This document shows, one piece after another, positions 1 to 64,000 of a DNA stretch of 64,000 nucleotides (positions are counted from its first letter, which is position 1; each line of letters starts with the position of its first letter). The DNA lies in contig NZ_CAUUHX010000002.1 in NCBI RefSeq assembly GCF_963545075.1, positions 954 through 64,953 of the forward strand. Reading direction: 5' to 3'. Position numbers and translations under genes: made by a program. The notes under the pieces were generated by a model. That model was not told the DNA's origin and ran no database searches. It saw only the letters and a list, made by a program, of their open reading frames with translations. The stretch is from an uncultured Granulicatella sp. Lineage in GTDB: Bacteria > Bacillota > Bacilli > Lactobacillales > Aerococcaceae.

Positions 1-1
1 C

Positions 2-790
2 TAATTTAATATCTTTTGCATACTGATAAGTATTTTGATACCTTTTCCAATCCTCATGAATTTTTGGACTTATCTGAATTGAATTCACCGTCTCTTTATA
101 AATTTTTAATAATGAATACGAATTTCGTTTTAGAGATGTTTGTATCAATGCTTCTAATAAATCAACTTTAGATATGTAACCAGCATGTAGTTTCCATATG
201 ATATATACATCATAAAAATCTCTTGATCGTGTCGTTTGATCCCCTCTTGATAAAATTGTTTCTAATTTTTCAGCTAAAACTGTTTCAAGATTGTATGCCA
301 ACACAGAAATTTTACTTTCACTGAACATCATCGGAAATTGATATTGTATTTCTTTTGGAGTAATTTGATCCCCTGTTGTAATATCAATTTTTAAAGGCGA
401 TGCAATCACTTCATAGTTAGCTATTAAATGAATTCTATACCCATTGTATTCATCATTTTCCCTAATTTCATGAATTGATTTTATTTCAAATTGAATATTA
501 TCTTCTATTGGTATATCTATAATTTCTTTAAACATTAACAATAAATGTTCTTCAGTTAAAGGTTGTCCCTTAATTGTTACATCCATATCCATTGTAGTAC
601 GTGTATCTAATCCGACAATTGATGCAATTAGAAATCCGCCTTTAAGAATTAAATGATTCTTGTAACTAGAATAAGAAATTCGTTCTAAAAAACGTTCTAG
701 AAAATAATTTTGTAACACTAGTTGAGCAGTTATTCCCTTATCTTTAGCAATATTTTTTACTATTGCTTTTAAAGACATTGCATTCTTCAT
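2..790 (-). CDS. AbiEii-family nucleotidyltransferase toxin (type IV TA); 3' end runs off the left window edge
   Basis: Absent from the ORF track because no stop lies in the window. My translation from ATG 790-788: MKNAMSLKAIVKNIAKDKGITAQLVLQNYFLERFLERISYSSYKNHLILKGGFL... ATGA start/stop overlap with the AbiEi ORF upstream. Confidence 0.75.
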   Translation of the reverse strand, partial: MKNAMSLKAIVKNIAKDKGITAQLVLQNYFLERFLERISYSSYKNHLILKGGFLIASIVGLDTRTTMDMDVTIKGQPLTEEHLLLMFKEIIDIPIEDNIQFEIKSIHEIRENDEYNGYRIHLIANYEVIASPLKIDITTGDQITPKEIQYQFPMMFSESKISVLAYNLETVLAEKLETILSRGDQTTRSRDFYDVYIIWKLHAGYISKVDLLEALIQTSLKRNSYSLLKIYKETVNSIQISPKIHEDWKRYQNTYQYAKDIKL

Positions 791-1377
791 AATAACACCT
801 CTAAATAGCTACTGACTTTTTCTTCTACTTTCATGATTTTTGAGTATTCTGATAACAATGGGATATTTTTATCTTTTCTTTTTACATATCGTTTAAATGC
901 TTCTGCTGTTATTCCTATTTCTACTCCACTTCTTAGTCTTAGAATATCGCATAATGTTCTTTCAGCATTGTATGCTATTACACTATTACCAGAAGGTGTT
1001 AAGATTTCTTCTTGTCCTAATTCATACAATTCATTTTTGGTTCGGCTAGCGATGACTCCTTCTTTTTTTACAGTAGTTAAATTATAATCTTCAGGAAATG
1101 TCATTGAATATTGGATTGGTGTTCTATCTGTTAAATCGTACAAATACAATGCTGTTTCTTTAGAATAAATTCCTTTTTTAAAACGTATCTGTAAATGTTG
1201 CATTTCATCTTCCCATATATGGGGAAAGATGTATATTCCTCTTGAAGTTCTTTCTAGTAATCCTTTATCAACTAATTTTTTTAAATATTGTCTTGCGATA
1301 CCATGTTGATCAATCATTTTAGAGGTTACAGTTCCATTATTCTTTTCAGCCATTTGTAAAATTATTTCTTCCGTCAT
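787..1377 (-). CDS. AbiEi-family antitoxin / transcriptional regulator (type IV TA)
   Basis: 196 aa. N-terminal wHTH-like segment MAEKNNGTVTSKMIDQHGIARQYLKKLVDKGLLERTSRGIY. Translationally coupled to the AbiEii ORF. Paralogue at 20312-20911. Confidence 0.8.
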   Translation of the reverse strand: MTEEIILQMAEKNNGTVTSKMIDQHGIARQYLKKLVDKGLLERTSRGIYIFPHIWEDEMQHLQIRFKKGIYSKETALYLYDLTDRTPIQYSMTFPEDYNLTTVKKEGVIASRTKNELYELGQEEILTPSGNSVIAYNAERTLCDILRLRSGVEIGITAEAFKRYVKRKDKNIPLLSEYSKIMKVEEKVSSYLEVLL

Positions 1378-1412
1378 GTTGAATCACCTACCTTTTACAT
1401 TTACACCCTCTA

Positions 1413-1441
1413 TTTTACAACTAAAGGGCATAATTGTAAAA
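1413..1441 (-). promoter_or_regulatory. Inverted repeat TTTTACAA-N13-TTGTAAAA upstream of AbiEi (candidate autoregulatory operator)
   Basis: Perfect 8-bp arms at 1413-1420 and 1434-1441, 36-64 nt upstream of the AbiEi start. AbiEi proteins are known autorepressors that bind inverted repeats. Confidence 0.45.
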
Positions 1442-1532
1442 TATTTAGTAATTTTCTTTTAGGTATAAAAGATAGAATCTCTACTGCTGCCGTCCTCACT
1501 GAAGCAATGGTAATTATTGCTTTTTTTGACGT

Positions 1533-1560
1533 AAAAAAAAGAGCAGACATTGTCTACTCT
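1533..1560 (-). terminator. Rho-independent terminator after yneF-like gene
   Basis: On the minus strand: AGAGTAGAC-AAT-GTCTGCTCT followed by T8. Confidence 0.7.
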
Positions 1561-1569
1561 TCTACTCAA

Positions 1570-1803
1570 TTATTTTTTAGCATTTTTCTTTGCTTGTGCT
1601 TTCATTGAAGCAGCAATTTGACGAACTTTTTGTTCGGATGGTTTTTGACCCATTTGAGTCATCATACTACGAATCATACTTTCATCAAATGGAGGATTTT
1701 CTAGAAAGTAATTCATCATTGTTTTACGTGCGATAAAGAATCCACCGATTGCTCCTAAGATAGCAGCTACAACGACGATTAAAATCCATACACCTGTACT
1801 CAT
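1570..1803 (-). CDS. yneF: UPF0154 (YneF-like) small membrane protein
   Basis: 77 aa. Single N-terminal TM segment (WILIVVVAAILGAIGGFFIARK), then MMNYFLENPPFDESMIRSMMTQMGQKPSEQKV, typical of the YneF family. Confidence 0.8.
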   Translation of the reverse strand: MSTGVWILIVVVAAILGAIGGFFIARKTMMNYFLENPPFDESMIRSMMTQMGQKPSEQKVRQIAASMKAQAKKNAKK

Positions 1804-1922
1804 GCAAGTTCTCTCCCTTCATTGATCTACATTGCTATTGTACTAAATTATAACAATAATGAAAAGGCTTTTTGAAAATTTTGTAAAATTTGTACTTTTC
1901 TTCGTTTCTTTTACTGTATATT

Positions 1923-2891
1923 TTATAATCCTTCTTCATCCATAATAATAGACATTTTCTCTGTATCCACCGTTACTTTTGCTCCAATAGTAATCGTAAA
2001 TAATGGTTGTGTATGTGCAAAGTCTAAGTCGTACATCACTGGGATTTGTTTTAAGACTGGATATTTGTCTAATATATACAATAATAATTCTTCAGTCATA
2101 CAACATTCTTTTGGGAATCTTCCGATTAGAACTGCTTTTGGATTCGGATAAGCTTGTAATAACGCTGCTAAATTTCGGTCAAAATCAAAGTAGTCGCTAT
2201 CCTCTGATTTCTCAATAAAAAAGGCATACTCCTCTGGAGTTGGAGCATAAGGAGTTCCTCTTAATAATGAAAAAGTTGATAAGTTTCCACCAATTGCTGT
2301 AGCTGTAGCTGTAGCTTTACCATGATTGTATATTTTCCATTTTGTCGGTTGAAACGTTAATGTTGCATCTGGTAAATACCATGCATTACTACCCCATTTT
2401 TCACTTGGTGTTAATTCATAGTGTGTATGACTTATTGCTTTAAGCCATGATGCAGTTTGATATTCTTGGAGTTCCTTCATTTTAAAGCTTGTATAAGAAG
2501 GTCCCATATAGGTCAACATGCCTGTTTTTGCATAGATTGCATTTAAAATAGCAGTTGTATCGGAATATCCGCAAATAATTTTAGGATGTTTGGCGATTAA
2601 TTCATAGTCTAAATACGGAAGTAATTCATTCGAATTAAATCCTCCAATAGTTGCTAGAATGACATCTACTGAAGGATCTAAAAAGGCTTCATGTAAATCC
2701 TCAACACGGCTCTGAATACTTGCGGAACCAAGAATATCATTTTCAAAATAATGCTTGGAATAAGACAGTTTAAATCCTAATTCTTCTAATCTTTCTTTAG
2801 CATCCCTATTCGCTTCAAATCCTCCAACTCTTTCAATCGATGAAGAAGGACTAAGTACACGAATATGCATACCTTTTTCTAATTTTTTCAT
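1923..2891 (-). CDS. LD-carboxypeptidase / MccF-like peptidase S66
   Basis: 322 aa. HIRVLSPSS N-terminus and a GYSDTTAILNA serine nucleophile motif characteristic of S66. Confidence 0.8.
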   Translation of the reverse strand: MKKLEKGMHIRVLSPSSSIERVGGFEANRDAKERLEELGFKLSYSKHYFENDILGSASIQSRVEDLHEAFLDPSVDVILATIGGFNSNELLPYLDYELIAKHPKIICGYSDTTAILNAIYAKTGMLTYMGPSYTSFKMKELQEYQTASWLKAISHTHYELTPSEKWGSNAWYLPDATLTFQPTKWKIYNHGKATATATAIGGNLSTFSLLRGTPYAPTPEEYAFFIEKSEDSDYFDFDRNLAALLQAYPNPKAVLIGRFPKECCMTEELLLYILDKYPVLKQIPVMYDLDFAHTQPLFTITIGAKVTVDTEKMSIIMDEEGL

Positions 2892-2900
2892 ACAATCACC

Positions 2901-3404
2901 TCATTCTAATTCAAACATTGGGTAAATATTCATTACATTTTCACCACGTAAAAACGGAATAAGTCCTTGAATAATGTAACTTGGAAATACTGAAGGATAA
3001 AACTTTCCTTGTTCCAAAGCTTGTACTATCTGTAAGAAATCTTGCTCCGTATAGGGTGGAACTAACATAAATGGTGGCATAATAAATTGGAAGTCATTCA
3101 AATCCACAAACATTGGATTATAAATTCTTGGGAAATCAACTTCAATAATGACATAATCATCAGATAAAAATCTCTTCCATAATCCTTTAACGGCGTCTTT
3201 ATGTTCTCTCATATAAGTTACAAATTCTTCATAGGTCTTGAAAAATGAAACACCTGTTTCTGTTCCTCTTGCAAAGGCAAATAATACTCCTTCTAATTCA
3301 ATATCATTCAATCGATTAAAGGAATCTGTTATAAAGTCATATAACTCCGTCATTTCTTCGTTGCCTTGTACATATTCACTTAATTGACGTTTCGGAATAT
3401 ACAT
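2901..3404 (-). CDS. Hypothetical protein
   Basis: 167-aa ORF, 10 nt upstream of the S66 peptidase gene. No motif recognised. Confidence 0.5.
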   Translation of the reverse strand: MYIPKRQLSEYVQGNEEMTELYDFITDSFNRLNDIELEGVLFAFARGTETGVSFFKTYEEFVTYMREHKDAVKGLWKRFLSDDYVIIEVDFPRIYNPMFVDLNDFQFIMPPFMLVPPYTEQDFLQIVQALEQGKFYPSVFPSYIIQGLIPFLRGENVMNIYPMFELE

Positions 3405-3590
3405 CCCTGTTTCCTGAATTGATTTTAAAATTTCTCTTTTTTGAATGGTCTAAAATTTATACGTCATTTATTTCTCCTATTCTTATTAGTAGTACTTTTA
3501 TATTTTTTTAGTAAATAGTTTTACTGTCTAGTTCTAAGTAGAAGCATTCTCGATGATCACGTTAACGAACCTTCTTTTAAACAATTGGGT

Positions 3591-4073
3591 TTACAACTCA
3601 ATAACGTGAGGTTCATATCCAATTACTTTTAAGAAGGTAAATAAATCTTCCGTATTGACAAAAATCGTCTTCTCATTTGTATTTGGATGGAAGCTCATTC
3701 GTTCTTCAGATACGATTTCTTGATCAAAAAAGACTTGAATATCTTTGTCTTCATTATTTAATAAGCCAAATGGAGATACTACTCCTGGTGGGAGCATCAT
3801 TTTGTCGTTTAGAGTTTCTGCTGATGCCATTTTAATTTGCTTTTCTTCCACGATATCTTTAAATACATCCATATCTAAACGTTTTGCATCATCCATAATG
3901 ACTAAATAAAAATTTCTTTTCTTTTTATTCGTTAAGAACATCGTTTTAGTACGAACACCTTCAATGCCTTCGATAAAACTGTCAGCTTGTTCCGTTGTTA
4001 GAGCAGGTTCATGTTCCACAATTTGAAATGGAATGCCTAATTCATTTAATTGATCTACTACTTTTTGATACAT
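3591..4073 (-). CDS. YbaK/ProX-type aminoacyl-tRNA deacylase domain protein
   Basis: 160 aa. The N-terminus LNELGIPFQIVEHEPALTTEQADSF and overall size resemble prolyl-tRNA editing (YbaK/EbsC) proteins. Confidence 0.65.
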   Translation of the reverse strand: MYQKVVDQLNELGIPFQIVEHEPALTTEQADSFIEGIEGVRTKTMFLTNKKKRNFYLVIMDDAKRLDMDVFKDIVEEKQIKMASAETLNDKMMLPPGVVSPFGLLNNEDKDIQVFFDQEIVSEERMSFHPNTNEKTIFVNTEDLFTFLKVIGYEPHVIEL

Positions 4074-4202
4074 ATAAAAGACCCCTTATTGATTGTTTTC
4101 TTTATTATAAACTCTTAGTATACTGCTTTTCAATGTATACTACTATGCAGATGAACTAAATCATGTTATGATGAGAAAAAATTCACATAGGAAAGTGGTT
4201 AT

Positions 4203-5300
4203 ATGACAAAAAAAGCAATTTTACTAATGACCTTTGGGTCACCTGAAGGATATACTTTTGAAGATATCGCAAGATTTTTTACAAATATTAGACGTGGCGT
4301 TCGACCAACGGATCAAGAAATCCAACATTTACATGACAATTACCAAAAAATTGGTGGAAGTCCCTTACAAGAAATTTCAAAACAGCAAGCAGCAAAATTA
4401 CAAGAACGAGTACAAGGAGAATATACCGTCTATTTTGCCAATAAATTCTCTTCTCCATTCGTTCCTGAAGTCGTTAGACAAATGGAACAAGACGGAATCG
4501 AAGAATGCCTCTGCTTAGCGCTTGAACCGCACTACTCTTACTACTCCATTTATGGATATGAAAAATTTATCGAAAGCAAAACTATTCCTTTCCACATAGT
4601 AAAAGATTGGTATCATAATCCAAACCTACTACAATTTTGGGAACAGGAAATTAAAAAGATTTTAACCGAAGAAGTCAAAGATGACACTTTTAAAGTATTC
4701 TTCTCCGCACATAGCGTACCCGTTATTGCATTGGAATTCGAAGATCCTTATATCGACCAAATTTATAAGAATGGGCAAATCATTGCAGAAAGATTAGGGT
4801 TAGAAAAACATCAGTATACTCATACATGGCAAAGCGAAAGTGATATTGGACTACCATGGATGAAACCGGATGTATTAGAATACTTACGAGAACAAACGGA
4901 ACATCCTGAACATTATATTTTCATTCCAATTAGCTTTATTAGCGAACATATTGAAGTCTTATATGACAATGATATTGAATGTAAGGACTTATGTGATGAA
5001 TTTGGTATACACTATCACAGACCACCAATGCCGGATGCTCATCCACTATTAGTAGAAGCCTTATACGAAACGGTTCGAGCGCACGAAACAGAATGCTTCA
5101 CTCTTAAAACAAATGAGGAAGAAACACTAGATGAAATGTTACCACCGGAAACCTCAAAAGACATTCTAGAACAAGAATCTGATATTCAAATGCCGGAATT
5201 CGTGAAGAAATTAATCGCTAAAAAAGGCAGAGAGAATGTAAAAATGCCGGAATTCGTCAAACGAATGTTAGAACAACGAGCGAAACAGAAAAAACAATAA
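4203..5300 (+). CDS. hemH: Ferrochelatase (coproporphyrin ferrochelatase type) with an unusual C-terminal extension
   Basis: 365 aa. [10 protein letters not shown]-terminus, FSAHSVP and [13 protein letters not shown] motifs. About 55 extra C-terminal residues carry a tandem MPEFVK repeat. Confidence 0.85.
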
Positions 5301-5309
5301 GACAGAAAG

Positions 5310-5352
5310 AACCCTGCACCCAAAACTCTATACTTTTGGGTGCAGGGTTTAA
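5310..5352. terminator. Bidirectional terminator between hemH and the convergent glycosylase gene
   Basis: AACCCTGCACCC-N16-GGGTGCAGGGTT, a 12-bp stem, followed by TTT on the plus strand. Confidence 0.7.
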
Positions 5353-5357
5353 TTAAT

Positions 5358-5726
5358 CTATAGGTCTATTTCAATCCCTTTTAGTCGTAAATTCTCAATA
5401 CATTCCTGTAAGTATACTTCATTATGCTCTTTATAAATTGGTGTATTTATTTCCATTTCCTCAAGATTATCGTAGCTTTCTGCAATCTTTCCACGATAAT
5501 TCTTATCTCCCCACTCAGTTGCTACTTTGTAGCCTCTACGAGTCATCTCATCCATAATGAATGTATGATAGCAAAATAGGTGATAAGGAGAATATAAAAA
5601 TACATAATCGACTGTTTTATGTTTCTTATTCCAACCATTTCCCCTAAGTGCACAACATTCTCTATGTTGACCTAATAATTGATTTTTAGGTAATTTTGGT
5701 ATCATTTGCTCATGCCATAATCTCAT
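5358..5726 (-). CDS. Pyrimidine dimer DNA glycosylase (DenV / endonuclease V-like)
   Basis: 122 aa. The MRLWHEQMIPKLPKNQLLGQHRECCALRGNGW N-terminus is diagnostic for this family. Confidence 0.8.
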   Translation of the reverse strand: MRLWHEQMIPKLPKNQLLGQHRECCALRGNGWNKKHKTVDYVFLYSPYHLFCYHTFIMDEMTRRGYKVATEWGDKNYRGKIAESYDNLEEMEINTPIYKEHNEVYLQECIENLRLKGIEIDL

Positions 5727-6114
5727 CTTTTTCTCCTGTTATTAACGTTGATTGTTGTAAATAGTGATTGGGGTATTTCTCTAATAAAGTATGGATATAA
5801 TGAATGATAGAACTTTGATCACTTTCTCCAGTTCTATACTCCTCTAGTAAACGAAACAATTCTTCTTTTTCGATATTTTCAGCTGTATTTTTAAAATAGC
5901 CCCATACATGAAGAATTGCATTATGAAAGTCCTTTTTACTTTCTTGTATTTCATTCACTTGTCTGATTTTTTGAAGTAACACATTTAAGTCAACTTCCGA
6001 TTCTTTTAAATATTCTCTGATTTCCAAATAAACTTTATGGGATTTACTCAGCACGTAATATTTATTTCTTGCCCATAGCTGTTCACATTGTTTTCTGATA
6101 TGTTTTTGATTCAC
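5710..6114 (-). CDS. DUF1722 (YbgA-like) protein
   Basis: 134 aa. Overlaps the glycosylase gene by 17 nt. QLWARNKYYVLSKS...YL segment. DUF1722 is commonly paired with this glycosylase family. Confidence 0.6.
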   Translation of the reverse strand: MNQKHIRKQCEQLWARNKYYVLSKSHKVYLEIREYLKESEVDLNVLLQKIRQVNEIQESKKDFHNAILHVWGYFKNTAENIEKEELFRLLEEYRTGESDQSSIIHYIHTLLEKYPNHYLQQSTLITGEKDEIMA

Positions 6115-6233
6115 TTTACACCTTCTTTTAAACTAGAAAATAATCTAGCGGATGACTTCTTGCATCATTATAGCATTGAAAGTAGGATTCACGAAATTTA
6201 TGAACTTTTTTATATAATTATTTCTGATTTAAC

Positions 6234-6273
6234 AAAAAACTCGCCCAATCGTATGATGCTACGATTGGGCGAG
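6234..6273 (-). terminator. Terminator after the PHP-ATPase gene; approximate left edge of the AT-rich island
   Basis: Minus strand: CTCGCCCAATCG-N10-CGATTGGGCGAG followed by TTTTTTG. Confidence 0.7.
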
Positions 6274-6370
6274 TTTTTCAATAATAGTCATTTAATTTAT
6301 ACTTTTTATGGAGAAGAAGATGAAATCAAGATAATATCTAAAACTATTTTTAATACATTAGAATTACTAC

Positions 6371-8962
6371 TCAATTAGAAAAATTATACTTATTCTCTCT
6401 ATTTTTAAATGCGTCTTCTCCTCCCTCTAATATTTCACATACATGAGTTCTAATACTTTGTTTTTGAAGTAAATATTCAGAGTCAGATATACTAATATCA
6501 TTTTCTAAAGAACCATTTACATAATCAAATTTTTCTCCATCTTGATTTGGTGATTCATCAGAATGTTGGTTAGCAATAATAATATTTTCAGCATCCCCAG
6601 ATACAACTAAGTTTGGATTATGAGTAACTATTATTATTTGACGTTTTAATTTAGTTTCCTTTATATATTTTGTCAACTCATTATAAATAGCTCTATTATC
6701 TAAATTATCTTCTGGTTGGTCAATCAAAACAGGAACTTTGCTATCTGAAAACTCTAAAATCAACTTTAAAACAATGAAAGCTTTTTTACCTGGAGACATT
6801 TGTCTAAATTTGTCCCCTTGATACTCAATCTCAAATTGATAATCAAAGAAATTGGTAGTGAAAAATTTTTCGATATGATGTAATTTATTTTTATTATTTT
6901 TAAATGTTAAAGACTCATCTTCAAATATTGAAGGTATAATATTATCAAAATCACCAATTATTTTATCAAAAAAATTTTGTTTCGAATGACCTCGAGAATC
7001 AATATAGTCAAATTCACTGTCTAAATCTTTTAAAGAGAAGTTAATAGAAATTTTCAAGTTATCCCCATCTTCTATTTTGAATGAATTGGATAGTTCAGAT
7101 CTATACCTAGTATACTCTTTATACTTTGTGATTAAATCCGTTCTAATTTGCTTATTTTCTTTATGAAGTTGTTCTAACCTAGATTCGTATTCATTAATCT
7201 TTTGTAACATATCGTTTTCTTTTTCTATTAAAGAATCCAACTTAGCTATTTCTGAATTTGTCTTTGTTGCCTCTAGACATTTTTTATAAATATCATTATT
7301 TTCAATTTGTAAAATTTCTTGTTCTGTTTTTTGTTTCAATCCCTCTAATTGTAACTTAGCTACCCTAATTTCGTGTTTTTGTTGTGCCCTGACATTATTA
7401 TATAAACGTTCGATAATTTCACCTAGTTTTATACGTAAGCCTACAGAGGGAGATAGTGATTTATCATAACTTTTTAAATCAAAAGTAATAGGCGGAATTG
7501 AGTTAATATACAGTATGTCAGACTCATGATTAATCATTTCTGATTGTAAACGAATCAATTCCGTATTTTTAAGTTCAAAAATATTTCTTTCTTCATCAGT
7601 TATTTTACTATCTTTTAATAACTCTTGTTTCTTAAGTTGATAATCTCTTATCCGATTTTCTGTACCTTGCTTATCTGCTTCAGGTTTTATCAACTCAGAA
7701 TTAGATTTTATGTTAGAAAAATAATTTCGTAGTAAATCACTAATTTCTACCTGTAAATTATTACATTTATTCTCATAATTCTTTAAGTCAAAATCTCTTT
7801 CCTTTGAGCGAATTATATCACTCAATAGATTATTTAATTTACTATTATTTCTAGATAAAGTGAACATATATTCTTGAGGTATATATTCAATTTTCCTTGA
7901 ATTATCTTCTTGTCCATCTCTCCATAAAACATGAAAATCATCTAGATTTTCAAAAGAAAACATACCATCCTCTATACTTCTTCCTAATTTTTTAGCAATA
8001 GAATTTAATAAAGTTGATTTACCAGTTGAACGACCACCAATAATTGTATTCAAATACTCTGAGAGGTAGATATCTTTATTTTTAAAATGAATTCTATCAA
8101 TTATCAATTCATCTTTTTCATGGCAAGGCTTTTCTTTTTCAATACTAATGCGGTACTCAGGTTCAAATTTTATTTGTTTTAAGCCTTCAAAAGTTAAATC
8201 CGCTTTTATCCAAGAGTACTTAGTACCGATTTGTTCAAGCGAATGAGCATCAGATGATTGAAGAACTGGTCTAACATATTTAGAACGTTTAAGCCAATAT
8301 TCTCTATCTTTTTCAAGGTTATTATGCTTACATTTTTTATCATTACAAGATGAAGCATCATTACAACTTGAATGAATTACAAAGTCTGAGTTAAGACAAA
8401 TTTGCTCATACACAGCCATATTTTTAGGGTCAGAGTCACTAGTAGCACTTCCATGGCCTCTTGACAGAAAACCTTTCAAATAACGTCCATTTAGCTCTTC
8501 ATCAGATTCTAAAGATTCAATTAATTTTTCAAAAGAGGTATTTGCGAATTGCTCAATTTCAGAAGAGGTAAGGTTATTAAATGCCTTCTCTTTGGCACCT
8601 ATATTGGCTTTTAGTTGCCCAAGCAAATTTTTTATAATCTTATCAGGTAGTTTATTATCAAATATTATATGATAATCAAAGAAATGACCAGATTTATTGA
8701 TATTGGATAACCTTAATTCAAGATTCAAAAATGTGACTATTCCTTCTTGTTCCAACTTGCTTTTTAAGCTAAAATCTTCATCATTAAAATTGAAATAATT
8801 TGTTAATCCTATTGCTGAAATACCTGCATTTTTTATATTTTCAATAAACTTATCTACATTCGGTTCTCCTCCTGACAGCTTTTCAAATTGATTATTAACT
8901 ACTGTAAAGGGCGAATGTATATGTAGATCCCATTTTCTAAACTCCGAACCTCTTTGAATCAT
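6371..8962 (-). CDS. PHP-domain phosphoesterase fused to a Rad50/SMC-like ABC ATPase (Ppl-like / TrlF-like single-gene defence candidate)
   Basis: 863 aa. PHP motifs WDLHIHSPF and SSDAHS. Walker A GGRSTGKST at about residue 312. About 400 aa of heptad-like coiled coil. ABC signature-like QMSPGKKAF, Walker B VLIDQPEDNLD and H-loop VTHNPN. Confidence 0.7.
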   Translation of the reverse strand: MIQRGSEFRKWDLHIHSPFTVVNNQFEKLSGGEPNVDKFIENIKNAGISAIGLTNYFNFNDEDFSLKSKLEQEGIVTFLNLELRLSNINKSGHFFDYHIIFDNKLPDKIIKNLLGQLKANIGAKEKAFNNLTSSEIEQFANTSFEKLIESLESDEELNGRYLKGFLSRGHGSATSDSDPKNMAVYEQICLNSDFVIHSSCNDASSCNDKKCKHNNLEKDREYWLKRSKYVRPVLQSSDAHSLEQIGTKYSWIKADLTFEGLKQIKFEPEYRISIEKEKPCHEKDELIIDRIHFKNKDIYLSEYLNTIIGGRSTGKSTLLNSIAKKLGRSIEDGMFSFENLDDFHVLWRDGQEDNSRKIEYIPQEYMFTLSRNNSKLNNLLSDIIRSKERDFDLKNYENKCNNLQVEISDLLRNYFSNIKSNSELIKPEADKQGTENRIRDYQLKKQELLKDSKITDEERNIFELKNTELIRLQSEMINHESDILYINSIPPITFDLKSYDKSLSPSVGLRIKLGEIIERLYNNVRAQQKHEIRVAKLQLEGLKQKTEQEILQIENNDIYKKCLEATKTNSEIAKLDSLIEKENDMLQKINEYESRLEQLHKENKQIRTDLITKYKEYTRYRSELSNSFKIEDGDNLKISINFSLKDLDSEFDYIDSRGHSKQNFFDKIIGDFDNIIPSIFEDESLTFKNNKNKLHHIEKFFTTNFFDYQFEIEYQGDKFRQMSPGKKAFIVLKLILEFSDSKVPVLIDQPEDNLDNRAIYNELTKYIKETKLKRQIIIVTHNPNLVVSGDAENIIIANQHSDESPNQDGEKFDYVNGSLENDISISDSEYLLQKQSIRTHVCEILEGGEDAFKNRENKYNFSN

Positions 8963-9433
8963 AAACTAAAAACTCCTCTCTCATCCTAGAATTCTTTCAT
9001 AATATTTTTTCACTATCCTTTTTATTTTAAATGTTTATTTATGAAACTTACAAACTGGCCTCACTATAAAACACTCTAAAAAGACAGTTTCAAGTATTAA
9101 TTTTATAATTTTTTAGAGTCTTACTTATCTTGAAAAGCTAGAATACGTTAAATATCATTGATTAATACATTTTTACAAGGTTAATTTATTTCTTTTTTAT
9201 ATTTTAGATTCCTATATCTTCCTTTTTTAGTTCTTACTTATGAATCGTTTGTAAACTCACTCCCGTTATCTGCTTAAATAATTCTAATAGTAAGTACAAA
9301 TTTTTCTTTTTCATTTACTTACAATCTTAATTATACTCTTTAAATTAAATAATACTAGATTTTTTAGTGACTATTCCTATTTCTTGTATATCGTCATCAT
9401 TCCATTTTTTATTTAACTTCTTATAAAAGAGAA

Positions 9434-9465
9434 TAAAAAAATCGACCTAAAATCTTAAGTCGATT
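9434..9465 (-). terminator. Terminator after the 3-gene helicase/MTase cassette
   Basis: Minus strand: ATCGAC-N12-GTCGAT followed by T7-8, 30 nt after the stop at 9496. Confidence 0.65.
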
Positions 9466-9495
9466 CTTATCACAATAACTTATTGAGTTTAAACA

Positions 9496-10521
9496 CTATT
9501 CCATTGCTCTTACTTTCTCTTCAATAAAGGTAATCTCATTTTTATCTAAACCATATTTTTTATACAATTGTTGGTCTATTTCAGAAATACTTTTAGACCA
9601 ATCAATATCAGAATTTTCTGTAAAATCTTGAATGGGAACATATTTCCATTTAGAAGCGGGATTATCCTGAGTTATTTTTAATACACCTAACATAGTTCGA
9701 GCAAATTTAGTTTTTATATACTTCATAGTATTAATTGCATGTAATTCACTTGTATATTTACCAATTGAAATAAATGTTTGTGTAAAACCGATTAGGGGTT
9801 CCCCTATTAGGGGTGTTGATAAAACTTCACCAATTGCACCAGAACCGTTTGCTTTTGGTAAAATAACTTTAAATTTATCATGAACTTCTGGTTCATTTAT
9901 ATAATCTTTTCTAATCCAATGTTTTACTCTATTCCCCTTAAATCTTCCTAAAACTAAACAATATTCAAAATTATCATTAGGTTTTTCTTCAAAAAAAAGA
10001 ATATTATTTAGAGATTCCAAAACACCTGTACCTACATCATTAGGATGACTTTTAGATAGAATATTTCTTACATTTGGATTTTCATTATGCATTTTTGATG
10101 TAAAACGATAAATACCTTGACCGGTAATTATTGAATCAAGTGTTTCTTTAGTTTTTAACATTACTTTATTAATTATTGAATTTAATTCCCTATATACAGT
10201 AAATATACCAATTTTGTTAAATTCTTTGGTAATATCTCTATATACTATTGCAACTCCACCTTTAATATCAGTGTTTGGAAAAACTAAAGAAGAATTTTGT
10301 TCATAATATGTTACTTTTAAGTGAGAATCATTTAACATTTTTTCATTCCATTTTTTATCAGTACTACCTGCATTAAATAAAAATCTACCTGGTGATATTA
10401 GTATATAAATTGGAGAAATAGTTTCTGCTAAATCATAAAAATAATTATAAATTGAATCATCTCTAGTATCAACTTTCGATTCTTGAAACGGTGGATTACC
10501 TACTACAACATCAAATTTCAT
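9496..10521 (-). CDS. C-terminal half of an Eco57I-like gamma-class N6-adenine DNA methyltransferase (catalytic NPPF motif + TRD-like region)
   Basis: 341 aa, starting directly at MKFDVVVGNPPFQ (motif IV). FPNTDIKGGVAIVYRD and the C-terminal IDQQLYKKYGLDKNEITFIEEKV are typical of this MTase family. No AdoMet-binding motif I is present in this ORF. Confidence 0.75.
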   Translation of the reverse strand: MKFDVVVGNPPFQESKVDTRDDSIYNYFYDLAETISPIYILISPGRFLFNAGSTDKKWNEKMLNDSHLKVTYYEQNSSLVFPNTDIKGGVAIVYRDITKEFNKIGIFTVYRELNSIINKVMLKTKETLDSIITGQGIYRFTSKMHNENPNVRNILSKSHPNDVGTGVLESLNNILFFEEKPNDNFEYCLVLGRFKGNRVKHWIRKDYINEPEVHDKFKVILPKANGSGAIGEVLSTPLIGEPLIGFTQTFISIGKYTSELHAINTMKYIKTKFARTMLGVLKITQDNPASKWKYVPIQDFTENSDIDWSKSISEIDQQLYKKYGLDKNEITFIEEKVRAME

Positions 10522-13500
10522 TTTTCTTTCCCTCCAAATAATTCATCACATTTTTCTTCAAAGTTACCCTGTCCCATTGCATAAGGCGTAGTATCTAAAT
10601 GTACTATATGAGAATCATTAAATTGTTTTGCAACTTTATCAAATCCAAAAATAAAGTTTCTTGCTATATTGTATATAATTTCAGTTGGAGCAAAACCATA
10701 TACCTGATTTTCTAAAATATGTTTTATTCTATCATTTTCATTTGGAATTTCAGATTCAAGACCTTTAAATAGTCTTTTTACAATTTCAGTGATATATAAT
10801 CCTGATTTCATATATAAATCTGCAAATGTCTTACTTGAATCCTTAAAAATTGACGGATTTTCTTCTTCTAATTTATCAACCATCATTTTAACTACATTTT
10901 TAGGAGTAAAAATTTGATTTGTTTTTTGTGGTGGAATATAGTCAAAAATATCTTCCTCTTGAGATTCATCGAAGTAATTTGCTAATTCCTCACGTTTTCT
11001 TAAAAATTCTTGTACAGATTCATCAAATACAATCGGATCAAAGAATTGATACGTATCTCTTAAAATACGAAATTGTTCTAATGAAATACCTGTAACATCT
11101 TTGAACACCTCATCCTTAATGGTAACGTCAAATGTACTTAATGTTGTCGTTTCTTCACCATAAGCCATTAAGAACGAAGGAATTGTACGTGTGAATCCTC
11201 TCAATCTTGCACGAATCTCATCTTCAACTGTATCTTTTTTCTTTTCTTCTGCACGTTGAATTATTTGTTGAGTCGTTTGTTGTGGAATTTCTTTTGTTTT
11301 TTCTTCCACAGTCTGTTTCACAGTTTCTTTGAACTGTTCATTAGCTTCTTGACGTTTTACTTCGTACGATTGAATAATTTCTTCAATTTTCTCTGGTTGA
11401 TGGGCAAACTTTTTCTTTTCTTGATTCATTTCTGCAATTAATTCATTTTGCTTAATACGATGATTTTCTTCAATAACACGTACTTCTTGTGCAATTTCAA
11501 AAGCTTGTTTTTTAACAATTTGTTCTGCAACTTTTGCACTTAAACCAACTTCTTGAGCAATTGTTTTTGCAGCTTCTTGTGTGGTTTCTTGAATGGTGTT
11601 TTCAATTACTTTTGATAATTCAGATGTTGTTTTGTTTTTTGTCACTTCATCATTAGTAGATGTTAAGTCGTCTAATGATTCAACGATATCAGTATAAACT
11701 TTCGTACCAAAGTGCGCATTTGTTTTTGCAATTACAATTTCTGTATCAGCAACTGCATTTCCCTCTTCGTCTACTTGAACATTTTTTAGATTAATCTCAG
11801 ACTTCTTATGATTTGGCATACTTTCGCCTTTTCCAGATGGATTCATTTGCTCAAGGATTTCTCTTGCTGCTGGTGAAGTAAAGATACCAGAAATATTTTG
11901 GAATAATAAGTTAGACATAAATCCACGCTTAACAACTTCTTTTGCTTTTATAGATTTTGGAATTGTTAATACTTTATCAACATCTAATGGAATCATTTTA
12001 CCATCAGTATCTTCAGCGATAACTGGGAAGAAGTTAAGAAGTTCTCGAATATTCTCTCTTCGTTCTTCTGTCGTTCCATTTCCATTTGCAGTACTAATCG
12101 CAAGATTATTCGCAAATTCATCATAAATCATTAATGTACGTTCTGGAGCAAAATCAAACACATAGGCATTCTCTTTTCTACGAACTTCTCCATTTACTTC
12201 ATATTCCCATGGATTTTGAGCACGAAAAGCTGCTTGCATATAAAGACTTGAAGATTGCATATTGGACAACATTAATACTGCCGTCCATTCTGGAATCGTA
12301 ACGCCTGTTGTTAATTGTCCTACAGATAATGTAATAGTTTTATCATGAATTTCAATCGCTTTTTTCACACGATTAAATGATTTCTCATTCTTTTTATCTT
12401 CATCATCAAATGATTTACCATCCCCTGCAGCAAGTACTACCTCATATTGTTCAAATACAGGGTGATTATTTAAGAGTTTCTTCAATGCTCTTACACTATC
12501 TACTCGATTCAATAACCAAAATGTATGTTTTAATTCTTGTCTTAACTCTTTTGTCGAAAAAGGATATTTCTCATTACGAGCTAGAGTGTCTAACCATTTT
12601 AGAATATCTTTTTCATGAACAAACTTTCCGGTTTCATTCGTTTCAAAAAATTCATTTAAATCAAAAGCATAATCAATATTTGTACCATCTAATTGAGCTC
12701 CTTGATTTACTTCATCCGTTATCATTGCACTCATTTGATAAGAGAACATATTTAATTTTGGTAACTTAATATAAGGATTGTTTTGTTCTAATCCAGAATC
12801 CCATTCAGTTTTTGCTTTTTGTTCATCTGAATATGTCCAATTATAAATTTGTTCTTCACTAAATTGTCCTGAACCAAGTTGTTTGAATGGTGTTCCTGAT
12901 AAATGAAGCGTATGATTTCTTTGAATATTTCTAAACGCCACATCTGTTTTTAATGTATCTACACCTTCATGTGCTTCATCAATTACTAGTAAATCCCACT
13001 TAGTATCTTTTACCCATTTTAATTTTGAATATCCTCCACCAAAATGAATTGATCCTTTTAGATCTTGAAGTGAAATAAATGATATAAGTTTAGCTTTCTC
13101 ATCTTTTTTTGCTATATCAATAAATTCATCATGACTTAATGTTTTTCGATCCTTTAATGATTCTGATGTTGATACAAATAGAAAATCAGATTGCCAAGAA
13201 ATAAATTTTTCAAAATCATCAAACCATGAATTCGCAATAGCTGGACGATTGGTTACAATTAATATACTACTAAATTCCATTTGTCTAATTAAATCATAAG
13301 TGGTCAAAGTTTTTCCAAAACGTGGTTTTGCATTCCATAAAAACTCTGATTTTGAATTCTCTTTAAAATAATTAATTGTTTTTTCTACTGCATCTTTTTG
13401 TTCCTTACGTAACTCATAATCAGTTGTATCTTTTTCTTGATTGTAATCATGATTTCTAAAATCATTAAAATCCATATATGCTTTTTCTGGAGTACCATTA

Positions 13501-13805
13501 TAATAAAACCATTCTGAATTTGGTTCTCTTTTAACTTCTTTAAATTTCGTTAAATAAGCATGTAGTTGATGATCTGTAAAGTATTTATTTTCTTGAGAAA
13601 ACTTAGCAGGTTCTGCCCATAATTTTTCATACTGTAGTCTTATAGCTGCAGTATGAACTTGTTCTTTAATTCTCTCATCAACATCTTGTCTAGTCGTATA
13701 ACCAATTTTAATCCAACCATCTTTTTCAGGAATAGTTGGTAATGTATATGCATAAATTTGAGGATAAATTTCTTTGGTTGTTTGTATTTTAGTGTTATCA
13801 ATCAT
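10518..13805 (-). CDS. Fusion protein: T5orf172/GIY-YIG-like domain + SF2 (ResIII/SNF2-like) helicase + charged linker + N-terminal lobe of an N6A methyltransferase
   Basis: 1095 aa. T5orf172-like: IYAYTLP..GWIKIGYTTRQDVDERIKEQ..NSEWFYY. Helicase motifs: AKPRFGKT, LLVIDEAHEG, LHLSGTPF, QAAFRAQNPW. K/E/Q-rich region at about residues 700-880. MTase N-lobe: IFTPKNVVKMMVDKL, FADLYMKSGLYITEIV, VYGFAPTEIIYNIAR. Confidence 0.7.
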   Translation of the reverse strand: MIDNTKIQTTKEIYPQIYAYTLPTIPEKDGWIKIGYTTRQDVDERIKEQVHTAAIRLQYEKLWAEPAKFSQENKYFTDHQLHAYLTKFKEVKREPNSEWFYYNGTPEKAYMDFNDFRNHDYNQEKDTTDYELRKEQKDAVEKTINYFKENSKSEFLWNAKPRFGKTLTTYDLIRQMEFSSILIVTNRPAIANSWFDDFEKFISWQSDFLFVSTSESLKDRKTLSHDEFIDIAKKDEKAKLISFISLQDLKGSIHFGGGYSKLKWVKDTKWDLLVIDEAHEGVDTLKTDVAFRNIQRNHTLHLSGTPFKQLGSGQFSEEQIYNWTYSDEQKAKTEWDSGLEQNNPYIKLPKLNMFSYQMSAMITDEVNQGAQLDGTNIDYAFDLNEFFETNETGKFVHEKDILKWLDTLARNEKYPFSTKELRQELKHTFWLLNRVDSVRALKKLLNNHPVFEQYEVVLAAGDGKSFDDEDKKNEKSFNRVKKAIEIHDKTITLSVGQLTTGVTIPEWTAVLMLSNMQSSSLYMQAAFRAQNPWEYEVNGEVRRKENAYVFDFAPERTLMIYDEFANNLAISTANGNGTTEERRENIRELLNFFPVIAEDTDGKMIPLDVDKVLTIPKSIKAKEVVKRGFMSNLLFQNISGIFTSPAAREILEQMNPSGKGESMPNHKKSEINLKNVQVDEEGNAVADTEIVIAKTNAHFGTKVYTDIVESLDDLTSTNDEVTKNKTTSELSKVIENTIQETTQEAAKTIAQEVGLSAKVAEQIVKKQAFEIAQEVRVIEENHRIKQNELIAEMNQEKKKFAHQPEKIEEIIQSYEVKRQEANEQFKETVKQTVEEKTKEIPQQTTQQIIQRAEEKKKDTVEDEIRARLRGFTRTIPSFLMAYGEETTTLSTFDVTIKDEVFKDVTGISLEQFRILRDTYQFFDPIVFDESVQEFLRKREELANYFDESQEEDIFDYIPPQKTNQIFTPKNVVKMMVDKLEEENPSIFKDSSKTFADLYMKSGLYITEIVKRLFKGLESEIPNENDRIKHILENQVYGFAPTEIIYNIARNFIFGFDKVAKQFNDSHIVHLDTTPYAMGQGNFEEKCDELFGGKEK

Positions 13806-14713
13806 TATTTTAACCCCTTGTCAAAGTATTCCATTTTATTTGTTTCCCAATTCATGATTTTTACACGTTTACCAGGAATTACTTCAAATTCTCCACTTAT
13901 TTCATCATCAAATAATGATAGTTGATAATTCTCAATTCGTTCAATTCTTTCAGATAGAGGAATAATATATTTTAATCCATCCATTTGAAAAACATTATAA
14001 CTAATAATATTTGCAATTCGTAAAAATAGACTTAGTAAAGGTTCTTCATTCCACTTATCTACGTAATAATCTCGATAAGTGTATAACAAGTTTTCTCTAG
14101 CTAATAATAAAGAATCTCCACTCCACTCAAACCCATAACTAGATTGAAAAGCTAACTCGACAAGTCTTTGCCACTCCGCTTTATCTGAAACTTCTTTATT
14201 AATCCTTCTTAATTTTCTATCAACAAAACCTACTCTATCTTCCAGTGGAATTAGTTCTCCAGTTTCCATTTCATAACGAGATACCATATAAGGAGCTTCA
14301 CCACAAGTAATTTCTAACCATTTTCTTGAAACGTATTTTTCTAAAGAATCATCCGTATAGTTTTCATCCACTGCATCATTTTGCTTTTTTACAATCCAAC
14401 TTGGAGTAAAAACTTCAGCTTTAGACTTTGTACGTTCTTTCTTTAAATCATTTGATTTTAGTGCTCTAGGTTTAATCAAATCATCCATAGTTCCTGTAAT
14501 TAAATCAGCAGTAATTTGTGCTGTTGGTGCATATTGTTTGAAACCATATTTTTGATAGTTGTCATTTGCCCATATGATATTGTTTATTTTTTTAGGAGTT
14601 GAAGTTGTTCTATCGATTAATAGAATATCTAGAATTTCAGGCATAGAATTTCTAATATTTTCTTCAGAAATATCTATCATAAAATCTAACTTTTTTTCAT
14701 CCAAAATGTTCAC
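13805..14713 (-). CDS. MTase-fold-like protein without a canonical (D/N)PP(Y/F) motif; function unknown
   Basis: 302 aa. AEVFTPSWIVKKQND (motif X-like), EITCGEAPYMVSRY at the motif I position and SYGFEWSGDSLLLAREN. NVFQMDG sits where NPPY would be expected. 1-nt TAATG overlap with the next ORF. Confidence 0.45.
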   Translation of the reverse strand: MNILDEKKLDFMIDISEENIRNSMPEILDILLIDRTTSTPKKINNIIWANDNYQKYGFKQYAPTAQITADLITGTMDDLIKPRALKSNDLKKERTKSKAEVFTPSWIVKKQNDAVDENYTDDSLEKYVSRKWLEITCGEAPYMVSRYEMETGELIPLEDRVGFVDRKLRRINKEVSDKAEWQRLVELAFQSSYGFEWSGDSLLLARENLLYTYRDYYVDKWNEEPLLSLFLRIANIISYNVFQMDGLKYIIPLSERIERIENYQLSLFDDEISGEFEVIPGKRVKIMNWETNKMEYFDKGLK

Positions 14714-14795
14714 TCCTTCTTAGGTTTACTCATAGTTATTATAGCATATTTAACAGAATAAGTTATGGGTGGAATGTATATCAAAATAGATTTAC

Positions 14796-14833
14796 AAAAA
14801 AATCAGTTAAAGCAATCTATAACTTTAACTGAT
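14796..14833 (-). terminator. Terminator separating SIR2-HerA from the helicase/MTase cassette
   Basis: Minus strand: ATCAGTTAAAG-N10-CTTTAACTGAT followed by T7. Confidence 0.65.
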
Positions 14834-15046
14834 TTTGGAAATTTGATTCAAAGATGAATTGTAAAATGAAGTACAATAAAAACATAACTATCTGATACAC
14901 TTAAATAGACTTAATCAAAGTCGATTTTAAGTGACATAACCTTTTATTATTTGTAACATTTAAGATTGTCAATTCACATAATAAAATTATATCATAGAGA
15001 TTTCTTTTTAAACCAATATTTATAAAAAATACTAAAATTCTATTAT

Positions 15047-16903
15047 TCAATCTGTTACTTGAGTATCATTTGCCCAAATATCTGTTAAAACAACATCATC
15101 ACTAGTTGGTCTAATTTTTTTCTCTCTATCAATTTTAACAAATACTGGAACCATCATAGATTGTCCTGTAATAATAGTTTCCCCTTTTCCTAGACTAGAT
15201 ATCATCTGATATGAATTTCTATCTAAAGTTGGCATAGCATTTTCAAGCATTCTCAAGTCTTTTTCATTTACAATTCGATGAATCAGATAGTTATGAATCT
15301 GAGACATTATTGTTGGAGAAATATCGGAGGGACGTTGACTTGATAGAGTTAGATAAAAACCAAATTTTCGTCCTTCTTTAATAATTTCCTCGAAAATTGA
15401 CAAACGATAATCTTGCCAATCATCTCCAATATTACTATAAACAGAATTCAGGATATTGTGTGCTTCGTCAATAATGAGATGCTTAGTTTTAGTCACATTT
15501 TTACCTGCTACACTTGATTTATGTTCATCATAAATCATTTTTGAAAGTAACATTGGTATTAAACGTCTAATTTCTTGGTTAGAATGAACAAGTGATATAA
15601 TATTAAATGTTTTATAGTAAGATGAAATATCTGGAACCACTTCTACTACTTTACTTAAACTATTTAATGATGTATTTATTCTATTAAATAATGGTATTAT
15701 ATGCTCACGATTAACCTTATCCCATGCTGTTCGATGCTCTTTATTAAAATCCAAAAACATTTCAAGTCTATCAATAGGACTTTCGACATGATTATATGCT
15801 TCATTTAAACCAGTACTAATTTCAGATAATTTTATTTCCTCCAATAATTCATTGACAACAGCTCCGGTTGCACCTACATTAAAAAAATTTCCTTTAGCTG
15901 TAAAATAACATTGATTTTTTGAATGGTATTGTATTTTCTCAATTTCCGAAAATACTTCATAACTACCTTTAAAATATTTTTTTGAAGTCTCTATCCAACT
16001 CTCTAAACTACTTTGATTAGTAGAGTTTCCTGTTGTTAAAATCTTCTTTAGTGTTCCAGTCACAAACTCTCCGAAATTAAAATTAAGTTTTTTGGATTTT
16101 TCCATGTATAATTTTAAAGCTTGTCTCAAAAAAGGTACTTGAGTAGCAGGTCTAGCATCAAAAAGTATTGATAAAATATCAGAATTAAATAGATATTCTT
16201 CTTTGATTGGTAATTTGATACCTTTATTATTTCTTGTGTCTATTTCGATAATTAACTTATTTTCATTCTGAAGTCCGAACATTTCACCTCCAGTATATTC
16301 ACCATTAAAATCAATAAGGAAAAATTGAGATTTTTTTAAAATTGAATATTTAAATTCACTCTTAAATAGTTCTAAATACAATTTATGTAATGTATTCGAC
16401 TTACCACTCCCAGTATTCCCAAAGATTCCGATATGAGAAGCAAAAAAATTATTTATTGGGATTCGAAGATGCTCTCCTTCAATAATTGATTTTCCAATGT
16501 AGATTGAATTTGATTCGGAATCAACCCCATAAATTATTTTTAATTCTTCTTTTGTAGTTAATGTTATTTCATTTCCTATCATTGGACAATATTTACTTGT
16601 TAATGTAAATTTATTTCCTTCTATAACTCCTTTTGTCTTTAATGTTAAAATTCTTTTTACTGTTCCCTTGCTAAATCTATTATCAAAAACTTCACTTTTA
16701 ACATTATTTTGAGTATCAATTATTTTTTCACTAGTTACTGAAGCGATAATCTTTATATCATTCTGGTTAATAGTTAAATACGCACCCACTCTTGGTCCTG
16801 TTAAAATTTCACCCCTCCAGATATACTCAACATCATTGATTAAACTATACATACCAACTTGTGATGAATCTCCATCAACAGCAAATTTTTTTTGAAATTT
16901 CAA
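15047..16903 (-). CDS. herA: HerA-like (DUF87) ATPase of a SIR2-HerA defence pair
   Basis: 618 aa. Walker A GNTGSGKSNT, Walker B HLIIDEAHNIL, and the LTLSSQRPSDISPTIMSQIHNYLIHRI arginine-finger region. The ORF-track start is TTG, overlapping the SIR2 stop (TTGA), so the exact start is uncertain. Confidence 0.8.
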   Translation of the reverse strand: MKFQKKFAVDGDSSQVGMYSLINDVEYIWRGEILTGPRVGAYLTINQNDIKIIASVTSEKIIDTQNNVKSEVFDNRFSKGTVKRILTLKTKGVIEGNKFTLTSKYCPMIGNEITLTTKEELKIIYGVDSESNSIYIGKSIIEGEHLRIPINNFFASHIGIFGNTGSGKSNTLHKLYLELFKSEFKYSILKKSQFFLIDFNGEYTGGEMFGLQNENKLIIEIDTRNNKGIKLPIKEEYLFNSDILSILFDARPATQVPFLRQALKLYMEKSKKLNFNFGEFVTGTLKKILTTGNSTNQSSLESWIETSKKYFKGSYEVFSEIEKIQYHSKNQCYFTAKGNFFNVGATGAVVNELLEEIKLSEISTGLNEAYNHVESPIDRLEMFLDFNKEHRTAWDKVNREHIIPLFNRINTSLNSLSKVVEVVPDISSYYKTFNIISLVHSNQEIRRLIPMLLSKMIYDEHKSSVAGKNVTKTKHLIIDEAHNILNSVYSNIGDDWQDYRLSIFEEIIKEGRKFGFYLTLSSQRPSDISPTIMSQIHNYLIHRIVNEKDLRMLENAMPTLDRNSYQMISSLGKGETIITGQSMMVPVFVKIDREKKIRPTSDDVVLTDIWANDTQVTD

Positions 16904-17889
16904 TCATTAAAATCAGCCTCATTTTCTTCGATATTTAGTAGAGTTGTTAAATTTTTTATTGTAAAATATGGAACAGAATTAGTATCTAATGAAAAAATTT
17001 CTTTTCCAAAATCTTTAGGAATTAAAATTTTACAATTTAAATTTTCGGAAATATTCTTCAAATTACCCATAATTCTCTCTTTATCCTCGGTATTATAGGC
17101 AAAAATATATATCATTAACTCAGGATTCAAACATGCTCTTCGTATCATTTTAGCAATATGACTATCTTGAAATGAAAATCCAATAACAAATAAAACAGAT
17201 TGAGGTTTATCAAGTTCCAATTGAAATACTCTTAACATCTCATGAAAATGATCATTTAAAAAAGTTTCTTGTTGTTCATATCCGGTAGGGGGTACAACAA
17301 CTGGATTATCTAAAACAAAATTATTTACTTTAATAAAATTCGAATTTTTAAATTCAATTTTTTCCCAATTTACAGATCCATGGGGCTTAATTAACAAAAT
17401 ACAAGGGATTTCATTGATATAATTATCATTTAATCCTTTATAGGAAGCAGTGCTATTATAATTTGAACTATCTAATATACGATTAAAATATCCTCGACTT
17501 CCGTCATTAAAAATGAAATAGTTTTTTTGTTGTTGAATATCTATCGCTTTTTCAATAAATAAGTCATAGTTTGTTGTAAATATATTTATATTTTTTGGAG
17601 TTTGACGTGAATTTGAATAATTTAGTAATTGTATAATACTCAATATAAAACGTTCATAATTTTGAATGGTTTCTAAGATATCAGTATCTTTTTGTATTGC
17701 TTCCTCACCATTTAAAATTATATTACTCTTTTCTTTAACTCTCTTCAGTAATGCATCATTCCTATTTTCTTCACTATAATCACTCATTAATGAAATAGCT
17801 GGTAATGAAGCTCCCGATCCAATTAAAAAATTAAGTTGTTTAGTAATTGCTAATTTACGAATAGTTTTTACTATATCTTTTTCACCCAT
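16900..17889 (-). CDS. SIR2-family NADase-like protein (SIR2-HerA defence pair)
   Basis: 329 aa. FLIGSGASLPAI (GxGxS NAD pocket), TTNYD and KPHGSVNW, typical of SIR2_2 defence proteins. Coupled to herA. Confidence 0.8.
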   Translation of the reverse strand: MGEKDIVKTIRKLAITKQLNFLIGSGASLPAISLMSDYSEENRNDALLKRVKEKSNIILNGEEAIQKDTDILETIQNYERFILSIIQLLNYSNSRQTPKNINIFTTNYDLFIEKAIDIQQQKNYFIFNDGSRGYFNRILDSSNYNSTASYKGLNDNYINEIPCILLIKPHGSVNWEKIEFKNSNFIKVNNFVLDNPVVVPPTGYEQQETFLNDHFHEMLRVFQLELDKPQSVLFVIGFSFQDSHIAKMIRRACLNPELMIYIFAYNTEDKERIMGNLKNISENLNCKILIPKDFGKEIFSLDTNSVPYFTIKNLTTLLNIEENEADFND

Positions 17890-17955
17890 ATGTCACCTAC
17901 TTAAATTTTATATTTTTACACAAACATCATAAGTTATATTGTTTTATTTTTCAAC

Positions 17956-17979
17956 AAAAACACAATATATTGTGTTTTT
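17956..17979. promoter_or_regulatory. Perfect 24-bp palindrome AAAAACACAATATATTGTGTTTTT upstream of SIR2
   Basis: Lies 67-90 nt upstream of the SIR2 start. It could be an operator or a bidirectional terminator. Confidence 0.4.
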
Positions 17980-18033
17980 GAAAACTAATTATCTATTATA
18001 ATAAATAATCAACTAATCAATCCAATTTTCACA

Positions 18034-18055
18034 TAAAAAAACGGCTTACGCCGTT
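18034..18055 (-). terminator. Terminator after the PD-(D/E)xK nuclease gene
   Basis: Minus strand: AACGGC-GTAA-GCCGTT followed by T7, immediately after the stop at 18059. Confidence 0.75.
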
Positions 18056-18058
18056 CCT

Positions 18059-19186
18059 TTACTCCCCAAACGTCAAGCCGCCCTTAATCTTCTCTTCCGC
18101 TATTTTCATCTGCTTTATCAACTCATCGATAATAGCATCATAGCTAAAGTCTTCAATCTTCCAATATTGGTAACAATGGCAATACTTTGCTGCAACGTTA
18201 CCATATTTGCAATAATTATTTCTCATTTTAGAAGTGAGATTTTGCTTTTCGATTTCTTCTGCGAAGTTTCTCTTGAAGTAATTACATTCGTATAATTTCT
18301 CAATCACTACTTTCTCATGATAATTGCCTTCTTGCGAAGCTCCTCCATAAATTCTGAATTGGTCGCCTTCTATTTGTACGCCAATCATCCCAATTTCTTT
18401 TGTTGGATCCCCATCGATTCTTTGTGAGAACACGATACTTAGAGTTGGTTTCTTATGGTTAAAACTGAGTCCACAGACTGGTTTTGCCCAATCTTTGTAA
18501 GGTTTGAATGTTAGTCGTTTATTAATTTCTTCCATGAATTCTGAACCTTTTAGTTTGACATAAATATCTGAATAACGGATTTTTTCTAAGTCTTTGTCTC
18601 CAATAATGTATTCCCCTTTATTTTGCTCCATTTTGCTTTGGAATAAGTCATAGAGTACTTCGATGTCTTCTGCATATTGCTTAATATAGTCTGCAAAATC
18701 CATTGTAGCGTGTTGTTGTTGGATATTTTGAATTCGTGTTGCTATTTCTTGGTAACTTAAGAATGACCATGTACCTAACTCTTGAATATCTAATGAGGCA
18801 TATAAACCTGTTAGTATTCCTGTGATGGCTATGTCTTGTTTTCCTAATTCTTCTTCATATCTCATCAATTGTTCTTTTGTTGGAATGGACTTGATTTTAT
18901 TTTCGATAATGAGTACTTCAGTAATATTGGCTTTGTTTTTATACGTAATCGTTAAATCCACATGTTTCTTTTCTCGTTCGACTGAGACGAATGTACATCC
19001 TTTTTGATAAAAATCAGGGATAAATACTTCGATAAATGGATGTTTTCCTTCTACTTCTTGTTCGAGTAACCATGCCCAAAAATTAGAATGAGATAATTCC
19101 TTCCCACTTAATGAAATCGCAAATAATGGGGAACGATTTAGTCTTTGTAATTGTTCTTCTATGATGCTCGTTGTTTTCTTTTTCAT
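18059..19186 (-). CDS. PD-(D/E)xK nuclease family protein (PDDEXK_4-like N-terminal domain, uncharacterised C-terminal half)
   Basis: The ORF track begins at 19258. The ATG at 19186 (MKKKTTSIIEE) has an AAGGA RBS 9 nt upstream. Motifs: LSHSNFWAWLLEQE, then HVDLTI...VLIIENKIKS (D...ExK). Confidence 0.65.
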   Translation of the reverse strand: MKKKTTSIIEEQLQRLNRSPLFAISLSGKELSHSNFWAWLLEQEVEGKHPFIEVFIPDFYQKGCTFVSVEREKKHVDLTITYKNKANITEVLIIENKIKSIPTKEQLMRYEEELGKQDIAITGILTGLYASLDIQELGTWSFLSYQEIATRIQNIQQQHATMDFADYIKQYAEDIEVLYDLFQSKMEQNKGEYIIGDKDLEKIRYSDIYVKLKGSEFMEEINKRLTFKPYKDWAKPVCGLSFNHKKPTLSIVFSQRIDGDPTKEIGMIGVQIEGDQFRIYGGASQEGNYHEKVVIEKLYECNYFKRNFAEEIEKQNLTSKMRNNYCKYGNVAAKYCHCYQYWKIEDFSYDAIIDELIKQMKIAEEKIKGGLTFGE

Positions 19187-19426
19187 GTTATTATCCTTTA
19201 ACTTTGTTAGTACCTTAACGTTAACATAGTCGATATTTGATTTCAATGCATGATGCAAAGATTAGATTCCAGTAATATTTCTTATTTTCCTCTTTATGAG
19301 TGATGTCAAAGTATGGTTTATAGTTATTATTCAACTAGTACTACAACTTTCCCAAATTTCTTCTGTGCATATTCCGACTATTTACGATACAATAAACGTG
19401 AAAATACCAATGGAGGTAGTGTTAAT

Positions 19427-19615
19427 ATGAAAATAGAAGAATTTGATACTGTTCTTTTAAAAGACGGTCAAACGGCAGCAATTGTAGATAAGTTAAGTGA
19501 AGATACGTTTATAGCTGACATTGGAGACACTCCAGAAAACTGGGATACGATTACTATTACAATCGATGAAATTGAAAAAGTAGTTTATAGAAGTAATAAA
19601 TCTACTGCTAGGTGA
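19427..19615 (+). CDS. DUF4926-like small protein
   Basis: 62 aa from the ATG at 19427, with a GGAGG RBS. MKIEEFDTVLLKDGQTAAIVDKLSEDTFIADIG. The longer ORF-track start at 19313 lacks an RBS. Confidence 0.45.
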   Translation: MKIEEFDTVLLKDGQTAAIVDKLSEDTFIADIGDTPENWDTITITIDEIEKVVYRSNKSTAR

Positions 19616-19833
19616 TAATGATTATGAACAAGAGTGTAAAAGATAATTTAATAATCATTAATGATGATGAATATGTACATTGTCCAGTATGTGGAATTAT
19701 TACTGCGGTATATGATATATGTGATACGTGCCAATGGCAGAATACAGGTGAAACGAATATTGACGGAGGTCCTAATATTATGACTTTAGCGGAAGCTAAA
19801 GAAGCATACACAAAAGGCTTACCGATAACATAA
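19612..19833 (+). CDS. CPCC-family cysteine-rich protein
   Basis: About 70 aa. CPVCG...CDTCQWQN...GGPNIMTLAEAKEAY matches the CPCC pattern. Overlaps the stop of the upstream ORF. The true start may be the ATG at 19618 or 19624. Confidence 0.6.
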   Translation: MIMIMNKSVKDNLIIINDDEYVHCPVCGIITAVYDICDTCQWQNTGETNIDGGPNIMTLAEAKEAYTKGLPIT

Positions 19834-19866
19834 ACAAGCCCCTAGTTGATTCTAGGAGCTTGTTTT
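19832..19866 (+). repeat. Hairpin AAACAAGCCCCTAG-N6-CTAGGAGCTTGTTTT (terminator of the CPCC gene); copy 1 of 2
   Basis: Its arms are identical to the hairpin at 21006-21038; only the 6-nt loop differs. Confidence 0.7.
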
Positions 19867-19957
19867 ATATATAATCCATTTTTTATTTAACAGTATTTAC
19901 CTTTATTGCTACCAGTAGCATTAGTATGATTCATTTTGTTTCTTCTTTTCTTTCAAT

Positions 19958-20260
19958 CTAAAATACCCATAAATTAAATATTAAAACTAAATGAAGCAGC
20001 AATCTAATAATATGATGCGACATATGTACTTTCTTAAGACTTTCCTTTCTATCCACATAAAACATGAACGAAATCAATAACAACAAACAGGAAATTGCTA
20101 CTTTAATAATGATATTAGTATAAAAGAGATGAATCCCTGCAAAGAATGTTAACAATACAACTAGTAGAATTGAAGGAATAGATATTCCTAACTCATTTTT
20201 ATAAGCAAAAAATGCTAACATACATAACATTAAACTGTAGACACAAAGTGTGATGTTCAT
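19958..20260 (-). CDS. Small polytopic membrane protein (about 3-4 TM), unknown function
   Basis: 100 aa, very hydrophobic, with a strong GGAGGT RBS 9 nt upstream of the ATG. Lies 51 nt downstream of the orphan AbiEi. Confidence 0.6.
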   Translation of the reverse strand: MNITLCVYSLMLCMLAFFAYKNELGISIPSILLVVLLTFFAGIHLFYTNIIIKVAISCLLLLISFMFYVDRKESLKKVHMSHHIIRLLLHLVLIFNLWVF

Positions 20261-20311
20261 AACTACTTACCTCCATTTTTTCAATAATTTTCAAGATTTG
20301 TTCTGATGTCT

Positions 20312-20911
20312 TCATAACAACACCTCGGTATAAGCTCTTAACTCATTTTCCATTCCTAGTTGCATAGCATAAGTTGATAAACGTAAAATATTTTTATCTT
20401 TACTTGAAAAGTAGGTTTTTATGCTTTCAGTAAACACTTGGGTATCCACTCTATCTTTGTCTTTTATAAGATCCAATATCGTACGTTCTTTATCATATAC
20501 TACAATTTCTCTACCAAATGGACTAAGGGAAGTGCTTTTTCCAATTTTATAAAATTCTTTATTAACATACTTGAATAGTATATTACTTTTTACTGATTTT
20601 ACACGACTGACATTATCCCCTACGGCTACTGTCATAACATAACTGAATGGCAATCTTGTAGTAAATCCATGTAAATAAGCTGCGGTTTCATGAGAAAATA
20701 TTCCTTTCGGAATTCGATGTGTAAAGTATAAATATTCATCAATACTTTCTCCAGGAAGTCCATATAGTCCATTAGCAATTTTTTCCAGTTCTTCTTTAAT
20801 AACCATATTTTTTAATACGTCTTTATGAATACCATACTCAATAACTTGTTTAGTAGTAATGACTCCATTGTTTTTCTTTATTTTTTCAAGTAATAATTCT
20901 TTTTTACTCAT
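20312..20911 (-). CDS. AbiEi-family antitoxin-like regulator, with no AbiEii partner
   Basis: 199 aa. KKNNGVITTKQVIEYGIHKDVLKNMVIKEELEKIANGLYGLP. Collinear with the ORF at 787-1377, including the C-terminal EVLL. Confidence 0.75.
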   Translation of the reverse strand: MSKKELLLEKIKKNNGVITTKQVIEYGIHKDVLKNMVIKEELEKIANGLYGLPGESIDEYLYFTHRIPKGIFSHETAAYLHGFTTRLPFSYVMTVAVGDNVSRVKSVKSNILFKYVNKEFYKIGKSTSLSPFGREIVVYDKERTILDLIKDKDRVDTQVFTESIKTYFSSKDKNILRLSTYAMQLGMENELRAYTEVLL

Positions 20912-20931
20912 ACTGACACCACCTTTTCGTG

Positions 20932-20953
20932 CTTAAAATATACTGTTTTTAAG
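20932..20953 (-). promoter_or_regulatory. Inverted repeat CTTAAAA-N8-TTTTAAG upstream of the orphan AbiEi
   Basis: 7-bp arms, 21-42 nt upstream of the start codon. Analogous in position to the inverted repeat at 1413-1441. Confidence 0.35.
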
Positions 20954-21005
20954 AACAAAAGTCAAGAGTTAATACTAATAATTTCCTCAAAGAACTTTAT
21001 AGTGC

Positions 21006-21038
21006 AAACAAGCCCCTAGCACTTACTAGGAGCTTATG
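21006..21038 (+). repeat. Hairpin AAACAAGCCCCTAG-N6-CTAGGAGCTTATGG; copy 2 of 2
   Basis: Direct repeat of 19832-19866. Together they bracket the AbiEi + membrane-protein module. Confidence 0.7.
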
Positions 21039-21059
21039 GTTGTCATATTACTATTATTC

Positions 21060-21668
21060 TCATTCAAATTCAACATAATGGATTTCTGAGTTTTCGTTTC
21101 GGAATGTTTCGCCTTTTGGAATTTCTTTTGTATCTTTCTTGAAGGCTATCCATGCCATTCCTTTTTCAGATAAGAATACCATGCTTCCATCATAGTCATA
21201 TTCATTATGATGCTGTAAGTCAATCAAACGAAAAGGTGTTTTGTAGCGTCCTGATTCAGTTTCAGTTGCTGAATAACTCATGAATCCAAGGTGATTTTGT
21301 TGAATAAATCCTGTGCTTGCATATCCATAGACCCAATCATATTTCTTCTCTTCTTGATTAACATGGTAAATGGTTCCACTCTTCAAATCTGTTCCTAGTG
21401 AAACATATAATTCGTGCTTATCAATCAATAATTGATTTAAATGCTCTGTTGCACTTTGATGCGTCAAGGTCACTTTCTTGTCCCCATTCTTCCTATCATA
21501 TTGAACAACTTCTGAATGGTTATTGGTTGCATCATAGCGAATATAATAGAGTTTTCCATCGAAAAGAATCGGTGAAAATGTGTTTTGATCAATGACTTGC
21601 TCTTTCATCGTTGTTGGTTCCAATAGATGAAGAGTATTTGAAGAAGTATCTTTTTTACTATCCTTCAC
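21060..21668 (-). CDS. Hypothetical protein; possibly the 3' part of a disrupted lipoprotein gene
   Basis: 202 aa. GTG start without a recognisable RBS, 11 nt after the stop of the upstream ORF and in another frame. Shares a DGKLY-type repeat with that ORF. Confidence 0.4.
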   Translation of the reverse strand: MKDSKKDTSSNTLHLLEPTTMKEQVIDQNTFSPILFDGKLYYIRYDATNNHSEVVQYDRKNGDKKVTLTHQSATEHLNQLLIDKHELYVSLGTDLKSGTIYHVNQEEKKYDWVYGYASTGFIQQNHLGFMSYSATETESGRYKTPFRLIDLQHHNEYDYDGSMVFLSEKGMAWIAFKKDTKEIPKGETFRNENSEIHYVEFE

Positions 21669-21679
21669 AATATTAAATA

Positions 21680-22126
21680 CTAACTGTGCATCTTCGGTTT
21701 TGAGTCATTAAATTCTTCAAAAAATACCCAATTCTTATCGACTGCTCGAACCCATTGCTGGGAAACTGTTGCATCGCTCACTTCATGAACTAACTGATGC
21801 TGATTTGTTTTTAAATCAATTTCTAAAATTCCAACATGATCCACACTTCCGTATAATTTTCCATCCTCTGACAACACTTGCGGAATAAAGTCTGGATACT
21901 CGTCAGCATATTGAGCGACTACACTCTTGTCCTTAAACGTTTCATTAAATGAAACAGTATTAAACTGATTACTTCCCTTTCCTAATTGAAAATTAGTGGA
22001 TTTACTTTGTTCCACTGTAGTAATACTTTCTTGAACCGTTGTTTCTTGTGTATTATTTTGCTGACCACAAGAAGCTAAACAAATACTTAACAATACAATA
22101 CTTACGACTCTACATTTTCCTAACAT
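21680..22126 (-). CDS. Lipoprotein (possibly a truncated 5' part of a longer gene)
   Basis: 148 aa. Signal peptide plus lipobox LLSICLASCGQQ. Confidence 0.55.
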   Translation of the reverse strand: MLGKCRVVSIVLLSICLASCGQQNNTQETTVQESITTVEQSKSTNFQLGKGSNQFNTVSFNETFKDKSVVAQYADEYPDFIPQVLSEDGKLYGSVDHVGILEIDLKTNQHQLVHEVSDATVSQQWVRAVDKNWVFFEEFNDSKPKMHS

Positions 22127-22183
22127 AAAGATTCCCCCAATTACTGTTAAATATATGAACGTGACACAATCATTCTACCCTCC

Positions 22184-22372
22184 TTAACTTTTTTGATTTC
22201 TAATTCCGAAAATAACGGAGATGATGCAAAGAATAACACCTACAACAAACATAGGGATTTCAAAATTCTTAACTTCTTCAATAAAAGGAATAACATACAT
22301 ACTTAATTCAATACAGATGACACCTACTAAAATGGAAATTCCCAATAATATCTTTTGCTCTTTTCTCATCAT
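22184..22372 (-). CDS. Small membrane protein (2 TM)
   Basis: 62 aa, with two hydrophobic segments. Coding status uncertain. Confidence 0.35.
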   Translation of the reverse strand: MMRKEQKILLGISILVGVICIELSMYVIPFIEEVKNFEIPMFVVGVILCIISVIFGIRNQKS

Positions 22373-22554
22373 TATCTCCTACTCTCAAAATGTTATCGTT
22401 TTCAAAGATAGTATACTACTTATTTCAATAAGAAAAAAGACTTTTCTCCGTAGCATTGAAGAATAATGCCTAAAAACTTAAAGAAGCAGTTGTCAAAACA
22501 ATAAACAGATTTATTTTTCTCTGATATAATGAAGTTATAAAACTTTAGTAAAGG

Positions 22555-23079
22555 ATGATATTTATGAATATACCATTCGCCTCTTCTGATTTAAAACATA
22601 ATTATACGCTTCCGAAAAATCATATTGCCTATTTCATACATCTGTTTGTAAGCTCTATACCAGAGTCAATTATTGTTTCCGAATCACATTCTATATTGAA
22701 TCACGACCCACAATTATTATTGAAAATGATTCTATTTGCCTATCATCGTGATACGTTTAGTGGGAAAGAAATTGTAATATTAAACGAAGATAATTTACCA
22801 ATGATGTGTCTTTCTCAACAAACAGATATCTCTTATGAGGAGTTCAATGCTTTTAGAAAAAATGAATATTATTCTGACCTAATTAAACAAGTTTTTATCC
22901 TTTTGAACTTATTACTTCAAGAGCATCCAAACTTACAAGATGAAGAAATTCCAGAATTACTCAAATGGAATCATGCGATTGAAAATTATGATAAAGCTTT
23001 GTATGAAAAAATGAGTCAAGACTATGATCAAATCATTCAAAAACAAGTAGATATTGCAATAGAAAAAGAACAAGTCTAG
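22555..23079 (+). pseudogene. Truncated transposase, N-terminal (DUF772/IS1182-like) domain only
   Basis: 174 aa. LPKNHIAYFIHLFV...HDPQLLLKMILFAYHRDTFSGKEI...ISYEEFNAFRKN resembles the IS1182/IS5 N-terminal domain. No DDE catalytic region follows. Confidence 0.5.
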
Positions 23080-23112
23080 CATTACATTTTTCATGGATAT
23101 TCAAAATAAAAT

Positions 23113-23169
23113 GACTTTTCCCTATAGCACAAACTGACCAAAGTCTAAATGCTAGAACAGAGAAAAGTC
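23113..23169 (+). repeat. Palindromic element, mini form (termini only)
   Basis: GACTTTTCCCTATAGCAC...TGCTAGAACAGAGAAAAGTC. Ends 9 nt from the sdpI stop codon. Confidence 0.6.
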
Positions 23170-23178
23170 ATTCATCAT

Positions 23179-23835
23179 TTATTTGCTAGTTTTATATGAA
23201 TACACTGCAGTAATGCCGATTGTTAGCACTAAAACGATACTCACAAGAATCATTACTAATTGATTCAATACAAATAACGAAATTACAATAAAGATTACAC
23301 CAGAAATCGTACTCGCAAATCCGAAGAATCGTTGTGTTTTACGAAATGCTTCATCATTGTTCATAATCCATGGCACACGGAAACCAAAGTGCTTATTCGT
23401 TTCTTTAATTTTAGGACTAACATTTCCAATGAATATCATAAACACTCCAATTAGAAATGCCATCAAACGTCCCATTTGGGATACCATACTATACCCCGTT
23501 AAAATTAAGAAAAATTGGAAAAAGGCGATAGCGTTAAACAATAGTAATGTAACTCTAAAAATATAACGGCTAATTTCCTTGTTTTGACTTCCGACCAATC
23601 CTTTACAATCAATCCATTTGATCAAGCCAGATAATAATAAAATGAAGATTGGTAAGATTAAAATCGTCCAACGGGAAGCTGTTGCAACAACATTTCCTTC
23701 TAAGTCAAAACGAGATACGATAGTCTCAGGTGCATACCAAACAACGCATAAAGCAAGTGAAATAGGTAAAAACGTCAAAATGACATCTAATAAATAAATC
23801 TTTCTTTGTTCTACTAACATATTAATTTCCTCCAA
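23179..23835 (-). CDS. sdpI: SdpI-family membrane immunity/signal protein (DUF1648 + SdpI)
   Basis: 218 aa, polytopic. Overlaps the ArsR-type regulator gene by 14 nt, the classical sdpR-sdpI arrangement. Confidence 0.65.
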   Translation of the reverse strand: MEEINMLVEQRKIYLLDVILTFLPISLALCVVWYAPETIVSRFDLEGNVVATASRWTILILPIFILLLSGLIKWIDCKGLVGSQNKEISRYIFRVTLLLFNAIAFFQFFLILTGYSMVSQMGRLMAFLIGVFMIFIGNVSPKIKETNKHFGFRVPWIMNNDEAFRKTQRFFGFASTISGVIFIVISLFVLNQLVMILVSIVLVLTIGITAVYSYKTSK

Positions 23836-24088
23836 TAATTGAATTCATCCAAACAATTGCCTCTTCTAAAACGGTTAAATTTAATTCATAATATATGAAG
23901 TTTTTTTCCTTTGTTTCATAAATTAAATCCGCCTGTTTTAACTTCTTTAAATGATACGACAATGCTTGCGGTGTGATTTGTAAGCTATTTGCTAAGTCTC
24001 CAGTATTCGTTCGCCCCTGTCGTAAAATTTCTAAAATCTTGCGACGGTTTTCATCCGATAATGCAGACAAAATATCATTAACTGACAT
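23822..24088 (-). CDS. sdpR: ArsR/SdpR-family autorepressor
   Basis: 88 aa. LSDENRRKILEIL...TGDLANSLQITPQALSYHLKKLKQADLI is an ArsR-type wHTH. Confidence 0.8.
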   Translation of the reverse strand: MSVNDILSALSDENRRKILEILRQGRTNTGDLANSLQITPQALSYHLKKLKQADLIYETKEKNFIYYELNLTVLEEAIVWMNSIIGGN

Positions 24089-24102
24089 ATACTCATCTCT
24101 TT

Positions 24103-24182
24103 CTATTTAAAATTTTCTTTAAATAGATAATACTCCTACTGTAACTAAAATGCAAGAGTTATTTAAAAATATTTTTAAATAG
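24103..24182. promoter_or_regulatory. Two copies of the palindromic operator YTATTTAAA-N6-TTTAAATAG upstream of sdpR
   Basis: CTATTTAAA/TTTAAATAG at 24103-24126 and TTATTTAAA/TTTAAATAG at 24159-24182, 15-94 nt upstream of the sdpR start. Confidence 0.55.
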
Positions 24183-24202
24183 ATGTTCTATTTTTAGGCA
24201 AT

Positions 24203-24236
24203 AAAAAAACACCGGTGTTTTAAGTCCGGTGTTTTA
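24203..24236 (-). terminator. Terminator after the Abi_2 gene
   Basis: Minus strand: ACACCGG-N10-CCGGTGT followed by T7. Confidence 0.65.
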
Positions 24237-24319
24237 GATAAGTTCCGAAAAACTTTATCGCTATTAGTGTATTTATATTAACAAAAAAAAACTTTATTTA
24301 CAAGTAAAACTATTAATCT

Positions 24320-25297
24320 TTACAAATTATTTAACAATTGATTAATTTTCGACAAACTATCAACTCCAAGAATTAAATGAACATTATGAGGATCTTTAAT
24401 CGATTGAGAATAATCTTTAATTATTTTTTTATAACGACTAATAAAATTCTTTATTTCTTTTTTTGAAAATCTAAGTATTTTCAGATAGTACGCAATGAGT
24501 ATAATATAATCAGTAATTGTAGTAAAATTAATATTCTTCACCTTAGTATGTTTTTCTAGATGTGTAATTACCATATTTTTAATTTTAAAAGTATTAAAAC
24601 GACAATCAAAAACAACATTATTATGAGCAATTGCGTTACGCAAATCTTTTAAAATAAAGATATGCTTTGATAGCAATTCCACTTTTGTATCCAAACTAGT
24701 ATCCGAACAGCCTATATCTTGTTGAATTTTTAATCTAGTATTATTATTCAATCTCTCAATTATACTCCCTAAATCCCCCATTGTCGTATGTTCAAAAATA
24801 GCCCAAATGGGTATTGGTTTATTTTGATGTACATAATGTTGAATAATAGAACTTTTAGTATAATTATTTGCTATCGTACCTTCTAAATTACGACGAAGAT
24901 TTAAAAATTTTGCCATTTCCTTCTTATATTCTACAGAATTTTTAGAAAAATCATCAAAATGATTAAGTTTCTCTTTAAATATTGAATCCATATCTATTGC
25001 TGAATCTGTAACCAAAACTTCAAGGATATAATTAGAAATGGCGGTTTCAATTTTCATTACTTCTGAGTATAATAACGACTTTAAGGCATTATCAAAATTA
25101 TAGGTTCCCCTAATTTCATCAAATGTAGTAAAACTTAACGGATTATTCTTTTTATGAACAAATTTATAAGCTTTATATCCATGAAAATAACCAATATTTC
25201 TTAGAGTTCTTTTATGCTTACTACCATTTATTAAAACGTTATGATTATTTCTAATATGTCTCATCAAGCCATCAATACTTTTCCCTTTTTCTCCCAT
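24320..25297 (-). CDS. Abi_2 (AbiD/AbiF-like) abortive infection protein
   Basis: 325 aa. LMRHIRNNHNVLINGSKHKRTLRNIGYFHGYKAYKF and LKDLRNAIAHNN are characteristic of the Abi_2 family. Confidence 0.75.
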   Translation of the reverse strand: MGEKGKSIDGLMRHIRNNHNVLINGSKHKRTLRNIGYFHGYKAYKFVHKKNNPLSFTTFDEIRGTYNFDNALKSLLYSEVMKIETAISNYILEVLVTDSAIDMDSIFKEKLNHFDDFSKNSVEYKKEMAKFLNLRRNLEGTIANNYTKSSIIQHYVHQNKPIPIWAIFEHTTMGDLGSIIERLNNNTRLKIQQDIGCSDTSLDTKVELLSKHIFILKDLRNAIAHNNVVFDCRFNTFKIKNMVITHLEKHTKVKNINFTTITDYIILIAYYLKILRFSKKEIKNFISRYKKIIKDYSQSIKDPHNVHLILGVDSLSKINQLLNNL

Positions 25298-25454
25298 ACT
25301 TCCTCCTTCCTACCTTTCTCTATCCAGAAAAGCTTTAAATCAAAACCTTATTTATTTCATTATAACATAACAATTTCATACTATTCACTAGAAAGTGTTT
25401 TTTTACTATTATTAATTTTTCAAATAATCAATCTTGTTAGAATATAATACAAAT

Positions 25455-25510
25455 GACTTTTTACCATAGTTTTAGCAATGAAATTCGCTTTAGCGAAGCT
25501 GATAACGTAA
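25455..25510 (+). repeat. Palindromic element, partial copy (left terminus + H3 region)
   Basis: GACTTTTTACCATAGT-TTTAGCAATGAAA-TTCGCT/AGCGAA-GCTG. The right terminus is missing. Confidence 0.5.
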
Positions 25511-25537
25511 TTTCATTAATGAATGAAAACACAAAAA

Positions 25538-25568
25538 ACTTTCCACTGTAGCACGAGTAAAAGAAGTC
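25538..25568 (+). repeat. Palindromic element, mini form
   Basis: AACTTTCCACTGTAGCAC-GAGTAAAAGAAGTC (termini only). Confidence 0.4.
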
Positions 25569-25608
25569 ATCTATACGCCAATTCATAAAAGAATGGCAAA
25601 ACACAAAT

Positions 25609-25743
25609 AACTTTTTACCGTAGTATCAGTAATATAAGCCTTTCAGGCTTATATTACAGGAAAACTTGAGACCTTAGGCTCAAGTTTTAGCAATGAGATT
25701 CGCTCTAGCGAAGCTGCTTGCGTCCATACTACAGTAAAAAGTC
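25609..25743 (+). repeat. Palindromic element, long form (termini + H1 + H2 + H3)
   Basis: Termini AACTTTTTACCGTAGTAT / ATACTACAGTAAAAAGT. H1 ATATAAGCC-TTTC-AGGCTTATAT, H2 CTTGAGACCTTAGGCTCAAG, core AGCAATGAGA, H3 TTCGCT/AGCGAA, then GCTGCTTGCGTCC. Ends 10 nt from the lepA stop. Confidence 0.75.
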
Positions 25744-25753
25744 ATTTAAAAAA

Positions 25754-27583
25754 CTACTTCTCTTCTTCGTTAAGGTTAAGCACCGACATGAATGCTTCTT
25801 GTGGTACTTCAACAGATCCCACTTGTTTCATACGTTTCTTACCTTCTTTTTGTTTCTCTAATAACTTACGTTTACGAGAAACGTCACCACCATAACATTT
25901 CGCCAATACGTTTTTACGTAATGCTTTAATATTTGTACGAGATAAAATTTTGTTTCCAATTGCTGCTTGAATTGGCACTTCAAATTGTTGACGAGGAATT
26001 AATGTTCTTAATTTCTCAGTAATAGCTTTACCACGATTATAAGCAAAATCTTTATGAACGATAATACTTAAGGCATCGACTACTTCACCATTTAACATAA
26101 TATCCATCTTCACTAGTTTACTTTCACGATAGCCGATTAAATCATAATCTAATGATGCATATCCTTTAGTACTTGATTTCAATGAATCAAAGAAATCAAA
26201 AATAATTTCAGATAAAGGCATTTCGTAAATCACATTGACACGATATTCATCTAAGTAATCCATTGTGACAAAAGTACCACGTTTACGTTGGCAAATATCC
26301 ATTACACTTCCAACATACTCATTCGGTACCATAATTGAGGCTTTTACATAAGGTTCTTGAATGGATTGAACGCTAGACTGATCTGGCATTTCAGCAGGGT
26401 TAGAAACTACTACTTCTGTTCCATCTGTCTTTTGAACATGGTAAATTACCGATGGAGCTGTTGTAATTAAATCTAAATCAAATTCACGTTCTAAACGTTC
26501 TTGAATAACATCCATATGAAGCAATCCTAAAAATCCACAACGGAAACCAAAGCCTAATGCTTGAGAAGTTTCTGCTTCGAATTGCAACGCAGCATCATTT
26601 AATTGTAATTTTTCTAATGCATCACGTAAATCATTATATTTAGAAGAATCAATTGGATATAAACCGCAGTATACCATTGGATTCATTTTACGGTAACCTG
26701 ATAAAGGTTCACTTGCTGGATTGTTCGCTAATGTAACAGTATCCCCTACACGAGTATCCTGGATTGTTTTAATAGAAGCAGTAATATACCCTACATCTCC
26801 AACCATTAAGTAATCACGACTAATTGGTTTAGGAGAGAAAATACCAACATCAACTACATCAAATGTTTTTCCATTACTCATTAATTGAATCTTATCACCA
26901 GGTTTTACAATTCCGTTTTGAATACGAACATTCAAGACTACTCCACGGTAAGCATCATAAACTGAGTCGAAAATCAACGCTTGTAAAGGAGCTTCTAAGT
27001 CTCCAGTAGGTGCTGGAATCTTATGAACGATTTGTTCTAAAATTTCTGGAATACCAATTCCTACTTTAGCACTTGCTAGAACCGCTTCACTAGCATCAAT
27101 TCCAATAACGTCTTCAATTTCTGTACGAACACGTTCAGGATCAGCAGCAGGTAAGTCAATTTTATTAATAACTGGAACAATTTCTAAGTCATTATCAATT
27201 GCTAAATACACATTCGCTAATGTTTGAGCTTCAATCCCTTGAGCAGCATCTACTACAAGAATTGCTCCTTCACAGGCTGCCAAGCTACGGCTCACTTCAT
27301 ACGTAAAGTCCACGTGCCCTGGAGTGTCAATTAAGTGGAAAATGTACTCTGTTCCATCATTGGCATCATACGTTAATTCCACCGCATTTAATTTAATTGT
27401 AATTCCACGTTCACGTTCTAAGTCCATAGAGTCTAATAATTGGTCTTGCATTTCACGGTCTGCTACAGTATCTGTTGCTTGTAAAATACGGTCTGCTAAA
27501 GTTGACTTTCCATGGTCAATATGCGCAATAATCGAGAAGTTTCTGATGCGCTCTTGTCGTTTTCTCATTTCTTCTAAATTCAT
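25754..27583 (-). CDS. lepA: Elongation factor 4 (LepA)
   Basis: 609 aa. [28 protein letters not shown] and the LepA C-terminal region. Confidence 0.97.
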
Positions 27584-27601
27584 TCATAATCTCCTTCATA
27601 T

Positions 27602-28939
27602 CTAAATTAATAACGGTAAAAAGACTTGTGCAATTCCTAGGAAAAAGAAAAATCCTAGAACGTCTGTTGCCGTTGTTACAAAGATGGTCGATGAAATGGC
27701 TGGGTCTAATTTCATAGCTTTTAATACTAAAGGTACAAAGAATCCAAAAATTGCTCCCACCATTAAATTCATAGCCATCGCTAAAACTACAATAATCGAT
27801 AAATAAAAGTTTTGATAAGGAATATATAGCGCAATCGCAGCTACAACTCCGGTAATAAGTCCATTCATACAGCCTAAAACAATTTCATTCCAAACATACT
27901 TTTTATCTTTTTCCAATGATAATTGTCCTAATGCAATTTCTTGAATTGCTAGTGCTAGAGTTTGAGAAGCTGAGTTTCCTCCCATCCCCGTAATAATCGG
28001 CATGGCAACCGCAAGAACAACGACTTGTTCGATGGTTGATTGAAACATCCCAACAACAGCTGAAGCCATAAAGGCTGTAATTAAATTAATTAATAACCAA
28101 GGAGTCCGTTTCTTAATGGATTCCATAAATGGACCACCAATTCTTTCAGACCCTTCAACCCCACTAATTAAAAGCATATCTTCATGATGCTCTTCTTGAA
28201 GAACGTGGACGATATCATCAATTGTAATAATCCCAATTAAAAGGCCCTTTGTACTAACTACGGGTACAACTGATAAGTCATATTTTGAAGATAGACGAGC
28301 TACTTCTTCTTGGTCTTCTTCAGGAACTACAGAAATAATATTTGTATGCATTAAATCATGTAAACTGACATCTAATTCATTTGTAAATAAGTCACGAATA
28401 TCAATCCAACCAATTAATTGATTTTGGAATGTTGTCACAAAAATTGTATGAATGACTTCTGTATTTGGAGAAATTTCTCTTAACTTCGTCAATGTTTCTT
28501 CAACGGTTAAATGTTCCTTCACGGAAATAAATTCTGTCGTCATAATCCCTCCGGCAGAATCTTGAGGATATTTTAACATCGTTTGAATTTCATCTTGAGA
28601 AGAACCCTTCATCATATTCAAATATTTTTTACGAATTCCAATTGGCAGATTTCCTAAAATATCCACGACATCGTCATTGGACATTTGTTGGAATAATAAT
28701 CCTACACGGCGGAATGGTAATTTTTCTAACATTCGAATTTGAAGTTCGGGATCACTTACTTCCAAAATGGAAGCTAATCGTGTATTGGAAATGGTATACA
28801 TGAAGTTTTTAAGCACTTCATCGGTTACTTCTTCCAATCCTAGAGCAATATCGATTGGATAATTCTGGTTGAATAATTCCCTAATTCTTTTGACATCTTT
28901 AGATTCCACCATTTGTTCAATAATTTTGGACATATCCAT
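27602..28939 (-). CDS. mgtE: Magnesium transporter MgtE
   Basis: 445 aa. MgtE N-domain, tandem CBS region, and 5 TM segments with the GNSASQ / ATDVLGFFFFLG motifs. Confidence 0.9.
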   Translation of the reverse strand: MDMSKIIEQMVESKDVKRIRELFNQNYPIDIALGLEEVTDEVLKNFMYTISNTRLASILEVSDPELQIRMLEKLPFRRVGLLFQQMSNDDVVDILGNLPIGIRKKYLNMMKGSSQDEIQTMLKYPQDSAGGIMTTEFISVKEHLTVEETLTKLREISPNTEVIHTIFVTTFQNQLIGWIDIRDLFTNELDVSLHDLMHTNIISVVPEEDQEEVARLSSKYDLSVVPVVSTKGLLIGIITIDDIVHVLQEEHHEDMLLISGVEGSERIGGPFMESIKKRTPWLLINLITAFMASAVVGMFQSTIEQVVVLAVAMPIITGMGGNSASQTLALAIQEIALGQLSLEKDKKYVWNEIVLGCMNGLITGVVAAIALYIPYQNFYLSIIVVLAMAMNLMVGAIFGFFVPLVLKAMKLDPAISSTIFVTTATDVLGFFFFLGIAQVFLPLLI

Positions 28940-28997
28940 CGTTTATCACTCCATTCTGTAAACATACTATTGATAGTATACCATATTATATCGATAT

Positions 28998-29027
28998 AAA
29001 AAAAGAGATACCCTCAAGATATCTCTG
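28998..29027 (-). terminator. Terminator upstream of the mgtE promoter
   Basis: Minus strand: AGAGATA-N8-TATCTCT followed by T7, then a TATAAT/TATACT -10-like region before mgtE. Confidence 0.65.
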
Positions 29028-29074
29028 TTGTTTGATAGATTATTTCGCATGAAAAAAACAAAGAAGAACAAGAA

Positions 29075-29155
29075 GACTCCCTATAATAGTATGCTTAGGC
29101 ATGAGAGCCACATTCACGAGCATACAGTCGTTCTTTACTACTATGACAGAAAGTC
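29075..29155 (+). repeat. Palindromic element, short form (degenerate)
   Basis: GACTCCCTATAATAGTATGCTTAGGCATGAGA...TTTACTACTATGACAGAAAGTC. Confidence 0.6.
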
Positions 29156-29201
29156 ATGCGACTTTATATACGGGCTCTCATTAGGTCACGTAAATCAAGA
29201 A

Positions 29202-29339
29202 GACTTCCCATAGTAGTATGAGTAAGATAAGCCTGTTTGGCTTATCTTACAGGAAACTTTGAGACCTAAGGCTCAAAGTTTAGTAATGAGACAGCGAATG
29301 CTGTCTGCTTACGTCCTAATACTACTATAACAGGAAGTC
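29202..29339 (+). repeat. Palindromic element, long form
   Basis: Termini GACTTCCCATAGTAGTAT / ATACTACTATAACAGGAAGTC. H1 GATAAGCC-TGTT-TGGCTTATC, H2 TTTGAGACCTAAGGCTCAAA, H3 CAGC-GAAT-GCTG. Ends 12 nt from the lipoprotein stop. Confidence 0.8.
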
Positions 29340-29351
29340 ATTCGAAATATA

Positions 29352-29927
29352 TTAAAGTTCTGTTGGATCAAAAGTATAAACTACGTTATTCAAATTCCCA
29401 TATTCTTTATTAGAATCATACTTCACAGATTCAATATGAAATCCATTATCAACTGATGTAAAACGATAACACCCATGTTTCATCGGAAATCTATTTGGGA
29501 AAGATTTAGCTTCCATAAATGAGGTTGCAAAACTACCGCTACTATTTTTGTCTAAAATACCAATATGAGCATAAGGTTTTTCATCAACATAAACCGTAAA
29601 GTGAAGAGCTACTTTATTAAAATCGTCATTTGGAGAAAAAAGAGTATACGGTTCACGAATTGTTATCGTCTTATCCACTAATTGTTCCTTTTCTTCTTTA
29701 GGATAGTGAGTTAAAAATACATTCTTAGCTTCTTCTAAATAATCTGCATCAACTTCTTTTAAACGTTCAAACAATAATTCATCACTCTCATCATTTTCAG
29801 AATCCACCGTTAGATTAACGTAAGGATTTATAGAATATTTTATTTCTTTTGAACAACTTGATAACAGGGCAACGGAACAGACAAGTAATGCCAATAAAAT
29901 AAATTTTACATTTTTACACCATTTCAT
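29352..29927 (-). CDS. Lipoprotein, paralogue 1 (possible LanI-like immunity lipoprotein)
   Basis: 191 aa. Lipobox LLSSCSK. Roughly 80% identical by eye to the ORF at 34267-34830. Confidence 0.7.
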   Translation of the reverse strand: MKWCKNVKFILLALLVCSVALLSSCSKEIKYSINPYVNLTVDSENDESDELLFERLKEVDADYLEEAKNVFLTHYPKEEKEQLVDKTITIREPYTLFSPNDDFNKVALHFTVYVDEKPYAHIGILDKNSSGSFATSFMEAKSFPNRFPMKHGCYRFTSVDNGFHIESVKYDSNKEYGNLNNVVYTFDPTEL

Positions 29928-30083
29928 TGTTAACTCCCCCTAATCATTCTCTTGATAAGTAATTCTTAAAACAAATTTTGAAAACGCTACCCTCCTTCTA
30001 ATTATAATTATATGGAAATTTTAGGGAAATACAACATGTTTGTGAAAAAAATAATTTTAAATTAACCTCAATAATTTACCTTA

Positions 30084-31169
30084 CTACTTTTTACTCAATC
30101 CTGTATGAATACTAATCGTTACTTTCACTCCATCATCTTCATTTTTAATTTCTAATATTCCATGATGTAATTCTGACACCCTTTTAACAAAAGCTAGTCC
30201 TATTCCAAAATGTGCATCATTCAGATTGCGATTTTTATCATTTCGGTAAAATAATGAATCTGCATGTTGTAATGTTTCTTCAGTTAAATGTGCACCATTA
30301 TTCCAAACGCTTATCAGTAATTGCTGATGAGTGTATTGTAAATACACTTTGATTGATTTTTTATCTGCCTGACTATATTCCAGTGCATTTTGCATCATAT
30401 TCATTACTGCTCTTAATACATAATTCAAATGAAGATATACTGTAGTATTTTTATCTATCTGTTCATCATATTGGAATGTAACAATACTTTTGTCTTTTAG
30501 CAAATAATGGATTTCTTGATCAATAGATTCAATCACATCTTCTAAGGAATACTCTTTCCATTCATTTTCATTCTCATAGTAAGTTTTCGAATACAAGAGT
30601 AATCGATTTATATATTCAATTATACGATTGCTTGCTATATGAATATCTTGAATATAGGGAAGATATTTTCCTTCAATAGCTGATTGAGATAAGAGTTCAG
30701 AATTTCCTTGAATGACTGTTAATGGTGTTTTTAAATCGTGGGAAGCTGCTGACACTTTAAAAGCTAATGCTTCCTTTTGTTTGCGTTCATTTTCAAGCAT
30801 TCCTTCAATTTGATGTTGCATTTGATTAATCTTTTGATTTGTCTCAAGAAATTCTCTAATTGTTAATGATTCTGTTAAATCTGTAGATTCTAGCCACATG
30901 GATTGATGGTAAACGATGTTCATCTCTTTATGAATTTTTAATAGTAATTGTCGTATATTCAAACTAACAATCACTAATAAAGCAATACAGATATAAATCC
31001 AAGAAAAAATATTCAAAAATACAGGATAAGCTGTTTCTTCACCTGGCACTTTAATAGAAATAGACAATAATGGAAGCAGGTATAACACTAAAATAGCAAT
31101 CAAAAACTCCACTATAATTTTAAGACAAGTCTTTTGAACAAGTTGTTTAAAGCTTATTTTATTTTCCAT
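30084..31169 (-). CDS. Sensor histidine kinase (2 TM, HisKA + HATPase)
   Basis: 361 aa. H-box SAASHDLKTPLTVIQGNSELL, N-box MQNALEYS, G-box GIGLAFVKRV. Confidence 0.85.
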   Translation of the reverse strand: MENKISFKQLVQKTCLKIIVEFLIAILVLYLLPLLSISIKVPGEETAYPVFLNIFSWIYICIALLVIVSLNIRQLLLKIHKEMNIVYHQSMWLESTDLTESLTIREFLETNQKINQMQHQIEGMLENERKQKEALAFKVSAASHDLKTPLTVIQGNSELLSQSAIEGKYLPYIQDIHIASNRIIEYINRLLLYSKTYYENENEWKEYSLEDVIESIDQEIHYLLKDKSIVTFQYDEQIDKNTTVYLHLNYVLRAVMNMMQNALEYSQADKKSIKVYLQYTHQQLLISVWNNGAHLTEETLQHADSLFYRNDKNRNLNDAHFGIGLAFVKRVSELHHGILEIKNEDDGVKVTISIHTGLSKK

Positions 31170-31825
31170 TTATACCCGCCTCCTCTCATTGTTTCTATCG
31201 GATTTAAATGATACGGTTTGAATTTTGAACGTATTTGATACATATATTCAGAAATAGAACGAAATTGAGTATTAGAACTGTTAGGATATACTACTTGATA
31301 GATTTCTTCAATTGTAAATATTCTGGATGTTTGACTAGCTAATAACTGTATTATCATAAATTCACGGTTAGTTAGTTTGATTTCATTTTCCTCAACAAAA
31401 ATTGTTTTTAAATTCATATCAATTGAAATCGAACCAAATTCTAATCGTTTGACCGTTTGTCTATTTCGTTCTTCACGTCTAAGATGCATTTTAATTCTTG
31501 CTAAAAACTCATTTACTGAGAAGGGTTTAGTAATATAGTCATCTGCTCCCGCTAATAATCCATTAATTAAATCTTCCTCCATATCTTTAGCTGTGATAAA
31601 AATAATTGGAGCTTTAATCTGTTCTCTAATTTCATTACAAATCGTTATTCCATCTAGTGGCATCATAATATCTAGTAATATTAAATCAAAGTCAACAAAG
31701 TCACAGATATTTACATCTTCAATACCATTCCTAGTAGTAACATCATAATCATTTAACAATAATATATTTTTGATTAATCTTAGTACACTTTCGTCATCAT
31801 CAATTACTAGTATTTTATACGACAT
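31154..31825 (-). CDS. OmpR-family response regulator
   Basis: 223 aa. Receiver domain (ILVIDDDES, LLDIMMP, ITAKD) plus a winged-helix C-terminus (RGGGYKW). Confidence 0.9.
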   Translation of the reverse strand: MSYKILVIDDDESVLRLIKNILLLNDYDVTTRNGIEDVNICDFVDFDLILLDIMMPLDGITICNEIREQIKAPIIFITAKDMEEDLINGLLAGADDYITKPFSVNEFLARIKMHLRREERNRQTVKRLEFGSISIDMNLKTIFVEENEIKLTNREFMIIQLLASQTSRIFTIEEIYQVVYPNSSNTQFRSISEYMYQIRSKFKPYHLNPIETMRGGGYKWKIK

Positions 31826-31859
31826 ACCCCAACACTCCTATCTTAGACTAATTTTGCTT

Positions 31860-32585
31860 TCATTTTACACTCTTTCGATGCAAATGGTAATAGGCTAATC
31901 CGATAAAAACAATTGTCCATAATGATTGAATGAAAATCCCTTCTGTAACGTTTGGATAAATAGAAATTGGTTCAATTGAAAAACTATTCATAGTAGCTAA
32001 TACAGGGAGTACATTCATCCTAGAAGAATATTGTAATAATAGCTGCCCTAGTCCTAACAACATGGATAATACAATTGTTAAAGAAGATACCATCGATTCC
32101 ATGAGTATTGTTAGGCATAATGTAATCATACTAATTTGAATCGTTGCTAACATAGGTGGAATAAGTTTCAACAATAGCTGACGAACAAATTCAAGATTCA
32201 ATTGAAATTTAAAATAGAATGCTACTAAACCAATCCCTATTCCAATAGCTATACATAAACAACATAAAATAAAGAACAAAGTTACAACTGACTTCATACA
32301 AAAGAATTTCAAACGATTAGGATTTGCTAATAAACTAGTTCTTAACGTACTTTTTAGAAACTCTCTTCCCCAAAAAAACGCAGAAAAAACTGCAAAAATC
32401 GTTTGAACTAAATAAATACTTTGTAAAAACTGTGTCAGTATAAAATCTCCATTAATTATTGAAGCAGATGGATTTAATGCCAGTAACATTGTTAATAGAA
32501 ATAAAATAGAAAATACTAAAGTAAGTAATAATCCTTTATGATAGATCATTTTGAAAAATTCACTTTTTATCCGATTTCGTAGCAT
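31860..32585 (-). CDS. ABC-2 type permease (LanG/LanE-like)
   Basis: 241 aa, 6 predicted TM. Abuts the preceding permease ORF, sharing base 32585 (its start codon 32583-32585 directly follows that ORF's stop at 32585-32587). Confidence 0.6.
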   Translation of the reverse strand: MLRNRIKSEFFKMIYHKGLLLTLVFSILFLLTMLLALNPSASIINGDFILTQFLQSIYLVQTIFAVFSAFFWGREFLKSTLRTSLLANPNRLKFFCMKSVVTLFFILCCLCIAIGIGIGLVAFYFKFQLNLEFVRQLLLKLIPPMLATIQISMITLCLTILMESMVSSLTIVLSMLLGLGQLLLQYSSRMNVLPVLATMNSFSIEPISIYPNVTEGIFIQSLWTIVFIGLAYYHLHRKSVK

Positions 32586-33358
32586 TAATATTTCCCTCCT
32601 ACATCACTTTTTTCAAATTGAAAATATACTATTACTCCAAAAATGAACACCCAAATACATAATAAAGTGAGAGTCAAAATTGGATGAGTTGAAAATCTAG
32701 TATCCGATGATGCAATTAAATGATTTCCAAGTGCAACTGGAAGAATCTTTCCCCATTGAAAATGAGTAGAGAGAAACTCCCCAACATTATAAACTTGAGG
32801 AATTAAAAATAATAAGGGAACAATGGCAGTGCGAAACAAAAAAGCTATAAAGTAAGATAAAACCGTAAGACTTGTCCATGCTAGTGTCGCAAATAAAATA
32901 AAGTACCAAACTTTTAAACTTAATAAAACACTTAGTCCTAAATTCCCTAATGTAACATGAGTCACTTCAATCGTGACTATAATCGATAGAAATGAAAGGA
33001 CAAGTGATAAAAGTGTTAATGTCATCAATTTAAAAAAGTATAAACTCTTCTTATCACTATTGGCTAGTAAAGTTGTTCGCAATTGATGGTTTTTAAACTC
33101 ACTTCCACCATAAACAGCTCCCAAAATAATCATCGGCATCAGCCCTAGCATAATTGCATCAAATCCTAAATATTCAATTGGAGGTATTGCTTCTGCTAAT
33201 ATAGGTGTATTCTCGGGAGTTGCTTGTAAACCAAACTCTAAGACAGCCTTTGTTCCGAGATAAGCGAAAAATGGTTGAACAATAAAGATTAATAACAAAA
33301 CAATCTTGAAAAGTTTTGAATAGCTAATCTTTAATAATTCACTATAAAATAACTTCAT
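32585..33358 (-). CDS. ABC-2 type permease (LanE/LanG-like)
   Basis: 257 aa, 6 predicted TM. Overlaps the ATPase gene. Confidence 0.6.
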   Translation of the reverse strand: MKLFYSELLKISYSKLFKIVLLLIFIVQPFFAYLGTKAVLEFGLQATPENTPILAEAIPPIEYLGFDAIMLGLMPMIILGAVYGGSEFKNHQLRTTLLANSDKKSLYFFKLMTLTLLSLVLSFLSIIVTIEVTHVTLGNLGLSVLLSLKVWYFILFATLAWTSLTVLSYFIAFLFRTAIVPLLFLIPQVYNVGEFLSTHFQWGKILPVALGNHLIASSDTRFSTHPILTLTLLCIWVFIFGVIVYFQFEKSDVGGKY

Positions 33359-34073
33359 CTTCTTTTCCTCCTTCTTGAATCAAGTTGAAAAAGACTTCTT
33401 CTAAAGTTGCAGCATTCTTCATGATGTTTTTTAATTCACCATTCGCAATAATTTTCCCTTTATGAATGAACACTACATCATCTGTCACTGCTTCAACTTC
33501 TGACAATATATGTGAGGATAATAAGATCGTCTTTCCTGCTTCAGATTGTTCCTTTAAAAAATTTCTTAGCCAACGAATACCGCTAGGATCTAACCCATTT
33601 GTTGGTTCATCCAATATTAAAAATTGTGGATTTCCAAGTAATGCTGTAGCAAGACTAACCCTTTGTGTTTCACCAAGAGATAAATGTCCAATGGATTCAT
33701 TCTTTTTGTGGGCAATATCCGTTATTGTTAGTACTTCGCTAATTCTACTTTTCTCAATTCCATTGCTGGCAGCTACGATTCTTAAATGTTGATAAACCGT
33801 TCGATCACTTGGTGAACCTAATCCATCAAAAGTTGCTCCGACAACAAATAATGGTTGTCGGATATCCTTATAGTTTTTCCCTGCAATGGTTGCTCTACCA
33901 GAAGTGGCTTGATCTAATCCTAATAATATTCGTAAGGTAGAACTTTTTCCTGCTCCATTCGGACCTAAAAATGCAGTAACTCTCCCTTCTTTTGCCACAA
34001 AATTGATATCGTCCAATATAGACGTATTTCCATATACTTTACATAAATTCTTAATTTCAATACTATTTTCCAT
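33342..34073 (-). CDS. ABC transporter ATP-binding protein (LanF-like)
   Basis: Walker A GPNGAGKSST, signature LSLGETQRV, Walker B LILDEPTNGLD. I chose the ATG at 34073 (MENSIEIKNL), which has a GAGGAG RBS; the ORF track starts at 34118. Confidence 0.85.
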   Translation of the reverse strand: MENSIEIKNLCKVYGNTSILDDINFVAKEGRVTAFLGPNGAGKSSTLRILLGLDQATSGRATIAGKNYKDIRQPLFVVGATFDGLGSPSDRTVYQHLRIVAASNGIEKSRISEVLTITDIAHKKNESIGHLSLGETQRVSLATALLGNPQFLILDEPTNGLDPSGIRWLRNFLKEQSEAGKTILLSSHILSEVEAVTDDVVFIHKGKIIANGELKNIMKNAATLEEVFFNLIQEGGKEDEVIL

Positions 34074-34173
34074 AAAATCACTCCTCGTACTCTTTATAAA
34101 TGTATTGTAGAGTAACAACTTCAGAATAATTTCAGAAAATCAATGAAAAAGAAAATTTATGCAAAAAAAAGAA

Positions 34174-34253
34174 GACTTCCTATAGTAGCATGCTTAGGCA
34201 TGAGACTCGTTCCACGAGGCTGCTGCCGTCCAAATACTACTATGTTAGGAAGT
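34174..34253 (+). repeat. Palindromic element, short form (intact)
   Basis: GACTTCCTATAGTAGCATGCTTAGGCATGAGA-CTCG-TTCCA-CGAG-GCTGCTGCCGTCC-AAATACTACTATGTTAGGAAGTC. Ends 13 nt from the lipoprotein stop. Confidence 0.8.
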
Positions 34254-34266
34254 CATTCGTAAACTA

Positions 34267-34830
34267 TTACAATTCTGTTGGATCAAAAGTATAAACAACA
34301 TGATTCAAATTCCCATATTCCTTTGTAGAATCATACTTCACAGATTCAATATACATTCCATTATCAATCGCTGTAAAACGATAACATCCATGTTTCATCG
34401 GAAATCTCTCAGGTAGATATTTCGCTTGCATAAATGAGGTAGCAAACTTATCTTTATCAACTTTTCTTAAACCAATATAAGCATACGGTTCATCATCTAC
34501 ATAAACCGTAAAGTGATAAGAAGCGATCTCATTATTATTAAAAAGAGTATACGGTTCACGAATTGTTATCGCCTTATCCACTAATTGTTCCTTTTCTTCT
34601 TTTGGATAGTCTACTAAAAATACTTGCTTAGCTCTTTCTAGATAAGTTGAATCTATTTCACCTTCTCGTTCAAATAACAATTCATCGCTCTCATCATTTT
34701 CAGAGTCAACTGTTAGGTTCGTATAAGGATTTATAGAATATTTTCTTTCTTTTGAACAACTTGATAACAGAGCAACAGAACAGACAAGTAATGCTAATAA
34801 AATAAATTTTAAATTTTTACACCATTTCAT
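34267..34830 (-). CDS. Lipoprotein, paralogue 2
   Basis: 187 aa, with the same signal peptide and lipobox as 29352-29927. About 130 bp of upstream sequence is also duplicated. Confidence 0.7.
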   Translation of the reverse strand: MKWCKNLKFILLALLVCSVALLSSCSKERKYSINPYTNLTVDSENDESDELLFEREGEIDSTYLERAKQVFLVDYPKEEKEQLVDKAITIREPYTLFNNNEIASYHFTVYVDDEPYAYIGLRKVDKDKFATSFMQAKYLPERFPMKHGCYRFTAIDNGMYIESVKYDSTKEYGNLNHVVYTFDPTEL

Positions 34831-34974
34831 TGTTAACTCCCCCTAATCATCTTCTTGTTTCATAATTCTTAAAATAAAATTTGAAAACGCTACACACCTT
34901 CTAATTGTAATTATATGGATTATTTAGAGAAATACAATAACTTTGTGAAAAAGTTATCCAAAAAAATAAAAAAA

Positions 34975-35055
34975 GACTCCCTATAGTAGTATACTCAAAC
35001 ATAAGACTCGTTCCACAATGCTGCTGCCATCCAAATACTACTATAACAGGAAGTC
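34975..35055 (+). repeat. Palindromic element, short form (degenerate)
   Basis: GACTCCCTATAGTAGTAT...GCTGCTGCCATCC-AAATACTACTATAACAGGAAGTC. Confidence 0.65.
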
Positions 35056-35100
35056 ATTCACATCATATACGGACTCACATCAGGTCACGTAAAAAAAGAA

Positions 35101-35233
35101 GACTTCCTATAGTAGTATGAGTAATATAAGCCAAAAAGGCTTATATTACAGGAAACTTTGAGACCTTAGGCTCAAAGTTTAGGCATGAGACCGTAGGTCT
35201 GCTGCCGTCCTAATACTACAATGACAGGAAGTC
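35101..35233 (+). repeat. Palindromic element, long form
   Basis: H1 ATATAAGCC-AAAA-AGGCTTATAT, H2 TTTGAGACCTTAGGCTCAAA, H3 AGACC-GTA-GGTCT. Ends 17 nt from the dnaJ stop. Confidence 0.8.
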
Positions 35234-35250
35234 ATTCGAATATTTTGTAA

Positions 35251-36423
35251 TTATTTAAAACTGTCCTTAAATGCATCCTTCATTTTATCGAAGAAATTGC
35301 CTTCACTCTCAACATGAGTACCCGCTTCTTTAGCGAAAATCTGCATCGCCTCACGTTGTTTATCCGTTAAATGCTTAGGAGTTACAACACGTACTGTAAC
35401 ATGTTGATCACCCATTCCGCCACCACGAAGTCTAGGCGCACCTTTTCCTCTTAAACGAAGAACCGTACCAGATTGAGTTCCCGCAGGAACTTTTAATTTC
35501 ACTTTGCCGTGAACCGTTGGAACATCTACTTCATCTCCTAATGCAGCTTGAGCAAAGTTGATTGGAAGTTCATAGAAAATATCTGCTCCTTCACGTTCAA
35601 ATGTATCGCTCTTACCAACACGGAAAATCACATATAAGTCACCATAAGGGCCGCCATTTACTCCAGCTTCCCCTTGTCCACGTAATGGCATTTGGTTTCC
35701 ATTTTCAACACCGGCAGGGACTTTCACTTTCACTTTATGCGTTTCTTCTACATGTTTGTGACCATGACAAGTTTCACATTTTTCTTTGATTTCTTGACCA
35801 GTACCACCACAGACATCACATGTTGTTTGAGACATCATTCTACCAAATGGTGTGGCTCTTTCAACATTGATTACACCTGCGCCATGACATTTAGAACAGG
35901 TTACAGGCTCTGTACCAGGTTTTGCACCAGAACCATGGCAAGTTTCACATTCTGCATTACGATGGTAATGAATCACTTCTTCTTTACCAAAAATCGCTTC
36001 TTCAAATGTTAAGTCCATGACATATTGTAAATCTGCCCCTTGGCGTGGCATATTGGCACGATTTCCACGACGAGCTCCGCCGCCACCAAAGAAAGAATCG
36101 AAAATATCTTCGAATCCACCTGTATAACTTCCAGAGAATCCTTGTCCTCCAAAGCCACCAAAGCCACCAAAACCGCCACCAGAAAATCCTGAGTTTGGAT
36201 CGTATGAAGCATGACCATACTGATCATACGCCGCACGTTTTTGACTATCGCTTAAAATTTCATAAGCTTCTGCTATTTCTTTAAATTTTTCTTCTGCTCC
36301 AGCTTCTTTATTAATATCTGGATGGTATTGTTTGGATAATTTACGATAAGCTCGTTTAATATCTGCATCGGAGGCATCTTTGGAGACTCCGAGTACTTCA
36401 TATAAATCACGTTTTGCCACCAT
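35251..36423 (-). CDS. dnaJ: Chaperone DnaJ
   Basis: 390 aa. J domain with HPD, G/F-rich region and four CxxCxGxG zinc-finger repeats. Confidence 0.97.
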
Positions 36424-36494
36424 TATCCCTCCTTATCATATCATTCTACAAAAGAGCGAGTGGAAGAAGTTCTCCCACTCTTACTTACTCTATA

Positions 36495-38333
<1,839 letters not shown>

Positions 38334-38375
38334 TCATACACTCCTATAATTTTAATTTTAAATTTTTTAATTGGC

Positions 38376-38939
38376 TTATTGAGAGACGATAACCATCGCT
38401 GGTCTTAAGACACGGTCTTTCAACATATAGCCTTTTTGAAATACTTGAACAACAACATCACTTTCTTGTCCTTCTTCAGCTGGAATCGCTTGAACAGCGT
38501 GATGTTTATTAGGGTCAAATGGTTGATTTAATGCTTCAATTTCTTCAATACCTTCTTCTTTTAGGGCATATAAGAAACCTTCATATACCATTTCAATCCC
38601 TTTTTTAAGATTTTTCGCTTCTTCTGATTCACTAGGTGAGGCAATCGCTCTTTCTAGATTATCAATGACATTCAATAAGTTTTGTGCTAGAGATTGACTA
38701 CGATACTTCGCTGCATCTTGTCTTTCTTTTGCATTTCTTTTTTGAATATTCGCAATTTCTGCAGATAAGCGATATACTTGGTCATTTAATTGAGAAACTT
38801 CTTGTTGTAATTTTTCTTCAACAGAAGGTTCTTCCTCAACGGTTTCTTCGACAGTTTCTTGAAACTCTTCTGTTTCAGGAGATTTCTCTTCTTCTACTTC
38901 TTGAGTTTGTTGAACGTCTTTTTCTTCATTTGTTTCCAA
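38376..38939 (-). CDS. grpE: Nucleotide exchange factor GrpE
   Basis: 187 aa. Acidic N-terminus, coiled coil and a C-terminal FDPNKHHAV...GYMLKDRVLRPAMV. Confidence 0.95.
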   Translation of the reverse strand: METNEEKDVQQTQEVEEEKSPETEEFQETVEETVEEEPSVEEKLQQEVSQLNDQVYRLSAEIANIQKRNAKERQDAAKYRSQSLAQNLLNVIDNLERAIASPSESEEAKNLKKGIEMVYEGFLYALKEEGIEEIEALNQPFDPNKHHAVQAIPAEEGQESDVVVQVFQKGYMLKDRVLRPAMVIVSQ

Positions 38940-38953
38940 GCTTCCATCTCCTT

Positions 38954-39994
38954 TTATAAATTTTTATAATATTGCTCCATTGTTGTTGTGAGCTCTTCTT
39001 GTAATCCTTTGACAATCGATAGGACATTCGAATACGGCATATTTTTAGGTCCTAATAAAGCAATAATTCCTTTATCGTGTTTTGGAGTTTCATAGCTTGC
39101 TGTAATAATACTAAATTCTCCTAATAATGGATCATTCATCTCAGACCCTAAACGAATTTGGATATCTCGGTTAGAAGGCATCACTAATTCGTGCATCTTC
39201 GATTGGTCATCCATTAATCGATAGATTTCTTTTAAATGATGGACATTAGCATGTGAGTCGAAGTAGTTTAATAAATATCTTCTTCCTGCAACATGGAGTC
39301 TATCTTGTTCAAATTGGTTCATCATATCTTGAATCACTTTAACAATTTGAATTTGAGAATTCATATATCGATTCATTAAAGCTGGTAAATCAGACTTCAA
39401 ACGTTGGAGAACTGTTTCTAGTGGCAAGCCAATCAATTCCTCATTAATAATTCGAACGACTTTATCTAAGTCGGAATCATCAATCGCACTTGGAATCGAG
39501 TACACTTTATTTTCAACTAAACCATTGCTCATGACTAAAATCGCCATTACTTGGTTTAGCCCTAGTCGAACAAGTCGAAATCCAGATAATGTAGCACTCC
39601 TTACTTCGGGTCCAATGGAAATCGTTGTGTAATTCGTGAGTGTCGACAAAATATCTGCCGAAACTTTAAAAACATCTTGAATTTCCATGGTCGATTGTTG
39701 GAAAGTTTCACGGATTTGATTACGAATACTTAATGAAACTGGACTGTTTTGAACAGGTAAAATATTATCTAAATAATATCGATACCCCTGATTCGATGGA
39801 ACACGTCCTGAAGAGGTATGGTTCTTTTCAAGATATCCCATCTCTTCTAGCTTCATCATTTCATTTCGAATGGTTGCAGAGCTAACTGCTAAACCCGTTT
39901 GCTGCATCAACTTTTTTGATCCAACTGGTTCTAATGTTTCCGTATATAGTTGAATAATCGATTGTAAGATTAGCAATTGTCTATCGGTTAACAT
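38954..39994 (-). CDS. hrcA: Heat-inducible repressor HrcA
   Basis: MLTDRQLLILQSII...VGSKKL wHTH. I chose the ATG at 39994, which has a GAGAGG RBS; the ORF track starts at GTG 40003. Confidence 0.93.
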   Translation of the reverse strand: MLTDRQLLILQSIIQLYTETLEPVGSKKLMQQTGLAVSSATIRNEMMKLEEMGYLEKNHTSSGRVPSNQGYRYYLDNILPVQNSPVSLSIRNQIRETFQQSTMEIQDVFKVSADILSTLTNYTTISIGPEVRSATLSGFRLVRLGLNQVMAILVMSNGLVENKVYSIPSAIDDSDLDKVVRIINEELIGLPLETVLQRLKSDLPALMNRYMNSQIQIVKVIQDMMNQFEQDRLHVAGRRYLLNYFDSHANVHHLKEIYRLMDDQSKMHELVMPSNRDIQIRLGSEMNDPLLGEFSIITASYETPKHDKGIIALLGPKNMPYSNVLSIVKGLQEELTTTMEQYYKNL

Positions 39995-40009
39995 TTTGGT
40001 CACCTCTCT

Positions 40010-40036
40010 TTAGCACTTGACTAAGACGAGTGCTAA
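40010..40036 (-). promoter_or_regulatory. CIRCE operator (HrcA binding site), with a putative sigma-A promoter just upstream
   Basis: TTAGCACTT-N9-GAGTGCTAA versus the consensus TTAGCACTC-N9-GAGTGCTAA. On the minus strand, TTGACT (40075-40070), a 17-nt spacer and TAAATT (40052-40047) precede it. Confidence 0.9.
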
Positions 40037-40125
40037 CCACATGTATAATTTATCATATTGGTCAAATTAAGTCAATAATAAAACACTCAGACTTTAGTCT
40101 GATTTTAAAAATAATTTATATAGAA

Positions 40126-40166
40126 CAAAAAAGGCTATGTATCGGGATTTCTCCTTTACATAGCCT
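40126..40166 (-). terminator. Terminator after the racemase-like gene and repeat copy
   Basis: Minus strand: AGGCTATGTA-N15-TACATAGCCT followed by TTTTTTG. Confidence 0.7.
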
Positions 40167-40176
40167 AAAATAAATA

Positions 40177-40288
40177 GACTGTAATATGTAGTAGCAAGGT
40201 CGCAAGCAGCCAGCTAAAGCTGTCTCATTGCTAAAAATTAAGCCTAAGGTCTTAATTTTTCCCTATAGTCTGCTACTACATAATAGTC
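40177..40288 (-). repeat. Palindromic element, intermediate form, inverted orientation
   Basis: Reverse complement reads GACTATTATGTAGTAGC...TTAAGACCTTAGGCTTAA-TTTTTAGCAATGAGA-CAGC-TTTA-GCTG-GCTGCTTGCGACC-TTGCTACTACATATTACAGTC. Ends 20 nt from the stop at 40309. Confidence 0.75.
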
Positions 40289-40308
40289 TTATATTTATAA
40301 TTTTAACT

Positions 40309-40959
40309 TTATACTAATTTCTCTTTTAATGTTCTGACCATATATTCTCCTACGTCAATAATTGGGAGTTTGGTCAAACTTTCTAATTCTTCTTTGATAT
40401 AAGGAAAATGAGTACATCCTAAAATGACTGCTTCTACATTGCTTCCATTAAAAAATGAAAACAAACTGCTAAAGTCAAACTTTGTTGCAATTTCTTTTGG
40501 AGTTAGATTAGCTTCAATAGATTTGACTAATTCAAGTAACGTAATTCCGATGACTTGTAAACTTGGATTTGCTTTATATAAATTATTCTCCACTCCCATT
40601 AATCCATGAGAGTTTGCTGCCATAACAGCCACTTGTTGATAATCCATTGCTAATTGACGATACATTTGCATTGGCGTAATCATTGGCATCTCATACTCCT
40701 GAGATAATTGATCAAAATCTACTACCGAACTAAGAGAATTACAATATACAAAAATGGCATCATATTCGGCTCTAAGTTCTTCAACCTTTTCTCTCATAAA
40801 AGCCATTCGATATTCACTAGATGAAGATTGAAAAGTTGTTTGTTCAATCGGATTATTCGAAATAGGAACGGGCAAAATATCGACAAAGCCATGCTTTTCT
40901 AATAATTCCTTTCCTAATCTTGAATCAACAGGAGTTCCACCCATTACTGCAATTTTCAT
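40309..40959 (-). CDS. Asp/Glu/hydantoin racemase family protein
   Basis: MKIAVMGGTPVD start (ATG 40959, AGAGGTG RBS). VYCNSLSS and ILGCTHFPYI are the two catalytic Cys motifs. Confidence 0.7.
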   Translation of the reverse strand: MKIAVMGGTPVDSRLGKELLEKHGFVDILPVPISNNPIEQTTFQSSSSEYRMAFMREKVEELRAEYDAIFVYCNSLSSVVDFDQLSQEYEMPMITPMQMYRQLAMDYQQVAVMAANSHGLMGVENNLYKANPSLQVIGITLLELVKSIEANLTPKEIATKFDFSSLFSFFNGSNVEAVILGCTHFPYIKEELESLTKLPIIDVGEYMVRTLKEKLV

Positions 40960-41045
40960 CTCTATCACCTCTTTAACACTTTTTGCTAGTGTAACATAGG
41001 ATAGTAGAAATGGAAACAGAAGCGAATTTCTTTTATTTTAAGAAA

Positions 41046-41258
41046 CTATTTTTTATTATTTTGTTTACTTTTCTCTTTGTTTAATCTATACAGCTCAAAA
41101 CCTGTATAAAAAATTTGAAAATAAATTTGATGAGGAATTCGATTCTTAAAGTATTCAGTAAAATATGCTAAGAAAACGATAATGATATTTGTAACTGTTA
41201 TAAGTAAGAACCTTTTAGAATGTAACAATAATGATGCATACTCTTTAAAATTTCCCAT
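41046..41258 (-). CDS. Small membrane protein (70 aa) downstream of the Rgg-like regulator
   Basis: One or two TM segments and a basic C-terminus. Has its own AT-rich promoter-like region and a purine-rich RBS. Confidence 0.4.
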   Translation of the reverse strand: MGNFKEYASLLLHSKRFLLITVTNIIIVFLAYFTEYFKNRIPHQIYFQIFYTGFELYRLNKEKSKQNNKK

Positions 41259-41357
41259 ATAATAACTCTTCTTTCTTATAAGGATTTTATTTACAATTAA
41301 ATTTTAACAGTTATTAAAATAAAGAGTATAATACAATCAAATTTATGGATAAACAAC

Positions 41358-42218
41358 TTAAGCATTCTCTTCCGTAAACTTCTTCAATACTTTCTGATGT
41401 TCAATAGCTTTTGAAATATCATTCATGAAATAGAAATATTCGATACACTTCTTACATAATTTCTCTCCTTCATCTCTATTTTTTGTACCAATTAAATAGA
41501 GTCCTTTGAAAAATTTACATTGATTCTTTTCATAATATAATTCTGTATCATTTAAATGCTTTTCAATGATATCTATGACTTCTATTGCAGAATTAAAATT
41601 ATTATCCTTCAAATCTGCATAACAAACATTCAATAAAATTCGAGAAAAAATCTCAGTATAATTTTTATCCGAATAAAATAATTGACTCTTTCGATTTATC
41701 ATTTTCACTAATTTGTGTCTCATATCTGATGACATAAATCCTACAAAATTACCAATTAAACTAATTTCATAACGTCCACATTCATCAACAGTTAAGATAT
41801 AATGAATAATTTCCTGAATATCATGATGATTAAATGGAGTGTTAGAAAATTTATCAATATAAGCCTTTAATAGAATGACATTATGTTTATGTCGAATATT
41901 ATTTGATTTACTTTTTAATTCAATTTCCCGAGTTAATAATTCGTTTAATAAGTACAAATCATTATTGGCTACTGCAATAGATAAGTCTTTTAAAAAAGTA
42001 GATTGGTTATTTTGCGTCTTATCTAAGAGTAATTCAAATTCAAAAAGTGAAATATTTAATCTATCTAATAGTTTCAATAAAGTTTGAAAAGATACATCAT
42101 TTTCACCACGTTCAATTTTTGATAAATGATTTTTGGATAAAATTCCATCTGATAAATCAGATTGGGAAACTCCTTTTTCTTTTCTTAAAGATTTTAGTAA
42201 ATAACCGTATTGATTCAT
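41358..42218 (-). CDS. Rgg/MutR-family (RNPP-type) transcriptional regulator
   Basis: XRE HTH: MNQYGYLLKSLRKEKGVSQSDLSDGILSKNHLSKIERGENDVSFQTLLKLLDRLNISLFEF, followed by a helical repeat domain. An alternative start lies at 42239. Confidence 0.7.
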   Translation of the reverse strand: MNQYGYLLKSLRKEKGVSQSDLSDGILSKNHLSKIERGENDVSFQTLLKLLDRLNISLFEFELLLDKTQNNQSTFLKDLSIAVANNDLYLLNELLTREIELKSKSNNIRHKHNVILLKAYIDKFSNTPFNHHDIQEIIHYILTVDECGRYEISLIGNFVGFMSSDMRHKLVKMINRKSQLFYSDKNYTEIFSRILLNVCYADLKDNNFNSAIEVIDIIEKHLNDTELYYEKNQCKFFKGLYLIGTKNRDEGEKLCKKCIEYFYFMNDISKAIEHQKVLKKFTEENA

Positions 42219-42299
42219 AACTTCACATCCACTACTCATATTTGATTACATTTTCATCATTTTATCACAAACAGAAGGAAATTCTACATCTATTTCAAT

Positions 42300-42334
42300 A
42301 AAAAAATAACAGTTCGCAAATGCAAACTGTTATT
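42300..42334 (-). terminator. Terminator after efp
   Basis: Minus strand: ATAACAGTT-N10-AACTGTTAT followed by T7. Confidence 0.75.
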
Positions 42335-42348
42335 CTTCATTTTATTCA

Positions 42349-42912
42349 TTATTTAGTTGCACGACGTACGTATGTACCTTCTGAAGTGTTAACTTCTAAG
42401 TACTCGCCAGCTTCGATGAAGTCTGGAACGTTTACGACTAAACCTGTTTCCATAGTTGCTGGTTTACCAGAACCTGTAACAGTAGCACCTTTAATTGATG
42501 GTTGAGTTTCTGTTACTTGTAACACAACTGTTGAAGGTAATGAAACCCCAATAACTTCTGTTCCGTAGAATTGGATTTTAACTTCCATGTTTTCCAAAAT
42601 GTATTTCAATTCGTTTTCGATTGTTTCTTCTGGAATTTCATATTGTTCATAGCTTTCTAAGTCCATGAATACACCAACGTTATCTTGGCTGTATAAGTAT
42701 TGAACGTCTTTAGTATCAATGTGTGCACGTTCTACTTTTTCATCAGGTCTCATTGTAGTATCTACTGTTGATCCGTTACGAACGTCACGGATTTTCATAC
42801 GCATTACAGTATTTCCTTTACCTGGTTTGTGGTGGCTGATTTCCAACACTTTAATTAATTTTCCATCAAGAATGAAAGTCATTCCTGCTTTTAAATCACT
42901 TACGTTAATCAT
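42349..42912 (-). CDS. efp: Elongation factor P
   Basis: 187 aa. [16 protein letters not shown] loop carrying the conserved Lys. Confidence 0.97.
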
Positions 42913-42973
42913 GTTAACTCTCCTTCATATTTTGTTTACTATACGTTTATACCATATTTTTTAGAAAAATGCA

Positions 42974-44269
42974 CTAGTCAAGTCCAACTCTATGGAAAAT
43001 TTCATCAACTTGTCGAATATGATAGTAATAATCAAAGGCATCATTCAACTCTTCTGCACTTAAATGTGACATAATTTCTTCGTGGTTCTCAATAATTTCT
43101 CTAAAGGAACGTTGTTCATCCCAAGCTAATGCTGTACATGGTTGTACTAAGTCATAAGCTTTTTCACGGCTTAATCCTTTATCGATTAATTTTAATAGAA
43201 CACGTTGGCTATAAATTAATCCAAATGTTGCATCCATATTTTTAAGCATTCGATCAGGAAAAACCGTTAAGTTTTTAACAATATTACCAAAACGATTTAA
43301 CATATAATTTAATAAAATCGTGCTATCTGGAATAATGATTCGTTCGGCTGAAGAATGCGAAATATCTCTTTCATGCCATAAATTAACATTTTCATACGCT
43401 GTTACCATATGTCCACGAATCACTCTTGATAAGCCAGCCATATTTTCTGAACCAATTGGGTTTCTCTTGTGCGGCATTGCTGAAGATCCTTTTTGACCTT
43501 TTGCAAAAAATTCTTCCACTTCACGTGTTTCTGATTTTTGCAAGCCTCGAATTTCAGTCGCAAATTTTTCAATACTAGTTGCAATTAAAGCAATCGTTGA
43601 AATGTAATCTGCATGTAAATCTCTCGATAAGATTTGTGTTGAAATTTCTTGTGGACGAATTTGTAACTGCCCACATACATATGCTTCTACTGAAGTTGGA
43701 ATATTGGCAAAAGTTCCAACGGCTCCACTAATTTTACCAGCTTCTACCCCTTGGGCAGCACGCTCAAATCGTTCAATATTGCGTTTCATTTCTGAATACC
43801 AAAGTGCTAATTTTAACCCAAAAGTCGTAGGCTCTGCATGTACACCATGCGTTCTTCCCATACATACCGTATATTTATGTTCCAGCGCTTTTTGTTGAAT
43901 AATTTCTAGGAAATGTCTTAAATCTTTTCTTAAAATATCATTCGCTTGTTTTAATTGATAACCATAGGCAGTATCCACTACATCCGTACTTGTTAAACCA
44001 TAGTGAACCCATTTACGTTCTTCTCCTAAAGTTTCACTAACCGCACGAGTAAAGGCTACAACATCGTGTCTTGTTTCTTCTTCAATTTCTAAAATTCTGT
44101 CCACTGAAAAACTAGCATGGTCACGAATTTTTTGAACATCATCTTTAGGAATCTCTCCTAACTCTGCCCAAGCTTCGCAAGCTAAAATCTCAACTTCTAA
44201 CCAACAACGATAACGATTTTCATCTGACCAAATATTAGCCATTTCTGGTCTGGTGTAACGAGTAATCAT
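42974..44269 (-). CDS. purB: Adenylosuccinate lyase
   Basis: 431 aa. Fumarate-lyase signature [11 protein letters not shown]. Confidence 0.96.
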
Positions 44270-44280
44270 ACAAATGCCTC

Positions 44281-44712
44281 CTATTTTAAAATCATATCCA
44301 TATGTTCAATTCCAACTAGCTGATAAGGTTGTGACCACACTTCGAAGCCTAATGACTCATAGAATTGTTGTAAATACGTTTGTGCATGAATCATAATTGG
44401 TTGATCGACATACCATTCTTGACAAATTTCTATCGCTCTTTCCATTAGAGCTGTCCCTTTTCCTTGTCTACGATAAGCTTCATCAACAAGGACACGTCCG
44501 ATATGAGCGCCATCTACTTCTTGGAAAATTCGTAAATAAGCAATCACTTTTCCAGATTCATCAGTTTCAAATAAATGCCACGCTCTTTTATCAATTTCAT
44601 CCACTTCTTGATAATTTAATTGTTGTTCCACAATAAAGGTCTGAATTCTTGCTTTATAAATTTCAATGACTTCTGTTTTCGATAATTCGTCAAAATTTTT
44701 CAAGTACCACAT
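44281..44712 (-). CDS. GNAT family N-acetyltransferase (ElaA-like)
   Basis: 143 aa. Acetyl-CoA motif [15 protein letters not shown]. Confidence 0.8.
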
Positions 44713-44724
44713 ATTTTTCCCCTA

Positions 44725-45666
44725 TTATTTTTCAAAATATTTTTTAGTATTTAATTCATCCTCTTTTAATTGAGCAATCAGTGCCTCTACTCCATCGAAT
44801 TTTAATTCGTCTCGTAAATAATGCAACCATTTTACTCTTACTGGGAATTCATAAATATCTCTTTGGAAATCTAAAATATAGACTTCAATCGTAATTTTTG
44901 TGACATCATTAAAAGTTGGATTCACACCAATTGAAGCCATCGCAGGATACCATTTGTCTTCAACTTGAATTTCTACAATGTAAACACCATTTTTCAATAA
45001 ATACGTATCCGTTGAAACATCAATATTTGCTGTTGGAAATCCTAATAAGGCACTTCCACGTCCAAAACCATGAACCACTTTTCCAATCATCGTATATTCA
45101 TAGCCTAATAGTGCATTTGCTTCTTCAATTTGACCTGTTTCTAAATATTGTCGAATAGCGGTTGACCCAATTTTTTCTTCTTCAGTATGTTGTTCTGAGA
45201 TTGTTACAATCGAGAATCTTTCTTTTGCATATGTCGGTAATAATTCCATATTCGCAATATCTTTTTTCCCATAAGTGTAATCAAATCCTGCTACAACTGC
45301 TACAGCATTTAGCCCAACCATATATTGATTCACAAACTCTTGCGGACTTAATGAAGCAAATTCTTTTGTAAAATCAATAACGTAAAAAATATCTACTCCA
45401 AATTCTTCTAATAATTCTACCTTTCTTTCAAAAGGAGAAAGATATTGTAATTCGTCTGGGTGTGCTCCTTGGAATATAATCGAAGGATGATGGTCAAATG
45501 ACATTAACGCTAATTTAACGCCTAGTTCTTGAGCTTTTTCCTTTGCTTGTTGAATCACTTCCTGATGTCCTAAATGAATGCCATCAAAAAATCCAAGTGC
45601 CAACACAATCGGTTCTTGAACAATTTGAGAAGACTCATAAGGATGGGTGATTTTTATAATTTGCAT
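44725..45666 (-). CDS. ribF: Bifunctional riboflavin kinase / FAD synthetase
   Basis: 313 aa. GFFDGIHLGHQ nucleotidyltransferase motif and a C-terminal riboflavin kinase region (GFPTANI). Confidence 0.95.
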   Translation of the reverse strand: MQIIKITHPYESSQIVQEPIVLALGFFDGIHLGHQEVIQQAKEKAQELGVKLALMSFDHHPSIIFQGAHPDELQYLSPFERKVELLEEFGVDIFYVIDFTKEFASLSPQEFVNQYMVGLNAVAVVAGFDYTYGKKDIANMELLPTYAKERFSIVTISEQHTEEEKIGSTAIRQYLETGQIEEANALLGYEYTMIGKVVHGFGRGSALLGFPTANIDVSTDTYLLKNGVYIVEIQVEDKWYPAMASIGVNPTFNDVTKITIEVYILDFQRDIYEFPVRVKWLHYLRDELKFDGVEALIAQLKEDELNTKKYFEK

Positions 45667-45681
45667 GTTATCTCTCTTTCC

Positions 45682-46584
45682 TTAAAACATTTTAATCGGT
45701 TTTAATAGTCCTTTTTTTTCAGGATGAGGTCCATATAAGGCTATTAATTCACCTTCAATATAAAAAGTTGAAGGTTCTATCACTTGTGGTAATTCTGCTA
45801 TTGTTAAAATGGCTCCATTTTTTACTTTTGTAATAAACTCCTCTGGAACATCTACCCTAGGGTATGTTTCAAACACTTCTTCTAAAGGACGAAGAATGGA
45901 TTGTGCTTGATTTTGTTCTACAAAAGCTTCTAATTGTGATAAGGTCACACATTGTTCTGAAACAAATGGTCCACTTTTAATACGAGTTAATTGAGACATA
46001 TGAGCAGGAACGCCTAGTTTTTCTCCTAAATCAACTGCTAATGTTCGAACATAAGTCCCTTTACTGCAGCTAACTTCAAATGTCCATTTTTGTGTTTTAG
46101 TAACTTCATCATAAACAGGAGTCGAAGTTCGTTTAAACTCGTAAATTTTCACTCTTCTTTCTGGACGTTCTACAGGTACCCCTTTACGAGCATATTCGTA
46201 CAGTCTTTTACCATTGACTTTTACAGCAGAATACATTGGTGGGATTTGAATAATTTCTCCCTTGAAAGTTTCCATCATGGCATCAATTTCTTCAATTGTA
46301 AATGGAGAAATAATCTCTTCTTGCTTCACGATTTCTCCATGTGCATCTTCTGTTTCAGTTGCGATTCCTAAACAGATTTCTCCTTGATAGACTTTATTAG
46401 ATTCTAATAAATACTCTACCACTTTTGTTGCTTTTCCAATACAAATTGGTAAAACACCATCTACTTCTGGATCTAAAGTTCCTGAATGCCCTACTTTTTT
46501 CGTTTGTAATAAGCGTCTCACTTTAAAGACACAGTCGAATGAAGTCATTCCTTTTTCTTTCCATAATGGTAAAATTCCGTCCAT
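45682..46584 (-). CDS. truB: tRNA pseudouridine(55) synthase
   Basis: 300 aa. VGHSGTLDPEVDGVL with the catalytic Asp. Confidence 0.95.
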   Translation of the reverse strand: MDGILPLWKEKGMTSFDCVFKVRRLLQTKKVGHSGTLDPEVDGVLPICIGKATKVVEYLLESNKVYQGEICLGIATETEDAHGEIVKQEEIISPFTIEEIDAMMETFKGEIIQIPPMYSAVKVNGKRLYEYARKGVPVERPERRVKIYEFKRTSTPVYDEVTKTQKWTFEVSCSKGTYVRTLAVDLGEKLGVPAHMSQLTRIKSGPFVSEQCVTLSQLEAFVEQNQAQSILRPLEEVFETYPRVDVPEEFITKVKNGAILTIAELPQVIEPSTFYIEGELIALYGPHPEKKGLLKPIKMF

Positions 46585-46768
46585 TGATTTCTTCCTTTTT
46601 CAATAAATTTAACTTAATAACCTTTCATATTTTATCATAGATTTCCTTAAAAACAAACAAATCCTATGCTAGAACAAGTTGCTATTCTCAGTAAAAAATA
46701 TTAATGCTAGGCGTTTGATAAAAAAATATGCTATGATAGAAATACATTAAGTTAAAAGGAGTGACAAC

Positions 46769-47614
46769 ATGTCTCGTATAATGATAGTGACAGATTCAAC
46801 TGCTGATTTAACCGAACAAGAAATCCAAGATTTCAATATTCATGTAGTTCCATTAAATATTACAATTCAAGAGGAACATTATTTAGACGGTGAAACTATT
46901 ACAAAAGAAGAATTCAAAAATAAAATGATTACAAGTTCTGAATTACCAATGACTGCTCAACCTTCTATTGGTCGTTTTGTAGAACTTTATGATGAATTAG
47001 GAAAAGATGGATCGCAAATTATTTCGATTCACTTAATGAATTCGATTAGTGGAACTGTGAATGCTGCAAGACAAGCAGCTGACATTACGGAATCAACTGT
47101 AACGGTTGTTGATTCAGACTTCACTTCTCGTTCAATGGGAATTATTGTTCGTGAAGCTGCTCAAGCTGCAAAAGAAGGTAAGAGTGCTGAAGAAGTTTTA
47201 GCAGTTATTGAAAGTACTCGTCAACGTACGAAATTATATTTAACTGTTTTAAATTTAGATAATTTAATTAAGGGTGGCCGTATTAGTCGTGTCATGGGAG
47301 CTTTCTCTAATTTATTAAATATCAAACTGTTCTTAGAAGTTATTAATGGTAAAATTGAGATTGTTCAAAAAGGGAGAGGTTTAAAGTCTCTTCAGAAGAA
47401 ATATGATGAAGTTTTTGAGGAAATGAAAGCTTGCCCTACTGGGATTCAAGAAATTGGCATTATGCATGCTGGATTAAATGAGTTTAATCAGTCTCAAATT
47501 GATACTTTACGTGAGTTATTCCCAGAGGCTAAACTTACAATTGTAATGACTTCCCCAATTATTATGAGCCATACAGGTGTAGATGCGATGGCGGTTACTT
47601 ACCTAGAAAAATAA
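46769..47614 (+). CDS. DegV family fatty-acid-binding protein
   Basis: 281 aa. IVTDSTADL N-terminus and GTVNAARQAA. Confidence 0.9.
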   Translation: MSRIMIVTDSTADLTEQEIQDFNIHVVPLNITIQEEHYLDGETITKEEFKNKMITSSELPMTAQPSIGRFVELYDELGKDGSQIISIHLMNSISGTVNAARQAADITESTVTVVDSDFTSRSMGIIVREAAQAAKEGKSAEEVLAVIESTRQRTKLYLTVLNLDNLIKGGRISRVMGAFSNLLNIKLFLEVINGKIEIVQKGRGLKSLQKKYDEVFEEMKACPTGIQEIGIMHAGLNEFNQSQIDTLRELFPEAKLTIVMTSPIIMSHTGVDAMAVTYLEK

Positions 47615-47623
47615 ATTTAAATT

Positions 47624-47756
47624 GACTTTCAAATAGTAGCAAGGACGGCAGCAGCTTCGCGTAGCGAATCTCATGCCTAAATTTTGAGCCTTAGGTCTCA
47701 AAATTTCCTGAAAGATAAGCCTCTGGCTTATCTTTCCCATACTACTATAGGAAGTC
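47624..47756 (-). repeat. Palindromic element, long form, inverted orientation
   Basis: Reverse complement: GACTTCCTATAGTAGTATG-H1(GATAAGCC-AGA-GGCTTATC)-H2(TTTTGAGACCTAAGGCTCAAAA)-TTTAGGCATGAGA-H3(TTCGC-TAC-GCGAA)-GCTGCTGCCGTCC. Confidence 0.8.
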
Positions 47757-47770
47757 TTTTTCATTAAAAT

Positions 47771-47817
47771 AAGACAAACATCTTCTTAGTTTTTTCTTCT
47801 AAGTTGATGTTTGTCTT
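47771..47817. terminator. Bidirectional terminator between degV and the convergent membrane protein gene
   Basis: AAGACAAACATC-N23-GATGTTTGTCTT, a 12-bp stem, with a T-run after the stem on the plus strand (TTTTC) and A/T-rich sequence (ATTTTAAT) on the minus strand. Confidence 0.7.
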
Positions 47818-47822
47818 TTCTG

Positions 47823-48974
47823 TTACATGAGGAAGTTTCCTACTAATATTCCTATATACGTTCCTAATATATATCCTAATGTTCCTACTAACATAGTTGG
47901 TGCTACGAAGCGGTGCCAGCCTTTTGATACTGCCATGGCTGCTGCCGTTGTTGGACCACCAATGTTTGCATTGGATGCTAAAATAGCTTCTTCAATCGTA
48001 AAGCCAAATACTTTTGCCCCTAAGAAAGTTACGAACATATTTACAAAAACCATAATAGCACAGAACACTAAAAGTAATGGAGATTTTGCAATAATCGCCT
48101 CAATTGAAGCTGGAATCCCAATTACGACAAAGAATAAGTAAATTAAGAAAGTTCCAATTTCATTTGCTCCATGAATTTTCTTGAAAAATGAAGAAAATAA
48201 CGTTGAAGCTGCTACTGTTAAAGTTGTTAGAATCAAATATTTATTAGAAATAAATTGAACCACACTATTTTGTCCAAGAGTGGCAATTCCTTTTGATAAA
48301 CTAAAGCTTACTGTTACAATCACTACTGCTATCGCAAATACAAAAGCAATATCTTGTAAAGTCACAAGCGTTTTAGATTGAAATTCTTTTGAATCCTCTA
48401 CCTCTTCATTTGAATAAGCAGATTTAAAATGTTTTTTGAAAAATGCCATAGATGGAATCATTAATAAAATTAAGAAATAAAACACCATTAATAAATTATC
48501 CGCTACAGTAGCTGCAGAAATTAATTCCTTTGGAATATCAAAAGCAGTTGCTACTGCGACAAAGTTAACTCCTCCACCGATATAACTTCCAACCATCATT
48601 CCGGCAATATGATTCAACACCGGAATCATTTTTCCTAAGAAAGCATATCCTACTAAAGCCCCTAAAACAGTTCCGACAGAACTAATTAAGAAAATCATTA
48701 ATAGACGTCCGCTTTCCTTCCAAATTTGTTTTAAATCACATGTAAATAGCAACATTGGAATGGCTAATGGAACGACAATATCCCAGACTTGATCATAAAC
48801 AGGAGATTCAACAGGGATGATACCAACATTACTTAAAGTTGCTGCTGCTAATAAACCAATAATTGGACCACTAATTTTTGAAGCCCACTTATAATGATTT
48901 TCTAAATAAATACTTGCTGTTGCAATGACAATAATAATGGACCAAAGAATCCAAGTTTCATTTGCAGAAATCAT
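47823..48974 (-). CDS. Polytopic membrane protein (DUF819-like)
   Basis: 383 aa, about 11 TM. The family call is from memory of the N-terminal pattern only. Confidence 0.5.
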   Translation of the reverse strand: MISANETWILWSIIIVIATASIYLENHYKWASKISGPIIGLLAAATLSNVGIIPVESPVYDQVWDIVVPLAIPMLLFTCDLKQIWKESGRLLMIFLISSVGTVLGALVGYAFLGKMIPVLNHIAGMMVGSYIGGGVNFVAVATAFDIPKELISAATVADNLLMVFYFLILLMIPSMAFFKKHFKSAYSNEEVEDSKEFQSKTLVTLQDIAFVFAIAVVIVTVSFSLSKGIATLGQNSVVQFISNKYLILTTLTVAASTLFSSFFKKIHGANEIGTFLIYLFFVVIGIPASIEAIIAKSPLLLVFCAIMVFVNMFVTFLGAKVFGFTIEEAILASNANIGGPTTAAAMAVSKGWHRFVAPTMLVGTLGYILGTYIGILVGNFLM

Positions 48975-49051
48975 AGCACACCTCTTTTATTCATAGTGTA
49001 TTTATTATACCACAGATAGAAATTTTTTCACGATGTTATTGAAATAAATAA

Positions 49052-49192
49052 ATACACTCTCTGTAGTAGCTTGGGACGCAAGCAGCCTCGCTTTTGCGAG
49101 TCTCATTGCTAAAATTTGAGCCTAAGGTCTCAATTTTTCCCGTAATGAAATCCTTCATCAGGATTCCATTACACTAGCTACTACGGAGAGTA
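49052..49192 (-). repeat. Palindromic element, long form, inverted orientation, divergent stems
   Basis: Termini ATACACTCTCTGTAGTAGC / GCTACTACGGAGAGTAT. H1 has a different sequence but still pairs (AATGAAATCC/GGATTCCATT). The core reads GCAATGAGACTCGC-AAAA-GCGAG-GCTGCTTGCGTCC on the reverse strand. Confidence 0.75.
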
Positions 49193-49262
49193 TTTTTTGT
49201 TATAATTTTTTACGTTTCCTACTTAGAAGTATTAAATCTTAAGGTAAATGCAAATAAAAAAA

Positions 49263-49385
49263 TTCTATAGTAATATGCGTAAAAGTAGCCATCTGGCTAC
49301 TTTTACTAGGAAAATTTGAGACTATGGCTCAAATTTTAGCCAAGAGACCCCATAGGGGGCTACTGGCGTCCTATATTACTATAGA
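49263..49385 (+). repeat. Palindromic element, long form, divergent stems
   Basis: Termini TTCTATAGTAATAT / ATATTACTATAGAA. H1 GTAAAAGTAGCC-ATCT-GGCTACTTTTAC, H2 TTTGAGACTATGGCTCAAA, H3 CCCC-ATA-GGGG. Ends 19 nt from the rbfA stop. Confidence 0.75.
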
Positions 49386-49404
49386 AAAACTTTTTTATTT
49401 GTAT

Positions 49405-49764
49405 TTAACGCTCTTCGTCCTCTTGTTGGATACTCTTCAACAATTCTTCAATATGGTTTCCATAATCAACAGACTCATCACGTTTAAAAATTAATTCAGG
49501 CGTTTTATAGAGAGATAAACGTTTCCCTAATTCACGACGAATTAAACCTTTAGATTTTTCCAATCCACGTTCAGTTGCTTGGCGCTCACTCGCTAAAGTT
49601 TGCAAAGTAGTATAATAAACCGTCGCAATTTGTAAATCGCCCGTTACATCTACCTCAGTAATTGTAATTTCTTGCACACGAGGATCACGAACTTTTTTAG
49701 ACAAAATATCATTCACTTCTCTCAAAATCTCTTGAGAAACACGACCAACACGGAAATTCGCCAT
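49405..49764 (-). CDS. rbfA: Ribosome-binding factor A
   Basis: MANFRVGRVSQEILREVNDIL. ATG at 49764 with a GAGAGGAGAG RBS; the ORF track starts at 49785. Confidence 0.93.
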   Translation of the reverse strand: MANFRVGRVSQEILREVNDILSKKVRDPRVQEITITEVDVTGDLQIATVYYTTLQTLASERQATERGLEKSKGLIRRELGKRLSLYKTPELIFKRDESVDYGNHIEELLKSIQQEDEER

Positions 49765-49800
49765 TTGATACTCTCCTCTCTTCATTCCATCATTTAATGA

Positions 49801-52170
49801 TTATTTTCTTTTAATTTCAACCATTTCAAATGCTTCGATGATGTCATCTACTTTAATATCATTGTAGCCTTCAATCATAATTCCACATTCAAATCCAAGT
49901 TTAACTTCTTTAGCATCGTCTTTGAAGCGTTTCAAGCTTGCTAATTCACCTTCGTAAATAACAATGTTATCACGGATTAAACGAACTTGACTAGAACGTT
50001 TAACAACCCCTTCAGTTACATATGAACCAGCAATTGTACCTAATTTAGATACTGTATAAGTTTCACGAACGATAGCAGAACCAGTAATTTTCTCTTCAAA
50101 TTCAGGATCTAACATACCTTTCATCGCTGTTTCAATTTCATCAATAACATTATAAATAATACGGTGTAAACGAATATCTACTTGATCAGATTCAGCTTGA
50201 ATTTTCGCTTGAGGTGTAGGTCTAACGTTGAAACCAATAATAATCGCATTACTTGCTGTTGCTAAAGTAATATCACTTTCATTAATTGCCCCAACAGCTG
50301 TATGGATAATTTTCACACGTACGCCTTCAACTTCAATTTTTTGTAAACTTGAAGCTAAAGCTTCTACAGAACCTTGCACGTCTGCTTTAATAATAACGTT
50401 AACTTCTTTCATTTCTCCATCTTTTAATGTTGAGAATAAGTTATCTAATGTAATACGGCTTGATGCATTACGTTGTTCAATTAAAGCACGTTTCGCACGT
50501 TCTTCACCGGCAGCACGAGCTGATTTTTCATCTTCAAATACTACGAAGCGGTCTCCTGCTTGCGGAGATGCATTTAACCCTGTAATTTCTACTGGAGTTG
50601 CTGGAACAGCTGTTTTCACACGACGTCCTTGGTCATTTACCATTACACGGACACGTCCGAATGTATTACCAACAACGATTGGATCCCCAACTTTAAGAGT
50701 TCCTTCTTGAACTAATAATGTTGCGATAGGTCCTTTTGTTTTATCTAAACGAGCTTCAATAACTGTACCTAATGCTAAACGATTAGCATTTGCACTTAAT
50801 TCTTGCATTTCAGCTACTAATAAAATCATTTCTAATAATTCTTCGATATTTTGATTAAATTTAGCAGAGATTTCAACAAAGATTGTATCTCCACCCCATG
50901 CTTCAGGAACTAAACCTAAATCAGATAATTCTTGCATTACACGACCTGGGTTAGCAGCTGGTTTATCAATTTTGTTTACAGCAACAATAATTGGAACATC
51001 TGCAGCTTTTGCATGGTTAATCGCTTCGATTGTTTGTGGCATTACACCGTCATCAGCAGCAACTACAATAATAGTAATATCTGTGATATCCGCACCACGA
51101 GCACGCATTGTTGTAAATGCCGCGTGACCTGGTGTATCTAAGAATGTAATTGGTTTGCCATCAATTTTAATTTGGTAAGCACCAATATGTTGTGTAATTC
51201 CTCCAGCTTCTCCAGCTACTACAGAAGAATTTCTTAATTGGTCAAGTAAAGTTGTTTTACCATGGTCAACGTGTCCCATGATTGTAACTACTGGAGGACG
51301 AACGGCATGTGAGTCGCTCTCAGTAGCTGCTTCTTCAAAGTATACATCTAAATCAGAAATATCTTTTTCGATTTTTTCTTCAGCATCCATACCATAGTCT
51401 GCTGCTAATAATTCAATCGCATCTTTTGATAATCCTTGATTTAATGTTGCCATTACTCCTAATAAGAATAATTTTTTAATAATTTCTGCTGGTTCACGTT
51501 TAATCTTTTTAGCTAATTCAGCAACTGTCATTCCATCTGTATACACTAATACATCTGGTAATTCATGGAATTTACGTGCTGGAACTGCTGGTTTTTGTTC
51601 AGCATTCTTTTGTTGTTTACGGTTATTTTTTTGATGACGATTTTTCTTGTTAAAGTTTTCTTGTTGATTACGTTCGCCACCACGTTTTTGATTTCCACGT
51701 TTGAAATCATTATTCTTCTTAGAATCACGATGATTTGAATATGATTCTTCATCATGAGATTGATGTTTTGGTCCTTTGTTTGCTACTTTTTCTTGTTTTT
51801 GCATAAATTCCTTCTTATGTCCATTTTTATTTTGATTTGGTTGATGATTTTTATCCTGTTGTTTTGGTGAATGTGCTGGTTTATGTTCCACTTTTTTCAC
51901 TTCTTCTTTTTTTGCAGTTTCCTTCTTAGGTTCCGCTGCTTCTTTTTTTGCCTCTACTTTTTTAGGCGCAGGAGTTTCTTTCTTTTCAACTACTTTCTTT
52001 GGAGCTTCTTTTTTTGTTGAAATAGAAGCTTTAATCTTTGAAACTTCTCCATCTTCCATTGTTGACATATGACTGTTATAAGTAATGCCTAATTGTTTTG
52101 CTTTTTCGATAATGTCCTTACTAGGTAGTTTTAACTCTTTTGCAAGTTCATATACACGTGTTTTTGACAT
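49801..52170 (-). CDS. infB: Translation initiation factor IF-2
   Basis: 789 aa. Lys/Glu-rich N-terminal region, then [25 protein letters not shown]. Confidence 0.98.
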
Positions 52171-52182
52171 ACGTTCACCTTC

Positions 52183-52509
52183 CTATTCGTTCATATCGTT
52201 AAATCCTTTCATCTTCATCAGACTTTTTGTAAAACCTTGATCAGCAATTGCGATAATTGAACGTTGTTTTCCAATCGCATTTGAAACTTCTTCTGTTGTA
52301 AATTGCTGAATAAAAGGGATTTCATAATATTCACATTTATTTTTGATTTTCTTTACGGTATTCTCACTACTATTTGTTGTACAAATAACGAGATTCACTT
52401 TTTCTTTTTGAATACTTTGCAGTACTTGCTCTTCTCCAGATATTAGTTTACGAGCGCGAGTCGCCATTCCTAATAAATTGAGAGCTTTCTTTTTATCAAT
52501 GCTTTCCAT
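52183..52509 (-). CDS. ylxQ: L7Ae-family RNA-binding protein YlxQ
   Basis: MESIDKKKALNLLGMATRARKLISGEEQV. I chose the ATG at 52509; the ORF-track start at 52566 lies inside ylxR. Confidence 0.85.
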   Translation of the reverse strand: MESIDKKKALNLLGMATRARKLISGEEQVLQSIQKEKVNLVICTTNSSENTVKKIKNKCEYYEIPFIQQFTTEEVSNAIGKQRSIIAIADQGFTKSLMKMKGFNDMNE

Positions 52510-52798
52510 CACTAAATAACTCTTTTCTAGCTTTTTGGTGATCCACATATTGCAATAGTTCTTCATAGAAACTATTTGGGATTTCGATTTCTAATTGACG
52601 TTCAAATAAATGATTCTTCCACGCTTTTTCAACAAGAGTCGGTTCTAATGTAATATAAGCTCCTCTTCCATTGACTTTTCCAGTAGGATCAATTTGAGCG
52701 ACACCTTCACTGTTACGAACAATCCGTACCAATTCTTTCTTAGGCATCATTTCTCCAGAAGCTATACAACGACGCATTGGAACTTTTCTTTTTTTCAT
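52496..52798 (-). CDS. ylxR: YlxR (DUF448) RNA-binding protein
   Basis: 100 aa. PMRRCIASGEMMPKKELVRIV...GRGAYI. Confidence 0.9.
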   Translation of the reverse strand: MKKRKVPMRRCIASGEMMPKKELVRIVRNSEGVAQIDPTGKVNGRGAYITLEPTLVEKAWKNHLFERQLEIEIPNSFYEELLQYVDHQKARKELFSDGKH

Positions 52799-52816
52799 AA
52801 GATGCCTCCTTAATAA

Positions 52817-53926
52817 TTATTCTTCAGTTTGAACTTCTTCACTTGAAGCTTCTTCAACTGTAGGTAATTCTGAATCTAATTGGTCTAAATATTCTTGATA
52901 AGCTGATTCTGATTTAATATCAATACGGAATCCTGTTAATTTAGCTGCTAAACGAGCATTTTGTCCACGTTTCCCAATTGCTAATGATAATTGATGATCC
53001 GGAACTACAACGATGCAGCTATTACGATCTGAATCAAAATCTACTTTCACAACTTGTGCAGGATTTAATGCATTCGCAATGTATACTGATGGATCTTCGT
53101 TCCATTCAACGATATCCATATTTTCTCCGTTTAATTCATTTACGATATTTTGAACACGTTGACCACGAGGTCCTACGCAAGTACCAACTGGATCTAAGTT
53201 CGTATCTCTAGAACGTACCGCAACTTTCGCACGATCTCCTGCTTCACGAGCGATAGAAACAATTTCTACAACTCCTTCGTAAATTTCAGGAACTTCTTGT
53301 TCAAATAAACGTTTTAATAAATCTGGATGTGTACGACTTACGAAAATTAATGGACCTTTAGTTGTGTTATCAACTTTAGAAACTAATACTTTAATACGTT
53401 GATCTGGTAAATATTCTTCTGTAGGAATTTGATCTTGTTTCGTCATTCCTGCAACAATTTTACCTAAATTCACATATACATAACGGAAATCTTGACGGTC
53501 AACAACACCTGTCATAATTTCATTTTCGTATTCGATAAATTCATTATAAATATTTGTACGTTCAGCATCTCTTAAACGTTGCATAATCACTTGTTTCGCT
53601 GTTTGAGCAGCAATACGTCCAAAATCTTTTGGAGTTACTTCAAAACGAATTTTATCTCCAACTTCATAAGCTTTATGTAATTCATGAGCTTCTTCAATAC
53701 TCACTTCAAGTGTTGAATCAAATACATATTCCACAACTTCTTTTACTGCGTATACATGCATTTTTCCTTTTTTAGCATCAAATTCAACTTCAACATTTTG
53801 TGCTTGTCCATAGTTTTTCTTATAAGCAGAAACAAGAGCCGCTTCTAAAGCTGTAATGACAACTTCTTTAGAAATCCCTTTTTCTTCTTCAAGAATATTT
53901 AATGCTTTAATCATTTCTTTACTCAT
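52817..53926 (-). CDS. nusA: Transcription termination/antitermination factor NusA
   Basis: 369 aa. N-terminal domain, S1 and two KH domains (GPRGQRVQNIVNEL, IGKRGQNARLA). Confidence 0.97.
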   Translation of the reverse strand: MSKEMIKALNILEEEKGISKEVVITALEAALVSAYKKNYGQAQNVEVEFDAKKGKMHVYAVKEVVEYVFDSTLEVSIEEAHELHKAYEVGDKIRFEVTPKDFGRIAAQTAKQVIMQRLRDAERTNIYNEFIEYENEIMTGVVDRQDFRYVYVNLGKIVAGMTKQDQIPTEEYLPDQRIKVLVSKVDNTTKGPLIFVSRTHPDLLKRLFEQEVPEIYEGVVEIVSIAREAGDRAKVAVRSRDTNLDPVGTCVGPRGQRVQNIVNELNGENMDIVEWNEDPSVYIANALNPAQVVKVDFDSDRNSCIVVVPDHQLSLAIGKRGQNARLAAKLTGFRIDIKSESAYQEYLDQLDSELPTVEEASSEEVQTEE

Positions 53927-53964
53927 AATGTGACTCCTTTGTCAAAAATGTTTCTAATTGATTC

Positions 53965-54438
53965 CTAGAATTGAATCGCTAATCGAGCTTTTGCAATATT
54001 TTCACGTACAATCGTAACTGATTTTTTACGTGTTTTAATTTTCACTTCTAAAGTCACTGACTCATCAGTTACTTCCGTTAAAAATCCTTCTAAAAACTTC
54101 TCGCCTTCAACTTGTTGATAGAATGATAAATGAACATATTGTCCAATCGCTTCTTTCAAATCTTTCTCAGTTTTCAGAGGACGTTCAGCACCAGGAGAAG
54201 ATACTTCAAGGAAATACGCTTGAGGAATCGGATCTGGATCTTGTGCATCTAATAATTCACTAAATTTTTCACTCATAAACGCACAATCATCTAAATCAAT
54301 TCCACCTGGTTTGTCAAGGTAAAAACGTAAAAACCAATTTTTCCCTTCTTTTACAAACTCTAAATCGACTAATTCAAACCCTTCTGCTTCAATAACTGGC
54401 AAAGCGAGTGTTGAAACTAATTCTGCTACTTTACTCAT
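53965..54438 (-). CDS. rimP: Ribosome maturation factor RimP
   Basis: 157 aa. LEVSSPGAERPLK motif. First gene of the nusA-infB operon. Confidence 0.93.
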   Translation of the reverse strand: MSKVAELVSTLALPVIEAEGFELVDLEFVKEGKNWFLRFYLDKPGGIDLDDCAFMSEKFSELLDAQDPDPIPQAYFLEVSSPGAERPLKTEKDLKEAIGQYVHLSFYQQVEGEKFLEGFLTEVTDESVTLEVKIKTRKKSVTIVRENIAKARLAIQF

Positions 54439-54463
54439 AGATAACCTCCTTTACATAACTGCG

Positions 54464-54492
54464 TAAAAAGAGTGAGCATTCCTGCTCACTCT
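54464..54492 (-). terminator. Intrinsic terminator inside the rimP-nusA leader (candidate attenuator)
   Basis: Minus strand: AGAGTGAGCA-GGAA-TGCTCACTCT followed by TTTTTA. Lies between the predicted promoter and the rimP RBS. Confidence 0.6.
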
Positions 54493-54520
54493 CCTTTCCA
54501 CGTCATCTTAATTCATAAAT

Positions 54521-54549
54521 AGTATAGCACAGATGAAAATATCAATCAA
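54521..54549 (-). promoter_or_regulatory. Sigma-A-type promoter of the rimP-nusA-infB operon
   Basis: Minus strand: TTGATT (54549-54544), a 17-nt spacer, TATACT (54526-54521). Confidence 0.55.
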
Positions 54550-54573
54550 ACAAAACGCTCATAACTAATAAGA

Positions 54574-54861
54574 GCCACTACACTAAGGCTAACAATAAAC
54601 CCCAAAATAGCACCCCTTCAGGCAAACAGCAAAGCGCATTTGCCACACGTCAGCACGTAAAAGATACTTCCGTACCCCACATCCTAAACGTACCCTAATA
54701 TTATGCCCGAAAAAACATGGGATTGGGCGCCGTTGTGTAAATGAAAGTACTCTGTTCCAGAGTACTTTCATAGGTAATTTTTGAGACCCTAGGCTCAAAA
54801 ATTAGCCATGAGACTTGCTTCGCAAGGCTGCTGGCAGCCTCACAACCCCAAGCGCAATCCC
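54574..54861 (+). repeat. Extra-long (about 288 nt) variant of the palindromic element / candidate structured RNA, copy A
   Basis: The 3' half has the family core: H1 AAAGTACTCTG-TTC-CAGAGTACTTT, H2 TTTTGAGACCCTAGGCTCAAAA, TTAGCCATGAGA, H3 CTTGC-TTC-GCAAG, GCTGCTGGCAGCC. It is closed by GGGATTG..GTTGTG / CACAAC..CAATCCC. The 5' half is shared only with 60079-60364. Confidence 0.7.
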
Positions 54862-54869
54862 AAACCAAT

Positions 54870-55628
54870 TTAAATTCTCGTTTGGTACATAAGTACCCCA
54901 CTAGCAATCGCTACATTCAACGATTCCGCTTGACCAAACATAGGAATCTGAATGATACAATCCGCAGAATCAATCAATTCGTCACGAACGCCATTTCCTT
55001 CATTTCCAACCACAATTGCAACAGACTCTCTGCCATTTAACCATTGAAAATCCTTTGCGTCACGATGAAGTGCCGTTACAGCGATTGGAATATCATTTTC
55101 TTTTAACTTTCCATACACATCTGTTAAATTTTCATGATAAATTGCTACGTGAAATTGGCTTCCTTGCATGGAACGAACGACTTTGTCATTATATAAATCC
55201 ACACAGCCTTCTCCTAAAACAACTGCATCAAAACCTGCTGCATCAGCAGTACGAATAATTGTTCCTAAATTACCTGGATCTTGAACCGCATCTGCTAAAA
55301 GGTAACGCCCCTGAGGAACTTCGACCAATGTTTTCTTTTCTAATGGTACAATCGCTAAAATACCTTGATTCGTTTGAGTCATCGATAACTTTTCAAACAC
55401 TTCTTTAGAAACAAACATTGTTGGATAGATTTTTGTCCATTTTTCATAAAGATGAATCGTGTCCTCACTGACTACTAAGCGTTGAATGGAAATATTTGAT
55501 TGAATGGCTTCTTCAACTAAATGTTCCCCTTCAATCAAATACGCTTCCGCTTTTTTTCTACCTTTAGAAGTTTGTAACTTTTGATAATTTTTAACCATTG
55601 CATTTTGGTGCGAACGAATAATTTCCAT
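54870..55628 (-). CDS. TrmH/SpoU-family RNA 2'-O-methyltransferase
   Basis: 252 aa. DPGNLGTIIRTA, VVGNEGNGV, IPMFGQAESLNVAIASGVLMY. Confidence 0.88.
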   Translation of the reverse strand: MEIIRSHQNAMVKNYQKLQTSKGRKKAEAYLIEGEHLVEEAIQSNISIQRLVVSEDTIHLYEKWTKIYPTMFVSKEVFEKLSMTQTNQGILAIVPLEKKTLVEVPQGRYLLADAVQDPGNLGTIIRTADAAGFDAVVLGEGCVDLYNDKVVRSMQGSQFHVAIYHENLTDVYGKLKENDIPIAVTALHRDAKDFQWLNGRESVAIVVGNEGNGVRDELIDSADCIIQIPMFGQAESLNVAIASGVLMYQTRI

Positions 55629-55639
55629 GTCCGTCTCCT

Positions 55640-56002
55640 TTATTGTTCCATCATTACTCGGAACAGTTTTAATTGTTCTTTTTGATTTGAAAAATATTTA
55701 GAACGATGAGGGATTTCAAATTGAAACTTTTCTCCCTCTACTTCAAAACTTAATTCATCATTTGATAAAAATTTCTTTTGATATTGTACTTTCTCTACTC
55801 GTTCAACAGGAAAAAGTAGCGGTCTTGTATCAGAAAAAGTCGCATCATCTTTTAATTCAAAAAATACACATCCCATTGAAGACCAATAACAAATAGCATT
55901 TTCTTCATGGATTAATCTTTTAACTTGAATCAACACTGATTTCTCTTCATAGGGTAAATGATATTCTTCTAAATGATTTTTCAAAAACTCCAATGTAAGC
56001 AT
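55640..56002 (-). CDS. Hypothetical protein
   Basis: 120-aa ORF tightly packed between the helicase and methyltransferase genes. No motif recognised. Confidence 0.5.
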   Translation of the reverse strand: MLTLEFLKNHLEEYHLPYEEKSVLIQVKRLIHEENAICYWSSMGCVFFELKDDATFSDTRPLLFPVERVEKVQYQKKFLSNDELSFEVEGEKFQFEIPHRSKYFSNQKEQLKLFRVMMEQ

Positions 56003-56017
56003 CTAAGAAACTCCTTT

Positions 56018-57238
56018 TTACTTTTTCTTCCCTAACGATTTTTTAGATTTAAAGGATTTTTTATCTTTTGATGGATAAGCTTTTTTAGCGGATCCTTTTT
56101 TATCTTTTGGTTTATAAGGTTTCTTTTCCACTATTTTTTTCTTTTGAGCAACTTGTAGTTGACTCGAATGAACTTGGAATGCTTCTAGTTTTGCATCAGC
56201 TGGAATGAGTTTTTTCAAGTCTCTCACTTCTTTTTCTGTTACAAAACTAATGATTAAACCATCTTTCCCCATTCTTCCAGTTCTTCCTGAACGGTGGGTA
56301 TATACTTCTTTATTTTCAGGTAAATCATAATGAATCACGACTGGTAAATCTTCAATATCTAATCCACGTGCTGCCACATCCGTTGTTAATAAAATAGGAA
56401 CTTCTCCTTTTTTAAAGGCATGAATGGCAGCTTTACGATTGATTTGATTTTCATTACTCGTTAATAAAGCGCAAGGAATATTGTGGTATTGTAATTTCTC
56501 AGCTAAAATTCCTGCATTTGCCAATGAATTTACAAATACTAAGGCTTGATATTCCTTCATATTGGCAAACTTTCTTAACAATTCATCTTTTTTTCGAACA
56601 GGGGATTCAATATACACATGTTTTACATTCCCATTTCCTGCCATCTTTTGTTCATTTTCTACCCATTTTGGTGTCATATTAATCCATTGATGAATAGATT
56701 CTAATATTTCATTTTTAGTGGCTGAAAAACAAATCATTTGTCGTTGTGATGGACATTTTTTAATAAATGAACGAGTTTGTTCTAAATGTTCTTGCGCTAA
56801 TAAATAATCCGCTTCGTCTAACACTAATGTTTGAACTTTGTGTAGCTTTAATTTTCTTTGATTTGCTAACTCCGTTAATCGACCCGGAGTACCAACCACT
56901 AATTCTGGTTTTTTCTTTAAATTTTCAATTTGACGTTTTACATTAGCTCCTCCAGCTAAAACTAACATCGTTAATTCTGGCAATTTCCATTCACGAATCA
57001 CTTCACCAATTTGTTGTGCTAACTCTTGACTAGGCACTAAAATGACTGCTTGTAATTCATGATTGACTTCAATTTTTTCTAATAATGGTAATAAGTAGGC
57101 GAGTGTTTTTCCTGTACCTGTTGGAGAAACTGCTACTACATCTTCCCCATTTTGAATCAATTCCTTTGTTGCTTCTTGAATCGGTGTTAATGCTTTAAAA
57201 CCTTTTTCATTCCATTTATTTTGAATATATTCTTTCAT
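56018..57238 (-). CDS. DEAD-box ATP-dependent RNA helicase
   Basis: 406 aa. SPTGTGKT, DEAD, SAT, HRSGRTGR, and a Lys-rich C-terminal tail. Confidence 0.95.
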   Translation of the reverse strand: MKEYIQNKWNEKGFKALTPIQEATKELIQNGEDVVAVSPTGTGKTLAYLLPLLEKIEVNHELQAVILVPSQELAQQIGEVIREWKLPELTMLVLAGGANVKRQIENLKKKPELVVGTPGRLTELANQRKLKLHKVQTLVLDEADYLLAQEHLEQTRSFIKKCPSQRQMICFSATKNEILESIHQWINMTPKWVENEQKMAGNGNVKHVYIESPVRKKDELLRKFANMKEYQALVFVNSLANAGILAEKLQYHNIPCALLTSNENQINRKAAIHAFKKGEVPILLTTDVAARGLDIEDLPVVIHYDLPENKEVYTHRSGRTGRMGKDGLIISFVTEKEVRDLKKLIPADAKLEAFQVHSSQLQVAQKKKIVEKKPYKPKDKKGSAKKAYPSKDKKSFKSKKSLGKKK

Positions 57239-57247
57239 AATTTCTCC

Positions 57248-58228
57248 TTAATTAAATATAATTCCTGCTGAATTTCTTAATGCTTCAATCACTTCTAAAA
57301 CATTTCGACTGATTAATTTACTTTGTTCATATTGTACTAGTGATTCTGGTGTACGTTCTAATATATTTGCAAAGGCAATAGCTTCCCATTCTAATGGATT
57401 TTTACGCAGTTTATATTCCTTTGTTTCTTGAACTTCACTCATATAAAGAGTTCTTACTTCTTTAATTTCTTGGCAATCATTGATTTGTAATGTTTCTTTT
57501 CCAAAGTAGATTTCTTGAGGAAGACATACGTTCAACACTTTTCCAACAAAAATAGTTACATCAAATGTTGGATACGCCAATGATACGATTCCTTGTCCAT
57601 CCGCTTGATTCTCTAATTTACGAGCTTGATAATGCACATTTTCCGGCATTCCAAACCAGCTTATCGCATTATAAATAGGATAAACTCCTAAATCCATTAA
57701 GGCTCCACCACCAGAAGCTAATGAAAATGAATTTGCAATCTCACCTCTTAAAAATGCATCATATTTTGAAGAGTATTTTGCATACGATAAAACAGCTCCT
57801 TTTACTTTATTCATTCTAGGAGCAATGAATTTCCCAATTTCTTGAAAGGCTGGCTCAAAATAATGACGAATAGCCTCCATTACGAATAAGTTTTTTTCAA
57901 CCGCTAATTGATGAACTTCATCCCATTCTTCAACAGATAAAAAGGATGGTTTTTCAACGATAATATTTTTTTGATGTTCTAATAATTGTTTTGAATAACT
58001 ACCATGTGTATGGTTTGGTGATCCGATATAAACAACATCCCAATTTTCTAATAAAAATTCATTCCATTGATTTGTCCAAGAATGAATCTGGTGTTTTGTA
58101 GCAAATTCTTCTGCTTTTTCTATTGTTCTACTGTATACAGATACTACTTCAAAACTATTTGTTTGTTGTACCGCTTCTACAAAAGAAGAAGATATCCACC
58201 CTGTGCCTATAATCGCTAATTTTTTCAT
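57248..58228 (-). CDS. Gfo/Idh/MocA family oxidoreductase
   Basis: MKKLAIIGTGWIS Rossmann N-terminus. ATG at 58228 with an AAGGAG RBS; the ORF track starts at 58303. Confidence 0.85.
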   Translation of the reverse strand: MKKLAIIGTGWISSSFVEAVQQTNSFEVVSVYSRTIEKAEEFATKHQIHSWTNQWNEFLLENWDVVYIGSPNHTHGSYSKQLLEHQKNIIVEKPSFLSVEEWDEVHQLAVEKNLFVMEAIRHYFEPAFQEIGKFIAPRMNKVKGAVLSYAKYSSKYDAFLRGEIANSFSLASGGGALMDLGVYPIYNAISWFGMPENVHYQARKLENQADGQGIVSLAYPTFDVTIFVGKVLNVCLPQEIYFGKETLQINDCQEIKEVRTLYMSEVQETKEYKLRKNPLEWEAIAFANILERTPESLVQYEQSKLISRNVLEVIEALRNSAGIIFN

Positions 58229-58333
58229 GATCACCACTCCTTTTCTTCCTGGATAGTCTATCATATTTTCCTTAAAATCTCTAGCAATCCTCGTTGCAAG
58301 CAAAAAGAGGCTGGAAATCCAACCTCTTCATCT

Positions 58334-58984
58334 TTAATATAATGATAATCTTTTTTCTAAAATTTTCTGACCTTGTTCAAACACTAAACAGATGCACCAG
58401 TAAATTAAAGCTACTAAAATATACATCGTCATATAGTCGAATTCTCGTCCTCCAACAATTTTAGCATTTTGAAAAATATCCGGTACCGTAATCATCGCTG
58501 CTAACGACGTTCCTTTAATCATATCTAATAAGACATTACTTAATGGTGGTACTGAAATTCTAAATGCTTGAGGAACAATCACTCTTCTTAATGTTTGAAA
58601 ATAATTCAATCCTAAGGAAGTTGAAGCTTCCCACTGACCATAGTCCACTGCATCAATCGAAGAACGTAACACTTCACAGATGTATGCACTACTTGCAATA
58701 CTAAAACATAAAATTGCACAGACTAGAGCTGGAAGTTGAATTTTTAAATAAGGTAATCCGAAATATAATAAGAATAAAAATACTAATGTAGGAGTTCCTC
58801 TCATAAAAGAAACATGAAAATTAGCAATCATTCTTAGAACTCTGATATTCGAGCGTTTCATTAAAACAAACATGAACCCTAAGATCGTTCCAAAAATAAA
58901 ACTTACTCCAGCAATTCCTAATGTATATTGTAAACCACTTAATATAAAGGAAAGACTATGAATCGCTAACTTAAGATTAAACAA
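58334..58984 (-). CDS. Amino acid ABC transporter permease
   Basis: 216 aa. EAA-type loop EASTSLGLNYFQTLRRVIVPQA. Confidence 0.9.
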   Translation of the reverse strand: MFNLKLAIHSLSFILSGLQYTLGIAGVSFIFGTILGFMFVLMKRSNIRVLRMIANFHVSFMRGTPTLVFLFLLYFGLPYLKIQLPALVCAILCFSIASSAYICEVLRSSIDAVDYGQWEASTSLGLNYFQTLRRVIVPQAFRISVPPLSNVLLDMIKGTSLAAMITVPDIFQNAKIVGGREFDYMTMYILVALIYWCICLVFEQGQKILEKRLSLY

Positions 58985-58997
58985 TCGTCATCGCCTC

Positions 58998-59873
58998 TTA
59001 TTCTACATCAGAAAAATCAATTTTTTCTAATTTCAAGTCTTTTGGTTGAGTTACATCTTCACCAGCAAAGAATGTTTTAGAAATTTCAGTTAATGTTCCA
59101 TCTTCTTTCATTGATTTTAATGCTTCATTGAATTTTTGTTGGATAACATCATTTCCTAATTTAATAGAGAAGCTTGCGCTATATGGGTTTGCGTAAATAC
59201 CTTCGTTAATTTTAATTGGGAAAGTATCTTTACCGAATGCTACAGCAATTTTTTGTAAATAGTAGTCATTGATAATAACATCTGTACGACCATTTACTAA
59301 ATCAGACATATAAACATCATTTGTAACATTGTCATAGATAACTAATTCTGCACCTAATTTTTTAGCAATTTTCATGTAGTTTGTACTTGCAGCACCTGCA
59401 GCTTTTTTACCTTTTACATCAGCCCAAGAATAAATTCCTGAATTGTCGCTTTCTCGAACAACCATTGATGTAAATGAATATTTATGTGGTTCAGTACGTA
59501 AATATTTATCAATATTTTTTGCCCCATCTTCAATTGAATAGTTAGCAATATCTACTTGACCACTATCTAATGCTGTTAACATACCGTCAACACCCATTTC
59601 AGTGAATTCAACTTCTAATTTTAAGCGTTTAGCTACTTCTTTTACGATTTCAACATCATAACCAGTTAAAGAGTTGTCTTTATCAGTATGGAATGATTGT
59701 GGATATAAAGTACCCGCTGTTGCAACTTTAATCTTTCCTGCTTTCTCAATTGCATCCCAATTTTTTTGTGCTTGTGATACAGTATCTTTGCTTGTTGTAG
59801 TACTTGTTGAATTAGAACAAGCTCCTAAAAATAATGTTGCAGCAACTGCACCTAGTTTAAACCATTTGTTCAT
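58998..59873 (-). CDS. Amino acid ABC transporter substrate-binding lipoprotein
   Basis: MNKWFKLGAVAATLFLGACSN lipobox. ATG at 59873; the ORF track starts at 59921. SBP_bac_3-like sequence. Confidence 0.88.
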   Translation of the reverse strand: MNKWFKLGAVAATLFLGACSNSTSTTTSKDTVSQAQKNWDAIEKAGKIKVATAGTLYPQSFHTDKDNSLTGYDVEIVKEVAKRLKLEVEFTEMGVDGMLTALDSGQVDIANYSIEDGAKNIDKYLRTEPHKYSFTSMVVRESDNSGIYSWADVKGKKAAGAASTNYMKIAKKLGAELVIYDNVTNDVYMSDLVNGRTDVIINDYYLQKIAVAFGKDTFPIKINEGIYANPYSASFSIKLGNDVIQQKFNEALKSMKEDGTLTEISKTFFAGEDVTQPKDLKLEKIDFSDVE

Positions 59874-59959
59874 GATTTTACCTACCTTTTTCATATATTT
59901 TTGACTAACATAAAATAGCACACACTGAGAAGGAAATCAATCATTTTTTACTATTTTTA

Positions 59960-59994
59960 CAAAAAAATATAACAGATTGAAAAATCTGTTATAT
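59960..59994 (-). terminator. Terminator downstream of uvrC and repeat copy B
   Basis: Minus strand: TATAACAGAT-N6-ATCTGTTATA followed by T7. Confidence 0.7.
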
Positions 59995-60078
59995 AAAAAC
60001 TTGAACAATTCTAAACCTTTTTATAACAATTAAAGGTACAGAAGTGAGCCTGAATTAACACAATTCTCTCAAAACACA

Positions 60079-60364
60079 GCCTCACATCCCCAAGAGAAAT
60101 CACCATCCATGTACCCCAATAGGCAAACAGCGCAAAGCGCGCCTTTGCCACACGTAAGAACATTAAGGATTTTCACGTACAGAACATCCTAAACGTATCT
60201 AAAGTTAATGAATGGAACACATGGGATTTATCGCAGTTGTGAAATAAAAGCTTCCTGACATCAGGAAGCTTTTAAGGCAACATTTGAGACCCTAGGCTCA
60301 AATGTTAGCCATGAGACTCCGAAGGAGGCTGCTGGCGGGCCTCACAACTTTCCAGAGAAATCCC
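60079..60364 (+). repeat. Extra-long (about 286 nt) variant of the palindromic element / candidate structured RNA, copy B
   Basis: Collinear with 54574-54861. Shared 5' block AGGCAAACAGC..AAAGCGC..TTTGCCACACGT...ACATCCTAAACGTA...ACATGGGATT. H1 AAAAGCTTCCTGA-CA-TCAGGAAGCTTTT, H3 CTCC-GAA-GGAG. Closing helix GGGATTT..GTTGTG / CACAAC..AAATCCC. Ends 7 nt from the uvrC stop. Confidence 0.7.
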
Positions 60365-60371
60365 AATGAAT

Positions 60372-62144
60372 TTATTTCACTGATTCTTTGATTCTCTTTG
60401 CTACTTTCTCAGAAATTCCTAGTTTTTGAATCTCCTCGACTGTTGCCTCCTGGATTCCCTTCATCGTTTTAAAATGCTGTAATAATTTCGTACGAGTTTT
60501 TGGTCCAACTCCTTCAATGTCATCAAGAATCGAAGAAAAAGCATTTTTACTTCGTACTTGACGATGGAATGTAATCGCATATCGATGGACTTCCTCTTGA
60601 ATTCGTTGTAATAAATGGAATGCTTGGCTCGTTGGATCTAATTCAATTTGTTCATAATTTTCTCCATACAGTAAATGAGCAGTCTTATGTTTCTCATCCT
60701 TTACCATTCCAGCAATCGGAATATATAATCCAAGTTCATCTTCTAAAACTTCCATGGCAGCTCTCATCTGAACTTTTCCGCCATCCATCAAAATTAAATC
60801 AGGTAAAGGTTTCTGTTCTTTTAATAATCTAGAATATCGTCTTCTAACAACTTCTTGCGTCGTTAAAAATTCATGACTCCCTTGTACGGTTTTAATATTA
60901 AATTTTCGATAACTCTTCTTCTCTGGTTTTCCATCTCGATAAACGACCATTGCTGATACAGGATTTGTCCCTTGAATATTCGAGTGGTCGAATGATTCAA
61001 TCACGCTTAAACGACTTAAATCAAGTGCTTGTCGTAATTGTTCAACCGCACCTAATGTTTTTTGCTGACTATTTTCATCAATCTTGAATTTTTCAAGTAA
61101 AGCTACTTCACTATTTTGTGTTGCTAAATCCAGCATTCGTTTCTTTGGACCTCTTTGAGGAGTTAAAACTTTGACTTCTAATACTTCAGCTAGTAACTCC
61201 TTATCAATTTCTGATGGTACTAATATTTCTTTTGGCAAAATATGATTTTGTTCTTGATAAAATTGTACGATAAAAGATGTTAATTCCTCTTCTGCTGAAT
61301 TATAAATAGGGAATAAAGCTGCTTCTCTCTTAATAATGGTTGATTGTCTCAGCAAGAATACTTGAATAGAAATCCATCCTCTATCCATATAAAATGAGAA
61401 TACATCACGATTTGTAAAGTCTTGAGACATAATATGCTGTTTTTCTACGGTTGTTTCAATATATTGAATTTGATTTCTATAATCAATCGCTCGTTCAAAT
61501 TCTAATTGTTCTGAAGCTTCATCCATTTTCTTTTGCAAATCTTGCTTAATTTCTTTTACATCACCTTCAAGAAAACGTTGAATTTTTTTCTTTTGTTGTT
61601 GATAAATTTCTGGTGAAACTTCATGGTCGCAACAGCCAATACATTGCCCTAAATGATAATAAAAACAAGCACGCGTTTCATTTTTTCCACATTTTCTCAA
61701 TGGATAAATCTTTTGAATCAATTGTTGAGTTTCTGTTGCAGCATAAACATTCGGATAAGGTCCAAAATACATGCCTCCATCTTTTTCAACATTACTTGTA
61801 ATCACTAGTTGAGGATCTCGTTCATTCGTAATTTTTAAATAAGGATACATCGTTCCTTGTTTTAATTTAATATTGTAATAAGGTTGGTATTTCTTAATTA
61901 AATTAATTTCCAACAATAACGATTCTTTATTCGTTTTTGTGACAATAAATTCAAAATGATGAATCTCACTTACTAATTTTTCAGTTTTAGTATTATGTGC
62001 TCCACGGAAATAGGAGCGAACTCGATTTTTTAAGTTTTTTGCTTTACCAATATAAATAATTTCATCCTCTTGATTTTTCATCAAGTAACATCCTGGTAAA
62101 TCAGGCAATTGTTTTAACTTTTCTTCAATTAATTCACTTGCCAT
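60372..62144 (-). CDS. uvrC: Excinuclease ABC subunit C
   Basis: 590 aa. GIY-YIG N-terminus (GCYLMKNQEDEIIYIGKAKNLKNRVRSY), a Cys-rich region, the endonuclease V-like domain and a (HhH)2 C-terminus. Confidence 0.97.
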   Translation of the reverse strand: MASELIEEKLKQLPDLPGCYLMKNQEDEIIYIGKAKNLKNRVRSYFRGAHNTKTEKLVSEIHHFEFIVTKTNKESLLLEINLIKKYQPYYNIKLKQGTMYPYLKITNERDPQLVITSNVEKDGGMYFGPYPNVYAATETQQLIQKIYPLRKCGKNETRACFYYHLGQCIGCCDHEVSPEIYQQQKKKIQRFLEGDVKEIKQDLQKKMDEASEQLEFERAIDYRNQIQYIETTVEKQHIMSQDFTNRDVFSFYMDRGWISIQVFLLRQSTIIKREAALFPIYNSAEEELTSFIVQFYQEQNHILPKEILVPSEIDKELLAEVLEVKVLTPQRGPKKRMLDLATQNSEVALLEKFKIDENSQQKTLGAVEQLRQALDLSRLSVIESFDHSNIQGTNPVSAMVVYRDGKPEKKSYRKFNIKTVQGSHEFLTTQEVVRRRYSRLLKEQKPLPDLILMDGGKVQMRAAMEVLEDELGLYIPIAGMVKDEKHKTAHLLYGENYEQIELDPTSQAFHLLQRIQEEVHRYAITFHRQVRSKNAFSSILDDIEGVGPKTRTKLLQHFKTMKGIQEATVEEIQKLGISEKVAKRIKESVK

Positions 62145-62164
62145 CTTTTCGCTCCTTTCCCGTA

Positions 62165-63343
62165 CTATAATGCAGTTTGATAAATAATTCTTGCATCTTC
62201 TAATTCTAAATTATGATGCTCAGATAAATGGATTTTCTCGTGACGTCCTAAGCCTTCCACTAATGCTTCAATCACTGATTCATCTAATGAAACATCTTTA
62301 AAACGAATCGGTGCTCCTAATGATGCGAAGAATTCTTCTGTCTTTTCAATGGCTCCATTGACGATTTCTTCAGGTGTTCCTGATAACTCCCAACCTCGTT
62401 TACCATATTGAATCAATTTGTCCCATTTTTGTTCTTTACGGACTTTCATCATCGCAGGTAATACAATTGATAATGTACGTCCATGGTCGATTCCATGATT
62501 TAATGTAATTTCATGTCCTAAGGCATGAGTTGCCCAGTCTGTTGGGACTCCTGCAGAAATTGTCCCATTTAATGCATTTGTAGCACACCACATAAAGTTC
62601 GCTCTAGCTGCAAAATCATGATTCTCTTCATCAATAACTGTTGGTGCAATTTCAATTAATGTTTGTAAAATCCCTTCTGCATATCTGTCTTGTAATTTTG
62701 CATCTACAGGGTATGTTAAATAATTTTCCATTGTATGAATAAATGTATCTAAAACCCCATTGACTAATTGACGTTTTGGTAATGTATAGGTTAATTCAGG
62801 TTCTAATACTGAAAATTGAGGGAATGTTACATCCGGTCTAAAACTTACTTTTGCTTTTAATTCTACAAAAGTAATTACCGCTCCACTATTCATTTCTGAA
62901 GCAGTAGCAGGTAATGTTAAAATTGTTCCAAACGGAACAGCTTTCGTAACAGGAAGACCTTTTCCAAATCCACCTCGAAACATATCTAATGGATTACCCT
63001 CGAAAACACTTGCTGCAGCGACAAATTTTGTTCCATCAATGACAGAACCTCCACCAATCGCTAGCAAATAAGTAAAACCTTCTTCTTTCACTCGTGCAAC
63101 AGCTTTGATTAATGTTTCGTAAGTTGGGTTTGCTTCGATTCCACCAAACTCATCCCATTCACGATTTCCTAAGGCTTGTACAGCACGATCAAAGGCTCCA
63201 TTACGTTTAACGGAACCTCCTCCATATAAAATTAATACTTTTGCATCTTTTGGAATTTCTCCATCAATGTCCTTAATACGATCTGTTCCAAATAAAATTT
63301 TTGTTGGGTTTCTAAATGTAAAATTACGAATTCCTAATTCCAT
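62165..63343 (-). CDS. Iron-containing (group III) alcohol dehydrogenase, YqhD/BdhA-like
   Basis: MELGIRNFTFRNPTKILFG. AIGGGSVIDGTKF. ATG at 63343 with a TAGGAG RBS; the ORF track starts at 63376. Confidence 0.88.
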   Translation of the reverse strand: MELGIRNFTFRNPTKILFGTDRIKDIDGEIPKDAKVLILYGGGSVKRNGAFDRAVQALGNREWDEFGGIEANPTYETLIKAVARVKEEGFTYLLAIGGGSVIDGTKFVAAASVFEGNPLDMFRGGFGKGLPVTKAVPFGTILTLPATASEMNSGAVITFVELKAKVSFRPDVTFPQFSVLEPELTYTLPKRQLVNGVLDTFIHTMENYLTYPVDAKLQDRYAEGILQTLIEIAPTVIDEENHDFAARANFMWCATNALNGTISAGVPTDWATHALGHEITLNHGIDHGRTLSIVLPAMMKVRKEQKWDKLIQYGKRGWELSGTPEEIVNGAIEKTEEFFASLGAPIRFKDVSLDESVIEALVEGLGRHEKIHLSEHHNLELEDARIIYQTAL

Positions 63344-63411
63344 AGTATCTCCTACCTTTCTATTTGATGATATCAAGCTCTAGTTGTAGAGGCAAATCAC
63401 ACGACTTAAAA

Positions 63412-63447
63412 AGAAAAAAACTCCTGCAGGAATTTCCAACAGGAGTT
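63412..63447 (-). terminator. Terminator after the 63484-63819 ORF
   Basis: Minus strand: ACTCCTG-N13-CAGGAGT followed by T7. Confidence 0.7.
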
Positions 63448-63483
63448 GTTACAGATTACACTTCATCCATTATTTAAAATATC

Positions 63484-63819
63484 TTATTTGAAATAAATTT
63501 CTAAATATTTATCCAATCTCTCGGCTGAAATTTCTTTTTCTAATTTTGATATTTCAGTTGGACTTAAACTAATCTCGCCATGACATACACCAGCTTCATC
63601 ATATGCAACAATTACTTCACCAATGTCTTCCCGTTGTTCTCTTTGAACTTTTACAAAGTTCTGAAGTAAAGTTTGTTCTACTTCGGTCGCACAATGCTCA
63701 CGTAACAGGCAAAAATGTTCTGCAATTGCTGTTGGGATATAGTAACAATCCACTAATGTCATTGCTTCTTTTGAATTTTTAGATGCTTTACCTTTAGGTT
63801 TATTTTTTTGACGCTTCAT
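63484..63819 (-). CDS. Hypothetical small protein
   Basis: 111 aa from the ATG at 63819 (GAGAGG RBS). Basic N-terminus MKRQKNKPKGK. No family recognised. Confidence 0.5.
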   Translation of the reverse strand: MKRQKNKPKGKASKNSKEAMTLVDCYYIPTAIAEHFCLLREHCATEVEQTLLQNFVKVQREQREDIGEVIVAYDEAGVCHGEISLSPTEISKLEKEISAERLDKYLEIYFK

Positions 63820-64000
63820 GAATAACCTCTCTTGATTTCTCTTCATCTAGTATACAAAAAAATCATCCATAAGGCAAAAAGTTATCGTTAAAATTTTTAA
63901 ATATCAAAACTTTTTTAAGATTTTACTAGCTATTTTCCAAATGAGTCATTTCATGGTAGAATAGTAAACGAAATTGTTTCTTAAAGGAGTCAATATGTTA

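Follow-up and report, generated by a model that had tools for sequence, protein, structure and literature searches.

A cassette of three minus-strand genes, A, B and C, in DNA from an uncultured Granulicatella sp. is best read as an uncharacterised, ATP-driven restriction-modification system with its methylase fold in two parts. It is suggested, at a probability of roughly 55%, that the system is ATP-dependent and Type ISP-like, and that C would be the specificity and catalytic subunit common to A, for modification, and to B, for restriction. The cassette lies within the window, the whole 64,000-nucleotide stretch that was analysed. The initial annotation was unable to match it to any named restriction-modification subtype or defence system, and this still holds: a PADLOC scan returned no catalogued system, labelling A and C 'MTase_II' and giving nothing for B, and no paper on the cassette was found in the literature. 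The NCBI names are all generic, namely 'restriction endonuclease' for A, 'DEAD/DEAH box helicase family protein' for B and 'Eco57I restriction-modification methylase domain-containing protein' for C. Judged by its homologues, the cassette is very widespread and no rarity: a word-index search gave at least 8000 candidates, all with E <= 1e-5, there are 775 clusters (50% identity) with E < 1e-30, and relatives are often plasmid-borne (85 plasmid records).

The three genes and their methylase halves

All open reading frames were found as first noted, and on re-reading the junctions matched the description of three translationally coupled genes (Table 1). A and B overlap by 1 nt (TAATG, with AAGGGG upstream), and B and C by 4 nt (ATGA), the latter junction being furnished with the Shine-Dalgarno (SD) sequence GGAGGG. 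The hairpins proposed as terminators on both sides of the cassette fold strongly. The surroundings form a low-GC defence island, with SIR2-HerA upstream as reported; the downstream neighbour, described as Ppl-like, does have similarity to Ppl, albeit weak, and is better assigned as a TrlF-family ATPase (NF045780, 5.3e-158). For gene A the TTG start is more likely than the GTG: AAGGAG stands 8 nt ahead of the TTG, the SD is overlapped by the GTG, and both homologues and gene calls give 299 aa.

Table 1. Features of the cassette and its borders, in window coordinates
Feature	Position	Strand	Details
Terminator (intrinsic) of upstream SIR2-HerA operon, 5' insulation of cassette	14794..14836	-	15-bp stem then U-run; -16.7 kcal/mol, z = -6.35
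Promoter-like extended -10 before gene A	14738..14746	-	TGcTATAAT; candidate, consensus match only
Gene A, "long A" type	13805..14704 (to 14713 if GTG start)	-	299 aa from TTG 14704; 302 aa from GTG 14713
Putative AdoMet-binding half-Rossmann region of A	13964..14428	-	EVFTP (motif X), LEITCGEAPY (motif I-like), YGFE (motif II), NVFQMDGL (motif III)
Gene B	10518..13805	-	1095 aa: T5orf172 nuclease, SF2 DEAH helicase, K/E/Q-rich linker, gamma-class N6-adenine MTase N-lobe
T5orf172 (GIY-YIG superfamily) domain, B residues 17-102	13500..13757	-	Pfam PF10544, 24.3 bits vs cut-off 20
SF2 helicase/translocase core, B residues 130-560	12126..13418	-	AKPRFGKT (Walker A), DEAHEG, SGTPF, TTGVT, QAAFRAQ
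E/K/Q-rich linker, probably coiled coil, B residues ~656-860	11226..11840	-	E 16%, K 13%, Q 9%; column conservation 0.18
MTase N-lobe at B C-terminus, residues ~960-1095	10521..10928	-	QIFTPK, FADLYMKSGLY, VYGFAPTE, HLDTT; stops just short of beta-4
SD GGAGGG of gene C, within Gly-Gly codons of B	10530..10535	-	Read from sequence; SD-like sequence also kept in most fused relatives examined
Gene C, catalytic MTase half + TRD	9496..10521	-	341 aa; PADLOC MTase_II PDLC03375 4.4e-36; C-terminal part of REase_MTase_IIG PDLC03626
Catalytic half-Rossmann region, C residues 1-105	10207..10521	-	Opens with MKFDVVVGNPPFQ (motif IV); Pfam Eco57I positions 73-171 on residues 1-81
Variable target-recognition region, C residues ~106-290	9652..10206	-	21-70% identity among loci with A and B 57-96% identical to the window's
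C-terminal helices of C, residues 291-341	9499..9651	-	DIDWSKSI..EID.QLYKKYGL; conserved in most C alleles
Intrinsic terminator 3' of gene C	9433..9473	-	-14.8 kcal/mol, z = -4.2; in terminator scan too

Profile searches bore out the domain content that had been assigned to B, from T5orf172 through SF2 helicase and K/E/Q-rich linker to the N-lobe only of a methylase, and supported the order nuclease, helicase, methylase, target-recognition domain (TRD). Pfam places T5orf172 above its cut-off, in support of a GIY-YIG-type nuclease in place of Mrr, and ResIII on B residues 130-307 (6.6e-16), and both Eco57I and N6_Mtase span the B tail and C. Among 33 homologues with 34-61% identity to B, the T5orf172 domain keeps Y18, G30, K33 and G35 without exception and R45 and E98 with at least 90% conservation, and all the helicase motifs are conserved across 94 aligned sequences and also in alignment A3; the linker drew weak coiled-coil-type matches only in PADLOC. 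Nuclease activity is on record for T5orf172 domains, shown by experiment in phage ICP1 (PMC8263062), and such domains stand on a list of restriction-modification nuclease domains (PMC4738411).

The claim that the methylase fold is divided between B and C holds, the cut lying exactly before motif IV. The first residues of C are exactly the catalytic strand MKFDVVVGNPPF, as had been proposed, and are followed by the TRD-like tail; C alone matches only the second half of Eco57I (73-171 of 171), whereas the B tail joined to C matches the whole profile (1-171, 7.5e-18) and the N6_Mtase match then runs through the B/C junction. Within the B tail T967, P968, D996, K1000, S1001, G1002 and P1040 show at least 84% conservation. 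Even in loci with C upstream of B or joined to A, the tail of B still has all its motifs and the same end point; at 55-56% it matches the helicase core (57-61%) in conservation, the linker standing at 27-33%.

Gene A had been taken for a third methylase-like protein, a description that failed, as A has only an N-lobe without motif IV. Long A, with a strong match to PDLC03390 (1.1e-83), has its AdoMet-binding half between an N-terminal extension of ~95 aa and a ~50-aa beta-rich tail, and lacks the NPPY motif; E196 and D245 are invariant and E134 nearly so in 38 homologues. Pfam recognised no N-lobe in long A, alone or joined to C, a profile comparison with the B tail aligned motif X alone (probability 55%), and modelling A by itself in AF2 gave low confidence (pLDDT 61.5) and no match to known structures. 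Plasmid pL8 has in A's place a 248-aa protein, the "short A", likewise without NPPY, that is homologous to A by BLASTP (8e-8, A residues 92-241), by the A-family HMM (7e-10) and by PDLC03390 (1.2e-8). Short A, whose motif I (EPAAGEGAF) is canonical, covers only the N-half of N6_Mtase (23-120 of 311) and MmeI_Mtase (21-118 of 259). Appending its own C module gives a match to Eco57I 3-171 (2.1e-19) and lifts N6_Mtase from 28.9 to 46 bits. A natural A-C fusion was modelled well by AF2 (pLDDT 82.9): its A part runs beta-alpha-beta-alpha-beta and its C part supplies beta-4 to beta-7. The best Foldseek matches of this model in the PDB, given as alignment lengths, were the whole gamma-class methylases BrxX/PglX, CamA, DrdV and MmeI (E to 1.4e-6). 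On the evidence of its sequence, A is a second, paralogous AdoMet-binding half without a catalytic half; both N-lobes, in A and in the B tail, exist and are conserved. In neither partner does motif I follow the usual GxG pattern, reading GEA in A and KSG in the tail of B, so that AdoMet binding by either is putative.

Gene C and the related loci

The three modules are kept together in 50 related loci with usable context. Across many phyla they are arranged as A|B|C, A|C|B, A|B-C fused or A-C fused|B: 30 loci are split, 15 carry a B-C fusion and five an A-C fusion followed by B, with one more A-C fusion, beyond the 50, at a contig end. The A gene is adjacent in all but two, each cut off by a contig edge. 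Among themselves the A-C fusions have diversified, with 49-100% identity. An ATG or GTG is kept in frame within a few codons of the C-module start in all 21 fused genes examined, where the mean SD pairing energy is -6.6 kcal/mol, as against about -1 to -3 at other internal ATGs; this SD is the strongest in the whole gene in 13 of the 21, and is weakest in two Bacteroidota and four Moraxellaceae genes. These start codons and SDs could be relics of recent, repeated fusion of overlapping genes.

Gene C appears to behave as a swappable specificity cassette, with alleles exchanged between otherwise ~95%-identical systems. At locus L002, A and B are 96% and 95% identical to those of the window, yet C is only 26-36% identical, and the DNA homology stops at window position 10480. 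Of 26 loci, 23 have C-terminal helices that are 51% identical or more (71-78% in 14), even with a different TRD, and three (L002, L007 and L009) reach only 22-29%.

Proposed mechanism and alternative readings

In the proposed mechanism, C carries the TRD together with strands beta-4 to beta-7 of a gamma-class N6-adenine methylase, NPPF catalytic loop included. As the carrier of the TRD, C would set the DNA sequence read by the system and, given that beta-1 to beta-3 are missing, would not bind AdoMet on its own; the missing half would be supplied by either A or the C-terminal tail of B. The A-C pair would form a plain modification enzyme marking host DNA, and the B-C pair would tether the T5orf172 nuclease and the SF2 DEAH translocase to the same recognition site, so that at an unmethylated site ATP-driven translocation would lead to cleavage, as with Type ISP or Type III enzymes. 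We infer the physical pairing of C with A and with B, the pair that methylates, the nuclease activity of the T5orf172 domain in B and the mode of translocation and cleavage. That C is shared by A and B is suggested by the fusions of C to either partner, by the N-lobe that B keeps when C is elsewhere, and by the start signals at the head of C in fused genes. If C is shared, exchange of its gene would alter the specificity of modification and restriction together.

Two chains may however suffice: B and C could be the sole functional enzyme, bifunctional and Type ISP-like, with A an accessory derived from a methylase half that forms no active methylase with C and might instead act in regulation, bind DNA or sense its methylation, or assist assembly. 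This would agree with the whole domain that Pfam sees in the B tail with C, not in long A with C, with the degenerate motif I and extra N- and C-terminal regions of long A, and with classical Type ISP enzymes, which need no separate methylase (PMC3553950). It is nevertheless rather unlikely, given that short A, with its canonical motif I, is a bare half-fold unable to act alone, that A-C fusions are abundant and modelled as whole methylases, and that in the A-C-fused lineage the same logic would leave the conserved N-lobe of B without a role. A further reading, that the split of B and C is a frameshift, pseudogene or sequencing artefact of one Type IIG-like gene, draws on fused homologues and on the A5 run at the junction, where one added A would join the frames. 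It is barely credible and is contradicted by the comparative data: the split recurs in 117 of the 120 closest clusters among the matches listed and in 30 of 50 loci from many phyla, with differing junctions (ATGA, TAATG, TAATAATG, short gaps), C lies upstream of B in some lineages, and a strong SD stands at the junction. By these comparisons the split is genuine.

The shared-subunit reading has also to be set against an epigenetic or relic system that methylates and no longer restricts, as proposed for B. subtilis DnmA-YeeB-YeeC, a locus of like domain inventory that gave no restriction or phage protection (PMC9973331). Such a state is improbable, since all three genes are intact, the catalytic residues of nuclease and ATPase persist in homologues of 34-61% identity, the C alleles are shuffled like those of active restriction-modification systems, the cassette family is spread on plasmids and located in defence islands, and Vibrio DnmA-YeeB homologues alter phage sensitivity (PMC9973331). 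More improbable still is a non-cleaving defence in the manner of BREX, in which T5orf172 would bind DNA and the helicase would block replication of unmodified DNA. A DNA-binding role for T5orf172, as a derivative of the GIY-YIG fold, has been discussed, and the structures nearest the methylase are those of BREX BrxX/PglX; however, Y18, R45 and E98, residues of the GIY-YIG type, show at least 90% conservation, and PglZ, BrxC and BrxL were not detected in the neighbours profile-scanned on both sides. The T5orf172 nucleases of phage ICP1, furthermore, are experimentally active (PMC8263062).

Comparison with known systems

The likeness to Type ISP enzymes drawn by the initial annotation stands for the architecture, that is, the order of activities, but not for the sequence, comparison with the solved LlaGI and LlaBIII chains having detected no similarity. 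LlaGI and LlaBIII share with the cassette the order nuclease, SF2 helicase-like ATPase, spacer, gamma-class N6-adenine methylase and TRD, and, as a class, lactic-acid bacterial hosts and genes often on plasmids; an asymmetric site, methylation of one strand and translocation ahead of cleavage (PMC3553950) are likely to be a common logic. Their nuclease is however Mrr/PD-(D/E)xK rather than of T5orf172/GIY-YIG type, and the cassette has a split methylase fold, or an internal start codon if fused, and an extra protein that is an N-lobe only. Type IIG/IIL enzymes and BREX PglX (Eco57I, MmeI, DrdV, BrxX) have the same methylase and TRD family (Pfam Eco57I, the C-terminal part of PDLC03626, Foldseek), but there the methylase domain is undivided; Type IIG/IIL enzymes have no helicase and their nuclease, if any, is PD-ExK, while BREX works with the partners PglZ, BrxC and BrxL, none detected among the scanned neighbours of the cassette.

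In Type I and Type III systems one specificity module serves modification-only and restriction complexes (M2S and R2M2S; Mod2 and Mod2Res), and specificity is changed by exchanging the specificity-bearing module. This is the shared-subunit logic proposed for C, except that the proposed shared module is half a catalytic fold plus the TRD, with the Rossmann sheet completed in trans instead of whole-subunit docking. Naturally split methylases assembled from two polypeptides exist in M.AquI and M.EcoHK31I, but these are C5-cytosine enzymes with a single partner each, and neither is known to alternate between two partners or to be coupled to a motor-nuclease. MANTIS/Gao_RL resembles the cassette in being a methylation-based defence with a helicase-nuclease effector, and uses hemimethylation of an asymmetric site (bioRxiv 10.64898/2026.09.23.753747). 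It differs in its four proteins, AAA+ MtsA, MtsB, the whole methylase MtsC and the PLD-nuclease helicase MtsD, and B has no PADLOC match.

Compared by description only, the operon DnmA(YeeA)-YeeB-YeeC of B. subtilis and Vibrio, found within defence islands, has the same domain inventory: an N6A methylase of MmeI/Eco57I type, a T5orf172 protein and an SF2 helicase. In B. subtilis it showed no restriction in the reported assays (PMC9973331). Its parts are however divided differently: the methylase is in one piece, and helicase and T5orf172 domain sit on separate proteins, whereas B of the cassette joins nuclease, helicase and half a methylase in one chain, and A brings a second N-lobe.

The cassette and its surroundings

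The initial annotation described a cassette of three minus-strand genes, A, B and C, joined by a TAATG (A/B) and an ATGA (B/C) junction and enclosed by terminators, and this was confirmed: all three ORFs are present in the window, both junctions can be read in the sequence, each with an SD 8-9 nt upstream, and the two flanking hairpins, at -16.7 kcal/mol (z = -6.35) and -14.8 kcal/mol (z = -4.2), are both far more stable than shuffled controls. Given that the GTG of A overlaps its own SD (AAGGAG), and that 299-aa gene calls and homologues agree, A more probably starts at the in-frame TTG (14704), which lies 8 nt beyond the SD.

The cassette lies inside a low-GC stretch (0.26-0.30 over approximately 6-18 kb of the window), with a TrlF-family ATPase, a SIR2-HerA pair and a PDDEXK_4/PDC-S26 gene as neighbours, the last at the far edge of the same island. 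The SIR2-HerA pair is directly upstream by PADLOC, as had been annotated; the neighbour previously called Ppl-like belongs instead to the TrlF family, the Ppl match being weak (107 bits against a cut-off of 1000). In L001, a related locus with an identical cassette, the TrlF-like gene appears as two ORF calls in different frames, one of 74 and one of 785 aa, and may be a frameshift variant. Flanking DNA on both sides, the ferrochelatase side included, is 88-93% identical to a Granulicatella MAG (L002), which makes a Granulicatella the probable host.

Positions of the cassette genes, their neighbours and related genes at other loci
Feature	Locus	Position	Strand	Basis and remarks
AbiEi_4 antitoxin-like ORF	window	787-1377	-	correspondence with L001 gene calls; AbiEii partner beyond window start
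TrlF-family AAA-like ATPase, 863 aa	window	6371-8962	-	NCBIfam NF045780, 5.3e-158, above cut-off
Gene C, 341 aa	window	9496-10521	-	ORF call
Gene B, 1095 aa	window	10518-13805	-	ORF call
Gene A	window	13805-14713	-	ORF call
SIR2-HerA pair	window	15047-17889	-	PADLOC HerA 1.8e-258, SIR2 5.1e-138; genes overlap by 4 nt
PD-(D/E)XK_4 protein	window	18059-19258	-	PADLOC candidate PDC-S26, 2.4e-12
Short A	L066	4262-5008		
Short A	L067	2824-3516		
Short A	L034, L040, L041, L045, L062			upstream of B
A-C fusion	L032	1806-3941		carries Cys-rich insert

A methylase fold divided between genes

B carries the T5orf172 and SF2 helicase modules that had been assigned to it. T5orf172 (GIY-YIG superfamily) matches residues 17-102 above the Pfam cut-off and ResIII residues 130-307 (Pfam, 6.6e-16), and no PD-(D/E)xK match was found at the N-terminus. 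Conservation was read from two alignments, one of 93 representatives of 50%-identity clusters and one of 33 sequences at 34-61% identity, and both keep the GIY-YIG-type residues Y18, K33, G35, R45 and E98 and every one of the helicase motifs AKPRFGKT, DEAHEG, SGTPF, TTGVT and QAAFRAQ. The linker after the helicase is E/K/Q-rich and poorly conserved; the tail of B, a methylase N-lobe, is conserved, with motifs QIFTPK, DLYMKSGLY, VYGFAPTE and HLDTT. No NCBIfam model matches A, B or C, A has no match in Pfam either, and PADLOC gives no match for B at E <= 0.01. Searches of PDB sequences with phmmer and profiles returned no useful match for A, B or the B tail joined to C, the sole matches of B being weak ones to UvrB and XPD (phmmer, E <= 1; 33-sequence profile, E <= 0.1).

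C alone covers only positions 73-171 of the Pfam Eco57I profile; joined to the B tail it covers 1-171 at 7.5e-18, and an N6_Mtase match spans the junction. This completion of Eco57I argues, as the initial annotation held, for a single gamma-class N6-adenine methylase fold that is cut between motifs III and IV, with the TRD located on C. Given the A5 run at the B/C junction, the division might be a frameshift artefact, an explanation that is rejected on comparative data from split loci: 117 of the 120 closest protein clusters among the matches listed are of ~1085 aa and split, three being fused, and a set of 93 diverse, near-full-length representatives divides into 48 split and 45 fused. The junctions of split loci vary (ATGA, TAATG, TAATAATG or short gaps) and C precedes B in some lineages, an arrangement beyond what a frameshift can produce. 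On this comparative evidence the B/C split is real and old.

The NCBI product name of A is 'restriction endonuclease' and its PADLOC label 'MTase_II' (1.1e-83), and NCBI names for its homologues disagree ('restriction endonuclease', 'Type II restriction endonuclease', 'restriction endonuclease subunit M', 'N-6 DNA methylase', 'hypothetical protein'); none of the homologues so named shows a nuclease signature. A true restriction endonuclease was rejected as an identity for A, given that no nuclease motif or profile was found in it and that its homology to methylase N-halves is clear. The earlier description of A as methylase-like stands to this extent; a third full methylase it is not, only the N-half being present.

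The nature of A is indicated by a short form, short A (230-248 aa), encoded just upstream of fused B-C on E. faecalis pL8 and L. lactis pCV56A. Short A matches Pfam N6_Mtase 23-120 of 311 and MmeI_Mtase 21-118 of 259, which is the N-half only, and has the canonical motifs EVFTPK, EPAAGEGAF, YGIE and NGNFL, with NPPY absent; joined to its own C module it covers Eco57I 3-171 and gives a stronger N6_Mtase match across the junction (Pfam). It is homologous to window A (BLASTP 8e-8 over A residues 92-241) and matches the A-family HMM (7e-10) and PADLOC model PDLC03390 (1.2e-8). Among 38 homologues of A, E196 and D245 are invariant and E134 nearly so, and in our own reading these acidic residues align with the AdoMet-contacting E45, E71 and D89 of M.TaqI. 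The homology to short A and the conserved acidic residues at AdoMet-contacting positions together argue that A is another AdoMet-binding half, one that lacks the catalytic half. An AF2 model of A alone reached a pLDDT of 61.5 from a shallow 38-sequence alignment, with nothing below E = 0.9 in Foldseek against the PDB, and profile comparison of long A (the window type) with the B tail aligned motif X alone (19 columns, 55% probability). Paralogy of A and the B tail would depend on short A as the link, the direct profile comparison being short of establishing it.

In some lineages short A (228-248 aa) replaces long A as a bare canonical N6-methylase N-half, and it is found on enterococcal plasmids (pL8, with optrA and erm(A)) and dairy lactococcal plasmids. 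In P0261, P0285 and P0287, fused helicase-methylase relatives of 1470-1534 aa, the internal N-lobe looks to be of short-A type (GEGxF ... YG[IL]E ... QGDxL) and not of B-tail type (KSG); the two types of N-lobe may have swapped positions over evolutionary time.

Module arrangements, exchange of C and the internal start

A scan of one genome per species gave 62 loci, from Bacillota, Moraxellaceae, Actinomycetota, Bacteroidota, Verrucomicrobiota, Saccharibacteria, Chloroflexota and one archaeal MAG, and 50 loci had usable context. Separate genes in the order A, B, C account for 27 of the 50 with long A and two with short A, and the order A, C, B, with short A, for one; B and C are fused with A upstream or downstream in 14 and with no A in view, at a contig end, in one; and in five a fusion of A and C (669-717 aa) is followed by B, a further A-C fusion lying at a contig end beyond these five. 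The three-gene neighbourhood, whose conservation the initial annotation had marked for checking, is conserved: the A, B and C modules occur together in 48 of the 50 loci, with the two exceptions at a contig edge, and A is adjacent in all loci but two contig-end cases, the second being L038, which has B alone and is outside the arrangement counts. Relatives in which B and C are fused nevertheless retain A as a gene of its own. In L052, L053, L059, L061 and L063 the copies of B are disrupted or truncated (frameshifts, partial genes), which means that decay of the system occurs in some genomes as well.

The A-C fusions are a diversified family (49-100% identity). An AF2 model of one, from a 57-sequence alignment, has a pLDDT of 82.9 and a strand order of beta-alpha-beta-alpha-beta in the A part, then beta-4 to beta-7 in the C part, and its best PDB matches in Foldseek are whole gamma-class methylases (BrxX/PglX, CamA, DrdV and MmeI; E down to 1.4e-6), over alignment lengths that cover the whole protein. 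Where C lies upstream or is fused to A, the end of B is unchanged, at the same split point, all N-lobe motifs are kept, and its N-lobe is 55-56% conserved, against 57-61% for the helicase core and 27-33% for the linker. Between their A and C parts the fusions have a Cys-rich insert, CHDY...C...C..C...H...C (residues ~280-340 in L032), which is absent from window A and could be a zinc-binding element.

Relative to the window, split loci are 57-74% identical in A and 58-69% in the helicase half of B, while identity in the TRD region of C, at 21-70%, bears no relation to that of A and B. The near relative L002 is 96% identical in A, 95% in B and only 26-36% in C. DNA identity to L002 stops at window 10480, ~40 nt into C and just past the GNPPFQ codons, and the replaced block takes in both C and the TrlF-like gene (window 6273-10480, L002 11326-17519). 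The position of this breakpoint suggests recombination at the conserved 5' end of C.

A start signal for C is kept inside fused genes. ATG stands directly before KFD..GNPPY in 15 of the 17 B-C fused genes, the remaining two having GTG at that spot or ATG one codon earlier, and in the A-C fusions it is directly before KFD or five codons before. SD pairing energy at this internal start has a mean of -6.6 kcal/mol, against about -1 to -3 for other in-frame ATGs of the same genes, and its SD is the strongest of the gene in 13 of 21 fused genes. The weakest SD signals are those of two Bacteroidota and four Moraxellaceae genes; Bacteroidota make little use of SD sequences. While such starts and SDs might alternatively be relics of repeated fusion of overlapping genes, they fit continued production of free C from fused genes.

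Proposed mechanism and comparison with known systems

The family has at least 8000 matches in a word-index search and at least 775 clusters at 50% identity with E < 1e-30, and its hosts include lactic-acid bacteria, enterococcal and lactococcal plasmids (an optrA resistance plasmid among them), Moraxellaceae, Saccharibacteria (CPR) and an archaeal MAG. B homologues at 51% and 35% identity are also found in the phage records MT835780.1 and MT835565.1 ('Bacteriophage sp.', human-faeces metagenome, unannotated) and may be prophage-borne copies or mis-binned DNA. The cassette is very probably (about 0.85) a restriction-modification-type defence with a truly split methylase, and its family, which is widespread and uncharacterised, is a variant of ATP-dependent restriction-modification.

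It is suggested that C would be the subunit for both specificity and catalysis: C and A together would make a modification-only enzyme, and with the B tail C would place the T5orf172 nuclease and the SF2 translocase on the same site, from which, if unmodified, ATP-driven translocation and then cleavage would follow by analogy with Type ISP and Type III. In phage ICP1, T5orf172 domains have nuclease activity (PMC8263062), and such domains are among the nuclease domains listed for N6A restriction-modification systems (PMC4738411). That C pairs with both A and B, the choice of methylating pair and the mode of cleavage are inferred. The chances that C is used by both A and B are roughly even. The fuller proposal is more tentative, falling somewhat short of an even chance: an undescribed class of ATP-dependent restriction-modification, in which C completes a Rossmann fold in trans with the A half for modification or the B half for restriction, one swappable gene sets both specificities, competition of A and B for C sets the balance, and fused forms still yield free C via the conserved internal start. 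If C is indeed a half-enzyme shared in this way, it would give the first known natural N6-adenine methylase fold built in trans from alternative partners (we know of no other), a new way to hold modification and restriction to the same specificity with their balance controlled, and a natural template for split-methylase tools. The family would furthermore explain unassigned m6A motifs in dairy and clinical Firmicutes methylomes and would be a barrier to transformation and phage therapy.

The view that the cassette matches no catalogued system is upheld by a PADLOC 2.0 scan, in which no system was found with all components, A and C matching 'MTase_II' only, apart from a further match of C to the tail of a IIG model. 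No description of the A/B/C family was found in a literature search that covered few subscription journals and not REBASE, and a split N6A methylase fold with two alternative N-lobes for one catalytic/TRD subunit was found described nowhere in the literature searched. MANTIS/Gao_RL was rejected, having different proteins and a PLD-type nuclease. In BREX, PglX occurs with PglZ, BrxC and BrxL, whereas the cassette neighbours are TrlF-like, SIR2-HerA and PDDEXK_4, and the PADLOC scan found no BREX protein near the cassette. Type III systems pair a beta-class Mod with a Res whose PD-ExK nuclease is C-terminal to the helicase, whereas here the generic ResIII profile is the sole match, the nuclease is an N-terminal T5orf172 and the motif order is the gamma X-I-II-III-IV. 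DnmA-YeeB-YeeC (PMC9973331), compared by domain layout and not by sequence, has the same domain inventory in another partition: its MmeI-like methylase is whole and its SF2 helicase and T5orf172 proteins are separate, whereas here T5orf172 and helicase share a single polypeptide and the methylase is divided in two.

By family, methylase and TRD fall in the Eco57I/MmeI/PglX group, and the likeness to Type IIG/IIL lies in this Eco57I/MmeI-type gamma methylase with its TRD (Pfam Eco57I; PADLOC PDLC03626 and PDLC03375; Foldseek matches to MmeI and DrdV). Type IIG/IIL enzymes, however, hold nuclease and methylase on one chain without an ATPase motor, whereas here an SF2 DEAH helicase is conserved and the methylase is split. 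The Type ISP-like interpretation offered initially is supported in part. No sequence relation to LlaGI and LlaBIII was found: B gave no match to either among PDB chains (phmmer, E <= 1; 33-sequence profile, E <= 0.1), which presumably include their solved structures. Type ISP enzymes are marked by ATP-driven translocation and by cleavage that depends on collision at head-to-head sites. The domain order of Type ISP, that is nuclease, SF2 ATPase, coupler, gamma N6A methylase and TRD, is followed by B and then C; nevertheless, Type ISP carries all activities on a single polypeptide with an N-terminal Mrr-family PD-(D/E)xK nuclease, whereas here there are three genes and the nuclease is a Pfam T5orf172.

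What the first reader, a model, noticed from the sequence alone, without database searches (positions are those of the whole stretch)
25455..49385. Modular palindromic intergenic element family with a conserved core and covarying hairpins
Seen in the sequence, the consensus long form is: GACTTCCTATAGTAGTA - H1 (e.g. GATAAGCC-N4-GGCTTATC) - AGGAAA - H2 (TTTGAGACC-T/A-AGGCTCAAA) - TTTAGGCATGAGA - H3 - GCTGCTGCCGTCC - TACTACTATAGGAAGTC.

The H3 stem differs in nearly every copy yet always pairs: CAGC/GCTG, CTCG/CGAG, GACC/GGTC, TTCGC/GCGAA, CCCC/GGGG, CTCGC/GCGAG. H1 and the outer helix also change sequence while keeping complementarity, as at 49052-49192 and 49263-49385.

Copies by form:
- Mini: 23113, 25538.
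- Short: 29075, 34174, 34975.
- Long: 25609, 29202, 35101, 47624, 49052, 49263.
- Intermediate: 40177.
- Partial: 25455.
- About 287 nt: 54574, 60079.

Both orientations occur. Nine copies end 7-20 nt after the stop codon of a minus-strand gene: sdpI, lepA, both lipoproteins, dnaJ, the racemase gene, rbfA, the trmH-like gene and uvrC.

Inference: this is either a MITE/BOX-like mobile element with strong 3'-of-gene insertion preference, or a selected cloverleaf-like 3'-UTR or sRNA structure. I do not recognise it as a described repeat or Rfam family.
Basis: partly seen in the sequence, partly recalled or inferred. Interest (0 to 1): 0.7.

Follow-up and report, generated by a model that had tools for sequence, protein, structure and literature searches.

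The report
Terminator-like cloverleaf repeats of Granulicatella
A family of about 140-base folded DNA repeats sits just after the stop codons of many ordinary genes in one group of oral bacteria (the Granulicatella elegans group), where normal transcription terminators would be; it is a new example of a known kind of bacterial repeat rather than a new kind of system.

Summary
The window, which is about 95% identical to Granulicatella elegans, holds 9 full and about 6 reduced copies of a structured repeat. A long outer helix encloses three hairpins around a conserved core. A covariance model found about 190 more copies in 110 related 8-kb blocks.

Pairing is kept in 95.6% of pair cells, and 43 of 55 pairs show compensatory changes. 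There is no G-U wobble bias on either strand.

The first copy after a gene starts a median of 11 nt past the stop codon. Among stop-proximal copies, 91 have one orientation and 2 the other. In that orientation the mRNA-sense strand ends in a U-rich tail.

Ordinary terminators follow only 4 of 84 arrays, against 76 of 295 element-free gene ends. Close relatives have the same sites empty, with ordinary terminators there.

The core matches part of Rfam RF02616 (S. pyogenes sRNA SSRC8_2) below threshold. There is no similarity to EFAR, and no transposase was found.

Verdict: this is a lineage-amplified, MITE/SPRITE/BOX-like repeat that most likely serves as the gene's terminator. It is a new member of a known kind. 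The function of the conserved core and the way it spreads are unknown.

The parts
23113..23172 (.). Mini copy: an outer-helix-only palindrome, 6 nt after the sdpI stop codon.
   Evidence: Sequence. Weak model match of 11 bits. SdpI confirmed.
25455..25508 (+). Partial copy: the 5' outer arm joined directly to the H3 segment. H1, H2 and the 3' arm are missing.
   Evidence: Direct repeat D11 is 88% identical to 25683-25723.
25537..25568 (+). Truncated copy: a 5' outer arm plus the 5' half of H1 of a second subtype.
   Evidence: It aligns with the full element that occupies this site in L047, L077, L087 and L103.
25609..25743 (+). Long copy, 10 nt after the lepA stop codon. The model strand is antisense to lepA.
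   Evidence: 142.4 bits, E = 4.9e-41.
29075..29155 (+). Short, decayed copy lacking H1 and H2.
   Evidence: 12-13 bits. Repeat family D4. Alignment.
29159..29198 (+). Conserved spacer module between tandem copies.
   Evidence: The motif TACG..CTCTCAT..CGTCC recurs at independent arrays.
29202..29339 (+). Long copy, 12 nt after the stop codon of lipoprotein gene 29352-29927.
   Evidence: 142.9 bits.
34174..34254 (+). Short copy (outer helix plus H3), 12 nt after the stop codon of the lipoprotein paralogue 34267-34830.
   Evidence: 42.3 bits. Fold. Conserved in L088, L061 and L039.
34975..35055 (+). Short copy. It is a deletion derivative of a long copy that is still present at this position in G. 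elegans ATCC 700633.
   Evidence: 24.4 bits. Alignment with L039.
35059..35097 (+). Conserved spacer module between tandem copies.
35101..35233 (+). Long copy, 17 nt after the dnaJ stop codon.
   Evidence: 134.7 bits. Fold z-scores of -8.8 and -9.8 on the two strands.
40177..40290 (-). Intermediate copy without H1, in the rare 'sense' orientation after the racemase gene. An ordinary terminator follows it at 40133-40165.
   Evidence: 78.8 bits. Sequence.
47624..47756 (-). Long copy, 9 nt after the stop codon of the plus-strand degV gene. Its orientation flips with the gene. The tail is GGAAGTC-TTTTT.
   Evidence: 139 bits. The site is empty in L120.
49052..49192 (-). Long copy, the inverted partner of 49263. 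The U-tract ends of the two copies face each other.
   Evidence: 140.7 bits. Inverted-pair statistics.
49263..49385 (+). Long copy, 19 nt after the rbfA stop codon.
   Evidence: 115.6 bits. The site is empty in L119 and L120, which have an ordinary terminator there.
54612..54864 (+). Type B (~287-nt form): a 5' extension (54612-54715) plus a cloverleaf with a different outer helix (54716-54864). It lies 5 nt after the stop codon of the SpoU/TrmH-type gene.
   Evidence: 84.3 bits. RF02616 local hit at 54777-54835..
60113..60367 (+). Type B paralogue, 4 nt after the uvrC stop codon.
   Evidence: 86.8 bits. Its extension is 72% identical to the 54.6-kb copy.

Best explanation
This is a family of small interspersed structured repeats that was amplified in the Granulicatella elegans group.

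Architecture: each full unit is about 135-145 nt. A 17-20 bp outer helix (the inverted-repeat ends) closes a junction that carries three hairpins. The conserved core comprises:
- the upper part of H2, UUGAGACC-NNA-GGCUCAA, with a bulged A;
- the base of H3 with a 2x2 internal loop;
- the junction strings AGGAAA, UUUAG and CGUCC.
The other helices vary freely but stay Watson-Crick paired.

Position: copies sit where terminators sit, about 11 nt after a stop codon. They are almost always oriented so that the mRNA carries the reverse complement of the Rfam-sense strand. In that orientation the transcript ends with the outer helix followed directly by a U-rich tract.

Inference: the element works as the gene's intrinsic terminator and as a stable 3' end. 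That role is why it is tolerated and why its helices are kept paired in place.

Origin and spread: it arrived by insertion, since the same sites are empty in close relatives. It then spread further by tandem duplication, and copies exchange modules by recombination or gene conversion. The conserved core is probably what the propagation machinery recognises, at the DNA level. That step is inferred and no enzyme was identified.

Shown: family membership, structure, covariation, position and orientation rule, U-tract, depletion of ordinary terminators, and empty sites. Inferred: termination activity and the mode of mobility.
For: - Copy number and host: at least 110 pattern-bearing blocks, all Granulicatella. 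About 190 model matches in 798 kb and more. The window is 92-97% identical to these genomes.
- Structure: 95.6% of cells are paired, 43 of 55 pairs have double changes, and no shuffle out of 500 reaches the observed values.
- In-place constraint: between orthologous copies there are 215 Watson-Crick to Watson-Crick double changes against about 306 single changes. Stems differ at about 6% per nucleotide against 17% for unpaired positions.
- Genomic context: 86 antisense against 8 sense copies lie between co-directional genes, and only 1 of 122 lies in a divergent spacer.
- Distance: the first copy lies a median of 11 nt from the stop codon, interquartile range 7-16, with 106 antisense against 9 sense. 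Among stop-proximal copies the split is 91 to 2.
- Ordinary terminators start a median of 14 nt from stop codons in the same genomes.
- U-tract: at least 6 T in the 10 nt after the outer helix in 81% of copies on the mRNA-sense side, against 35% on the other side.
- Terminator depletion: an ordinary terminator lies within 110 nt after only 4 of 84 arrays, against 76 of 295 element-free gene ends.
- The one sense-oriented, stop-proximal copy in the window (40177) is followed by an ordinary terminator.
- Empty sites: L119 and L120 (RbfA 93% and 90% identical) have 113-nt and 45-nt spacers holding ordinary terminators. The window has 430 nt and 208 nt with elements at the same sites.
- Arrays: 22 direct pairs have a ~37-nt conserved spacer. 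Eight inverted pairs all have their U-tract ends facing.
Against: - No transcript data exist for this organism, so termination is inferred only.
- The outer helix closes a ~100-nt multibranch loop, which is unlike typical intrinsic terminators.
- At some sites an ordinary terminator still follows the copies (29004-29026; 47775-47818).
- G-U pairs (79) are no commoner than A-C mismatches (92). That is not what RNA-level selection alone would give.
- The strong conservation of the core is not explained by a terminator role.
- In the S. pyogenes-type SSRC8_2 locus the U-tract follows the opposite strand of the core.
- Counts include orthologous copies from about 12 related genomes. They represent about 60 independent sites, and the blocks were chosen because they contain the element.
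Confidence: 0.55

Rival explanations
1. A purely selfish MITE. It inserts preferentially at or next to terminators, or survives only there. It has no host function, and its structure reflects only what its transposase needs.
For: - It has inverted-repeat ends, many copies and deletion derivatives, and some sites are empty in relatives.
- At the degV site the element lies beside a retained bidirectional terminator.
- Pneumococcal repeats show similar enrichment downstream of genes, and that has been read as tolerance (PMC3049150).
Against: - No transposase or other multicopy ORF was found in 880 kb of element-rich DNA.
- No target-site duplication could be defined.
- All sampled G. elegans-group genomes keep the same sites occupied.
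- Stems are constrained and compensated between orthologous copies.
- Ordinary terminators are depleted after arrays.
- The U-tract and the orientation rule fit function.
Confidence: 0.2
2. A mobile element recognised as folded single-stranded DNA, in the manner of REP/RAYT, IS200/IS605 ends or integron attC sites. The conserved core with its bulged base is the strand-specific recognition site. The helices need only pair.
For: - Covariation is purely Watson-Crick with no wobble bias on either strand.
- Asymmetric features, a bulged A in H2 and an internal loop in H3, are conserved within otherwise palindromic DNA.
- The orientation bias is strong.
- The same core occurs in opposite transcriptional orientation in Streptococcus, so the RNA sense seems not to matter for the core.
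Against: - No HUH transposase, RAYT or integrase gene was seen near any copy.
- The flanking genes are housekeeping genes in conserved order, not cassettes.
- At the one clearly informative site (degV) the orientation follows the gene, not the local majority strand.
Confidence: 0.1
3. A 3'-UTR regulator in the manner of stop-codon-proximal REP sequences. In this view a stable structure within about 15 nt of the stop codon stalls terminating ribosomes or directs RNase cleavage, and so tunes the upstream gene. Transcription termination would not be its role.
For: - The structure begins 2-17 nt after stop codons, within reach of a terminating ribosome.
- The structure is very stable.
- From my own knowledge, not checked here: REP sequences within 15 nt of a stop codon lower expression through trans-translation in E. 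coli (Liang, Rudd and Deutscher 2015).
Against: - Ordinary terminators in these genomes lie at the same distance, so proximity is not special.
- This view does not explain the U-tract or the terminator depletion.
- There are no expression data.
Confidence: 0.1
4. A family of independently transcribed small RNAs in the Rfam (SSRC8) sense, acting antisense on the 3' ends of the upstream genes.
For: - The core matches RF02616.
- That RNA was detected by Northern blot and RACE in S. pyogenes (PMC3675131).
- This strand is antisense to the upstream gene in about 90% of copies.
Against: - No promoter-like site lies in the spacers or flanks.
- No U-tract follows this strand.
- There is no wobble bias for this strand.
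- Hundreds of near-identical antisense RNAs against unrelated housekeeping genes lack a rationale.
Confidence: 0.05

Closest known systems
Rfam RF02616 SSRC8_2 (Streptococcus pyogenes sRNA candidate 8; Tesorero et al. 2013, PMC3675131)
   Same: - It has the same core: the H2 hairpin UUGAGACCCUAGGCUCAA with a bulged A, then an H3 hairpin with an internal loop, then GCUGCC. Local hits have E = 1.6e-7 and 2.6e-6.
- A true member (L116, 340.8 bits) also shares the CACAAC...AUCCCAA tail of the 287-nt form.
- Its length is similar, 281 nt against about 287 nt.
- Its Rfam structure likewise nests the core inside long outer helices that end in a U-run.
- Only positions ~150-250 are conserved in other streptococci.
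   Different: - Window copies score 28-34 bits against a gathering score of 72, and only 57 of 281 model positions align.
- H1 and the Granulicatella outer helix have no counterpart.
- SSRC8_2 was described as a single locus in S. pyogenes, not as hundreds of copies.
- In S. pyogenes the U-run follows the opposite strand of the core.
- The whole S. pyogenes region does not fold better than shuffles (z = -1.1).
[quoted passage not shown] 2011, PMC3049150)
   Same: - It is a small interspersed repeat with a long duplex followed by a U-rich tract.
- It is enriched close to the 3' ends of genes.
- It was proposed to have been co-opted as a terminator.
- No target-site duplication or empty sites could be defined for it.
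   Different: - SPRITE is a simple 18-bp duplex with AAAA/TTTT ends, about 30 copies, and no multi-hairpin core.
- Sequence relatedness was not tested here.
- The SSRC8 core is reported absent from S. pneumoniae CGSP14.
BOX elements of S. pneumoniae
   Same: - They are modular, with variable numbers of internal modules.
- The ends pair with each other to close the structure.
- They are co-transcribed with neighbouring genes, and new insertions are rare.
   Different: - BOX modules (boxA, boxB, boxC) have a different architecture.
- BOX elements show only about 61% strand bias and no strict rule of adjacency to stop codons.
- Sequence relatedness was not tested directly.
EFAR / Efa-1 repeats of Enterococcus faecalis
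   Same: - They are intergenic stem-loop repeats of about 163 nt (Efa-1) in a related family of bacteria.
- From my own memory of Venditti et al. 2007, not held in the library: they are about 170 bp, built from variable modules, and integrate at stem-loop sequences.
   Different: - There is no sequence similarity. Local alignment scores of two Efa-1 members against four window copies equal those of shuffles.
- EFAR folds as two independent stem-loops, not as a closed cloverleaf.
REP/BIME, ERIC and Correia (NEMIS) elements of proteobacteria
   Same: - They are structured intergenic repeats, often in 3' untranslated regions.
- They affect transcript stability or termination.
- They occur in arrays, with alternating orientation in BIMEs (background in PMC3049150).
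   Different: - They belong to different phyla and have different sizes and sequences.
- REPs are 20-40 nt and are linked to RAYT transposases.
- Correia and ERIC elements have defined TA target duplications.
- None of these features was found here.

Membership tests
Rfam RF02616 SSRC8_2 | Covariance-model score at or above the curated gathering score of 72 bits. | tested here: not met
   No family reaches its gathering score in the window. The best local scores are 32.5 and 28.6 bits. A true member, L116, scores 340.8 bits.
Rfam RF02616 SSRC8_2 | Full-length architecture: 281 nt, with the outer helices of the model. | tested here: inconclusive
   Only model positions 152-208 align. The 287-nt form shares the core and the CACAAC...AATCCCAA tail with L116, but little upstream sequence.
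Classical MITE | Terminal inverted repeats, small size and many copies. | tested here: met
   The 17-nt inverted ends occur 9 times against 0.1 expected. Units are 135-145 nt. About 190 copies were found in 798 kb.
Classical MITE | Filled and empty sites among related genomes. | tested here: met
   The rbfA and degV sites are empty in L119 and L120. There are no copies in L111, L113, L114 or L118.
Classical MITE | Target-site duplication. | tested here: inconclusive
   The flanks extend the palindrome (A-rich on the left, T-rich on the right) instead of forming direct repeats. The empty sites are too diverged to align base by base.
Classical MITE | A parent insertion sequence with matching ends and a transposase. 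| tested here: not met
   No multicopy ORF was found in 712 ORFs from 880 kb. There is no match in plasmids, phages or viral contigs. Whole genomes were not available.
REP/BIME with RAYT | Imperfect palindromes of 20-40 nt, with a RAYT gene flanked by them. | tested here: not met
   Units are about 140 nt with four helices. No such gene was seen in the sampled DNA.
EFAR / Efa-1 | Sequence similarity to Efa-1 members. | tested here: not met
   Local alignment scores are 14-20, against shuffle means of 17-18.
Integron attC site | Location in cassette arrays next to an integron integrase, with R and L boxes. | tested here: not met
   The flanking genes are lepA, dnaJ, rbfA and uvrC, in conserved order. 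No integrase was seen.
Intrinsic (Rho-independent) terminator | A stable helix followed directly by a U-tract on the transcribed strand, downstream of a gene. | tested here: met
   81% of copies have at least 6 T in the 10 nt after the outer helix on the mRNA-sense side. The median distance from the stop codon is 11 nt.
Intrinsic (Rho-independent) terminator | Transcripts actually end there. | not testable with these tools
   No transcriptome or 3'-end data for Granulicatella were available.
tRNA-like or tmRNA-like cloverleaf | Recognised by ARAGORN. | tested here: not met
   No genes were found in the window.

The most novel reading that the evidence does not exclude
The conserved core (H2 with its bulged base, the H3 internal loop and the junction strings) may be the recognition site of an unidentified structure-specific protein that acts on folded single strands. 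On this reading the elements would be a new class of hairpin-recognised mobile terminators. They would descend from an SSRC8-like ~280-nt unit that is shared with streptococci, and they would have replaced the ordinary terminators of housekeeping genes in one lineage. The Watson-Crick-only covariation would then reflect a DNA-level requirement, or templated correction of the hairpins.
Probability: 0.12. Interest if true: 0.75.

Novelty: new member of a known kind. Interest (0 to 1): 0.45.

Why it matters
If the reading is right, one lineage of oral bacteria has let a repeat family take over the terminator position of many housekeeping genes, including lepA, dnaJ, rbfA and uvrC.

- **A natural experiment.** Closely related lineages still carry ordinary terminators at the same sites. 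That makes a clean comparison for how mobile repeats are domesticated into gene-expression signals.
- **Annotation.** The work gives a covariance-model definition that could annotate roughly 3% of such regions. It also warns that these copies break metagenome assemblies and may confuse binning. Two contigs carrying them were labelled Carnobacterium and Vagococcus although they are Granulicatella DNA.
- **A link to a known sRNA.** It ties an orphan S. pyogenes 'sRNA' family (SSRC8_2) to a wider repeat core. This suggests that SSRC8_2 is a relic of the same kind of element.
- **An open mechanism.** The absence of wobble pairs despite massive covariation is an unusual signature and deserves a mechanistic explanation.

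Tried and rejected
- **Rfam at gathering thresholds:** nothing.
- **Known ribozyme, riboswitch or tRNA-like classes:** none appears among matches up to E = 10 in two element regions. ARAGORN finds nothing.
- **Plasmid, phage and viral collections:** no match.
- **EFAR:** no sequence similarity.
- **A parent insertion sequence:** a search for multicopy ORFs in all 110 blocks found only orthologues across genomes and one lipoprotein paralogue pair.
- **Empty sites inside the fetched blocks:** none found. Apparent hits were filled sites of other subtypes. Empty sites came only from relatives reached through RbfA homologues.
- **A promoter in the tandem-array spacer:** no site was predicted. Hand inspection gave only poor -35/-10 matches.
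- **K-turn or hammerhead readings of the core:** I checked these by eye against the consensus motifs as I remember them. They do not fit.
- **Weak model hits at 5305-5354 and 6237-6276:** these are ordinary long bidirectional terminators, not family members.
- **Carnobacterium and Vagococcus hits from the pattern scan:** these are mislabelled Granulicatella contigs.
- **The type B 5' extension:** RNAalifold supports only one hairpin, and its role stays unexplained.

Full report
**What is there**

The window has 32% G+C. It is 92-97% identical to genome blocks of Granulicatella, and about 95% identical to G. elegans ATCC 700633 (block L039).

- The 17-nt outer arm occurs 9 times with up to 3 mismatches, against 0.10 expected by chance.
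- A long copy folds as an outer helix closing a junction with three hairpins, H1, H2 and H3.
- Fold z-scores are -7 to -9.8, and about equal on the two strands.
- Six long copies alone give 55 consensus pairs, 24 of them with compensatory changes.
- A covariance model built from them (R1) scores the six long copies at 116-143 bits.
- The 3' halves of the two ~287-nt forms score 84-87 bits, and the H1-less copy at 40177 scores 79 bits.
- The short forms score 12-42 bits.
- The opposite strand always scores far lower, so each copy has a clear polarity.

**Census and host range**

- All blocks are labelled Granulicatella except two metagenome-bin contigs labelled Carnobacterium and Vagococcus.
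- Those two contigs are 97% and 85% identical to Granulicatella blocks, so the labels are wrong.
- R1 finds about 190 copies in 798 kb of these blocks, and more in the remaining blocks.
- Nothing similar turns up in plasmid, phage or viral-contig collections.
- A literature search found no description for Granulicatella.

**Covariation**

These counts are on 150 aligned copies.
- 95.6% of pair cells are standard pairs, against 78.1% after shuffling and 32-46% with slid partners.
- 43 of 55 pairs show changes on both sides, in 1243 cells. No shuffle out of 500 reaches any observed measure.
- H1 has 131 distinct sequences, the outer 5' arm 101 and the H3 tip 81.
- The upper part of H2, the base of H3 and the junction strings hardly vary.
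- G-U pairs (79) are no commoner than A-C mismatches (92) among 7934 cells.

So neither strand shows the wobble tolerance typical of RNA-only constraint.

Between copies at the same site in different genomes there are 215 Watson-Crick to Watson-Crick double changes against about 306 single changes. Stems differ at about 6% per nucleotide, against 17% for unpaired positions. Pairing is therefore maintained in place, by selection, by gene conversion between copies, or by templated hairpin correction.

Module swaps between orthologous copies are visible directly. For example, the H3 stem TTCGC/GCGAA in the window is CAGC/GCTG in L070 at the lepA site.

**Position and orientation**

The counts below come from the 150 best copies.
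- 86 lie between co-directional genes with the model strand antisense to them, and 8 lie in sense.
- 27 lie between convergent genes, and 1 lies between divergent genes.
- The first copy after a gene starts a median of 11 nt from the stop codon, interquartile range 7-16. Of these first copies, 106 are antisense and 9 sense, over about 60 independent sites.
- Among copies within 30 nt of a stop codon the split is 91 to 2.
- At the one clearly informative site, the plus-strand degV gene in a minus-strand region, the element flips with the gene.

The transcript of the upstream gene therefore carries the reverse complement of the model.
- On that strand the outer helix is followed at once by a U-rich tail. 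At least 6 T occur in 10 nt in 81% of copies, against 35% on the other side.
- Ordinary terminators in the same genomes start a median of 14 nt after stop codons, so the elements sit where terminators sit.
- Only 4 of 84 arrays are followed by an ordinary terminator within 110 nt, against 76 of 295 element-free gene ends.
- The window's one sense-oriented, stop-proximal copy (40177) does have an ordinary terminator right after it.
- Some sites keep an ordinary terminator further on, at 29004-29026 and at 47775-47818.

**Dynamics**

- All sampled genomes of the G. elegans group have the window's sites occupied. This includes sites that did not carry the scanned pattern, such as the short copy at 34174.
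- Arrays differ by gain, loss and internal deletion. The short copy at 34975 is a long copy minus H1 and H2. The mini copy at 25538 is a truncated copy of the subtype that fills this site in four other genomes.
- Direct neighbours are separated by a ~37-nt spacer with its own conserved motif.
- Inverted neighbours always have their U-tract ends facing.

Relatives were reached through RbfA homologues.
- Contigs with RbfA 93% and 90% identical (L119, L120) keep the gene order rbfA-DUF819-degV-truB.
- Their spacers are 113 nt and 45 nt and hold ordinary terminators. The window has 430 nt and 208 nt with elements at the same sites.
- Four further relatives have no copy in 9-20 kb each: one with 84% RbfA identity, G. 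balaenopterae, Granulicatella sp. zg-ZJ and L118.
- One more distant relative (RbfA 73% identical) has a related element with two H2-like hairpins.

So the family inserted and expanded in one lineage. Since then it has mostly been inherited vertically.

No transposase or other multicopy gene was found in 880 kb. No target-site duplication could be defined, because the flanks extend the palindrome instead.

**Relation to known things**

At gathering thresholds Rfam finds nothing. With E-value thresholds the core hits RF02616 SSRC8_2 at 32.5 and 28.6 bits, with E = 1.6e-7 and 2.6e-6. These hits cover model positions 152-208 of 281, against a gathering score of 72.

SSRC8 is an S. pyogenes sRNA candidate detected by Northern blot and RACE. 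Only its positions ~150-250 are conserved in other streptococci (PMC3675131).
- A metagenome contig is a true member at 340.8 bits.
- It shares the core with the 287-nt form, and also the CACAAC...AATCCCAA tail.
- Its Rfam structure also nests the core inside long outer helices that end in a U-run. There, however, the U-run is on the other strand of the core.
- That whole region folds no better than shuffles.

I read SSRC8_2 as a single, partly decayed relative of the type B unit.

EFAR (Efa-1) sequences, taken from the supplement of PMC2267715, show no similarity. SPRITE, BOX and RUP of the pneumococcus are the closest in kind. SPRITE in particular is a terminator-like repeat enriched at gene 3' ends (PMC3049150).

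**Explanation**

The best-supported reading is a lineage-amplified, non-autonomous structured repeat that occupies the terminator position and most likely works as the terminator and stable 3' end of the upstream gene.
- Shown: family, structure, covariation, the position and orientation rule, the U-tract, terminator depletion and empty sites.
- Inferred: termination itself, and how copies spread.
- Unexplained: the conserved core is not accounted for by a terminator role.
- The core occurs in either transcriptional orientation in different genera, and stems show no wobble bias. For both reasons I think the core is more likely read at the DNA level by whatever propagates the element. This is a guess with no enzyme behind it.

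**Verdict**

This is a new member of a known kind of element, with two less ordinary features. One is the conserved multi-helix core shared with a streptococcal 'sRNA'. The other is Watson-Crick-only covariation.

Interest is 0.45.

Noticed in passing
window 40010-40036: A CIRCE-like inverted repeat, TTAGCACTTGACTAAGACGAGTGCTAA, lies just upstream of hrcA (38954-40003, minus strand). This is the expected HrcA operator of the hrcA-grpE-dnaK-dnaJ operon.
   Followed up: no
window 54468-54494 (minus strand): A hairpin plus U-run, GAGTGAGCAGGAATGCTCACTCTTTTT, lies in the leader of rimP-nusA-infB, downstream of a TTGATT...TATACT promoter-like pair. It could be an attenuator.
   Followed up: no
window 29305-29925 and 34220-34828: A segmental duplication (82-86% identical) carries two paralogous 187-191-aa lipoprotein genes with no Pfam match. 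Each is joined to the right end of an element.
   Followed up: partly
window 29159-29198 and 35059-35097; many loci: The ~37-nt spacer between direct tandem copies is itself conserved across independent sites (TACG-NN-CTCTCAT-AAA-N5-CGTCC). Its CTCTCAT is complementary to the core's ATGAGAG/C, so alternative pairing is possible.
   Followed up: partly
window 54612-54715 and 60113-60219: The 5' extension of the 287-nt form is 72% identical between the two paralogues. It has a GGCAAA...TTTGCC hairpin and conserved unpaired strings (ACATCCTAAACGTA, CATGGGATT). It was seen only at these two sites in the sampled DNA. Its function is unknown.
   Followed up: partly
window 1-23000, e.g. 5312-5348 and 6237-6276: There are no element copies in the first 23 kb. 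Genes there end in ordinary long, perfect bidirectional terminators, which give weak spurious model hits.
   Followed up: yes
L003 and L008: Contigs labelled as uncultured Carnobacterium and Vagococcus metagenome bins are 97% and 85% identical to Granulicatella blocks. They are probably mis-binned, repeat-bearing contigs.
   Followed up: yes
L029 1529-2905: A 154-aa gene and its 3' element are duplicated in tandem with a 618-bp period. I guess from the sequence alone that the protein is glyoxalase/VOC-like. The two gene copies are identical, so this is either a real recent duplication or an assembly artefact.
   Followed up: no
L117 7072-7182: A more distant relative (RbfA 73% identical) has a related palindromic element with two H2-like hairpins, GA(A/G)GAC-TACA-GGCT(T/C)C, inside a long outer helix. 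This suggests that the H2 apex is the oldest part of the family.
   Followed up: partly
L116 969-1118 (+): A second Rfam family, SSRC8_1 (RF02529, 192.5 bits), lies on the opposite strand about 300 nt from SSRC8_2, next to the end of an LPXTG surface-protein gene.
   Followed up: no
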